Assembly: GCA_038496445.1 (NCBI GenBank)
Contig: JALMLS010000369.1
Span: 130,327-194,326, forward strand
DNA from: Trichosphaerium sp. ATCC 40318
Taxonomy: Eukaryota > Protista > Tubulinea
DNA length: 64,000 nt
Direction of reading: 5' to 3'
The translations under genes were made by a program, and so were the position numbers. Shown here piece by piece: positions 1 through 64,000 of this stretch (position 1 is the stretch's first letter; every line of letters starts with the position of its first letter). The notes under the pieces were generated by a model, which made no database searches, was not told where the DNA came from, and saw only the letters and a program-made list of their open reading frames with translations.

Positions 1-1040
1 GGCACTCTCCGAGAACAGGATTGTAAGGTTTCTTTTGAAACTAAAGCGAATTGATTAGCTACACGAAGAGCAGAGTTATTTGAAAAAAGAAAAAACAATA
101 AACTTATAAAAACACTATCAGTTGTTATTATCAAGGCAAATGACCTGTTGTGGTACCAGTACGGAAAAAAACAACCCAACATGATTTTGCTCAAAGTCTG
201 TAGTTGTAATTTAACCGCGTATAGCACTAAAAAGGTAATGAGAGTATTTTGAACATACGTAGGAGCGTTTAAAGGCAGCGTAAACATAATTCATGACTAT
301 CGCCATTCTCTCAACTGGGGACTTTGTGTTGTTCCCGCTACGCCATGTTATACACTGTTGGCGAGTTATTGTAAGAAACAAACGTACGCGTTCAAAACGG
401 GAAACCAACCAAGACAGCGTGAAGCACATAGCTCCAGGGCAGAGTAGGGTTCACAAAAGCCAGCCGGAAGGCCTGTATTAATAATTATTTGGAGACTATT
501 GTAGTACACTTCTACGTACCCACTTTTGTGACATCGCCACCATTCAGGCGCAATTTATTTACGACCATCTTCGCTACAGCCCAAATTCCAAGCTTTCTGG
601 CTCTCCAAGGACCAATGGAGTGTACGTAAGAAAACCCCTCTACGTATTCTTCAATCCACTCCTCGCCTTCCTCGCGAAATGGCACATTTGCCTCTGCACC
701 ACCCAAAAACATTGACATTACGTATACGCGCTCTAAATAGTTTGTGATTACGTCAATGTGTATGTAGGACCACGTTGACGCCTTTGACAGTCACTTAACA
801 AAAAAAGACGAGTTTTGACCACTCAGTGTTATTATGCCGTTCAACTTGCGGAGCGTTTCTGAGCGACGATAACAAATTGGTTCTTTCGCGAAAATACAAA
901 AACAAAGACCGGCTAGTTACTGCTCCTAGCACCCTCGATAAAGCGAGTGATGGTATCAATAATTTCGACACGTTCGCTACCTTCACTGTAAAATATCCAA
1001 CAATCCGAGTACCCTTTACATGCGTGTACGCCATCAAACA
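1..1040 (-). CDS. Hypothetical multi-exon protein, runs off the window edge
   Basis: Exon-like ORF pieces (EEGEEWIEEYVEGFSYVHSIGPWRARKLG; CITWRSGNNTKSPVERMAIVMNY) bounded by GT..AG introns. No family recognised and boundaries are approximate. Confidence 0.35.
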
Positions 1041-1252
1041 CCTTTTGAAACTGTCGGGGAAAGAAATAATCGAAAATATCGAAAAATATCGTAAACCCTA
1101 TGAAGCAAAAAAAACCAAATGCAGCAATGGCGAAAATTAGTTCATTTACAAATTGATCGAAAATTTTGGCTTTTTGGGAGTACTAACTACAGAAGGGGGT
1201 TCGTCATCACCTAATATTACAACATTAACAACAAGCCCATGCTAAACAAGTG

Positions 1253-3067
1253 TTATTCAGCAAACGTACTGGAGCTGCTGCTTGAAGCCGACAAGTCATA
1301 GTCATCTGAATCACTACTTGATTCATTATGTCTCCGCCTGGTAATTGGTGGCGGTGTACAATCGGCTAAAAAGTAGTGTGAGATAAACAGAAAACAGCCT
1401 TTTTTATGATGGTACCATTGTAGTGAGAGCGTGAAGTTTGGCACGACTCCATAGGGGATATTGGTGCTTGGGGCCGAGGACTAGCAGGGAGAGTCTTGAG
1501 ATGCGTATTAGGTGGTACAGTTCCCCGTTTGTTCTTTTCATGATGTGTATTTTTTTCTCGGTTTGATAAATGCTGTGATAGCACGTCCCATTGCTTCTGT
1601 CCATCAAGGACTTTTTGAACAGCTGGCTGCTCTAATCCAATATTGCGGAATGTCAAAGAAAGATGCACTATAGTGCCCATGTACTGAGTCTCAGTATTAA
1701 GTTTATGCCTAAATGTTTGTTGTCAACTAATGATTATCTTGTTTTTGACGCATACCTATTAATAAAAGATTCTATTAAGCGTGAAATAAGATTGCCACTT
1801 GTCATGATGGCTACTACGTCCTTTGCAGAAGCGGAGCGAATACAGTGTATAATTATACCTTCAACAAGGTGATGTACGAAACTATTTGTTTCATGTTTAA
1901 ACAGTAAGTCCTTGAGAAAAAAAAACCATTTAGATACATCGCAACTAGGAAGAAATAAAAGAGTAGAATTACCAATAAACGAGCCATTAAATCAAGTTCC
2001 ATTATTGCTGGAATAACGCAAGGATATGTTTTTCCCAAAGCACATACGCTCTCTAGTACCTCCAGGATCTACACAAGACGTTTTAGAATGCAAAGGAACA
2101 AAGCAAATCCGAATTGAGCGAAAAAAGTAAAGGCAGGAAAATAAAATAGTTTATGCGTTTCCTGACCTTGGTTCGCGCAAGTCCAAACATTGGAACAACT
2201 GATCCATTTGCAGCTTTCCTCTGTAGTGGTTTCCATTGTTTTGGAGGAGCAAATAACAGTTTGTTCAAAATAGGAAGTGAACGTATAAATGTTACGAGCC
2301 ACTTTGGTGCGTTTGATGGTATCTTCATTATTTGTTGAGCAACTTCCTACGGAAATAAAAAAATTAAATAAATAGTAAAGGAAAAAAAAGAAAAAATATT
2401 AATTGACCCTTTTACAGCGTTAAAGTCGTACCTCACAATCTCTTGATTGTAGCATTGTATCAATGAGTACAATAAAAATCTCTAGACCAAGGCCAAAGTT
2501 GATTTTGCTCACCTAAGCGTTGTGAGTGCTGTCAACAAAAAAAAAAGAGTGCAAAAATTTACCGTTGGCGCTGTTATAGCGGCTAGCAATTTCTCATAGT
2601 TGGAAGTTTCGTCCATAGCCTGATACACAGCTTGTTGAAGATGTGAATTATCTAGAATATCAATAAACGCTTGACAAGCGTTAACAGTCTCCTAGCGATT
2701 AGTTTTAGCAATAAAAGGGTAGAGTGCGAGCTGGTTTTGGTATTATTGCGAGTATTTATACCTGTTTCTCGAATTTAGCATCAAACATCAGCAAAAGCTT
2801 TGGTATTATCAATTTGATTAATTTACACCATCTGGTGTTTACGTCTTCATCGTCAGGGATAGTAACTTCATTTACTAAGCCCTCAATAAACTCCTGGGTC
2901 TGTACATCAGGGGAGAAGCTTTGCAAAAACGATTCTAGGGAATCAGGCCCTGTAGAGCTATCTTCTACGCTGTCGGTGACCATAGGCTGTACTTCGCCCA
3001 ATAGGCCAGTAGGTGATAATGGTACTGAAATAAAATCGGTAAGCGTTTGCGTTGGTGTGTTTAGCAT
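1253..3067 (-). CDS. SAPS-domain protein (SIT4-associated / PP6 regulatory subunit-like)
   Basis: Spliced motifs VVPMFGLARTKILEVL, DLLFKHETNSFVHHLVE and QYMGTIVHLS match the SAPS motifs PLG..RLKI, DLFF.Y.WNNFLH and GYMGHL. Acidic/Ser-rich tail. Confidence 0.7.
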
Positions 3068-3491
3068 AGCTTACATTCCTCTGTCATGATGGAAAGGCGT
3101 CAAATTAACAATCGCTTCGTGCGCCTGCACGGGTTTCAGTTGAAAGGCTCTAACGTGCCTGTACGGGGTTAAAAACACCGTATGTAAATAAAGAAGTTCG
3201 AGTCTTCTTTGCCAAAAGTGCTGACCGTGTAGATGGTAGTATATCTACTAGCGTGTAGCCTTACCTCCGATGACTAGAGTGCCTGTTCTAAAATTACAGT
3301 ATATTGCTTAGAGAAGCTAAGTTCGCTCTGCTCCTCTAATATTGGTTGGTAAGCGACTCACCACAATCTTTAGCGCAAGTGAAAGAAAGGTAAACTAACG
3401 ACCCAAGCCACCAATAAGCCAAAACTGCCTTAATGCGTATTTCTATTATTTTTCCGTTGTGCTCTGTGTTTATCATAATCAAATACCTACA

Positions 3492-4672
3492 ATGAGCAAA
3501 AGACACAAGACGCCACAAAATTTCAAAGTTCTCACGAATGTTGCTGTAGTACGACTTAAGAAAGGAGGAAAGCGTTTCGAAATTGCTTGTTACCCCAACA
3601 AAGTTCAGGAATGGCGTAAAAATATGTATGTTAGGGCTGTTTTATTCAGTGTAATTGTTTTGTAGAGAAACAGACATTGATGAAGTTCTTCAGTCCGAGG
3701 AGATATTCGTCAACGTTGCTCAAGGCGAATTGGCCAATAACAAAATGTTAAAACGCGTATTTAAATCAACCAATCGAAGCAAATTGTGTTTAGAGGTGCG
3801 TTTGCGTAATAACGCATTGTAAAAAACGTCACTGACATCTGTACTAGATTTTAAACAACGGGCAACTCCAACTTGCTACAAAGGAGCGTAAGGATCAACA
3901 AAAGAAGATATTTAATGAGATAGCCACAATTGTACGCTCAAATCGTTTACCTGAACTCTTATTCTTTTTTCAGGTTTCTGAAAAATGTATTGACACAACA
4001 ACAAACAGGTTTGTGATGGAGTGTCATAGTCTTAACTAACCTCAATATTAGACCAGTAACTGTAGGACTTATTGAGCGTACAATGAAAGAAATTCACTTT
4101 GCTGTTAACCCTACAAGATCAGCAAAGCAACAAGTACAAATTTTTTTTGATTTGTTCCAGTTTTTTTGTCTTATATTTATTCTAGGCACTAGCAGTTATA
4201 AAAGATCTTCAAACAAAGCTTCCAATTGAGCGTGCAAAGATGAGATTGACGTTAAATTTTGAATTATCAGAAACGTTAACTCCAGAGTCTATAAATGATG
4301 CCTTGAAGTCTTACATTTCTTACGAATTAATAAGAAAAGTAGAAAACAAATTAACAATTGTATGTTTCTAACATTTGCATGGCCAGTATGCTTACTAAAA
4401 CAATGTAGCAATGTTTAATGATTCCAAGAGACTATAGGGCTGTTAATAAGGCCACTACTGATATGAAGGGAAAGATGGATATTACGGTAAGATAACATAA
4501 CGATTTCACTTTTTTTTGACCTGTCATTGACACATTCCAGGTTCACAATTTGATACCAGCAGAAGACGAGTTTCTTGAACAGTATGAAGATGCTACATTA
4601 CCTATTTTTGTTGGATTACCTGCGTTTGCTGTAGAAGAAGCAGAAGAAACACAAGAGAACAAAGAGGAGTGA
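3492..4672 (+). CDS. SBDS: Ribosome maturation factor SBDS/Sdo1
   Basis: [57 protein letters not shown] and [10 protein letters not shown] across short introns. Confidence 0.95.
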
Positions 4673-4751
4673 GGTGTTCCGGAATTTTTTGTAAATAAAA
4701 CACAAAGTTACTTAACATAAAATGAGAGATTTACAAACATAAGATTGGTAA

Positions 4752-6769
4752 ATGCACAATGTGGTTTGGTGTCGCACTCTCGTTGTCAAAAACGGCACCG
4801 GTACGTCATGACCACTTAATTTCGGAGCCCTAGTACTCATAGCGTTAATTCTGGAGTTGATTGACTTTTTCTCGTCAGAAAGGAGGCAAATACGCCAAGC
4901 TGGCACCGTGCGATCGCCCAAAGGCTTTTGGGATATACGTGACAATGTAGTTGAAGGGTTGGAAAAATATGCTCGTAGATTTCGCTTAAAAGTAATTTTT
5001 GAGCGTATATAACCTAATATTAAGGTTCTAGTAGGTTTTAGATGATTTTTACAAAACAGGAGTGGATGACGTTAGAGACGCTAAAATGGGCAAAATATTA
5101 AGCTGGTAATGCTATTGACGTTAAAAAAGTGCTTATAAATTAAAGCGGTGGTGATTCTCTATGCAAAGTGTTGCAACTCGCATATCCCAACCATGAATGG
5201 ATACCATGGAACTTTCTGTACGTAATACATCTACCTGTCAAACATTGACACTTCCTAGATCATCACCACATCACCAATGGTCATACGTAGAGAATCAGCG
5301 AGCAAAATTCGATGAACTCGCACAAGCGTTGAACTACAAGATCGTAGCAGACTTTTACAGTGTAAACTATACTCACATGAAGGACTATGGATGTTTAGGT
5401 CTATTGAGAAGGTACTTTGACGCTAGAACCCTGCTGCTTGTTTCTTATTCTTACGTTTTGTTGCTTGAGAATAGATATGGCAACAGTATTTTCATGGCAT
5501 TGCAGACTATGTATCCTCAACAAAAATGGGATAGAACAAAGTTCATAAAGACGTATGTCCACTTCATAATACCAAGAAAAGAATTCCAGTTGAGCGCTTC
5601 TTCATTCGACTTGTGTTGGCCTAAAAAGAAATGTCATTTTTTTCAACCTTTTTTTAAACCTTTTGTCTCCGAACCTGATTCAATAATTACACCATATTTT
5701 TGTGCTTTTTAGCTGATAATTTGGTGAAAATTTGGTGATGTTTCTATAGGGTTCATAAGCCAAGGAAGAAAGTGATTCCTGTCGTGACTTCATCAGGTAA
5801 CTTAACTTTGATACAAAATCAACGGGAGTATTTTGATGAGATGGGTCAACAGTTTGGTTACAAGACTCTTGATGATTGGTATAAAGTCAAGCCATCTCAA
5901 ATAAGTCGTGGTTATATACGACGTTTAGTAGAAAAGTACGTTGTTTGATTGTTAACGCTTTAAGAAAATAAGAGGAAAAAACCAAAATGCGCCAAACTTT
6001 AATCCTTTGTATTTAGATATTTTGACTCCTCTATCACCAAAGCTGTTGTCGCAGTTTATCCCGAGTACCCATGGGACAATGATTCATTCGTAGAGTACGC
6101 AAAAATTAGAGTTGTGTTGGTGACACTGGGCGTTCGATTGAACAAACAAAAAGTATCGTACTAATTTTATTTTTGTTTGTAGAACGAGTACTTTTTTGAA
6201 GCGAAGGGAAAAAGGCTTTTGGAAGAATAAGAGAAATGCTGTCAAGTATTTGCTTGAGTTAGAGAAGGAATTCAACATCTCAGAGCCAACTGCTTGGTAC
6301 ATTTTGTATTTTTTGGGCTTAAAATATTCTTATTTTTTTCGTACCTTTTACTCTCTTCTCAATGCATATTTATTGGTATGTTTATGTGCTCCGTAAGAGA
6401 GGAAAATGTGCTCCATACATACGTCAAAACTCTACTTACAACACCCACTTCCAAACATACAGAGCTCCAAAACAACTCTCATAACTTACTGAACACTTAG
6501 GTATCGTATTGGATATGATAGGATTGCTGAAATTGGTGGGAGAGGTTTTCGTATTTATCTATTAAAAACATTGAATATTGTTTATCCTGATTACGACTGG
6601 GATAAGGGTACTTTTGCAAATATGAAAACAAACTCAAAGCAATGGTACCAACAAGAACTACAACTTTTTTTTTTTGTATTTATTTTCAAAACAACTTGGA
6701 CTTACGAGAGGTAGGGTATTGTTGAAATCTGCTAAAGATATATTTTTCATTAAGCAAACAGTGAAGTGA
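4752..6769 (+). CDS. Trp/Tyr-rich ~65-aa tandem-repeat protein (4 repeats, no nuclease domain)
   Basis: Repeats of the form PKGFW..NQR..FD.L...L....DWY.V....I...G...L..Y..S...A...YP.Y.W. Ends SKQWVLLKSAKDIFFIKQTVK*. Confidence 0.75.
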
Positions 6770-7462
6770 TCGTTGGGAATGTAAAGAATGCGATAAAGCA
6801 TCTCTTGATAAAGCAAACCTCAATACTGTGCATAGTGATGGCAATACCAGACATAGTATTGGATAGCATCAATACGAAGGAACATAAATGAAACCAAGAC
6901 AAACCACTGGCTCACAGAGCAGTAAGATGTATTAATAGTAAGAATAAACAAATGACGTTACATTATCGTTAGGCCATTGGAGTTGCTTGACTCTTTTATT
7001 GCTTAGATGGGACACCGTCACAAACACGCTATAGTAATGCTCAAATATGCGCATGTGATAGCGTTCACTACACGTGAAAAAATGTGACTTTTCTATCCAC
7101 GCGTACCAGCGCAAAAAAAAACCATGAGGAGTGTTGTAACAGTTTTGATGGATAGAACCACAATAGCATGTAAAATCACTAAATTTTTATTCTAGCTAGC
7201 ATGCTATTTGTATCTGGGCAAGTGGCTTAACAGAAAGTCAATCTTAAGGTAGTTGCAAGCACTTAGACATGGATATGTACTTAGTCCTGTTTACGCTAAC
7301 AAATAAATGGTTTGTAGTACGCTAAAGAGAGTTAATTTTTTTCAATTTTAAAAATACCAACCGCGATGGCCAACTCGAGAAGTGTTAGCAATACATACAT
7401 TTTTATAGAGAAACAATTGTTAGATGCTTATGTAAACAAATAGGCCATTACTATTAGTAAAC

Positions 7463-10400
7463 TCAAGTTTCTTTTGCATCATTAATGACAATATCCAAGT
7501 CCGTAAAAGTTGGTCTAGCAGAAGAAGAAAACGCCCAACAGTTTTCCATGATACTCTTCCATTGCTGATGAACGCGATCATCCAATTCAGGTGTATATCC
7601 TTTATCTCTGATACGAACAGCAAGATCAAACAAATCATCTACTTCTCCAAAAGGAATTGTCCTGTAAATGAGCTCATACATAACCATTCCAAATGACCAA
7701 ACCTGCGAAACCATTAACAATATTGTTGGAAGTGCGTTTGGACTTACATCACTTTTAGGTTCATACAACTTTCTCATCGACTCTGGACTCATCCATCGTA
7801 CTGGTCCAATATCGTTCTTTGTCTCTTGTGCTTTCCCTGAGATTGCTGATTTTCTAAACCAAATGACATTACTGTTAATCTACCATTAGAATACATACCT
7901 TGACATCCCGAAGTCACTTATTTTTAACTTATTGCCTTCTGATATCTAGTAACACAAGGTCAGTTTTGTTGGTTAATTGGAATTGTCTACCAAGATATTT
8001 CTGCATGCAAGATCCCTAAATAAATGTCATTATCCCAATCAATAAGTAATCTAAACGTACCTATGAACGATCATATTTTTATGAAGAAAAGTCATCCCTT
8101 CTACAATTGAACTTAAAAACGTTTTGATTTCATTGAATGTAAAGTCATCTTCCTTTGTGTTATACAATTCTTCCAGCGATCCATTAGCCATAAACTCCAA
8201 TACCAACATTGGCTTTCCATCCAGGAAACAAAGTCCCAAAGTGCCAACAATATTTGGATGAGGTGCAAGACTCATATTTACTTCAACCTTCAAACAAAAC
8301 TCATTATTTCTCAAATTACATCTGCAGATGTAGTACCTCCTGTAGAAAGCTCTGATTTGCCTCGGGACCGAGACTTGATATCTTTACAGCAACATCTATT
8401 CCTTTGTATTTAGCTTTCATAACGGACCCAAAACTCCCGTCACCTTGAACAAAGTTAAATACAACTAAAGTAACATTACTACAAACCAAGTTTGTCGCCA
8501 AATAAAAGCTCATCATATTGAATCCTAGCGGATCTCACAGCGTTTTCTCTAAATACTGATTGGTCTGGCACTGCAGAGTATGGGGATGGTTGCATTTTGA
8601 TATCATTTTTTGAATTGATACTCTGCAATTCGTGTTCACTGCTAGGTATGTCACGTTTAGTATAGTTCCAAATCGCTAAACCAGCTATAAGGACTAACAG
8701 AAGTAGAACAGCCAAAACACTGATCACTATTATCACTAAACAAACATTAGCATGTCATAAGTAGTGTTGTTATGCCTATGTCAGTAGAAGCAATTGAAGG
8801 GGTTGAAAAAGTGCCACTGGATGAGTTTGCTACTACAGGAGACATCGTTGGAAGTACAGTTGGCGAGGTTGTCGGAGGTAGCGTTGTCGGACTATTTGTT
8901 GGTGATAAGGTCGTTGGAGGCATAGTTGTAGGTATGAGAGGGAGTATATCACTGAAACAATTTGGATCAGGTTCGTAGAGACATTCTGGATTGTAGAATG
9001 TTTGATTTGGAGCTTCAGGAATTTGAAATGGAGCCAAATGCCAACTTGTTATGTTCGGGTTGTATATCATACATGGTGGTGTTTGTTCTTGGCATATCTA
9101 GAGTTATGGTTTGTGAAGATATAAAGTACATTAGCGTACATCTGACAGATTCACAGCTTTACACCCTGGAAACTTGTTAAATACAGGAAATTCGTTGGTA
9201 GTGTTTGTGTCACAATAATCCAATGTATGTGATCCTCCTTCTTCACAAACAAATGCAGGTGATCCAGGAACTCTTTTTTCAGTAACACAGTTTCTAGTTG
9301 AAATATCACAGTACGAAATGGTACATATATCTGAAGATACACAAGGAGGGAAGCACTCTGCAGCCATTAGAGCACACTCTGGACCATTCATGTACTCGCA
9401 TTCAATTGGCGCTTCAAGAGTGTTAAGCATGTTTAGTTGTAAAGAATTTGAACTTACCATTTGCACACAGGGCAAATGGTGCATGAAGTAAAGCATCTGG
9501 ATTGCAAAATGAAGGTGAACCACCTATTTAAATTAGTGTTAACAGATGGATTCATATCACTGAAAACCGGTACATTGTACACTAGTTGGTGAGCCAACGT
9601 TAGGGAAGATATCATTTAGTGGAAAATGACAACCTTCATCTGCACTCCTACATTCGTTTGCTGTACATGGATTTGTGTCGTCGCATGTAGCATTCTCGCA
9701 ATTACATTCTTGTTTGCATGTACATTCTGCTTTGCATGTTGGGCCGCACAAACTTCGTACTTCTATGGAGGTATCAGTATTAGAGTGTTAACTGTATATC
9801 TCCTTACCCTGACATATTTGAGGTGAAATAATCGGTAAAACACGTGATGACAGAAATATGGCGTTTGTGATATTGACGGTATTTGGAAGTGGTAGAAGAT
9901 TGGAGTCTGTTGATCCGATTGAAATTGAGTGAATTGTAAATCCCTATTTTTTCTCAATACCATATAAATTATGTTGCTTTGATACCTCAGATTCGAGAGT
10001 GTTTGTGATATTGTCATTTGAATCAAAACCATCACATTTGGAACCATGATATTGATTGACAATCATTACTTTTTTATTTCGTCCATTTCTTCCATATTTA
10101 TCGAAATGATCACGTGCAACCGACAATCCTGAAATCTTTTAGCGAACAAATTAACTATTTTAATTTATCTTTTGGCGGGTACCTGTTGTGACATCATGAC
10201 AGCCTCCCATCACGTTGATACTTCGAATGGTATTAAGCTGATCAAGAAAGTAAGATTTGGAGTGACTCCCCAAAGGCAACACAACTTGAGCTGTATCTCG
10301 ATACAACGTGATGCCAGTACGATATCCATACTCTCCAAGTTTGAGAGGTGTGATCACATCAATGATAAATAGGAAGTACAAGTCCCAGTTTAAGTAGAGG

Positions 10401-11579
10401 CAACATTCTTCGAATGATCTGTTGAAATGACCAAATCCTCCAGAAACTTGAAAACATTGGGAGTCTTGATTAACTGTGTTAAAATATGTCTTAACAGTGT
10501 ATATTCTGTACCTCCAGTACCACAAGTTACATCGTTCAAGGCATTTTGAGAAGCGTCGATTACTACAAATACATGAGCTTGTCACGTGTTACAGAACACT
10601 TAACTTACCAAACATTAAATCTGCTGTATCTACACATAGAGCATCACTACAATCATTTGATATTGTTGGTGGCGAGTAACTCATCGTAGCTTTGAAGAGA
10701 TCATTCAATTCAATAATAACTCCATCAGAAAGCACAATCCTAATAACAAAAAAGTTTTTAAGTGGTTTTTTTTTTGTGAACGCAGCTAGGGTTCTTCGTA
10801 CCTTACTAAAGTGTCTTCTCCTAAAAAGAATAGTTCTTGGACATCAAAAAAAGTGTCTTGAACACCGGGCAGAGGCTGTCGTCGGTAGTGAGTCCTAAGG
10901 TTGTTAGTAAGTCGACTGTGCAAATATATGGTACATTATAAAAAGACCTTACGTGTTTATTAGTTTGTACGAAGGTTCGTTCGAAAAGCCTGGCGGAAGG
11001 AAGCCAGCTGGGAATTTTGTTCTATGCTTGATAGTCACATTGTGTTTTTCTTCTCTTTCAAGCCATGATGCAGGATTGAACGGCTCCTCACTCATCTCGA
11101 CATCAATCTTTACTCGTTTGACACATTCGTTCTCACATGCTATACGTTGTATTATCATATTCTAAACAAGTAACATTAATTCAATCACTGAATTTACACT
11201 TTACAAACGTTCTTTTACTTACCGACGTACTCTCATAACTATCCACATAGTGTTTCACGGTGTTTTCTTGAGTGAAATATGCATCCGCATTGATTATAGT
11301 GACGTCTTCAAAGTCCATTGAGTAGCCAAATTTACCATATTGTACAGCCTTTTTATAATTATAAATACCCTGTAACTTGTTTTGACCGAAACTGTACTTA
11401 CAATACTTGAATTATTTCCATATATAATTGCCTCTGATTCTAGTATTGCTACCCCTACGGCTGCGTTTACTAGAACAACGCAAGTCGTAAAGACTAAAAG
11501 CAATATTCCTGATTTAACTAATCTATGTTTTAACTCCGCCACGTGATTAAAGGTGTAAAAACGTGCCTCGGGGATACAT
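7463..11579 (-). CDS. Receptor tyrosine-kinase-like protein RTK-1 (signal peptide, variable N-domain, vWA, Cys repeats, PT-rich stalk, TM, kinase)
   Basis: Signal MYPRVKSGILLLVFTTCVVLVNA. vWA-like YRTGITLYRDTAQVVLPL. Cys repeat CDDTNPCTANEC. TM IIVISVLAVLLLLVLIAGLAIW. Kinase motifs GDGSFG, VAVK, HRDLACRN, DFGMSR, GPVRWMSPES, DVWSFG. Confidence 0.9.
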
Positions 11580-11913
11580 AGTTACAGATAAAATATGATC
11601 CTTTTATTAATTAAACTCCAGAAACCAAGATAGCCTACAACCACGTGACGGTTGATTGTTTTCCAAAGTTTAAGACGTTGTATCTTGAAAAGTAGATTTT
11701 TCTATTGAATTACTTGTTCTCGTTTTAAGGAAGGCTACTGGAATGTATATCCTGGCGTATCAAATAAAAATTACTGTAACGTTTACCATCATAGCATATT
11801 AATTCCCAAAAAAGCACTTGGGTTTGCTAAACCCAACAAAGAAAATAATAAAAGAAATGTTATTTCAGTTTTATGCTTTTCGGAACGTTGTACAGTAAAC
11901 TATGACACCCTGT

Positions 11914-14587
11914 TTATAAAGGATTAGGAGCATTTATCATAAGCCTTCCAAGTTGACCTATGAGAGCAGATACTGTAATTGTTACAACAACATTTTTAAG
12001 TCCAGGCGTCAACTCAAATACTGAAAGCCTTGGTGGTGGCTCTAGCGATGTCATATAGAAAACAAACTCTTGCATCAAGCTTGCAAGTTGTTTACCAGAT
12101 GTAGGCACTTCATTTCCGCTATCCCTAAAACACATAAGTGAGTTTGATAGGTGTTTGAAAGAAATGTCGTTTTCTCCACGTGGAAAAAAGAATTTACAAA
12201 AATTGCTTTGAAAAAAACCATCACGTACTCTTGCTCTAATGACTCAAGTATGAGTTCTACCTTTTTATCAAGTAATAATTCTTTATGTCTTTTAAATTCT
12301 GTACTTATACTGACACCTGATAGCATATTAGTTGGGTCTTACAAACAACAGTTATTCTCATATGTTACTTATAAATACCTAGATCAATAGCAACAAAAAT
12401 TTCTATCGAAATTACCACAAATTTAAACCAAATCATGCTCCTGTTAAGCGAGGGAAATGAGTAAGTTGCACAACCTTTTAGAAAGAAATTCCTAACCTGT
12501 AATCATCGACAATGATATCTAAAACAGAAAAAGTCAGAAAAAACTGAGAAACTTTCTGGAGAAAAGAATATACCGAACAAGAGCTCATCAATGGCTAGAA
12601 CGATCAAGCACATGGCCCATCCACCAAATTGAAAGAGGAGTACAAGAGATGCCTTGATAGCAAGGCAAAGTTAAAAATATTTATTGGTTTTCTGAAAACG
12701 TTGTCATACCTGGTTCCAATGTGGCAAAGCAGTTCTTCCAGACTGAACAGACAACTAGCAAATAAAAGTTTTAATGTTACGAAATCTTGATGTAGAAAAC
12801 AAACTGCCTGTGGAGGTAGTACTTCTCAACAAAAGTGGAAAAAAAGTACTGAAGTTGTCGTCAACAAATATCTTTCGGCTTAACGTACCAGTAGGTATTG
12901 TCTAGTCTTGTACCAAGTCACAAGACCTTCCCATGTATCTATATTTAAAAACCTTCCATAATCGCACCTACAAGATTTAGGAGTCTTTAATACTACAACA
13001 TTGAAAAAGATTTGTGCGTACTTAATATTCGACGAGTTTTCTGCTGTTACTAAAATAGCTTTTGTGTACTTTACAACAATACGTCTGATTTCAACGATAC
13101 TTGCCATCAAACCTTTACCAAAGAAAAAAGTTAGCTTGTCTTAAATCAAAGAAACACTGGTTTTTTAGATGATAACATTCTAAATTTAGCGTTGCATGTA
13201 CCGAGCCAAAGCCAGCTCTCTATGAATGCAATATAGAAAATGAATAGTCTGTCTATTACCAATTTGACAGTGTCATGGCCTGTAATCCGGAATCCAAAAG
13301 GTATTGTAAAAAGCGGAACAACCTGTAGAGATAAAAAATCAAAGATGTGTATTAATGTTTTACCTTGTAACCAGGTACTGCTGCGATGAGCCCAGCTCCA
13401 ACACAGAATAAAACAGATAAAGTCATCCAATACCAGCTTAAATGTGTACTTGCTGATTTCATCACCTATAAAGCACGCTCAGATAAAGAATATGTAAAAT
13501 GTTGTTTGAAACCTTCAATATTGGAAAGTCTTTTAGAAGATCTTCTTCAGGAATAAGCTATAATAAGAATTATGTTAATTATAGATTTAGAACATCAGTC
13601 ACACGTGCATCTTCATGAAGCGTCTCCCAAAAATTAATAGCAGCTTCGCGTTGGGCAGCACTCTGAAGTAAATCCTCAAGTTCGCCTAGAACGTCACGTG
13701 TTACAACCTTAACATTGAAAGTCAGATACACAAAACGGAAAAACCGATCAATTACTGTATGTCTATTATTCAAGTCAGTACTGAACACCAAAATAAGTCC
13801 AACCTCTCCGATCGTGTACATGTAACTAACAACAAAAAAGTAAGCTGGTTTTTAATTTTTTTTCTACTTGCAAAACAAAGCTTTCTCGTGGTACTACACC
13901 CCAAACAAGGATAACAACAGACATTAGAGATAAAGGACTAATAAATATTTAGTATACACATACATTGTAATTGCACATACAATGTTAGTAGACCAAGTAT
14001 CATTGTGTATTTTAAATGTTTTTCGCGATAGTAATCTATACAACAAATATATAACCCATAAAAGAATATGAATAAAGTCCAAAGAAACGGCACAGTAGCT
14101 CCTGGGAAAACAATAAGTAACACATGGTATACATGTCAAATATTGGCGTACCTATGACCAACATAACAGAGAACCTGGCTATATTCCATGCCCACGCAGC
14201 TAAAAATTTCTGTCAACTAAAAAAACAAGCTCTGAATACGATTTCATTACGCACTATGTGTTTGGGTTGGCCTGATAGTAGGCATAGAGACCTTAGAAAG
14301 ACAATATCACAATGACATTAGAAATAACTATAAATTCGTACCCTTAGCCCTGTTTGTCGCTCCTTGGGCGCTCTATCAACCAATCTAAAATCACGTGACC
14401 TAAAACGTGTACATCAGAACAATATCTCCTGAGATTATATGTGGAAAGCGTACCACACCCTTTTGGTCATTTGGCGAACTAATGGAGTCTTTTCATCAAG
14501 TTCTACGTACTCACTACCATAGCAATCACAATATTAACGGTTAGGGTGTAAATACATATTAGCGTACGGTTTACTGCCTCTTTCCAT
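11914..14587 (-). CDS. Multi-pass membrane protein, PHTF-like
   Basis: About 7 hydrophobic segments. FLNIDTWEGLVTWYKTRQYLL and the C-terminal LEPPPRLSVFELTPGLKNVVVTITVSALIGQL resemble PHTF C-terminal motifs (recalled similarity, not searched). Confidence 0.5.
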
Positions 14588-14590
14588 TAT

Positions 14591-15660
14591 CTAATAAACC
14601 GTGAGAGATAAGGTTGCGTAGGTTAAGTACAAGTAATAATTCTCGGGGCTTGTGCCGACTTTACCGTGTTTGACTATAACAAAAGGCGTGATTCTAGGAT
14701 GATACGCCACTAGTGACTTCTGTTCATGCTTGTACTTGCGGTTGTACTTGTGAACTAGCATTTTGAAAAAGGCCTGAAATAGTTTGTTTAATACACTGAT
14801 TGGCCTTTGACTTTTATTTCGCGTGAGTAGTACGGGTAGAACTCGGATAAGTTGCCTTGAGAAAAAACCGCTTGAGGTGCCAGAAAGGTAAATGGTATGA
14901 ACCCCCTCAAGTACTTTAATGCTGCTATCAGTCACTGCTGGCATGTCTAAAACGCTTATAGTATGAACTCCCTTTAGCGACTTGATGCCATCATCCTTCA
15001 CGTTTGAACCAGATAGATAAATAGCATGAACACCAGCAAGGGCTTTGATACCTTCGTTTGTCACGTTTTTACAATTGCACTACGTTTATCTCATAGACAC
15101 CCGCAAGTGCTTTGATTCCAGCATTGATACTGACGTTCTAGTAAGGTTTATTGTATGAACACCGCTCAACGCCTTAATACCTTCATCTGTCACATGTGTA
15201 CATCTGTTAAAGTTAATGGAAAGAACTCCAGCCAGCGCTTTGAGATCATTATCATTGATAGCACTACTTTTCATCCACAAGGCAGTTGTGCGTCTAGTAA
15301 AGTCTGTATCAATATTTCGACATCCGGATAGCAACGAAAACAAGGTATTATTTTCTACATTAACAACAATAGCAGTGTTGTTCATGATACCTTTGTACTG
15401 TCTTATTTGTATGATATCTGTAATGTCATAGATGTATATCTTTTTGTATCCAACCACTTGGTGGATGATTGAATCTAGATTTTGCATTTGTATGCTTTAG
15501 AATGGTTGCAATAACCTCTGGAGGAAAATCATGTCCACCACTTTGTTTGTCAATTGCTGCCTTCTATATTTAGCCTTCAGAAAATTAAGATCTACAAGGT
15601 TTGTGCACGTACTGTTTTGTTTGCTTGGATTTGGGTAACTTTAACTGTTTATTACTCCAT
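14591..15660 (-). pseudogene. F-box-like + LRR gene with frameshifts
   Basis: LRR units (VTDEGIKALSGVHTINL) repeat about 6 times. F-box-like DFPPEVIATILKH is out of frame with the LRRs, and there is a compensating pair of frameshifts near 15080-15125. Confidence 0.6.
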
Positions 15661-15900
15661 AGTTGACAAATAACAAGAGATGTTGCGATTATGTAGAGAA
15701 AGGCATTTGCAATAGCCGATTATACTAAAAATTTGTGGCTCCACATCCCTTATTGTAAATACGTACTTCACATGTGCTGTACATCAATGGATTGAAAGGT
15801 ATTTGGGAATCTAAGATAGACTTTTCCGAAGGATTTTGTGTCGCTTGACTGTTGTTGAACTCGAAACGTGCCCATAATTCATTAACTGATTTCACAAAGC

Positions 15901-16197
15901 ATGGGAGAGGCTAAGGAGATAACATTTAACGATTTACTATGCCCTTTAAACAAAAGCTTTGATTCTGCTGGTCTAAACAGCTCATACGCTCTTGGATGGC
16001 AACGTGCCCATTACGACCTTGCGAAACATATTGATAATAACGACGCCAACGGAATTATATCATCACCGCAACCAAAATGCTCTGGACACTTTCATAAGGG
16101 TTGGAGCATGTCTAACGAATCTTGGCTTAGAGGGTGGAATGATTGTAAGACTAAAATGCTCTTGTACGTGATGCAAAGGAGAAATACCCCATTGTAA
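15901..16197 (+). CDS. Hypothetical 98-aa intronless protein
   Basis: ATG-initiated ORF followed by AATAAA. Has repeated GW motifs (LGWQRAH, KGWSM, RGWNDC). Confidence 0.4.
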   Translation: MGEAKEITFNDLLCPLNKSFDSAGLNSSYALGWQRAHYDLAKHIDNNDANGIISSPQPKCSGHFHKGWSMSNESWLRGWNDCKTKMLLYVMQRRNTPL

Positions 16198-16504
16198 CAA
16201 AATTAATAAATACTACGTGTCAACAGGCAAAGGAACACGTGGTAAAGATAGTTTTCCGTGAAAAGTAGTTTGGCCTAAACGGTGAAAGTATTTTAACTTT
16301 CTATTATTTTATCAACCCACATGGTTTGGTAAGTAAGTTGCCCACTTGCGTACCGTCGCATTAGACTCTACCGAACTCCAACAAGGAGTGTGTTAATACA
16401 CTTTTGGCATAGTGGTTTATAAGATGCGACAGTACCACATACGTATTGAGTGTGGAAAGTTCCTTTTTGGATTTATTATTGTCACAAGTTCGTTTGGAAG
16501 AAAA

Positions 16505-18531
16505 TTAACAAGAGATTGATAGCGCCAAACTTATTGGTACAATGTTTCCTTCAGCATCCTCAAAAGCCACTTGAACAGCTTCAGTATTTATATAATGTGA
16601 GTCACGTGAAGGGTATAAAGGGTAGGGTGTAGCACTCTTTAGATAAATACCATCTATAGACCATGACAGTTTAATAGATGTTCTACAAAACCCAAAGTTA
16701 ACACAAGACGCACAAGAAGAAGACTAAAACCAAAAGAAAAAAAAAAAGGAGAAAAAAAAAACCCAAATCAAACTCACCGAAAAATCTCATTGATTCCAAA
16801 CCAAAACCGAAGTTCTGTCTCTTCATCTCTTAATGTGGGCATAACACTACTAGATGAAATTGTTAGCAACAGGGTGATTTAATCATATTTGTTTTAATCA
16901 CGTGCCAATGAAGACCACCAAAATAGAATTCAAAACATTTCCTTTCTTTTACGTCTTGTTTAGTAATTTCCTAAAAAAGATCATTTAGTTAGCAACCACT
17001 GCACAAATATAATATAGATTATCTATTACTAGTTGTTTACGTACAAATGTTCGTGAAAATTTATCGGGAACTTTAACATTTTTCTGTTTATTTCTTCTAT
17101 GATTAAAGACGCTCTACGAAGATCATTAGAATACCGGCTCTCATTTTTTTCTCAGTGCAAAAACAAATGTTTGTAGACCAAACTACACGTACCTTTAACG
17201 CTTGAGCTGATAAATCACAAAAAAATCTTGGCATCAAGCTACAATGTCATTAGATCAAGGAATGTTGCTTTGGTAATTGACAAAGGTTCTAACGGTTTTT
17301 TTGAATCTCTTCATACCGTTGACAAATCTTGGAACAAGGTAACTTTGGTGTTGGTATATATGTTTCGTCTTTTTCTTCAAGGTAAGGTACCCACCAGTAG
17401 GGAGCTTTTGAATCCAGTTGCCAGAGATACCTAAAGTTGTAATGAGTTTGAAAAAAACGAAAAAACACAGCTGGTGATAGATCGTAACGCTGTGTCTACT
17501 TACTGTGAAAAAGCTGGAGGTAAGTATTCTATAATTTTATCCATAAGATCTTGATCTCCTGAGATATCTAAAAAGGTGTTCATTCAACAACAAGAAAGAA
17601 AGGAACGCTTTTTGAAATGAAACATACGTGCTAATATAAAGCAATCAGCACTTGAAGTTACAAGTTCTCTTTCTGTCAGGTATGAGCACCATATCTGTCT
17701 ACATACTTCTTGTGGTAAACGTGATAAAGGTAAATCATCATCAAAGAGAGCTTGAGTAATAAAGTTTGCTGTAGAATGAAACAACTTTAAAAACTTGAAA
17801 TAAAAAAAAGAGGAATCCAAGACCTCCACTTCACCCCAATCCAATATATGCCATGATAATACTGATAAGAAATTACGCTTTCTTTTTGTTCTACGTAACA
17901 TTTGATAAACCAACTGAGCTTGAAGTTTTTGCTCTAATACCTAAAAATCACGTGTTAAAAAAATGAGGTATTTCTGAAAAAAACAATAAAAATAATCTGT
18001 TCGAAAAAAGAAGACCTAGAAGACCTCTTCCTACCTGACCAAGCTTTGATACGACGCTATGGAGTGTCTTAATGTCTGACGAAGATTCTCTTATATCAGA
18101 TGCATCAACAACATGTTGTACAGCCTTTTCTCTATCAAGAGCTGACATTATTTCAAGGAAAATTACTGCAGCGTCCACTGACTCTTGCTCCATTAACTCA
18201 TAATGGAAATCGTTATCTAATGATTCTTTCATTCCATTTGTAAATGCTTTTTCAAAATACGCGCAACGAGCAAGAAGAAGCTTAGAAGAGCGTATAGAAG
18301 CTGCAGTTTCAGTTAATGGAAAGACGAAATAACTTGAGTGCTTTGCAGACCTTGTGGTACTGATTTTTCTTCTACGATGATGTTTACGTCGCCCAACTCC
18401 ATCAAGTGACTGAATGACTCATTTCCAAGCAGTCTAAGCTTTCTTTTCGGAATCTTGATAGAAGACTCCTTTTCTGCATTCGCTTGCTCTTCACAGCGTG
18501 ACGCTGCATTTTCTACTGGTTTTGACGCCAT
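16505..18531 (-). CDS. BTB/POZ-domain protein
   Basis: GDVNIIVE...IRSSKLLLARCAYFEKAFTNGMKES is a BTB signature. The 3' end is approximate. Confidence 0.75.
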
Positions 18532-18745
18532 GCCTTGAATTCTACAAGCGTACTATGTTATCTACACCCTGTATTAGCTTATGGGTTGTACTATTGTACA
18601 GTACAATAAATACCAATAACGTTGTTGAGTCTGTTTTGGCGTAATTTGTAGCAAGACGCCTCCAACAGAATAATCGACGTATGCCGCTTTGTACCAAAAA
18701 ACAATTGTTGGCGCTCAAAGAAGGTCAACTGACTTAAACGTCGCA

Positions 18746-21156
18746 ATGAGGTTAAAACGCCTTGCGCAAGCTCTTGCCAAGAGTGAAGGAACAGGTAATA
18801 AGCTAGCGAGCGATAACAATTTTTGTAACTGTAATAGAGCATAAAAATCGCACTTTGCACGCGCCGCGAGGATATTGGGATGATGTAAACAATCAACGTG
18901 AATATTTCGATAACCTGGCGAGAAAACTTGGCGTAAGCGTATCAGAACTCCTTAAAAACATCACTTCAAAGGATTTAAGGAAGCTTGGCGGCACAAGCAT
19001 TTTGAAAAGGTGACACCTGCATAAAATAATTGTAGAATGACACTTACAAGGTATAATTCTGTGGGCAAAGCGGCCAGGGCCATTTACAACGAGAAAACTT
19101 GGAATCCAAACGAATTTCTGTGCGGGTACCATAGGTTAACACTACGCTGACACTTCACTTAGATGTGCCCCTATGGGTTACTGGGATGATTTGAATAACC
19201 AAAAGAAACAGTTTGATGCTATTGGAATGGAACTAGATGTTATGGAACTAAGAGACTGGTACAGCATTTCTCCGTCCCAGATAAACAATTTGGGCGGTAA
19301 GTCTATACTATCCAAGTACTTGTAATCATCCTGCATCCGTATTCTTACTGGTAATCATCTAGATACAATAACTCTGTACCCAAAGCTTTGGGCAACATTT
19401 ACCCATCGTTTAGATGGCATAAGATACTGTTTGAGATGAGTAAAAACAAAAACAAAGGAATACCATACCTTCTAAAATCAACAATAAGACGTAATCCTAA
19501 TCGCCCAAATACAAGACCACAAAGAGAAAAAATTTCAATTATAAGCCAAGCCCTTGATATCAAGAGTTTATCAGAGTGGTATAACGTACCAATAGCAGAA
19601 GTTGTAAGATTAGGAGGCGCTTGGGTACTCAAAAAGTACGTCCAAATATACAAGACTTGATTTGCTTCGTTTTTATGTTTAACTCACTTAGACATGACAA
19701 TTCACTACCAATGACACTGAAAGAACTATACCCTGACTATCCTTGGATAGTTAACGCGTTCAGAAATGAAGCTGTGCATAAGGGACTATCACGGCTTCGT
19801 GGAAGGTTCGAAAGCGTTGGAGAAGCACTACAGATTAAGGAATTGAGCGAATGGTATTATATTACCAAAAATAAAATCATACAAAAAGGTGGAGCAATTC
19901 TCTTTAACAAGTAAGTAACGAATCAACTATAATACTTTCTAACTCATCCTCTAAGACCTTATTTCTTGAACCCTGAAGCTACATTAGCGGTACCACAACC
20001 CAAGCAGTACGTAGTGTAGACAAGCGAGTTGTTACAGAAGCCTTAACTATTTTTTGTTTTAGAGTTAACGAGACCCTACACACAGCTTTATCCCTCTGCT
20101 ATCCAGACTATGATTGGCAAGAGAAACTTTTCAGGTATTGATTATACATGCATAGCCAATAATCGTTGTTTAACTTTACCTGCAGAAGACTTCAGTTACC
20201 TATTGATCGTACAAAGTCATGGACAGTTAGATTTTTAAAACAAGCTGAAAAGAAATTGAACATCTCACATCCTACCTTCTGGTAAGCTTAACGTCTAAGC
20301 ATAAGATATTTAACCCGATAATACTAGGTATCGTGTATCATGTGCGCAGCTATCACAAGTTGGTGGTTACAGTTTACTTAAAACCCTCCCAAATGCATTA
20401 AAGTCAATTTATCCAACTTTTAACTGGGACAAGTCCTTGTTTCCTATGGTCAAGAAAAAATCTATACAAGGGTACCATACTATAGTTAATTTATTTTTTG
20501 ATTCAATACAAAATAAGGACGCCTTCCTGGCTGTACTTTATCTAGAAACCAACACACTCATTTTTCTCGTTTTTTTCTTGTTTCAATTTGAGTTGATTTT
20601 TTGTTCTAATATTTATTGTAGAGTTTTATTGCATTGTATCAAAGAGTTATTTCCCGGAAGAACAGTGTTTGAAGAATACAGGACAGGCCTAAGGTATAAA
20701 AGCTCTGAAGAATGGATTGATTTGGACATTTTTGTTCCAAGTTTAAACCTTGCACTGGAGTATAACGGTGAGCATCACTATACCGATAATAGAAGATTAT
20801 TTGGTCCTTCTATATTACAAGAGAAAAGAGACTTATGGAAACTCGAAAGATGTCGAGAAAATGGTACTACCAATCTGTTCTACAGTTATTTACCACTATC
20901 ACTTTTCTGCTACTCATGATGGCTAACTTACTGATAACTCCTAGGAATTACTATCATTCCAATACCTTATTGGTGGAAATACGATATGCAGTCCCTAGTA
21001 GCAACTATAAAGCACTACAGGTAGAATTTATCTCAATTTTAAAATTTTTGTTGGAAGCTAACTTTTCCAAGGCCTGATATTGTTATGCGTGTTCCAGATG
21101 AAAATTACCCACCTCTCCTATCTAGAGATAACAATTCACCGTTAAAGTGCGATTAA
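18746..21156 (+). CDS. Trp/Tyr-rich repeat protein (5 repeats) with C-terminal PD-(D/E)XK/RAP-like domain
   Basis: Repeats APRGYWDDVNNQREYFD, LRDWYSI..GG..IL and YPDYPW. C-terminus LDIFVPSLNLALEYNGEHHY...RDLWKLERCRENGITIIPIPYWW. Start codon inferred. Confidence 0.8.
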
Positions 21157-21904
21157 GTGGTTTCACTAGCATACTAAAGCGTACTAGGGACAAATTTGCA
21201 ATACCATTCTCTGTGCCCGTGATGTAACAACTAGTTCAAGCTTGCTCAGAGTTTTACACTTATAGATTGGCATGATGAAAGAAGTACTCGATAAGAGATG
21301 TGCACATGGGTAAGTTTCATGCCAAATCACCAAGAAACCTTGCCCATGCTTTGTTTGTGATAACTCATTGTTTAGAGCCAAGATGGAAGTCTGGTGATAA
21401 ACTTCAATAGACTTGGATAACCGCACTAAGAGGTTTGGGTTGAATGGCAAAGACTAGGTAAACATTTTCAAATTCTATTTTCGCTAATTCCCTATCAATA
21501 TAAGAGGATTTGATGTTAAATGGAGAAATACCGGTATTTCTTTGGTTACAGAATGTAAGGTGAACTTTGAAAATACCAAATTCAAGTATGATCCTTCAAA
21601 AGGCTACACAGCATGTAATAATGCGCCCGTAAAGGTTATGTCAAGCGGGAGTTGGTAAGGAACTAATGAATATCCGCTGTTATTGGGAGCCTCTCCAAAA
21701 TAAAAATATCAAACGTTGACTTTAATGACACAGATAGCATCTGCTTTTTACTTCAGTCTGGTCAAATTAAGTAACATCACGTAAGTGTTTGTATCAGTAT
21801 ATTTTCTTTGCTTGGTGGTGACGAACTAGTCATATTAACGAGACAAGCTAAAAGAGGTACCTCAAAAAGCCTAAAAAAAAAGGGCTAACTTGTTAAATAC
21901 TTGT

Positions 21905-24366
21905 TTATTCACCAACTTGAAACTCGTTCAGGTCCTTTAGAGTACTCTCTAGATCAAAAGAATTAACAGGAAGATCCATCATGTCAGCCAACTTATCCAG
22001 AGGTGTCACTTTCCTAAACGAACAACATTAGCAAAAGTATAACTTTAGAAAAAGAAAGCCTACTTTTCATCATCTTGCTTAACAGGTTCAGGCTCTGACG
22101 TATTATCAGAAAAGGAAAAGTTTGATAGATCTCCAATATCTCCTAACCCACTAACCAAGTCTAGAAACTAATTACAAAGAGTATATTTAACACAGCGAAT
22201 ATACCTGCTATTTCAATGATGCCTATATGAAGGTTTAGTTTTTTTATACACAAGATTTTATTTCCATACCTGATTCAGTTAATTCAAGCTCTGCACACGT
22301 ATCCGCGTCAACAGTAAAAGAACTAGAACGGCCTCTTACAGTAAGTGAATTCGACCTACTTCGAGACACGCTCGAGCTTGTTGCGCCATAGTCTAGGAAA
22401 GTGCCTTTGATGATAAGCTCCTTGACAAACAATATTAGAATCATTCTGACACGTTTGAACAAGCTCATACTTTTATGTTAGACAAATTAGTTGCTAGCCA
22501 CTCGTCAGGGCTCGACACAGGTACAACAAGTGAACCAGATTTACAAGCTTTAATGACAGCCTAATGCAGATTTGGTTTTAGTTGCGCTGTAAATCTTATA
22601 AATCTAACATGCCTCTATCATAGTGCCTATGGGAGAATTACCGTATTCTTCTTCAGAACCTTTAAGGTTATAGTATAATTCAGTCGCTAGTTCCAAGTCT
22701 GGCTATTGGTCACAAAGAAATTAGGTGCCACTCGATGTATTGATAAATTCAGGAACAGAGCTTTCTTGGTTGCTGTGACGTACGATTTGTATAATACATA
22801 AGATAGATTTAGAAAGGTGTATCCACTTGTTATCTTCTTCTTCTAAAAAAGAAAAGGATGAATAAAAACAAGTTGTTAGATTGTTTATACCTTTAGCCAA
22901 TATTTTAAATGCTTCGCTTCGTGCTATCCACGTATTTCTTACAATTGACGCATTAGCCATAGACGCTACTCTACCTCTTGGAGCCTTTATTTTGTATTGG
23001 TTAACTAATGAAGTATGTACTGTGACGTACTTCCGAGGCAACTTCTAAAGAAGTGTCAATACCGGTTGATACTACTTCTAGATTGTGGTAAAGCTTCTTC
23101 AGTGATCGCTTGACCCATTTATCTCTGACGTCATTGGAGCACTGTTTATTTAAAGTATTAATTGACTTTGCATCTAGAGACATACAAGCTTCAATCAACG
23201 ACTAATAACATTAAGAAAAACCTTTGAAGTGAAAGAAAAGATGAAAAAAAACAAGAACGGAAAACTACTTACTTTTGCGAACTTCTGCTGTAACGACGAC
23301 TCGAAACTTGATCCAACAGCTTTTGAAAACCGTTCGCAACATTCACCAGCACGTATAAAACAAGGTAACTTGAGTTCCTAAAAAGAATAAAAAGTCAGAA
23401 CAAAAACGCAGTTTGAATGCACGTGCCAGTAATAGACATATTATTGCCTTCAAATAAAGAAGATTTGCCTTGAAACTAAACTTTTGTTCAACTAGTAATA
23501 TATCGGTATTAGAAAGTAGTTACGTGATGATAAAAACTAAAGAAGCAAGTAGAAAAAAACCAAACTATGGTTTCTTAAATTATTCCTCTTTTACGACTTA
23601 CTTTGTTTAAGAGCTTGCTCTTCGAATACCTTTGCTGCCAATTTATACTTTTTCATCGTAGGCAGACAACAAAGATGTGATAAGTTCCTTAAACACTCTG
23701 AAGCTTCAAAATGACATCCAGCTTTTTTAAATAACTCCAAAGAAGCTTTAAACAATTCAATAGCTTCATCAGCTTCAAACCCAAGAAACATATTCGCTGC
23801 ACAAAAATTGAACTTTGCAGCAAGTTTTGTGTTCCTCCCTACATCCTTAAATACCCGTAACCTTTTTAAAAAAACGCACTACGCTATTGTATACTTACTA
23901 TCAAGCCCAGCAGCCGCCTTACGGTATTGTTGAACATAACCTTTAATATTCTCTAAAAATCCGTTGAGGAATTTCTTAGCGTCCTTTGAAGCATGTGCGT
24001 ACCCCATGTTGCTGTATGGGTCTTTAGAAACAGTGCATGTTCAAGGAATGTGTCGGCAATATCGGCAGAGCTATGTACAGCGTGTGTATGGCAAGTAACC
24101 ATCTCCTTTACACATTTATTAACCATATCGGCTTTATAAAGAATATTAAGGGTTAAAGTCTTTTAAATAACAATTTAATTGCGTCACTTACTGTTTTTAG
24201 CTTTTAAGAACGCCTCAGCTGCACTTTTAAAGTGTTTTGCTGCTTGTTCATTCTGGATCCTATTCTTTGCCATAAACTTGGATACACCGCTTCCCATTAG
24301 CATTCTCTTTCTCTCTAATGCGATTTTGCGCCATTCTTCCCCTATTTGATCCCAACCACTACTCAT
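21905..24366 (-). CDS. Divergent SNAP (NSF attachment protein)-like helical protein with C-terminal extension
   Basis: NEQAAKHFKSAAEAFLKAKN, KYKLAAKVFEEQA, FKANLLYLKAIICLL and LIEACMSLD resemble alpha-SNAP. Confidence 0.55.
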
Positions 24367-24673
24367 AGAGGTATATTAAGTAAAACGTAAATCACGTGCG
24401 CGTGGATTACATCAATGGTTGTGTACAACAGTTTTTTATTTGGCGGTTAAGCGCTTTTTGCCTGTGAACTGTAGAACGTTATCACGTTCCCATTTTATTG
24501 TCTCGAAGTAGAGACCTTTGAAGACAACGACGGGTAAACTAAAGGAGCACAACCAATGTTTCATTTTTGGGTGTCAAAACCTGAGACAGCCAAAACCTAT
24601 TTTAAACGAAAAAGTTTTGTTTTCTTCAACCACAGTGGAATCTATTAAAAATTTACTATTTGGTTCTCAAACC

Positions 24674-26028
24674 ATGGACGGTAGTTCTCTTACAGAATCT
24701 GATAAGATTCTGCAGCTCAGTGGGATGTTTGAAAAGGTTTGGGCAAAAAAAGAGCGTTAGCGTTTGTTAACGCGTTTTTTAGATACCTCCAGATACAATA
24801 TATAACCAGTTGCAACGCTGTGGTGGAAATGTAACAAAAACAATAGATAAACTCCTCGCAGAGGAAGAAAAAACCTCTAAACCTAAAGGACGTAAAAAAC
24901 GTACGCCAAAGAAGCCAGTAACAAGAGCTTCTTCGGTACCACTACAGAATTCCACAAAAGTTGAGTCGCCGCAACCTTCATCCCTTGACAACATCTCTAT
25001 ACTCCAAGATAAGCTAGAAACAGTATACAGCAAGTCTTTTGATGTGATGGAAAAGAAGCTAAAGGAGCAAGCACAAGAAATACATGCTCTAAAGGCCGCT
25101 CTTAATAAACGAGACGAGACAATAAACAAACGAGATGAAGTTATAAACGTCTTAAATCGTAAACTTAGCGTACGTCAACTCCCAAGCAACAACAAACCAT
25201 CTACTCTACGCTTTTATGAAACGCCATCAAAAAAATCAAAAATTGTACCAAGGAGGTTGCCTTCTTCAGGTACAATTCTGATATAAGCCTACAATACCTC
25301 TAGAACCATTTTCAAGCATTGTCATTAAAAATAGACTGCCTTGATACTTTTTGTAGACTTCCGTCTGATCTTAAAATCTCGTGAGATTTTTTTTCTCGTG
25401 AACTTTCGTTTTCTTTTCTTCTCTTCTTTCCCTTCTGACTTTTTTTATCATTTTAGGAAGCCAATAATATTCCTCCTCTTGATGTTGAGTCTCTAGCGTC
25501 GAGCAATACAGCCGATATTCACAGTCTTATAAACGATGCTCTTCTACTTTCCTCCTCTACGTTCCCGTAAGCTTTAAAACATTGAAAAAGCCTTGTTAAC
25601 TCTCTGTTGTAGGCGAGGCGGACAGCGTGAAGCATGCGATTTATTCTCTGCTCAACTTAAGCTTAATCTTGCTTTATCCTTCTTGGGTGATTACGCGCGT
25701 ACAATTGATGATGTACAAGTAAAGGTGAGAAAAGAATTCCTTCGAACATTCATAGAAAATCTCAAAATCAGAGAACAAAACTCGTGAACGCGTAGAGGTT
25801 TTTTTTTGCTGTTTTTCACAGTGTTGAAGTGGCTTGTTGTCGTTGACATTTCTGACTTTTTTTTTTAAGGCTCTATTTCAAAGAACTATTGTATGGTTAA
25901 GGACTCAAGTGCGGGACTCTTCTTCCCCTATCAATACAGTTGATGAGAAAATGGGGGTATTCAATACAAGCGAACCTGTACTTGTTGGTGGTCAGCTTGG
26001 ATTGGAAAATGTAAATAAAGAAATGTAA
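24674..26028 (+). CDS. CUE-domain-like coiled-coil protein
   Basis: N-terminal DKILQLSGMFEK-IPPDTIYNQLQRCGGNVTKTIDKLL fits a CUE/UBA pattern, followed by a coiled coil. Confidence 0.55.
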
Positions 26029-26288
26029 GGGTTTAAGTTCACAAAATGAGCAAAAACTAGTCTCCCACTGGGAGTTACTTAGAAATAAAAACGTTTGTAC
26101 AAAGCACACTTGTTTTTCTGTAGATAATGCCGACGTTATATCATAAATCCCTGTCCTAGCTAGGTCTGTTACAAAAAAAGATACAACGTGTTCACTGACT
26201 TGGATCTTTTTATTTCTGGTTTTGAATTTTTTTTCTTTGCGTTATGTACAAAAGGTTGGTAGGTTTTTTATTACGTTGATTGTTTATA

Positions 26289-28900
26289 TTACACGTTGTT
26301 TGTTCTTTGTCTACGATAACTCACCTCAACCGCTGGTAACCTACCAAAACAAATTAATCTAAATACAAGTGATTGTTACATACGTAGATCTACATATAGG
26401 GCATTCCATCTTATAGTTAAGCCAAGTTGATAGGCACTCTTCATGATACAAGTGATCACAAGGCGTAATCTGAAAACAAGTAAGAATAGTGACAGGTGTT
26501 CTCTTAAGCGTACCATGTAAGCTTGTCTGTGTGGTTCTATTTCTTGGTGGCATATGGAACATGGTTGTGACTCACTAGTTGAACGGAAGTAGTTGTACTT
26601 TACTGGTAAAAACTAAACATAGTTAGAAGGTTTCCTTTGGTTTACTTTGGCGGTAAACATCGCACTTTGCTTGGAATAAAGAATCTCGCTCCAAATTGGT
26701 CTTGCAGCAGTAGCACAGCAGCTTGTAGAAACATAAAACTACCAAAGAATACACAAAGCCATAAGTTTGCTTCTGCATGTACAAAGTTGGATGGACAACC
26801 ATAAAAGTCTGGCGCAGAGGTTAGTAGACATAGGAGAGCACAAAAAACTAAAAAGATATTTCTCCCAGTGAGACTTGAACTCACAACCCCCTGCTCATAA
26901 GACAGATGCTCTAACCAATTGAGCTATGGGAGATTTTTCGTGGTAAATTAAGGATTCTGCAAGTTTCGGCGGAAAATGGCCTAACTGAGCGAGCAAGGGC
27001 TACAGCGAGTTGCGTACATAGAAGCACAAACGATCTTGTAATGCTTACGGTGATAACATACGCACTAGGCTAGCCATTAGCAAAAAAAAATAACATCACT
27101 TTGACTTACGGTTGTAGGGAGTGTGTAGTATCTTTAACTGCGTTTCTGAATATCTGAGGTACCCAAAAAGAGCACATAACGAATAAAAACACGTTAAACA
27201 GAACATTCATGTAATAGAACAAGAAAAATCCCAACAAAAAGAATCCATCTACAAAAAACGGTTAACGGACATACAAAACCGCATTTTACGTACAAAATCT
27301 GGCGTAAATCATTGATAAATCTCGGCGCACAGAGTTCCATCCAGTGAAGGCTTGCGGTCTAACAAACAAGTTTAGTTTCTTTAATAGATTGGAAATAACA
27401 AAGGTGTACCGCTGTGCACGCCATATGATGAGCAAGAAACGCATTTCAAAAATCGCAAAAGTAACAAACTTAAAAAAAGCAATTGTAGCGAATACATTGA
27501 ATACTTTATCTGTAAATTAATGTAAGCATTGTGTGGCAGTAGAAAAAAAGCCATTGTAGTAAGTACCAGCAATGATACCAGCTGTCAAGTGAATCAAGCA
27601 AAGGTACGAATCCAATATTGCTTGTTGTCCTATAGTCAAAAGTGAAATCTTTGCAGCAGCCTAAAATAAATGACACGTGAGTTGTCAAGCTTGAGACTTT
27701 TTTCTTTATCGTACTGTTTGTGTTTTTGTATTTTTCATTTGTTGGATCAAGGAGTATACAAGAATAGCTGATGTTATAATAACAAAGAACCCATAGCGTA
27801 TACTCTTGTAATAATATACTTCCATCAATACTGACTTTGCACTGACGTTCAAGACAATACCACAATTGGGGCTTACAAAAATACCGTCCATTTCAAGAAA
27901 TGGATCATCGACAGTGAAATCTATTTGGCACTTCGTCAGAAATTTGACTTTTTTTTTCTTTTTTTTTTTGGGTTGTAGAAAAACTTACCTCCATTGTCTC
28001 GTAAACGTATGTCTGGTTGAGGCGGATCATCGTGGTAGTGTAGATACATCTTCCAGTAGCAATCCTTGATAGTATTTGCACTATTCGTCGTATTTTTGAA
28101 CGACATTTTCTCAACGTACAAAAATTTCTGAACAGCATTAAAAAAATCTGTCCATAAAAAAATAGACAATAAATAAGTACCTCACGAAGAGCTAGATCTG
28201 TCAGGGACGTATTACTATCAATATCAAACGTAAAATCGTGAACAACAGCGTGACTACGTGGACAGTAAATGTCAAAAAAATGACACGTCGAAAAAAAAAA
28301 TATCATTTCATTTCTTCATTTTGTTTATTCGTATTCATACGTACTTGACGGGATTAGCTATAAGCATAAGTGTTCCTACTTTACTAAAGTAAACACCTTC
28401 GACATCATACTTCTCATTAGGGTCAGTGCTGAAGTAACCATTTCGTAAGGTTATCTCGCCCTATGCAATAGATTTTTGAGTATTTTTTTTTGTAAAGCAT
28501 TTTTGGGGTTTGTGAATACCTCAACGAGTTTTGCAACGTCAGATTCAGTGTCTGACATTGACAACTGTAGAATAAAGCCACCGTTGTCTCTTGTGAATCC
28601 CAAGACATTTTCAACGTTTTGGGTATCATTTACAGCCCAAGTACCTGTAAATGATGTTGGCAACAGTCTTATATGCAAAGAACGCGCTAATAGTACCATT
28701 GAAAAAGTCTGTAACGTTAGAGGGCGGAATTGGATTTTCTCTTCCTAATAGCCGAGAAATGGAGTACGACGCATCAAACTATCCATTAATAAGCTTAGTA
28801 TTTAAATTGTAGAATAAACATTACAATGTACCTGTATCGCAATAACGCTTGTTGTAAGTAATCCTATCGATACTATGAATATCAAAGGCAACAGGGACAT
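26289..28900 (-). CDS. Transmembrane RING-H2 E3 ligase (Tul1/Dsc1/FLY family)
   Basis: Signal peptide, lumenal domain, multiple TMs, FWVPQIFRN, LYFYGCPSNF, LLQDQFGARFFIP, and CSIC..ITPCDHLYHEECLSTWLNYKMECPICR. Confidence 0.88.
26860..26933 (-). tRNA. tRNA-Ile(UAU), intronless, inside an intron of the RING E3 gene
   Basis: TCTCCCA..TGGGAGA acceptor stem, GCTC/GAGC D-stem, loop CT-TAT-GA, GTTCAAGT T-loop and downstream T-runs (Pol III terminator). Confidence 0.92.
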
Positions 28901-28989
28901 GCATGGCAATTTGTACAAACGAAACACAAGACCAAAACAAAAGTCAAACGAAATCTTACTTTTTTTTTGTGTTTTTACAGCCTGCTTAT

Positions 28990-31900
28990 TTACATTACCA
29001 GCTGGTCGATATTTAACCTACCAGATACCTCCAAAGAGCGTCTTCTGATTTGTTTAGTGCGTTCTCCAATAACCTCCGTCATTGACATTACGAATAATTT
29101 TCTGTCATCTGCACCGTCCATTACAAGCTTTAAAGTACTAGTGCCTTCATTATCATTGTAGAGGACTTGTATCAACGAGGGATCTACAAAAAAAGGAAAT
29201 TATTAATAAATCGTCTCAAACCGCGTTGGCGTAGCTTGCTAGACGTACTTGCGGTAGATGGTATAACTCTTACAAGCTTACTACCAATGATAGATAAGTT
29301 GACCTTAAACTGTTTCTTCTTTTTTTCTGTAAGAAGAAACAGGTCGTCGAAAAGAAAGTATTGTAACTTTATGTTACTTCCTGTAGATGACTTTCTCTTT
29401 GCCATACCACGTCCAATCAAAACACCCTAAATGAATAAGAAATAGCTCTTACAAGGCACATGAGTGTTAACACCAATGAAACTTACCTCAGCAAGTAACC
29501 GTCGTTTGTTGTTGGACGGAAGCTAAAAAAAACCGTTAATCATTTATTTCTTACAAAACAAGAATGTACCTTTTTATACCCTACAATTGTCTTTGCTATC
29601 TGAGGTACTATATCCTCCTGTTCCTGTTTTCTTTTGGTCTCGTTTAAATCAGCAGTTAGATTTTCTAGTCGCCGCTGTACCATCCTACAATGCAACAAAT
29701 TAGAATCGTTCTGTGTAAAACTTCAAATAGTACTCTAATATATGTGCATCTTCGTGTGTCACATGAGTGTATTTTTTGAGTTCTTTGAGGAGTAAGATAT
29801 ACCGTGGTATTCCTTTGCTAGAGTAAGATACGACAAGTGTTTAAATAATTCCATACGCTGTATAGGTTGTATAATGATATCGAACAAATCGCAATAATGC
29901 ATTCTTGGATTTTTGTACAAGTCCTATTTTATCGGGTAAATTGAAATGTATCTTCCACTTTTGGTGAACTTTTAGATACCTCTAGAAAGTGTTTGAACTT
30001 TGAATTGTTTTTCTTGTGTTCCAGAAATGAAGATATAGCACTACACGATGATAAGCTTCCATTTCAGAAAAAAAAAAAAAAGTACCTGTCGTAGTTGTTG
30101 ATGTATGATTGGTATGCAGGCAGCAATTGGATCTAACGTACTATTAATACATTAGAAAGTAGATGTGATACGTACTAGGTCAAGAAATAAATCTCCAAGT
30201 ACAGTTTGACGCGTCCAATCTGCCATTCGTTTTTTAAGTTTGTCATAAAAGAATGCATTTATTTTTTGGATAACTTCCAAACTATAAAAGACTACAACAC
30301 ACATCAACAAAAAAATAACTGTATAAAACAGAATGAATAGGCGCACTATTTCTAATAGATTCTCGATCCAAGATAGGATGCTTACTGAACAAAGCCCGTT
30401 TAAGAGGTTGAACAGCATACTAAAAAAAAACTATTAAATACAACGACTCGAAACTTGAATATAGGCGTACTTTTATAGCAACCTCCAAATTTTGTACATA
30501 AGTTTTCTCTAAACGAGCAAAGTCAATACAAAAAAACCAAAGCAGTGCACAACTAAGAAAACCTTTTTTTCATACCTGTTTCCATAATCTCCATAGCAAT
30601 CTTCAAACGACGTGTTTCCATAAACTGTGGTGTACAAGGTAATTTTTTACTAGTAGCACCAGCAGAAATACTCCGTGCTCTAGAGTACCCGTCCGTGTGA
30701 ATGCTTGTTACAGCACGTACATCAACGCTGATAGGAGAAATCTGCGGCCTTCTATTACATTGAGCAATGGACAATGATCTCATAGATCGCCTGCTGCTGG
30801 ATACACCAGAACGTGGTGCGTTCAAGCTTCGAGTCTCTGATTGATCATAGTCAATACTAACCAACGCTTGTTCGACCCAATCAGCAACTTCAGGTACCAA
30901 GCAAGTCATACTTGCTTTTCTTGATTTTGGTGTTAGTGGTCTTGGCGGACTCAAAATCGACATGGTATCGGATTTCTAAGAAAGGAAAAAAAGTGGTTAA
31001 CAAAAAAAAACAGTAACAAATAACGGAAAGAAGTAATTGACTTACAGAATCTGCAGCACGTTCCCTCTGTGCTATGACATCATGCATAGCTACTAACTCA
31101 GGAATAGAGTTCCTTGATCCTTGTTTAATCGCTGCAATATTATCTGCAAACACCACAGATCGCCTACGGCCTCTGACAGTATCATTTTTTTTAGACGATT
31201 CTTCAGCCTCCATTACTTTTTGTAATGACACTACATAAGATCTTATCTCTTTATCATCCTGAAAGTCATTCATAAGTGGCTGTAACGTTTTACCAGATCT
31301 AAAAAAAGAGTTATTCTCAACTTAATCAACATTGTATGCCGTACATAGTCTTTCTAGCCATTTTTCGTTTCTCATGCTTCGAAAATATCTTTATACTCTT
31401 AGACCTCCGTCTAGGTGGAGTAGTCGCTGTATTTGGAGCACTTCTAGATCGTGACACCTTATCTGATTTTATTTCAGTTCGTATCTGAGGTCTAGGTTGA
31501 GGGTTCACTACGCATGGAGGTCAGAATATAATCACAATCAACCAAATAATCTACGTACTTTTTTTCGACAATCTTCTTATTCCTTTTGTGTCGGTTTGTG
31601 ATTTAAGAAGGAATCCGAGATAGACACGCATTGCGCAATCGTCAGGGTTACTTACAACATCGTCTGCACACAGTATTTTTGGTACACGTAGCTCTTCATA
31701 GGCGGCAGTTAGTGCGCGATCAATGTCATTATGAGCATTTCCTACAACGATATTAGTTTTCGGTTTAATACCTTGAATGACCTGTCAGAGACTCCATTGG
31801 ACATATTCCCGGCTTTATGCTGTCCACGAGAGCTGTGAGAGCTGTAGCGTCCGCCCATCTTCAGAAAAATGTAAGTAAACGCGCTTTTGTTGATTAGCAG

Positions 31901-32626
31901 TAGTACGAGGAGTGTGCGCGTGGGGTTAGGACGTGATAGGTTTTTATCTGCTTTGAGACCCATTCGAACTCTCTATTCAAGTGATAGTGGTTTATTAATG
32001 CCCTATGCGTGTTAAGAGTCAAAAAAGACAAAAAAAACCGTTAGTACCACAAGAAGTTTAAAATAATAGGTGTGTCGCCGTGTACAATATCTGCGGGTTC
32101 GCCTACACGATTTTAGGCGTCATTTTAGATTATTAGTAGCAGAAAGGCTGTAACGTACAAGAATACAACTGTAGTCCTTCAGCTGCTATGAAGTCGAACA
32201 CCTGTTTACTAAGTTAGAAAAAATAACTGCCAGTGGAACGTCGAAAATATGTGTCTACGTAAAACCCTTCTACTCGTAGTTGACGCACCTTGCTCATGTT
32301 ATCCAGAAAATCTTCTACTGTTCTTGGCGCTTTGTTGTGTTCTATCAGCGGTTTTTTAGACAGGACCTTTGTTTTTGCGTTAGACAACGATATGTGAATT
32401 CTAAAACGCTACCTGTATTAACCGTATGAGCAAAAGGCCATTTGAGAGGTCTGCTTCTAAATTATGAATATGTAACTTTGCGTCCTTTAAATGCACATTG
32501 CACCAACCGGTAAACACCTTATTGGAGTTAAAACAAGGAGTTTTACGATTGAATCAAAAAAGGTAAAATTGGTACCCTCTTTCGCGTAGCTGCATCAATT
32601 TTAGGTGAATTAGGGCGAATAGACAT
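28990..32626 (-). CDS. CH-DH-PH Rho guanine nucleotide exchange factor
   Basis: CH: VFTGWCNVHLK..NLEADLSNGLLLIRLIQVLS. DH: EIMETERTYVQNL, IQPIQRIPRYILLLKEL. PH: YFLFDDLFLLT. Confidence 0.85.
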
Positions 32627-33141
32627 CGCCACTACCTTGGGTTGTTGCAAGTTAGGTAAGTTTCCTTTTAAGGCTCAATTTAGACTCAGTTGACCGAAAC
32701 GACACCTATTTTAGGATACAACATATGTGGCTTTCTCAATTCGTAAAAAAGATGGCTGGGGTATACATAAGTTTGAAAGCGCGTTTTGTAATTATTTGCA
32801 ATCGATAAACAATGCCGGTTCGTTTATCAGCGTTAAGACAAGTACTGGTAAGGCGATAAATACTTGGCATGTAGTTTTAACAACAAATGACGTTTCATAG
32901 CGTTTTTATTGAGTTTATTCGAATGGTTGTCACTTCCACCCACAACTATGCCCTTGAGGTATAGCTACAAATAGGATACTGCACTATAAGTTCTTGTTAC
33001 TGAAAAAAAAAAGGCGTCACTAAACATTTATCCAATTGTCTACGCAAACCAGGCCACGTAGTTATAACTACTGAAATATTTATTAAATACACTACATCTA
33101 TAGCCTTTGGGAATTCTGCGGGCTTGAACAATTAAAAATGT

Positions 33142-33759
33142 TTATCTACAATGTCCTAATGAACCGCGTGCTGGAATTGCCATTGGCCTTGACGAAACGT
33201 GAGGTGAAAACAAAGCTCGTGCTTTGTTCCCGCGAACTTGAGTGTCGTCGGATGATTCTACAATGCGATACGTAGGCGTCTTGGCTGCTTTTGGGAACAT
33301 GTTAAAGCATATATGAACACCTGAAAGCGAGTAAGAAAAATGTCAAGTGGAATTTGTAGTTTTTGAGTGGCTATACGCGCCAAAGGTAGTTTCAGAGTAG
33401 AAAAGTATTCAAGAGTAAGCTATGTTCTGAAAAAAGTTTTAAGAGCGTCCGCTCGCTCGCTGGTTGTTTGAATACCCCAAAACGTAGTTTTTACGCGTAC
33501 GCGCGGGTTTTACGCTGCGGAAAATCTTATTTTGGCGCTCAGTAAAAAAAAGCGTACAGTGAGCAATTCTAGCGGTGCATTCGTGCCATTTACTGCTAAC
33601 AAGCGAGCACGCTATCCACGTAGATGCGTAATCCGTATCGCTTACTTGTTTAGCGGATGACAACACTCTGCATAATAAACGTGAGGTAAGCTTGTTAACA
33701 GGCCCTGGGGTATGCTCGAGGAAGAGGTGGAATTCAAGCTGTTTTCTTGGGGAACTCAT
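33142..33759 (-). CDS. Small hypothetical protein, possible F-box-like N-terminus
   Basis: VNKLTSRLLCRVLS...ACSLVSSKWHE is a weak F-box pattern. A downstream exon ends GHCR*. Confidence 0.35.
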
Positions 33760-33834
33760 GGCGTAGTGGTGTATACTGTAAGTATGTAGCGTGAAAGGGA
33801 AACGTGATCCTGTTGATGCGATAGTGGGGTGATG

Positions 33835-35476
33835 TTAGTAAATTAAAACCCAAACTGGGAAGGTGATGACTTCAACAGCCAATCCGGACTTTAAAATATT
33901 GAGAGCAGATTTGTCGAGAATAGTTTGGTTTTTAATTGTAAGTTTAATAGTAACCTAGCAAGTTAGCAACATCCTCGCGAATGTGTAATACTTGAATGGT
34001 TGGCCTTCCTGAGAACCTAGCCATGAACGATCCTTGTACTGGTTGCATATCAGTTACAGTTACACTGCCTGAACAGCGCCATAGTATTGTTGCTTTTTGA
34101 TACATACTATTCCCTTCACAATTTACGGAAATTGTAGCAGATTGCGCCTTCCCTACTCCTGGCCAAAAAGGAAACTTTGCATAATGAGAGCGAAATATTG
34201 TCTCTGATACTGCTGTTCTCGCTCCTTCTAAGCGTTGATCACTTCGAAATGTGTTAGTATCCTCAATTTTAAAGGAAAATCTTACTCGTTGATCTTGTTC
34301 AAGTACTCAGAGATTGCAGAACCATAGTCCTGCCACGTTTTAACATTGCCTTGGCCATTTACTTTGAGAGACACTTTGGTCGTAATTTCGAACGCTTGCA
34401 CGGCACCAGTTTTCTGGTACTTCTTGAGCGCGTTTTGGGCAGTTGTTATTGCAGTAGATGCTTTTTGGTTTTTGTTTGTTCGTGAAACCTCATCGTTCAT
34501 TCGCTTCATAACTTTCTTTAGAGCTAATTTATCTGCCCGAGTGTATTTGAACACCAAGTTATTATATGGGTTTGCTACATCCAATATCAACGGTCTAAGG
34601 AGGTTAATACACAACAGCGAAAGAAGTGAGAAAAATAGAGTCTTTTAAAAAATCACGTGGCGTACTTTTTGGACTTTAATGTTTTGGGAATATACTTTCT
34701 ATAATTGCCATCCTTGTTCAAGATAATGTGAATGTTTTCAAAGTCTTCAACTGCCTCCAATGCGAGGTATGCTAATGATTGAATATCTTTCGGATTATAT
34801 TTCTCGTTCACGTGCAAAGTAATAAGCTCTAAAATATAAGCTCTAGGATTTCCTTTGTTATTATGTTCCTCGCGCTTTTTTTTTACTTTTCGGATGAATT
34901 CGCGGACGTGTGGTTTGCTGTTTCTCAATGCATCCCTCATGAACTGAACTGCTTTCTTAGCAAAGTGCGATGAGAACACATGCTTCCTACGCCAAGAAAA
35001 CTGTTGTATCTCTTTCCAGACTAGAGGCCAATAGCTGTTACCATATTTTTGTACTAAACAAAAACAATGTTAGATACGCTTTAGCCACCACAAAAGTTAC
35101 CTTCGTGCGCTGCTGTGGGTAGCAAGTCAATTTTAACAGTTGTGCTGCCTCTAGTAGCTTCGAATTGAACAGCGTATGGAGTACAATGTAAATTACGTAT
35201 GTTGAGATGACCCAAGTGCGTTTGTAGTACATTGGCTACCTTTTCGACAAGTTTTTTCATTAAAATCTCTGAGAGACTTTGTCTCTTTGTTTTGCTTAAA
35301 TACAATACTAGATCATAGTCTGAGGATTCAATATCTGTTTTTTTACCTTTTGAACCCGCCTTTAATAAATCAGTAGCTATAACTCTTCATTTACTTACTT
35401 TAAACAGTTCCATAACTGAAAAGTGATGGCGGAGACCTTGACCAAGCTCGTGTATTATACTCCCTGCAGACGTCAT
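33835..35476 (-). CDS. 2'-5' oligoadenylate synthetase (OAS)-like nucleotidyltransferase with additional C-terminal domain
   Basis: Spliced ELFKAGSKGKKTDIESSDYDLVLYL, VKIDLLP, FSSHFAKKAVQF, FIRKVK, AYILELITLH and PLILDVANPYNNL are collinear with the OAS1 motifs GGS..SDADLV, FDVLP, LIRLVK, YALELL and PVILDPADPTGN. Confidence 0.85.
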
Positions 35477-35603
35477 GTGGTTTTATAACTGATGTTGGTA
35501 GTAAAAAGATACGACGAAAAAATCAGTGTAAAGAAGTTTGTCAAATTAGGTCAAAATGAAATGTGATGATATTTTCCGTGGTCTTTTTCATTTTATGGGA
35601 AAC

Positions 35604-37425
<1,822 letters not shown>

Positions 37426-37740
37426 TAAAGAAACTAGAGGTGTACTTATTGAATACATCACTTCCTTTGCTGTTATAAAACAGTGTACGCCGGTAAATAA
37501 GATTTTGAATAAAATACGCGTTAGTGTCAATCTTTACTCAGGAGTTACAAATAACCCTATCTTAATCTCGTCCTATCACAAAAACACATGTGACTTAATT
37601 TCAAGCTAAGCTGCGTACTCATACAACCCGAACTTCTTCGGAGAAGCAAACGCGAGTGTCACGTGACTCGTGATTATTTCTACAAGGGATTTAGTATCTA
37701 AGGTTAATTTGATTAAAAATCGTTTAATTTGAAAATTACT

Positions 37741-40700
37741 ATGCATGCTGTAGGCACGTGTTTATTTTATTAATATATTGGCGGACTTTAACTAGGTTAG
37801 TTAAATCAGGAAATCTGTTGCTATTAGTCTTTGCGAATCTTTTTGTTGTAGCATACTCGGCTGCTACACAGTTTGAGAGAGCAGGAGAGGCTGTTATGTA
37901 TGGAAACAGTTCAAGAATTGTAAGTTCAAGAGCGTAACCCAAACAGAAGCCTAATGTATCTACAGCCTGCGCAGTTTGGCTTTTTTGGAGCTACCTCAAG
38001 TACAGCTGACACTGTTCCTATATTTGTTCGTGCCTATTTCAGTAGGCAACAAGGTGTAAAGCACTTTTTGGATAGCTGGACCTCGTCTTCGGCAAGTAGT
38101 TTACCAAATTCAGTTTTAATCATTCGTAGAATGCGATAGAACAGCATACAGCCTGTGAAAGTGAGTGTCTCACACGCGTGAAACCTGGTGTAATATTAAC
38201 GGAGAGCCCGTTCAATACGGGAGGATGGTCTATTAAAGAAGAAACACATGGTGTGCTTATCAAACATCGAGGAACATCATTCGAAATGTTAAACACGTAC
38301 TAAAGTGATTGTTTTTTAGTTGCCTATGCTTACCAATAAAAGCACTCGATTTCGAAGACCACCTCACCCTGGCTTGTTTGGCACCTTTTTCGATGTTATA
38401 GAAATATACGTTATTGAAGGGACGCTTGCTATTGCCAGGTAAGCGAAATTACAGTTACTTATGGATTGTTGATCACTGTTCAAAGGCTTGTATTCTCTGA
38501 TGGTATAATTATTGATATGATTCAAGTGGAAGATTCGTTTGATATGCCGACAGTAGCTAATTGTAGTGGTGCTCTTTGCGTTGATACAACCGATTTAATG
38601 TTTGGTAAGTTAATGTTCCTATTATGAGGTGCATTTACGCTTTGTAGTTGTTGATGCTTCTCAAAATGTGTTGAGTGATGAAAATTGTGAGGAAAGAGGT
38701 AAACGCGGAAAAGTTATTGTATTAACTCAAATTCAAGGATCAATGTGTACTCAAGGGCCTGGTGGATATGGTTCTTTCAATAGAGCATCATACGAAGAGT
38801 GTTGCACACACTTAAACTGGGACTTGTACTTTCAATTTATGATTGATGTGATCACTCCACTCAAACTTGGAGAGTATGGATATCGTACTGGTATCACGTT
38901 GTATCGAGATACAGCTCAAGTTGTATTGCCTTTGGGGAGTCACTCCAAATCTTACTTTCTCGAGCAACTCAACAATACTCGATCGGTAAACTTAGTAGGC
39001 GGATGCCACAATGTCACAACCGGTAAGCATGATTCCCAACTTATAAGTATTTTTGTGTAATGTTAAATGTTGTCAAGGCCTTTCGGTTGCACGTGATCAT
39101 TTCGATAGCCACGGAAGAAATGGACGAAATAAAAAAGTGATGATTGTCAATCAATACCATGGTTCCAAATGTGCTGGTTTTGATTCAAATGACAATATCA
39201 CAAACACTCTCGAATCTGAGGTATCAAAGCAACATAATTTATATGGTATTGAGAAAATATAGGGATTTACAATTCACTCAATTTCAATCGGATCAACAGA
39301 CTCCAATCTTCTACCACTTCCAAATACCGTCAATATCACAAACGCCATATTTCTGTCATCACGTGTTTTACCAATTATTTCACCTCAAATATGTAAACGT
39401 GAGTAGAAAGAAAGCGCTTCTTTGTCACTTCTTCATTTTAATACTCTCCATAGAAGTACGAAGTTTGTGCGGCTCAACATGCAAAGCAGAATGTACATGC
39501 AAACAAGAATGTACATGTCAGAATGCCGGATGCGATGACGCAAATATATGTACAGCAAACAAATGCCGAAGTCCAGACGAAGGATGTCATTATCCTCAAA
39601 ATGATATCTTCCCAAACCTTGATGGGCCAAACATACAATGTACACTTTTAGTTTGTTGTAGTGTTTGACAATTTGTTTAGGTGGCTCACATTCTTTTTGT
39701 AATCCAGATTTTTCATTATTTTTTGTACCACTTAAGGACTGTCAAAGTCGTATGCATTTAACCCCGTACTTTGTTAGCTGCTAATTTTTTTAAAAGCACC
39801 AAACGAATGTTTTTATAGCCTTCCATTTGAGTGCAGTGACTCTATAGCAATCCCATGTGACAGTCCTTGTCCTTCTGGCGATATATGTAACCTATCGTAC
39901 TGTGATATATCAACTGGAACCTGCGTTACTGAAAAAAGAGTTCCTGGATCACCTGCATTTGTTTGTGAAGAAGGAGGATCACATACATTGGATTATTGTG
40001 ACACAAACACTACCAACGAGTTTCCTGTTTCTAATAAGTTTCCAGGGTGTAAAACTGTGAATCTGTCAGATGTACGCTAATGTACTTTATATCTTCACAA
40101 ACCATAACTCTAGATATGCCAAGAACAAACACCACCATGTATGATATACAACCCAAACATAACAAGTTGGCACTTGGCTCCATTTCAAATTCCAGAAGCT
40201 CCAAATCAAACATTCTACAATCCAGAATGCATCTACGAACCTGATCCAAATTGTTTCAGTGATATACTCCCTCTCGCACCCACAACAATACCTCCCACAA
40301 CCTCATCACCTACAACTACTCCACCGACAACACTACCTCCGACAACAAGTGCACCACCGACTTCAGCAACTATTGCAACAACTATCCCTTCATCTGGCGC
40401 TGAGTCCTCGGGGTCGTCAGTTGTTGGTACGACAAGGCATCTGATGATTAAAATCTAATTAGATGTAGTGATAGTAGTTGCGTGCGTTGTAGTTTTTCTA
40501 CTACTGTTTGTTGTTGTTGGCCTTTTCATTTGTAACTACCATGTTCGTGGAAAACGTAAAGGCCAACCACAAGTGACAAGTATGACATCTGCTTCCTTGA
40601 AAGCAGGAGAGGATGCTCAAGTGTCACCTTATGGTTTTCTACCGGAACGGCTTTCAACTGTAGACGTTAATCTAAAATCTGTGAATATTAACTACGAGGA

Positions 40701-41754
40701 CTTGATATTTGGCAAACAACTTGGTTTGTTTTAAAAAGAATGTATATGCGCTTAAACTATTTTTTAGGTGAGGGCAGTTTTGGGACCGTTATGCAAGCCG
40801 AGTACAAAGGAAAGAATGTTGCTGTCAAGATATCAAGCCTTGGCGCTGAAGAGAATCAGAATTTTTTAAGAGAGGTTAGTGAGACTTTGTTATGCCATTA
40901 ACTATTGTTCACAGGTTGAAGTAAATATGAGTCTTGATCCTCATCCAAATATTGTTGGCACTTTTGGACTTTGTTTCCTGGATGGAAAACCAATGTTGGT
41001 ATTGGAGTTTATGGCAAATGGATCGCTGGAAGAATTGTATAACACAAAGGAAGATGACTTTACATTCAATGAAATCAAAACGTTTTTAAGTTCAATTGCA
41101 GAAGGGATGACTTTTCTTCATAAAAATAAGATCATTCATCGGTACGTTTAGGTTGCTTATTGATTGGGTTAATGACATTGATTTAGGGATCTTGCATGCA
41201 GAAATATCTTGGTAGACAATTCCAATTAACCAACAAAACTGACCTTGTGTTTCTAGATATCAGAAGATAACGTTCTCAAGATAAGTGATTTTGGAATGTC
41301 AAGGTAAATATTCCGAAGGTAAATATTAGCATTGTCACTAATTTGGTTCAGAAAATCAGCAATCTCAGGAAAAGCACAAGAGACGAAGAACGGTATTGGA
41401 CCAATTCGATGGATGAGTCCAGAGTCCATGCGAAAGTTGTATGAACCTAAAAGTGATGTAAGTCCAAACGCACTTCCAACAATATTGTTAATGGTTTCGC
41501 AGGTTTGGTCATTTGGAATGGTGATGTATGAGCTCATTTACAGGACAATTCCTTTTGGAGAAGTAGATGATTTGTTCGATCTTGCTGTTCGTATCAGAGA
41601 TAAAGGATATACACCTGAATTGGATGATCGTGTTCATCAGCAATGGAAGAGTATCATGGATAACTGCTGGGCATTTTCTTCTTCTGATAGACCAACTTTC
41701 AATAAGTTAAAAACATCCATTAGTAACGCAACTCAGTTCGTAACTAATGAGTAG
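37741..41754 (+). CDS. Receptor tyrosine-kinase-like protein RTK-2 (same architecture as RTK-1)
   Basis: Signal peptide, FVVVDASQNV vWA strand, Cys repeats, PT stalk, TM IVVACVVVFLLLFVVVGLFIC, GEGSFG, HRDLACRN and GPIRWMSPES. Confidence 0.9.
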
Positions 41755-41836
41755 CTTTAACCTGTGGCAGAATAGTACTTTTACTTTTCTTTTGCTAAGG
41801 TACTGTACCTTGTTGCTTATGTTGTAACAGCCCTTA

Positions 41837-44455
41837 ATGAGCATCACGTGGTACTTGTATGTACTCACTATCGTGTTACTTTTCCCTCAAACGCTTCAGC
41901 AACGTTATGTAAATAAAATATCAAAATCAGTGCGAGTATGTTGCCTGTAGCCTTACTACGCTTAAATAACGATAAAAATAGGGATTTAAAGAGTCACAAG
42001 CTCTAAGTATATACAGCGCTTCTGAAAATCCGCTAGCAGTGCCTCAAGATGTTTTCTCGGCGATGTATGAAGACAATATAGCGTTATGGGGAGATATGCC
42101 AAAGAAAGACGCTTACGTTAATTATATGCGAACACAAACTGGAAATGTTGATAGCGCGAGGTAACTAATCACGTGACATATCAAAAAAAATTTTGAGAAT
42201 TCCACGTGTAACGAAAAGGTTAAAAATTTTTTTAGGTTGCTTTTGGAATTCGGCATGGTTCCTTCTGTGAAAGCTTCGCAGTCTCCACTGCATGTTGCCA
42301 TTGCAAAGGAGAGTGTTGACACTGTTGAAGAAATCCTTGAACAAAGTACGTGTTTGCAAAATTCACGTGATTAATTGTTATTCGAAGGCACAAGTGTAGT
42401 TGTTATAGATCAAGCGGAGGATGATGGTGTAACGCCGTTAATATCAGCTGTTATGGTTGGCAACGTTGAGGTTGTCAAATTACTGCTTGGAGAGGTTCGT
42501 CAAATCCCTTGAGGATACGTTTGTTTTAATTTAACTGTAGGGTTCAGATACAGAAGCAACTGCAAGAAATGGTATGAACCCTTTATTAGTTGCAGCGTCT
42601 ATGAATCATGTTGAAGTTATAGAAGCACTTCTAGGTACTAGCCCACATAACATTATAGTTATTTAATCCAAATGTAGACTATGGCGCGTATATTGATGCA
42701 AGGCATTCATTTGCTGGATCTCACGCTCTTCACTTCGCTGCAGAAATGGATTGTGCTGAAGGTATTAGTAACATTAGCTTATATTCAATGTTGTTTCTTA
42801 CATTTAGCCAGCAATTAAAGTGCTTTGCGAAAGGGGAGCAGACGTTGAAGCTGAGAAAATTCATGGAGGCACAGCTCTTCATATTGCAGCTGAATCGAAT
42901 CACCCTAAGGTTGTAAAAGAATTAATCACAACATGTAAGGCGGATACAGAGAAAAAGCTATTGAATGACACAACACGTACGCTCAAACAAGATCTCTACC
43001 TCAATCTTACAACAAAAAAGCATTGTATCTTGCAGCTTCAAAAGGAAATGTTGAGGTTGTAAAAATCCTCTTAGAACATCAAGCTAATACCGACTTTGTC
43101 ATGCCAGTTGGTACTACTCTTGTAAAACTGAATGGTTTTAATGATATTCGATTCAGGTGTAATGTCACGTGCTGTTACTGCTCCGAAAGAAAAGGCTAAA
43201 AAAAATAGCATGGAAGAGTACTTTGCTTCACTTCATAACCCAGGTTCTAGTCCTTCCAGTAACAGTTTTGAAGCTGGTAATGGCGCTACTGCACTTCACG
43301 CAGCAGTTGAGAATGGTCATATAAAGGTAGTGAAGTTACTGCTTGATCATGGCGCACGGCAGTTACAGTCTATGGAAGGTACAGCCAATTAAAAATCTAT
43401 TATTCTGATCTTCTAACATAGGAGCGACTCCACTTCATATCGCTGCACAGTATAATAGGCCAAAAATTGCAAAACTGTTGATTAATAGTGGTGCCCAACT
43501 AAATGCACAGAGTACTCGAGATGGATCAACTGCGATACATATGGCTATGAGATCAAGCAAGGCACTCGTTGTATTTCTTGGTTTTTTCTGATTGTCTTTA
43601 CTAGAGTGTTTTGAAAGTACTATTAGATTCTGGAGCGGAGGTGTCTGTCCCAACGTTTGAAGGAGTTACAGCGCTTCACATGGCATTACATAGATCGCAG
43701 GATCAATTGGCGATAAAGTTTATTAAAGCTGGGGCAAACTTGAATGCAATGACATTACAAGGATACACTCCCCTTCATCTTGCTGTTGAAAGATCCGATC
43801 CTGGATTGGTTAAAATGATGCTTTCAAAAGGAGCAGACACTGAAAAGGTAAAGAAAAGCTTAGAATAACAAAGCAAAGAAGTGAAGACTTCGAATTCATC
43901 TCTCATAGTATTGTCTACTAACTTTAAGTCAGAAAACAGAGCAAGGCTTAACGCCTTTGATAATGGCAGTACGATCTAATAATCCAAAAACTTTGTTAGT
44001 ATTGCTCAAGCACGGTGCCAACACCGAAACAAAAATTGGTATGAAAGCAACAGCACTTCATCTTGCTGTTCAAAAGAAATATGAGAGTATTGTAAGATTG
44101 CTTGTTAAGTACAATGCAAACATTAATGCGAGATTGACAACTGGCCAAACACCTCTTTTCATTGCTTCAGAAGATGGATTAGTTAATGTCGTCAAGTTGC
44201 TTTTGAAGAAGGGAGTGCGAGCTATAGATGTAAGAAATTCAGCAGGGCTGACGCCATATATGATGGCAGTAGCAAACCGTACGCTTAGAGGTGAAATAAC
44301 ACGTGTACACTTACAATATTTCAGGTCATTTTGAAGTTGCTGATCTCTTACTTAAAGCTGGTGCTGATAGAAATGCAGTGGATAAAAAGGGACGAAGCAT
44401 TGAAGAATTAATAATGCGAAAAAACATAGTGAAGCGCAATAGTGTCAAAACCTAA
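41837..44455 (+). CDS. Ankyrin-repeat protein with predicted signal peptide (copy 1)
   Basis: More than 10 G.T(A/P)LH.A repeats. First exon MSITWYLYVLTIVLLFPQTLQ splices in frame. Confidence 0.85.
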
Positions 44456-44499
44456 TAATCTATTTACTGTTCACATTTTTGTGGTTTGTTATCTTTTTT

Positions 44500-46729
44500 C
44501 TATCTCCACAATAGTTCTATGGCGAGCACACAAACCAATAAAATAAAATGTACACCTAGAGCTGTTAAATACATTACGTTATATACACGTACCAACAGTC
44601 GAACAAGAAGACGGTGGACCTTTTGTTGGCGCGGTAGTAGATATCGGCGGTACAGTCATCGGTGACATAGTAGCAGGTGAAAGCGTTGTTGGAGATACAG
44701 TATTTTGAGAACCAGTTGGAGGTATTGTACCTACACATGTGTAAATAAACCATAGGTGTTGAAAGACGTACAATTTAAGCTCAATGGGAAGATATCATTT
44801 TGTGGAAAGTAACATCCTTCGTCTGGACTTCGACATTCGTTTGCTGTACACGAATTTGTGTCGTCGCATCTAGCATTCTGACATGTACATTCTTGATTGC
44901 AAGTGCATTCTGCTTTGCATGCTGGGCCACACAAACTTCGTACTTCTGTTCCTGTGTAGTGTTAACCAAACGGTGAATGGTATTTTTCGTTACCTTGACA
45001 TAATTCACTTTTAAAGGCCCGTAAAACACTTGATATAATGCTAATACGTGCAATGTTAATGTTGAAAGAAAATGGTAACACTTTATTAATTCCAATTCCG
45101 ATTGTCAGTGAGTAAAGTGCAAATCCCTATTTTTTCTCAATAAATAAAATTGTGTTGCTTTGATACCTCAGATTCGAGAGTGTTTGTGATATTGTCATTT
45201 GAATCAAAACCATCACATTTGGAACCACGATATTGATTGACAATCATCACTTTTTTATTTCGTCCATTTCTACCATATTTATCGAAATGATCACGTGCAA
45301 CCGAAAGACCTTGAAATACAAATATTAGATTCAACAACTCCGGTGAAATAACAAATCTACCTGTTGTAACATCATCACATCCTCCCAGTAAGTTGATAGT
45401 ACGAATGTTGTTGAGTTGTTCAAGAAAGTAAGATTTGGAGTGGCTCCCCAAAGGCAATACAACTTGAGCTGTATCTCGATACAACGTGATACCAGTACGA
45501 TATCCATACTCTCCAAGTTTGAGTGGAGTGATCACATCAATCATAAATTGAAAGTACAAGTCCCAGTTTAAGTGTGTGCAACACTCTTCGAGTGATGATC
45601 TATTGAAATAACCATATCCACCGCTAGGCCCTTGACTACACTCGGATGCTAATGTATTTTTGTTAAGTAACAAATAAATAAGGCTCTATTTATACCTGCT
45701 GTACCACACGTCAAAGTGTGTAAGACATTTTGAGAAGCACCAACAACTACAAAGCGTAAACACACTTGTGGAGATGAATAAGTTAAAAGTTGTAAGAACT
45801 GACCAAACATCAAATCTGTTGTATCAATGCAAAGGGCATCAGTACAATTATCCATTACTGGAAAGTTGCTGGATGTTGGACTCCCAATATCAACAATAAC
45901 ATCATCTGAAAATACAATCCTATTTTCAAAAAATGAGTGACAACGAGACTAACACTTTATAATGCAATACGCTTCTCCTTACCTGGCTAGTTCCGTTGTT
46001 CCTTCAATGTAGTATAACTCTACAACATCTAAAAATGTACCAAATACACTTAGATCCCGTTCTCTTTGGAACCGAGTCCTTTAATAAGCAACAATTAGCA
46101 TCACAATAATCCAAAATACCAAACTGTTGTACGTATTTACAACAATGTGAGAAGGTAATGTTGATCGATGCTTGATTGTCACGTGGTGCGTTTCTTCTTT
46201 GTCAAGCCATGACATGGCATCAAATGGGTTCTCACTCAGACCGATATTGTCTTTCACTCGTCTGAGGCATTGAGTTTCGCATACTGTGTACTGTACAAGC
46301 GACCTCTAAGAACGATTAAAATAGAAGTTGTAATAAATAGTCGACATGCCGAAGAAGATGACCAGTTTTCTCCAAAGTACTTCTCAGTACTTTCTCTATT
46401 GAAGTAGACGTCTGCAGTTTCGATAGTATCATTTTGACTAAACACGTGATACCCAAAAGATCCATATTGTACAGCCTTGAAAGCACGTGTCAGTTGGTCA
46501 ACGTTTAATGGATATTTAAAGCGCGCCGTAAAACTGTACGTACAATACTTGTATTTTTTCCATACATAACGGCTTCTGTGTCAAGATCATAGCTTGATGC
46601 GTCTACCATAAACTGTAACAAGACTGACAATATTATTATTTGTAAGGCACCTAATCAGCGGTATGTTATACTCAACATGGATACAATCGTGGTTGTTCTA
46701 CTTATACACAACGTACGTATCGAATACAT
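44500..46729 (-). CDS. Kinase-less vWA/Cys-rich surface protein, short form (copy 1)
   Basis: Signal MYSIRALQIIILSVLLQFMVDA, the same vWA core as the RTKs, one Cys repeat, a PT stalk and a short hydrophobic tail. The last-exon frame is uncertain. Confidence 0.75.
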
Positions 46730-46745
46730 GTGAACAATCTTTTTT

Positions 46746-47381
46746 ATGAATGAAGATGTGGAACATTTCAAGCGTTTGGTTGGACTGAACAAGACTGTCA
46801 ATATCGAAGGACACAATAGGCAACAACAACAACAATGGCGAGTAGCAATCAAAACAACAACAGCAATGCAAAAAGACTTAAAGTGGTGGCATGATATGAT
46901 GGACCTATGGAATGGTAAGGCAATTTTACTATGTCCATTACCATTATCAAAAGGTTTGTTTCAAACAGACGCTTCAAACATAGCAGCAGGCGCGTTTTTA
47001 AATGGTTCATGGCTTATCCATGTCTTTACAAAAGAAGAAAAAAAATGGCATATCAATGTTAAGGAGATGTATGCGGTGTGGATGGCAATAAAAGAATGGA
47101 AACACTTATTTGCCAATAAACTTATCAACAATTTATTAGTGGATAATACAGGAGTAGTTGCATCAGTCAACAGACTGGTAATGCGCAATTCCAGAGCTAT
47201 GAAGATGATATACGATCTGCATAAATGGTCGGCAGCATTCGGATTCCGGCTTACTGCAACTTGGATTCCCTCAGAAGAAAATACCCTTGCTGACGCTTTA
47301 AGTAGACTGCAAACACAACAATTTTATACCAAAGCAAATCAATTAGGCTTTTTTAATGTAACAGGACGTTTTATTAAATAA
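46746..47381 (+). CDS. DIRS-type RNase H fragment (RT core deleted)
   Basis: DLKWW, QTDAS, HINVKEMYAV, VDNTGVV and WIPSEENTLADALSR. Confidence 0.85.
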   Translation: MNEDVEHFKRLVGLNKTVNIEGHNRQQQQQWRVAIKTTTAMQKDLKWWHDMMDLWNGKAILLCPLPLSKGLFQTDASNIAAGAFLNGSWLIHVFTKEEKKWHINVKEMYAVWMAIKEWKHLFANKLINNLLVDNTGVVASVNRLVMRNSRAMKMIYDLHKWSAAFGFRLTATWIPSEENTLADALSRLQTQQFYTKANQLGFFNVTGRFIK

Positions 47382-47468
47382 ATTTATTTAGAATTCTTAA
47401 CAGAAGTACAAAACAAACGTATTAGAATCCTGCGAGAGGCCTATCCCAGAAGTACAAGCAATAATAGA

Positions 47469-48449
47469 ATGTCAGCTATAAAAGCAGTAGTTATTGCACT
47501 GCTCAAGCTCAATATTCCACAAAGTCAATGGATGCCTTTGAGCTCTCAACACATGCAACTGGTAGTAGCATTGTGGGCAAAAGAATCAGCAGAGGAAGAG
47601 GGGTTAAAGCCTGACACTATCCGCGTATACTTCTCACATTGGGCATGGCTTTCGAAAAGATTAGGTTATGCTGACCCAAGAGAAAATTGTGTATTATATC
47701 ATGATATGTTAAGAGGCCTTAAAAGGAAGGTAGGAGATAGAGTAGACAGAAAACGACCTATGACAGCAGTGATGTTATTGAACATAAGAAAAAAAGTGGA
47801 TTTGCGACAAAACAAGGATCTGGTTTATTGGACAGCAGCATTAATGGCATTTTGGGGAATGCTAAGGATAGGTAACTTGGTTCCTCGTAAAGTAGCAGAA
47901 TTTAGTGTCGATAGACACGTATCAAGGTCCAACATAGAGTTTGACGGTGATACTTGGTGGTTTACACTTAGACAAACAAAAACAATTCGATTCCGTGAGA
48001 GAAAACACGTAATACCGTTTCTGGATATGGAAGGTCACCCTTTATGCCCTACAACAGCGATAAACAGACTAATTAAACAGGTCAAACCCATACAAGGAAA
48101 ATCCCTGTTTAGACACAAGAACAACGGAAGATGGTCACAAATAACATACTCTAAATTTGTAAAATGGACCAAACTAATGGTTTCAAAGATGGTAAATAAT
48201 ACTAAAGAATATGCTGGACACTCATACAGGCGTGGCGGAGCAACACATGCAGCTGCAGCAGGAGTTCCTAATGAATGGATAAAATATATTGGCGATTGGA
48301 GCTCAGATGCATATCAAATATACATTGTAAAAAACAAAGAAGACAGATTAATAGCACCAAAATTAATGTTTCAATGGCTTAAACATGGCCTTGATCATAC
48401 AGATCGCGCTGGGGAGGATGGTCAACCTCAACCATGGCTAGAGGATTGA
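47469..48449 (+). CDS. Tyrosine recombinase of the YR retrotransposon
   Basis: FWGMLRIGNL, TKT, LCP, GHSYRRGGAT and GDWSSDAYQIY; catalytic residues present, no introns. Confidence 0.92.
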   Translation: MSAIKAVVIALLKLNIPQSQWMPLSSQHMQLVVALWAKESAEEEGLKPDTIRVYFSHWAWLSKRLGYADPRENCVLYHDMLRGLKRKVGDRVDRKRPMTAVMLLNIRKKVDLRQNKDLVYWTAALMAFWGMLRIGNLVPRKVAEFSVDRHVSRSNIEFDGDTWWFTLRQTKTIRFRERKHVIPFLDMEGHPLCPTTAINRLIKQVKPIQGKSLFRHKNNGRWSQITYSKFVKWTKLMVSKMVNNTKEYAGHSYRRGGATHAAAAGVPNEWIKYIGDWSSDAYQIYIVKNKEDRLIAPKLMFQWLKHGLDHTDRAGEDGQPQPWLED

Positions 48450-49262
48450 CGTGGGTAGAATAAATCCGCTCGTGTGGCTACGCTAGAGCCACCAAAGACT
48501 GAGCGTCTTTCCTCCCAAGCGCGTCTCCCTTATATTGACAACGTTGTCCAATCTAATGAATGAAGATGTGGAACATTTCAAGCGTTTGGTTGGACTGAAC
48601 AAGACTGTCAATATCGAAGGACACAATAGGCAACAACAACAACAATGGCGAGTAGCAATCAAAACATCCCCTCACCCTCCCTAAAATCCTTTTCTTTTTC
48701 TTGTAAAAATTTTTTCTTTATTTTTCCTTCAAACACATTTGCAATTCACACGAGTGTTCTTAAATGTAGAATAAATCCGCTCGTGTGGCTACGCTAGAGC
48801 CACCAAAGACTGAGCGTCTTTCCTCCCAAGCGCGTCTCCCTTATATTGACAACGTTGTCCAATCTAATTGCAAGTTTTGCAGGGTACACAAAAAATACTG
48901 CAAAAAAAATGCAAATCTGAGTAAAAAGATGCTTTCAAACCTTGCTCGCTTTATATATCTATTTAATTATCGATTCAAAATAATTTGAATGCGGATTGGT
49001 GTGTACTAAAATGTCGAAAAAATGTCAAAGTGATATTGAACTGTTCGCCACAAAGGGAGACAACTGGGTTATGGCGCTCAGTCGCCGCTAGGCTCTGCCC
49101 CCCCCAAACCCCCCCTGAAAGGGGGGCTTTCTAAATAGTTCCTATGGCATAATATAGGATAATTAGTGTGCCGAATTTTCGACTTTTTTTTGACAAAGTT
49201 CTACATATTTGGGTTTCCCTGCGGATTAAGTCACCAAAACTAGGGGAAAAAACGGTTTGTTC

Positions 49263-49599
49263 TAGTACTGTTAACGGTCCGACTCAACTCAACTCGACTT
49301 TTTTTGAGAAAACGGTCTGAGTCGACTCAAAAAAAAATCATCTGAAGGTATCTACATCATTTTTTTTCTGGAGTTTCACTGTCACAAGCATCCATGTGTG
49401 GCCACACACCTGATTTGGTGGAATACACCCTTTTAGCCATCAATCAGACACTGTGTGATTGCAACAATACGAGAAAAAGAACTTAAAACCAGGTTTTTAC
49501 AATTTAGATGTGTTTTTTTAAGTCGACTCAACTCAGTCCGACTCGACTTTTTGTAAAATCAGTCCGACTCGACTTAAGACTGAGTCATTAACAGTACTA
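49263..49599. mobile_element. hAT-like MITE
   Basis: 12-bp TIR TAGTACTGTTAA/TTAACAGTACTA, near-perfect 8-bp TSD GTTTGTTC/GATTGTTC, and many subterminal GACTC(A/G)AC repeats. Confidence 0.75.
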
Positions 49600-49783
49600 G
49601 ATTGTTCGTTCAATCTACTCAAGTTGGAAGATGGTTTATTAATACTTTAGGAGAGGAGTGAGAACAATGAATGTAAAATTGCTAGGCTGACGCCATACCA
49701 GTAGCAAATAACATGCACACTAGTTCTTGAAGTTGTTCATCACCACGATATTTTTTATTTACTGTAAACATTTTATTGTTTTC

Positions 49784-52700
49784 TTATCTCCATAATAGTT
49801 CTATTGCAAGTGCACTAATCGCTATAATAACATGCATTTCTAAATCTGTTACTAAGGGTGTACTGTTAGAAACACGTACCAATAGCTGAACAAGACGATC
49901 GTGGACCATTCGTTGGTGCCGTAGTAGGTGTTGGCTGTACAGTGATAGGTGGTATAGTATCTGGAGAAATAGTTGTAGGGGTTGTAGGTATTGTTGTAGG
50001 CGCAAGAGTTGTTGGAGGCATTGTAGTTGGTACTAGAGGCAATATAGGCTCGAAACAACTTGGATCAGGTTCATAGATGCATTCTGGATTGTAGAAAGTT
50101 TGATTTGGAGCTTCAGGAATTTGAAATGGAGCCAAGTGCCAACTTGTTAGACTTGAATCATATATCATACACGGAGGTGTCCGTGATGAGCAAATCTAAA
50201 AATTCTTAACCTTTTTTTTACAAGAAAATTCACGAATGACGTACATCTGAGAGTTGAACAGATACACAACCAAAAACAAATTCTTTGCTAGGATCACAAT
50301 ATTGTAAGACAAAGGAGTCTCCTTCTTCACAAATAAATGCAGGTGATCCAGGAACTCTTTTTTCGGTAATACACGTGCCAGTTGTAACATCGCAGTAAGA
50401 TATGTTGCATAAATCAGAAGATACACAATCAGGGGAGCATGGTATTTCGGTATTGGGAATACACTCTTCTCCATTCTCATAGAAACATTGCAACGGCGCT
50501 AAAATTTTCAGATAGTAGAAAGTAAGTTGAAACATACGGGCTCTACAAAATGTTCTAGCAGAAGCGTTTGTTCTTTCAGGATTGCAAAAAGAAGGTGAAC
50601 CGCCTGCGCATGATTGTTAAAAAACCACAGGGTTGCAAAGACGTACAATGTACGCTTATTGGAATAACAATGTTTGGGAAAATTTCATTTGGTGGGTAAT
50701 GACATCCTTCGTCTGGACTTCGGCATTTGTTTGCTGTACAAGGGTTTGCATCATCGCATCCGGCATTATAACATGTACATTCTTGATTGCACGTGCATTC
50801 TGCTTTGCATGATGAGCCACACAAACTTCGTACTTCTAAACAAGGTATTTGCTAAAGGTGAATGATATTCTTTGTTACCTTGACACAATTCACTTTTAAA
50901 GGCCCGCAGAACACTTGATATAGTGCCAATGCCTGCGATTCCGATGTTGAAAGAAATTGGTAACACTTCAGCAGATGTTCCGATTGTCAGCGAGTAAAGT
51001 GCAAATCCCTATTTTTTCTCAATAAATAATATTGTGTTGGTTTGGATACCTCAGATTCGAGAGTGTTTGTAATACTGTTATTAGGATCAAATTCACCACA
51101 TTTGGGACCACGATATTGATTGACAATCATCACTTTTTTATTTCGTCCATTTCTACCATATGTATTGAAATGATCACGAGCAACCGAAAGACCTTGAAAT
51201 ACAAATATTAGATTCAACAACTCCGGTGAAATAACAAATCTACCTGTTGTAACATCATCACATCCTCCCAGTAAGTTGATAGTACGAATGTTGTTGAGTT
51301 GTTCAAGAAAGTAAGATTTGGAGTGGCTCCCCAAAGGCAATACAACTTGAGCTGTATCTCGATACAACGTGATACCAGTACGATATCCATACTCTCCAAG
51401 TTTGAGTGGAGTGATCACATCAATCATAAATTGAAAGTACAAGTCCCAGTTTAAGTGCGTGCAACACTCTTCGAATGATGCTCTGTTGAAAGAACCATAT
51501 CCACCGCTAGGTCCTTGAAGACACTCACGTGCTATTTTATTTCATTTAAGGGGGCACGCTGAGATGTGCAGAAATTGTTCAAATCGGCTCAAATTTTCGT
51601 GCCTATATCTTTGACATGAGGGCTTTTGAAAAACCCAACTTTTAGCGTGTGCCTTTTTGTGACGTTTTTTTGTTGCAAAAGTTTTTTTTTTCAAAAAACG
51701 ACTGCATTTTTTCAATCTTTCTGTTTAAAAGCACATTTGTTCAAAACTACGTTACCCATAGCATCTACACACGTAGTACATGCTATGGGTACACTTTCAA
51801 TAAAAAGTCTCAATTTGAAAGCAAAAAAAATAACGAATTTGCTCTACACCACCTAAAATGCGTCTCCAAGTGGTGAAATAGCGGACGAATAGCTTTAAAA
51901 GTTGTTTCAAATCCGTGTAATTAAGGTCAAAAAGTTGAGAAAAAAAATGACATTTCGGGCTTTGAACTCAAGTAATCAATCTACACAGTTCGCTATCCTA
52001 TTTTTTCAGCGTTTTACGCGATTTTAGATGGGTTTAAAGCCCGAAGATGCCCGTGGGGCTAAGGTCATTTCATTCTCAGCGTGCCCCTTAAGTAACAAAT
52101 AAATAAGGCTCTATTTATACCTGCTGTACCACACGTCCAAGTGTGTAAGACATTTTGAGAGGCACCAACAACTACAAAGCGTAAACACACTTGTGGAGAT
52201 GAATAAGTTAAAAGTTGTAAGAACTGACCAAACATCAAATCTGTTGTATCAACGCAAAGGGCATCAGTACAATTATCCATTACTGGAAGGTTGCTGGATG
52301 TTGGACTCCCAATATCAACAATAACATCATCAGAAAATACAATCCTATTTAAAAAAGTGAATCACGTTACATTTAGCTTCTCCTTACCTGGCTAGTTCCG
52401 TTGTTCCTTCAATGTAGTACAACTCTACAACATCTAAAAATGTACCAAACACACTTAGATCCTGTTTTCTTTGGAACCGAGTCCTTTAATAAGCAACAAT
52501 TAGCATCACAATAATCCAAAATACCAAACTGTTGTACGTGTTTAAAAACATGTGAGAAGGTAATGTTGATCGATGCTTGATTGTCACGTGGTGCGTTTCT
52601 TCTTTGTCAAGCCATGACATGGCATCAAATGGGTTCTCACTCAGACCGATATTGTCTTTCACTCGTCTGAGGCATTGAGTTTCGCATACTGTGTACTGTA

Positions 52701-53141
52701 CAAGTGACCTCTACTAACGATTAAAATAGAAGTTGTAACATAAATTAATAGTCAACATGCCGAAGAAGATGACCAGTTTTCTCCAAAGTACTTCTCAGTA
52801 CTTTCTCTATTGAAGTAGACGTCTGCAGTTTCGATAATGTCATTTTGACTAAACACGTAATAGCCAAAAGATCCATATTGTACAGCCTTGAAAGCACGTG
52901 TCAGTTGGTCAACGTTTAATGGATATTTAAAGTGCACCCGTAAAACTGTACGTACAATACTTGTATTTTTTCCATACATAACGGCTTCTGTGTCAAGATC
53001 ATAGCTTGATGCGTCTACCATGAACTGTAACAGGACTGACAATATTATTATTTGTAAGGCACCTAATCAGCGGTATGTTATACTCAACATGGGTACAATC
53101 GTGGATGTTCTACTTATACACAACGTACGTATCGAATACAT
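49784..53141 (-). CDS. Kinase-less vWA/Cys-rich surface protein, long form, probable GPI anchor
   Basis: Signal peptide, vWA, two Cys blocks, WHLAPFQIPEAPNQTFYNPEC, PT stalk, and C-terminal SSCSAIVTDLEMHVIIAISALAIELLWR*. Confidence 0.8.
51550..52088. mobile_element. MITE (PIF/Harbinger- or Kolobok-like) in an intron
   Basis: TIR GGGGCACGCTGAGA/TCTCAGCGTGCCCC flanked by (T)TAA. Absent from the paralogous intron at ~45663 and ~61715. Confidence 0.85.
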
Positions 53142-53438
53142 GTAAACAATCTGTTTTATTGCAAGTTTTACACGCTCTTTTAGTGCACAAAAACCAACGG
53201 AAAAAAACTTTGCTATTCAAAGAACGGTGACAGCAGTTGACTAAAGACTCATGACGGATTCAAAAGCTGGTATACTATCGATAATCCCTGTGAGATGAGC
53301 GTGAACAGTTCCTAGTAGCTTAAGTTATACGTATTTGTGCTGATTGTCGTTTAGCGGTCAGCTTATCCATACAATACTAGTGGCAAGGCAAAGCTCAATT
53401 TAAAAGATGAGCATTTATAATAACGTGACTAAACTGTT

Positions 53439-54390
53439 TTATTCTGTTCTTTCATTCGTGATAATTGGTTTTGAGCTCTCCTTTGCGTTATTTATATCAA
53501 TCTCTAAATCCTTGAAGCTTGGCCTATCAGAACAAGAAAACGCCCAACATTGTGACATAATATGTTGCCAATGAGGGTGGACTAGATCACCGACCCCAGG
53601 TGTATATCCTTCTTCTCTGATCCGCATTGCAAGATCAAACAAGTCTGGTACTTGTCCAAATGGTCTTGTCTTGTAAACAAGCTCCCACATTAGCATTCCA
53701 AATGACCACACCTAAGTCCGTTTGTTTTCTCAATACAAGCTCAATATGTATTTAACTTACATCGCTTTTAGGTTCATACAACCTTTTTATTGACTCAGGA
53801 CTCATCCATCTAATTGGTCAAAAGTTTGTTTTTGTTTTTTTAGCTGATCCTGAAAGTGTCGTTTTTCTGAACTTGATAAGCAAAGGTGATAAATATGTTT
53901 TTTATTGAGTACCTTGACATTCCGAAATCGCTTATTTTGATAACATCGTCTTCTGATATCTATCATTGCACTGTCAATCATGTATCAAAAAACAGAACAC
54001 TACGTACCAATACATTTCTACATGCAAGATCTCTACAAACAATATTTAATTAGTTTCATAATGACAAGCTGCTAAACTACCGATGTATGATCATATTTTG
54101 ATGAAGAAAAGTCATCCCTGATGCGATTGAACTTAAAAACGTTTTGATCTCATTGAATTTAAAATCATCGTTTTTGCTCTCATACAAGTCTTCCAGCGAT
54201 CCATTTGCCATAAACTCCAATACCAACATTGGCTTAGCATCAGCGATACAAAGACCAACAGTACCAACAATATTCGGATGAGGATCGAGACTCATATTTA
54301 CTTCAACCTGTGAGCAATAGTTAATAATAACACAACATAGCCTATCTGTCTCACCTCTCGTAAAAAGTTTTGATTTGCTTCAGGGCCAAG
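53439..54390 (-). pseudogene. Kinase-domain remnant of a third RTK subtype, truncated, with a nonsense codon
   Basis: TGA at 53818-53820 replaces the Gly of GPIRW (GGA in the 63.4 kb copy). The 5' part is cut at the 54390 junction. Confidence 0.75.
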
Positions 54391-57300
54391 AGAACGGGAT
54401 CTAAGTGTATTTGGTACATTTTTTAGATGTTGTAGAGTTATACTACATTGAAGGAACAACGGAACTAGCCAGGTAAGGAGAAGCGTATTGCATTATAAAG
54501 TGTTAGTCTCGTTGTCACTCATTTTTTGAAAATAGGATTGTATTTTCAGATGATGTTATTGTTGATATTGGAGTCCAACATCCCGAAGCCTTCCAGTAAT
54601 GGATAATTGTACTGATGCCCTTTGCATTGATACAACAGATGTGATGTTTGGTCAGTTCTTACAACTTTTAACTTATTCATCTCCACAAGTGTGTTTACGC
54701 TTTGTAGTTGTTGGTGCTTCTCAAAATGTCTTACACACTTTGACGTGTGGTACAGCAGGTATAATAGAGCCTTATTTATTTGTTACTTAACAAAAATACA
54801 TTAGCATCCGAGTGTAGTCAAGGGCCTAGCGGTGGATATGGTTATTTCAATAGAGCATCACTCGAAGAGTGTTGCACACACTTAAACTGGGACTTGTACT
54901 TTCAATTTATGATTGATGTGATCACTCCACTCAAACTTGGAGAGTATGGATATCGTACTGGTATCACGTTGTATCGAGATACAGCTCAAGTTGTATTGCC
55001 TTTGGGGAGTCACTCCAAATCTTACTTTCTTGAGCAACTCAACAATATTCGATCTAAACTTAGTAGGGAGGATGTGAAATGTTACAACAGGTAGATTGTT
55101 ATTTCAAGAGTTGTTGAATTAATATTTGTATTCAAGGCCTTTCGGTTGCACGTGATCATTTCAATAGCCACGGAAGAAATGGACGAAATAAAAAAGTGAT
55201 GATTGTCAATCAATACCATGGTTCCAAATGTGCTGGTTTTGATTCAAATGATATCACAAACACTCTCGAATCTGAGGTATCAAAGCAAAATAATTTATAT
55301 GGTATTGAGAAAATATAGGGATTTACAATTCACTCAATTTCAATCGGATCAACAGACTCCAATCTTCTACCACTTCCAAATACCGTCAATATCACAAACG
55401 CCATATTTCTGTCATCACGTGTTTTACCGATTATTTCACCTCAAATATGTAAACGTGAGTAGAAAGAAAGCGCTTCTTGTCATCTGCTTCATTTTAATAC
55501 TCCATAGAAGTACGAAGTTTGTGCGGCTCAACATGCAAAGCAGAATGTACATGCAAACAAGAATGTACATGTCAGAATGCCGGATGCGATGACGCAAATA
55601 TATGTACAGCAAACAAATGCCGAAGTCCAGACGAAGGATGTCATTATCCTCAAAATGATATCTTCCCAAACCTTGATGGGCCAAACATACAATGTACACT
55701 TTTAGTTTGTTGTAGTGTTTGACAATTTGTTTTTAGGTGGCTCACATTCTTTTTGTAACCCAGATTTTTCATTATTTTTTGTACCACTTAAGGAATGTCA
55801 TAGTCGTATGCATTTAACCTCGTACTTTGTTAGCTGCTAATTTTTTTAAAAGCACCAAACGAATGTTTTTATAGCCTTCCATTTGAGTGCAGTGACTCTA
55901 TAGCAATCCCATGTGACAGTCCTTGTCCTTCTGGCGATATATGTAACCTATCGTACTGTGATATATCAACTGGAACCTGCGTTACTGAAAAAAGAGTTCC
56001 TGGATCACCTGCATTTGTTTGTGAAGAAGGAGGAGCACATACATTGGATTATTGTGACACAAACACTACCAACGAATTTCCTGTATCTAACAAGTTTCCA
56101 GGGTGTAAAGCTGTGAATCTGTCAGATGTACGCTAATGTACTTTATATCTTCACAAACCATATCTCTAGATATGCAAAGAACAAACACCACCATGTATGA
56201 TATACAACCCGAACATAACAAGTTGGCATTTGGCTCCATTTCAAATTCCTGAAGCTCCAAATCAAACATTCTACAATCCAGAATGTCTCTACGAACCTGA
56301 TCCAAGTTGTTTCAGTGATGTACTCCCTCTCGTACCCACAACAATACCTCCCACAACCTCATCACCTACAACTACTCCACCTACAACACTACCTCCGACA
56401 ACAAGTGCACCACCGACTTCAGCAACTATTGCAACAACTATCCCTTCATCTGGCGCTGAGTCCTCGGGGTCGTCAGTTGTTGGTACGACAAGGCATATGA
56501 TGATAAAAATCTAATTAGATGCAGTGATAGTAGTTGCGTGCGTTGTAGCTTTTCTACTACTGTTTGTTGTTGCTGGACTTTTCATTTGTAACTACCATGT
56601 TCGTGGAAAACGTAAAGGCCAACCACAAGTGACAAGTATGACGTCTGCTTCCTTGAAAGCAGGAGAGGATGCTCAAGTGTCACCTTATGGTTTTCTACCT
56701 GAACGGCTTTCAACCGTAGACGTTAATCTAAAATCTGTGAATATTAACTACGAGGACTTGATATTTGGCAAACAACTTGGTTTGTTTTAAAAAGAATGTA
56801 TATGCGCTTAAACTATTTTTTAGGTGAGGGCAGTTTTGGGTCCGTTATGCAAGCCGAATACAAAGGAAAGAATGTTGCTGTCAAGATATCAAGCCTTGGC
56901 GCTGAAGAGAATCAGAATTTTTTAAGAGAGGTTAGTGAGACTTTGTTATGCCATTAACTATTGTTCACAGGTTGAAGTAAATATGAGTCTTGATCCTCAT
57001 CCAAATATTGTTGGCACTTTTGGACTTTGTTTCCTGGATGGAAAGCCAATGTTGGTATTGGAGTTTATGGCAAATGGATCGCTGGAAGACTTGTATAACA
57101 CAAAGGAAGATGACTTTACATTCAATGAGACCAAAACGTTTTTAAGTTCAATCGCGGCAGGGATGACTTTTCTTCATAAAAATAAGATCATTCATAGGTA
57201 CGTTTAGATTGCTTATGATTGGGAATGACATTGATTTAGGGATCTTGCATGCAGAAATATCTTGGTAGACAATTCCAATTAACCAACAAAACTGACCTTG

Positions 57301-57809
57301 TGTTTCTAGATATCAGAAGATAACGTTCTCAAGATAAGTGATTTTGGAATGTCAAGGTAAATATTCCGAAGGTAAATATAGCATAGTTGTCACTAATTTG
57401 GTTCAGAAAATCAGCAATCTCAGGAAAAGCACAAGAGACCAAGAACGGTATTGGACCAATTCGATGGATGAGTCCAGAGTCCATGCGAAAGTTGTATGAA
57501 CCTAAAAGTGATGTAAGTCCAAACGCACTTCCAACAATATTGTTAATGGTTTCGCAGGTTTGGTCATTTGGAATGGTGATGTATGAGCTCATTTACAGGA
57601 CAATTCCTTTTGGAGAAGTAGATGATTTATTCGATCTTGCTGTTCGTATCAGAGATAAAGGATATACACCTGAATTGGATGATCGTGTTCATCAGCAATG
57701 GAAGAGTATCATGGAAAACTGCTGGGCATTTTCTTCTTCTGATAGACCAACTTTCAATAAGTTAAAAACATCCATTAGTAACGCAACTCAGTTCGTAACT
57801 AATGAGTAG
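54391..57809 (+). pseudogene. Chimeric 5'-truncated RTK-3: kinase-less-type 5' part joined to RTK-2-type 3' part
   Basis: 54391-~55100 is the reverse complement of the short form (~61.4-62.1 kb), and ~55135-57809 matches RTK-2. No signal exon, and there are indels near 54570 and 55050-55260. Confidence 0.65.
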
Positions 57810-57892
57810 CGTTTGCCTTTTGGCAGAATAGTACTTTTACTTTTCTTTTGCTAAGGTACTGTACCTCGTTGCTTATGTTGTAACAGCCCTTA

Positions 57893-60507
57893 ATGAGCAT
57901 CACGTGGTACTTGTATGTACTCACTATCGTGTTACTTTTCCCTCAAACGCTTCAGCAACGTTATGTAAATAAAATATCAAAATCAGTGCGAGTATGTTGC
58001 CTGTAGCCTTACTACGCTTAAATAACGATAAAAATAGGGATTTAAAGAGTCACAAGCTCTAAGTATATACAGCGCTTCTGAAAATCCGCTAGCAGTGCCT
58101 CAAGATGTTTTCTCGGCGATGTATGAAGACAATATAGCGTTATGGGGAGATATGCCAAAGAAAGACGCTTACGTCAATTATATGCGAACACAAACTGGAA
58201 ATGTTGATAGCGCGAGGTAACTAATCACGTGACATATCAAAAAAAATTTTGAGAATTCCACGTGTAATGAAAGGTTAAAATTTTTTAGGTTGCTTTTGGA
58301 ATTCGGCATGGTTCCTTCTGTGAAAGCTTCGCAGTCTCCACTACATGTTGCCATTGCAAAGGAGAGTGTTGACACTGTTGAAGAAATCCTTGAACAAAGT
58401 ACGTGTTTGCAAAATTCACGTGATTAATTGTTATTCGAAGGCACAAGTGTAGTTGTTATAGATCAAGCGGAGGATGATGGTGTAACGCCGTTAATATCAG
58501 CTGTTATGGTTGGCAACGTTGAGGTTGTCAAATTACTGCTTGGAGAGGTTCGTCAAATCCCTTGAGGATACGTTTGTTTTAATTTAACTGTAGGGTTCAG
58601 ATACAGAAGCAACTGCAAGAAATGGTATGAACCCTTTATTAGTTGCAGCGTCTATGAATCATGTTGAAGTTATAGAAGCGCTTCTAGGTACTTGCCCACA
58701 TTACATAATAGGTACTCAATGCAAATGTAGACTATGGCGCGTATATTGATGCAAGGCATTCATTTGCTGGATCTCACGCTCTTCACTTCGCTGCTGAAAT
58801 GGATTGCGCTGAAGGTATTAGTAACATTAGCTTGTATTCAATGTTGTTTCTTACATTTAGCTAGCAATTAAAGTGCTTTGCGAAAGGGGAGCAGACGTTG
58901 AAGCTGAGAAAATTCATGGAGGCACAGCTCTTCATATTGCAGCTGAATCGAATCACCCTAAGGTTGTAAAAGAATTAATCACAACATGTAAGGCCGACAC
59001 AGAGAAAAAGCTATTGAATGACACAACACGTACGCTCAAACAAGATCTCTACCTCAATCTTACAACAAAAAAGCATTGTATCTGGCAGCTTCAAAAGGAA
59101 ATGTTGAGGTTGTAAAAATCCTCTTAGAACATCAAGCTAATACCGACTTTGTCATGCCAGTTGGTACTAATCTTTGACAGGTGAATGGTTCTAATGATCT
59201 TCGTTTCAGGTGTAATGTCACGTGCTGTTACAGCTCCTAAAGAAAAGGCTAAAAAAAATAGCATGGAAGAATACTTTGCTACACTTCATAACCCAGGTTC
59301 TAGTCCTTCTAGTAACAGTTTTGAAGCTGGTAATGGTGCTACTGCACTTCACGCAGCTGTTGAGAATGGTCACAAAAATGTAGTGAAGTTACTGCTTGAT
59401 CACGGCGCACGGCAATTACAGTCTATGGAAGGTACAGCCAATTAAAAATCTATTGTTTTGATCTTCTAACATAGGAGCGACTCCACTTCATATCGCTGCA
59501 CAGTATAATAGGCCAAAAATTGCAAAACTGTTGATTAATAGTGGTGCCCAACTAAATGCACAGAGTACTCGAGATGGATCAACTGCGATACATATGGCTA
59601 TGAGATCAAGCAAGGCACTCGTTGTATTTCTTGGTTTTTTCTGAATGTCTTTACTAGAGTGTTTTGAAAGTACTATTAGATTCTGGAGCGGATGTGTCCG
59701 TCCCAACGTTTGAAGGAGTTACAGCGCTTCACATGGCATTACATAGATCGCAGGATCAATTGGCGATAAAGTTTATTAAAGCTGGGGCAAACTTGAATGC
59801 AATTACATTACAAGGATACACTCCCCTTCATCTTGCTGTTGAAAGATCCGATCCTGGATTGGTTAAAATGATGCTTTCAAAAGGAGCAGACACTGAAAAG
59901 GTAAAGAAAAGCTTAGAATAACAAGCAAAGAAGTGAAGACGTCGAATTCATCTCCCATTGTCTTGTTTACTAACTTTAAGTCAGAAAACAGAGCAAGGCT
60001 TAACGCCTTTGATAATGGCAGTACGATCTAATAATCCAAAAACTTTGTTAGTATTGCTCAAGCATGGTGCTAACACCGAAACAAAAATTGGTATGAAAGC
60101 AACAGCACTTCATCTTGCTGTTCAAAAGAAATATGCGAGTATTGTAAGATTGCTTGTTAAGCACAATGCAAACATTAATGCGAGATTGACAACTGGCCAA
60201 ACACCTCTTTTCATTGCTTCAGAAGATGGATTAGTTAATATCGTCAAGTTGCTTTTGAAGAAGGGAGTGCGAGCTATAGATGTAAGAAATTCAGCAGGGC
60301 TGACGCCATATATGATGGCAGTAGCAAACCGTACGCTTAGAGGTGAAATAACACGTGTACACTTACAATATTTCAGGTCATTTTGAAGTTGCTGATCTCT
60401 TACTTAAAGCTGGTGCTGATAGAAATGCCGTGGATAAAAAGGGACGAAGCATTGAAGAATTAATAATGCGAAAAAACATAGTGAAGCGCAATAGTGTCAA
60501 AACCTAA
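57893..60507 (+). CDS. Ankyrin-repeat protein with predicted signal peptide (copy 2)
   Basis: Near-identical to 41837-44455. Confidence 0.85.
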
Positions 60508-60551
60508 TAATCTATTTACTGTTCACATTTTTGTGGTTTGTTATCTTTTTT

Positions 60552-62782
60552 CTATCTCCACAATAGTTCTATGGCGAGCACAGAAACCAATAAAATAAAA
60601 TGTATACCTAGAGCTGTTAAATACATTACGTTATATACACGTACCAACAGTCGAACAAGAAGACGGTGGACCTTTTGTTGGCGCGGTAGTAGATATCGGC
60701 GGTACAGTCATCGGTGACATAGTAGCAGGTGAAAGCGTTGTTGGAGATACAGTATTTTGAGAACCAGTTGGAGGTATTGTACCTACACATGTGTAAATAA
60801 ACCATAGGTGTTGAAAGACGTACAATTTAAGCTCAATGGGAAGATATCATTTTGTGGAAAGTAACATCCTTCGTCTGGACTTCGACATTCGTTTGCTGTA
60901 CACGAATTTGTGTCGTCGCATCTAGCATTCTGACATGTACATTCTTGATTGCAAGTGCATTCTGCTTTGCATGCTGGGCCACACAAACTTCGTACTTCTG
61001 TTCCTGTGTAGTGTTAACCAAACGGTGAATGGTATTCTTCGTTACCTTGACATAATTCACTTTTAAAGGCCCGTAAAACACTTGATATAATGCTAATACG
61101 TGCAATGTTAATGTTGAAAGAAAATGGTAACACTTTATTAATTCCAATTCCGATTGTCAGTGAGTAAAGTGCAAATCCCTATTTTTTCTCAATAAATAAA
61201 ATTGTGTTGCTTTGATACCTCAGATTCGAGAGTGTTTGTGATATTGTCATTTGAATCAAAACCATCACATTTGGAACCACGATATTGATTGACAATCATC
61301 ACTTTTTTATTTCGTCCATTTCTACCATATTTATCGAAATGATCACGAGCAACCGAAAGACCTTGAAATACAAATATTAGATTCAACAACTCCGGTGAAA
61401 TAACAAATCTACCTGTTGTAACATCATCACATCCTCCCAGTAAGTTGATAGTACGAATGTTGTTGAGTTGTTCAAGAAAGTAAGATTTGGAGTGGCTCCC
61501 CAAAGGCAATACAACTTGAGCTGTATCTCGATACAACGTGATACCAGTACGATATCCATACTCTCCAAGTTTGAGTGGAGTGATCACATCAATCATAAAT
61601 TGAAAGTACAAGTCCCAGTTTAAGTGTGTGCAACACTCTTCGAGTGATGATCTATTGAAATAACCATATCCACCGCTAGGCCCTTGACTACACTCGGATG
61701 CTAATGTATTTTTGTTAAGTAACAAATAAATAAGGCTCTATTTATACCTGCTGTACCACACGTCAAAGTGTGTAAGACATTTTGAGAAGCACCAACAACT
61801 ACAAAGCGTAAACACACTTGTGGAGATGAATAAGTTAAAAGTTGTAAGAACTGACCAAACATCAAATCTGTTGTATCAATGCAAAGGGCATCAGTACAAT
61901 TATCCATTACTGGAAGGCTTCGGGATGTTGGACTCCCAATATCAACAATAACATCATCTGAAAATACAATCCTATTTTCAAAAAATGAGTGACAACGAGA
62001 CTAACACTTTATAATGCAATACGCTTCTCCTTACCTGGCTAGTTCCGTTGTTCCTTCAATGTAGTATAACTCTACAACATCTAAAAATGTACCAAATACA
62101 CTTAGATCCCGTTCTCTTTGGAACCGAGTCCTTTAATAAGCAACAATTAGCATCACAATAATCCAAAATACCAAACTGTTGTACGTATTTACAACAATGT
62201 GAGAAGGTAATGTTGATCGATGCTTGATTGTCACGCGGTGCGTTTCTTCTTTGTCAAGCCATGACATGGCATCAAATGGGTTCTCACTCAGACCGATATT
62301 GTCTTTCACACGTCTGAGGCATTGAGTTTCGCATACTGTGTACTGTACAAGTGACCTCTACGAACGATTAAAATAGAAGTTGTAATAAATAGTCGACATG
62401 CCGAAGAAGATGACCAGTTTTCTCCAAAGTACTTCTCAGGACTTTCTCTATTGAAGTAGACGTCTGCAGTTTCGATAATGTCATTTTGACTAAACACGTA
62501 ATACCCAAAAGATCCATATTGTACAGCCTTGAAAGCACGTGTCAGTTGGTCAACGTTTAATGGATATTTAAAGTGCACCCGTAAAACTGTACGTACAATA
62601 CTTGTATTTTTTCCATACATAACGGCTTCTGTGTCAAGATCATAGCTTGATGCGTCTACCATGAACTGTAACAAGACTGACAATATTATTATTTGTAAGG
62701 CACCTAATCAGCGGTATGTTATACTCAACAGGGGTACAATCGTGGATGTTCTACTTATACACAACGTACGTATCGAATACAT
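60552..62782 (-). CDS. Kinase-less vWA/Cys-rich surface protein, short form (copy 2)
   Basis: Near-identical to 44500-46729, but the upstream region has no retrotransposon. Confidence 0.75.
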
Positions 62783-64000
62783 GTAAACAATCTGTTTTAT
62801 TGCAAGTTTTACACGCTCTTTTAGTGCACAAAAACCAACGGAAAAAAACTTTGCTATTCAAAGAACGGTGACAGCAGTTGACTAAAGACTCATGACGGAT
62901 TCAAAAGCTGGTATACTATCGATAATCCCTGTGAGATGAGCGTGAACAGTTCCTAGTAGCTTAAGTTATACGTATTTGTGCTGATTGTCGTTTAGCGGTC
63001 AGCTTATCCATACAATACTAGTGGCAAGGCAAAGCTCAATTTAAAAGATGAGCATTTATAATAACGTGACTAAACTGTTTTATTCTGTTCTTTCATTCGT
63101 GATAATTGGTTTTGAGCTCTCCTTTGCGTTATTTATATCAATCTCTAAATCCTTGAAGCTTGGCCTATCAGAACAAGAAAACGCCCAACATTGTGACATA
63201 ATATGTTGCCAATGAGGGTGGACTAGATCACCGACCCCAGGTGTATATCCTTCTTCTCTGATCCGCATTGCAAGATCAAACAAGTCTGGTACTTGTCCAA
63301 ATGGTCTTGTCTTGTAAACAAGCTCCCACATTAGCATTCCAAATGACCACACCTAAGTCGTTTGTTTTCTCAATACAAGCTCAATATGTATTTAACTTAC
63401 ATCGCTTTTAGGTTCATACAACCTTTTTATTGACTCAGGACTCATCCATCTAATTGGTCCAAAGTTTGTTTTTGTTTTTTTAGCTGATCCTGAAAGTGTC
63501 GTTTTTCTGAACTTGATAAGCAAAGGTGATAAATATGTTTTTTATTGAGTACCTTGACATTCCGAAATCGCTTATTTTGATAACATCGTCTTCTGATATC
63601 TATCATTGCACTGTCAATCATGTATCAAAAAACAGAACACTACGTACCAATACATTTCTACATGCAAGATCTCTACAAACAATATTTAATTAGTTTCATA
63701 ATGACAAGCTGCTAAACTACCGATGTATGATCATATTTTGATGAAGAAAAGTCATCCCTGATGCGATTGAACTTAAAAACGTTTTGATCTCATTGAATTT
63801 AAAATCATCGTTTTTGCTCTCATACAAGTCTTCCAGCGATCCATTTGCCATAAACTCCAATACCAACATTGGCTTAGCATCAGCGATACAAAGACCAACA
63901 GTACCAACAATATTCGGATGAGGATCGAGACTCATATTTACTTCAACCTGTGAGCAATAGTTAATAATAACACAACATAGCCTATCTGTCTCACCTCTCG
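62400..64000 (+). repeat. Direct duplication of ~52760-54360 (offset ~9.64 kb)
   Basis: Near-identical vWA 5' exons, intergenic region and kinase exons. Confidence 0.9.
63080..64000 (-). CDS. Kinase domain of third RTK subtype (intact here, continues beyond the window)
   Basis: HPNIVGTVGLC, HRDLACRN, DFGMSR, GPIRWMSPES and VWSFGMLMWEL. Confidence 0.85.

Follow-up and report, generated by a model that had tools for sequence, protein, structure and literature searches.

The prevailing view of receptor tyrosine kinases (RTKs) is one of repeated radiations with differing ectodomains. Among amoebozoan RTKs, single-pass kinases with tyrosine kinase (TK) substrate motifs are encoded in SH2-rich genomes, seven transmembrane (TM) protein tyrosine kinases being known from Acanthamoeba and three from Physarum, and the main texts describing them make no mention of a vWA ectodomain (PMC4053784, PMC4758236). 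The EhTMK/Igl system of Entamoeba histolytica comprises a large amoebozoan family of single-pass kinases with many truncated copies, the Cys-rich ectodomain plan of which is also found in a kinase-less surface protein (PMC2880585). Outside the amoebae, Brassica SRK/SLG offers a case of a receptor kinase linked to a copy of its ectodomain that lacks the kinase, the two undergoing gene conversion (PMC4031107). There the kinase is of Ser/Thr type, the ectodomain is an S-domain, haplotypes number in the dozens and are highly divergent, and the SCR ligand is linked. The Dictyostelium genes tgrB1 and tgrC1 are likewise linked amoeba surface genes, in a region with duplications and recombination; they form diverging pairs and are highly polymorphic, and their products heterodimerize, lack a kinase and have Ig-like IPT/TIG folds.

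We have analysed a window of 64,000 nucleotides of genomic DNA from Trichosphaerium sp. ATCC 40318, for which an initial annotation had proposed that a single ectodomain plan is shared by receptor kinases and kinase-less surface proteins. This proposal was borne out, in that Tyr-type receptor kinases share one plan with kinase-less, GPI-like (KL) forms and the two exchange sequence by conversion, and every motif that had been quoted was found in its place. In contrast to the EhTMKs, which have CXXC-repeat ectodomains and tyrosine-kinase-like kinases, the present family combines a vWA ectodomain (N-domain, vWA and short Cys-rich modules, with no CXXC-repeat ectodomain encountered) with true TK motifs, and no sequence relationship to EhTMK/Igl was found. 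It is larger than the Acanthamoeba and Physarum sets and has kinase-less paralogs. Unlike SRK/SLG, the locus has a Tyr-type kinase and a vWA domain, alleles that are 96–99 % alike and conversion in patches only, and no small linked ligand gene was seen at it; unlike the tgr genes, its members are convergent or tandem paralogs built on one vWA plan, with low allelic divergence. The closest solved relatives of the vWA core are those of integrin alpha-I and collagen VI, from which it differs in an insert of about 35 aa that contains Cys and follows DxS, in a non-canonical MIDAS and in the fusion to a kinase. The design, an integrin-alpha-I-like vWA domain wired directly to a Tyr-type kinase, appears to be undescribed so far.

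Features of the locus, with positions in the window unless a contig is named
Feature	Position	Strand	Description
RTK1	7463..11579	-	Intact member of the vWA receptor-kinase family, Tyr-type; spliced model without stops has 21 exons and encodes about 1052 aa; outside 37741-64000
RTK2	37741..41754	+	Intact, 21 exons, 1043 aa; spliced model
vWA core shared tract	38761..38975	+	Gene-conversion tract, 97 % identical in DNA to KL-A and KL-B
Ankyrin-repeat gene	41837..44455	+	About 600 aa, possible signal peptide, first exon inferred; neighbour, not of the family
KL-A	44500..46729	-	Kinase-less, 13 exons, 537 aa, GPI-like C-terminus, intact; first MIDAS Asp is Gly
Young tyrosine-recombinase (YR) retroelement	46747..48866	+	Has RNase H, YR and split direct repeats; lies 17 bp upstream of KL-A start codon
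KL-B	49784..53141	-	Kinase-less, 15 exons, 707 aa, full ectodomain, GPI-like C-terminus, intact
piggyBac-like MITE	51551..52087	.	In KL-B intron 7; 14-bp terminal inverted repeats, TTAA flanks
RTK4 3' kinase piece	53439..54390	-	Cut at junction; TGA at 53820-53818
Inverted KL-C-like piece, exons 5-8	54388..55135	+	Left junction with 4-bp microhomology
'RTK3' body	55137..57809	+	Second version of RTK2 exons 9-21, 97-98 % aa identity, purifying selection
Second ankyrin gene version	57890..60510	+	Intact; 11 synonymous and 6 replacement private codons; approximate ends
KL-C	60552..62782	-	Kinase-less, 13 exons, 537 aa, intact; KL-A body with KL-B-type 5' region and promoter
RTK4 kinase piece, second copy	63080..64000	-	Cut by contig end 28 bp short of position matching 54388 junction
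RTK4 full gene	C139:8837-12.8 kb		Full-length on contig C139

The vWA receptor-kinase family is real. About 17 kinase loci encoding surface receptors with vWA and Tyr-type kinase domains were counted in the genome, and four further TM forms have short tails in place of a kinase. The GPI-like forms are confined to one of these loci, the present one. A metagenome fragment was the single relative among 1.84 billion proteins searched; a word search with the exon-8 alignment gave zero matches, and an Atlas search with a piece of the N-domain gave no usable match. Single exons or natural read-through frames served as input for the database searches and folds, the spliced models being compared in scripts, and gene modelling left out the C89 copy and the stretches between clusters. 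An apparent frameshift common to c119_43 and c119_77 could stem from the modelling.

Three TM kinases had been recognized initially, of which RTK1 and RTK2 stand as intact genes and 'RTK-3' does not (see below). As judged from models and hydropathy, RTK1 and RTK2 both have the RTK architecture of signal peptide, ectodomain, single TM segment and cytoplasmic kinase. The order in RTK2 is signal peptide, N-domain (about 26–200), vWA (about 201–420, in which strand 1 is followed by an insert that contains Cys), Cys-rich stalk, a conserved WHL-PF-IPE module, Pro/Thr stalk, TM segment, juxtamembrane Tyr and kinase, and its Pfam matches were VWA and PK_Tyr_Ser-Thr. The spliced model of RTK2 gained support from RNA contigs of the RTK2/3 type, in which splicing is seen; no KL-specific spliced contig was shown among them.

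The motifs HRDLACRN and GP(I/V)RWMxPE, which correspond to the TK-type HRDLxxRN and PxRWMxPE, were present in all nine modelled kinases checked, and the best PDB matches of the kinase were tyrosine kinases (Csk, FAK, insulin receptor and FGFR). An activation-loop tyrosine, a feature of most animal RTKs, was absent from all 16 loops read; activation would therefore be unlike that of animal RTKs, and Tyr specificity rests on the motifs. A juxtamembrane Tyr is kept in most of the RTKs, though the region is only 12–32 % identical, and the genome gave 46 SH2 matches. The vWA domain matched Pfam VWA below the gathering score (E about 1e-3 per exon) and, by profile, the integrin alpha-2 I domain (E 0.006) and collagen VI (3e-5) in the PDB; a search of a large protein set gave 40 multi-repeat matches, those named being vWA proteins. 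The order of strands from strand 1 to strand 4 is that of vWA domains, and folds of exon pieces were of low confidence (pLDDT 35 and 54). In place of the canonical MIDAS (DxSxS, T, D) the RTKs have D-A-S-(Q/E)-N and the KL proteins G-A-S-Q-N, with no acidic residue after strand 4 in either; DxSxS is kept only in the C44 genes.

The vWA core had been described as almost invariant in DNA. Indeed, over 150 nt one or two bases separate RTK2 from RTK3 and from each of the three KL genes, and eight separate it from RTK1. Purifying selection as the sole cause was rejected, since pS of 0.07 (range 0.07–0.10) in the core against 0.60 in the N-domain points to conversion, and from these comparisons the invariance is attributed to gene conversion together with purifying selection. 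Five introns of RTK1 and RTK2 are 91–100 % identical and the others 45–72 %, and the sequences indicate a patchwork of gene conversion between receptor and KL genes. The loops flanking the core, singled out initially as variable, showed no positive selection under site models (LRT 0), whereas a modest signal was obtained in the N-domain and stalk; an omega of 31, given by five whole ectodomains on one tree, was discarded as a recombination artefact.

The second receptor pair raises the question of how many loci the window holds. Convergence of a receptor and a short form across an ankyrin gene holds for RTK2 and KL-A, but the second pair is not independent, because the block at 54604–62800 is a 96.8 % copy of 38558–46747. 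'RTK-3' opens at the 54388 junction with 0.75 kb of inverted KL sequence, followed by a switch zone (55030–55135) in which KL and RTK2 are blended base by base with many small deletions; it has no signal peptide, its first four exons are missing and it carries four frameshifts. It was rejected as an independent receptor. Two pieces of the RTK4 kinase also lie in the window and had been missed in the initial annotation, as had the YR retroelement and the shorter stalk of KL-A and KL-C. Contig C139 carries the block in a third version, without the YR retroelement and the piggyBac-like MITE.

We consider it probable that the repeated pair is one locus stitched twice. The DNA sequenced was whole-genome amplified (WGA), and inverted chimeras and false duplications are typical of MDA; the microhomology, the blended switch, the frameshifts, the contig end at the same point, an RNA contig that reads as RTK2 where the switch lies, and the purifying selection seen in the RTK3 body (23 synonymous and 18 replacement changes; p=1e-5 against neutrality) all lead to this reading. 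The block's own SNPs are synonymous-rich, which excludes mere sequencing error and means that a third haplotype or a real duplication is needed. The true locus would then be RTK2 > ANK > < KL-A < KL-B < RTK4, of which three or more versions exist that differ by about 2 %, and 54.39 to 64 kb would most likely be one of these, stitched in via an inverted amplification chimera. A real complex rearrangement, of a duplication with an inverted triplicated piece formed by two template switches at inverted repeats, is of a type that occurs in human genomes, and would make RTK3 a recent 5'-truncated pseudogene. The geometry suits the combination of a microhomology switch with one by homology in the inverted vWA cores, the private synonymous SNPs fit, and the two RTK4 pieces are almost identical, as after a recent duplication. 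However, the deletion-rich switch and homopolymer-type frameshifts resemble a mixed-read consensus, the DNA was amplified, the junction is on no other contig and the RTK3 body was shaped by purifying selection, and we regard such a rearrangement as rather unlikely.

The kinase-less forms with a hydrophobic tail reported initially, KL-A, KL-B and KL-C, proved to be intact genes. At the C-terminal end of each, a Pro/Thr stalk is followed by S-S-C-S and a hydrophobic tail, and KL-A and KL-C lack the second Cys-rich stalk module. By inspection, five KL versions have the pattern of a GPI signal (signal peptide, small-residue omega site, spacer, terminal hydrophobic stretch and no cytoplasmic tail), the KL-B tail being only moderately hydrophobic, and a Gpi16 gene was found in the genome. 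The KL genes nest within the RTK1/2/4 clade (99/98 support); they would derive from an RTK that lost its TM segment and kinase and acquired a GPI signal, and their products would be non-signalling binders acting as co-receptor, decoy or adhesin. It is doubtful that they are instead adhesins in their own right, or secreted by-products left by duplication of an RTK, that are functionally unconnected with the kinases and whose linkage and conversion reflect no more than local origin. Restriction to a single locus, varying copy number, the stalk module lost in KL-A, Gly for the first MIDAS Asp in all five versions, an omega of 0.8–1.0 between KL-A alleles and the little or no contig cover of exons unique to KL-B in two runs would agree with this. 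Against it, in all five versions the frames are open and the splice sites, signal peptide and tail are retained, omega between KL-B alleles is 0.42, and every KL version has the same changes around the MIDAS face (D to G, H to D, H to R), suggestive of a new surface that has become fixed.

Our working hypothesis for function, built on sequence features, is that the variable N-domain and vWA face would bind an outside ligand on prey, substrate or a neighbour's surface, and that clustering would activate the kinase, with phosphorylation of the juxtamembrane Tyr and engagement of SH2 proteins. A role in sensing prey or another ligand is still plausible, in view of the modest diversifying selection seen in the N-domain and stalk. 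On balance we lean towards a lineage-restricted family of surface-sensing RTKs of a Trichosphaerium-like amoeba, with the 54.39–64 kb block a stitched-in version of the locus. It is improbable that the amoeba independently evolved a recognition system of Tyr kinases with an integrin-like vWA ectodomain, GPI-anchored copies of altered MIDAS face serving as their matched co-receptors or ligands and specificity modules being shuffled by gene conversion for kin or prey discrimination.

The paired hypervariable self/non-self locus of the initial annotation was not upheld, and the pair repetition is itself probably one locus. Allorecognition by a matched, co-inherited RTK–KL receptor/ligand pair, as in TgrB1/TgrC1 or SRK/SLG, is most improbable: it would draw on the conversion and tight linkage of RTK2 with the KL genes (RTK2, KL-A, KL-B and RTK4 within about 17 kb, at one locus only), on the larger share of replacement differences between allele-like copies in ectodomains (71/50) than in ANK and kinase (14/35; Fisher p=6e-4), on a transposon-rich locus with varying KL copy number, as the tgrBC locus likewise rearranges (10.1101/2025.08.01.668227), and on the frequent cell–cell contacts reported in Trichosphaerium (PMC10521059), but the allele-like copies of this one clonal strain, at 96–99 % aa identity, have omega at or below 1, the vWA loops are without selection, the KL N-domain is no closer to neighbouring (41–46 % identity) than to unlinked RTKs (40–47 %), GPI-like forms occur at one locus only, and cell fusion has not been observed in Trichosphaerium (PMC10521059).

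Apparent tandem pairs in this assembly of amplified DNA can be haplotypes joined by a chimera, and call for caution. The family itself adds an apparently new tubulinean-amoeba RTK design in three versions (kinase, short-tailed TM and GPI-like), and thereby a testable handle on prey or substrate sensing via phosphotyrosine in a free-living amoeba.

The motifs quoted in the initial annotation were all found in the window. The vWA receptor kinase gene RTK2 is intact, with 21 exons encoding 1043 aa, and RTK1 has the same exon plan. The parts of both receptors run in the order signal peptide, divergent N-terminal domain (N-domain), vWA domain, two Cys-rich modules, a conserved WHL-PF-IPE module, Pro/Thr stalk, transmembrane segment (TM), juxtamembrane region and kinase. 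The N-domain (~175 aa) gave zero matches in Pfam or Atlas; the vWA domain was assigned from Pfam matches (E about 1e-3 for each exon) and from profile hits to the I domain of integrin alpha-2 and to collagen VI. Its metal site (MIDAS) is non-canonical in the receptor kinases (D-x-S-x-N, mostly with His at the Thr position); in all five versions of the kinase-less (KL) paralogues Gly replaces the first Asp and Asp replaces the His at the Thr position, and DxSxS is retained only in genes on contig C44. The kinases carry HRDLACRN and GP(I/V)RWMxPE, and their closest solved relatives are Csk, FAK, the insulin receptor and FGFR. They lack an activation-loop Tyr; a juxtamembrane Tyr is kept in most, though the surrounding region is divergent. 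Introns in the assembly are short, and GC-AG introns recur in the family (intron 3 of RTK2 and the KL genes; window 38092, 52760 and others). Spliced contigs from two public RNA runs exactly match exons of RTK2 and of 'RTK3', the third receptor of the initial annotation.

Features of the window and related loci on contigs of the assembly
Feature	Position	Description
RTK1	11579-7463	vWA receptor kinase
RTK2	37741-41754	vWA receptor kinase
Ankyrin-repeat gene	41837-44455	starts 82 bp past RTK2 stop; possible signal peptide; ends 44 bp from KL-A stop
Tyrosine-recombinase (YR) retroelement, non-autonomous	46747-48866	codes for RNase H and YR alone; direct repeats split as A-ORFs-B-A-B; 17 bp upstream of KL-A start
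Second MITE	49261-49601	14-bp terminal inverted repeats
MITE, piggyBac-like	51551-52087	14-bp terminal inverted repeats, TTAA flanks
'RTK3' start	54388	mid N-domain
Second block	54604-62800	96.8% copy of 38558-46747
Switch zone in 'RTK3'	55030-55135	KL/RTK2 blended base by base; many 1-2-nt deletions
Window end	61715-64000	97.6% copy of 52088-54360
Distant cluster	C119:43-81 kb	five further vWA receptor kinases in two inverted groups
Most distant branch	C44:204-223 kb	four kinase-less members; TM and short Tyr-containing tails; canonical DxSxS
Near-copy of C60 gene	C18:218.9-222.4 kb	lacks about four N-domain exons; either deletion allele or pseudogene
SH2-domain match	C63:262080-262262	~0.7 kb from end of third C63 vWA receptor kinase gene, opposite strand

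Across the assembly surveyed (70.28 Mb, 642 contigs) there are about 17 kinase-bearing loci, on C119, C139, C70, C60, C18, C105, C17, C63 and C89, and genome-wide the GPI-like genes occur only at the RTK2/KL locus. SSU rRNA genes, unusually long at ~2650 nt, lie on many contigs. When an exon-8 profile, covering the vWA exon alone, was compared with 1.84 billion proteins, a single true relative was recovered, the metagenome fragment P0002; the remainder were multi-repeat vWA proteins. The P0002 contig (988 bp; JGI 3300044452) has the vWA exons, intron positions and Cys pattern of the family, and the ectodomain therefore exists in at least one other eukaryote. A receptor tyrosine kinase with a vWA ectodomain was not found in searches of the amoeba literature. 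The receptor architecture is real and apparently new to description.

The initial annotation had proposed a repeated pairing of receptor kinases with KL genes, but the pair occurs once: the second block is a copy and 'RTK3' is chimeric. Its first 0.75 kb match KL-C exons 5-8 in inverted orientation, with 0-2 differences per 100 columns; inside the vWA core 'RTK3' changes over to RTK2-like sequence, and it has four frameshifts. Its left junction abuts a cut kinase of RTK4 with 4 bp of microhomology and is on no other contig of the assembly. C119, the contig whose last 64 kb form the window, stops 28 bp short of where this point would be reached again. An RNA contig across the switch zone shows RTK2 letters. 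The start of C139 holds a third block version (RTK2 end, ankyrin gene, KL-A, KL-B and full-length RTK4) without transposons; the three are ~2% apart, and the ankyrin gene of each carries private changes that are rich in synonymous ones. The assembly probably corresponds to the draft genome of Trichosphaerium sp. (70.87 Mb, 37.69% GC), which it fits in size and GC and which was obtained from whole-genome-amplified nuclei (PMC10521059). Long-read assemblies of amplified DNA suffer mainly from inverted chimeras and false duplications (10.64898/2026.06.11.730069). We consider the second block to be probably an assembly artefact; a real, recent rearrangement is the less likely explanation, and under either the paired layout is present once. 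Against RTK2, the body of 'RTK3' shows 23 synonymous and 18 replacement changes, which indicates purifying selection and so fits an allele rather than an old truncated copy.

All three KL genes of the window are intact, each with a GPI-like signal at its C-terminus. KL-B encodes 707 aa; KL-A and KL-C encode 537 aa each and are missing the second Cys-rich module. The KL genes nest inside the RTK1/RTK2/RTK4 clade of the N-domain tree (support 99/98) and so descend from a kinase receptor. A 152-nt RNA contig matching KL exon 5 up to the donor site, without the extra T of 'RTK3', is a hint of KL transcription; RNA contigs over KL-B-specific exons were few or none, and such contigs are unable to prove absence. 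Entry of the neighbouring ankyrin protein into the secretory pathway would be unusual. The retroelement has 100% identical copies on C77, C398, C566 and C452 and is missing from the C139 version, as are both MITEs, whose insertions are therefore polymorphic within the strain.

The near-invariant vWA core reflects gene conversion atop purifying selection. Between RTK2 and KL-A, pS is 0.07 in the core versus 0.60 in the N-domain, a pattern seen again inside two distant clusters, one on C44 and one on C119; in the C119 cluster the vWA domain shows strong conversion. Five RTK1/RTK2 introns are 91-100% identical and the others 45-72%, tracts of 100-380 bp are shared at 95-98% identity, KL-A and KL-B of C139 have changes in common against their C119 counterparts, and omega of the core is 0.16.

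Scripted site tests (M1a/M2a) gave no selection signal in the variable vWA insert and loop singled out by the initial annotation (LRT 0.0), nor in the core, first Cys module or kinase. The LRT was 14.0 for the N-domain (9.4 without gap-near columns) and 19.9 for the second Cys module (16.9). Null simulations, which modelled conversion alone and covered the N-domain test alone, reached 9.4 in 0/16 and 1/8 runs, and we therefore regard positive selection in the N-domain as suggestive. Its signal is clearest in the distant C119 cluster (28% of sites, omega 2.2). Allele-like pairs (RTK2/KL locus, plus c70/c611) are 96-99% identical with omega <=1, and replacement changes are commoner in their ectodomains than in the ankyrin gene and kinase (p=6e-4). 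The extreme polymorphism that defines allorecognition loci was not seen in this one strain.

The paired recognition locus is in part a product of assembly, and its function is unproven. Its likeness to SRK/SLG and Entamoeba TMK/Igl lies in a kinase receptor paired with a kinase-less ectodomain, but the vWA receptors belong to neither family. Most likely, the vWA receptor kinases are surface sensors. We hypothesize that the N-domain and vWA face bind a ligand, that ligand-bound receptors cluster, and that the juxtamembrane motif, phosphorylated on Tyr by a presumably active kinase, would be read by SH2 proteins, for which the genome contains 46 matches. The KL forms may be GPI-anchored binders without signalling, possibly in partnership with the receptor kinases; Gpi16 is present in the genome.
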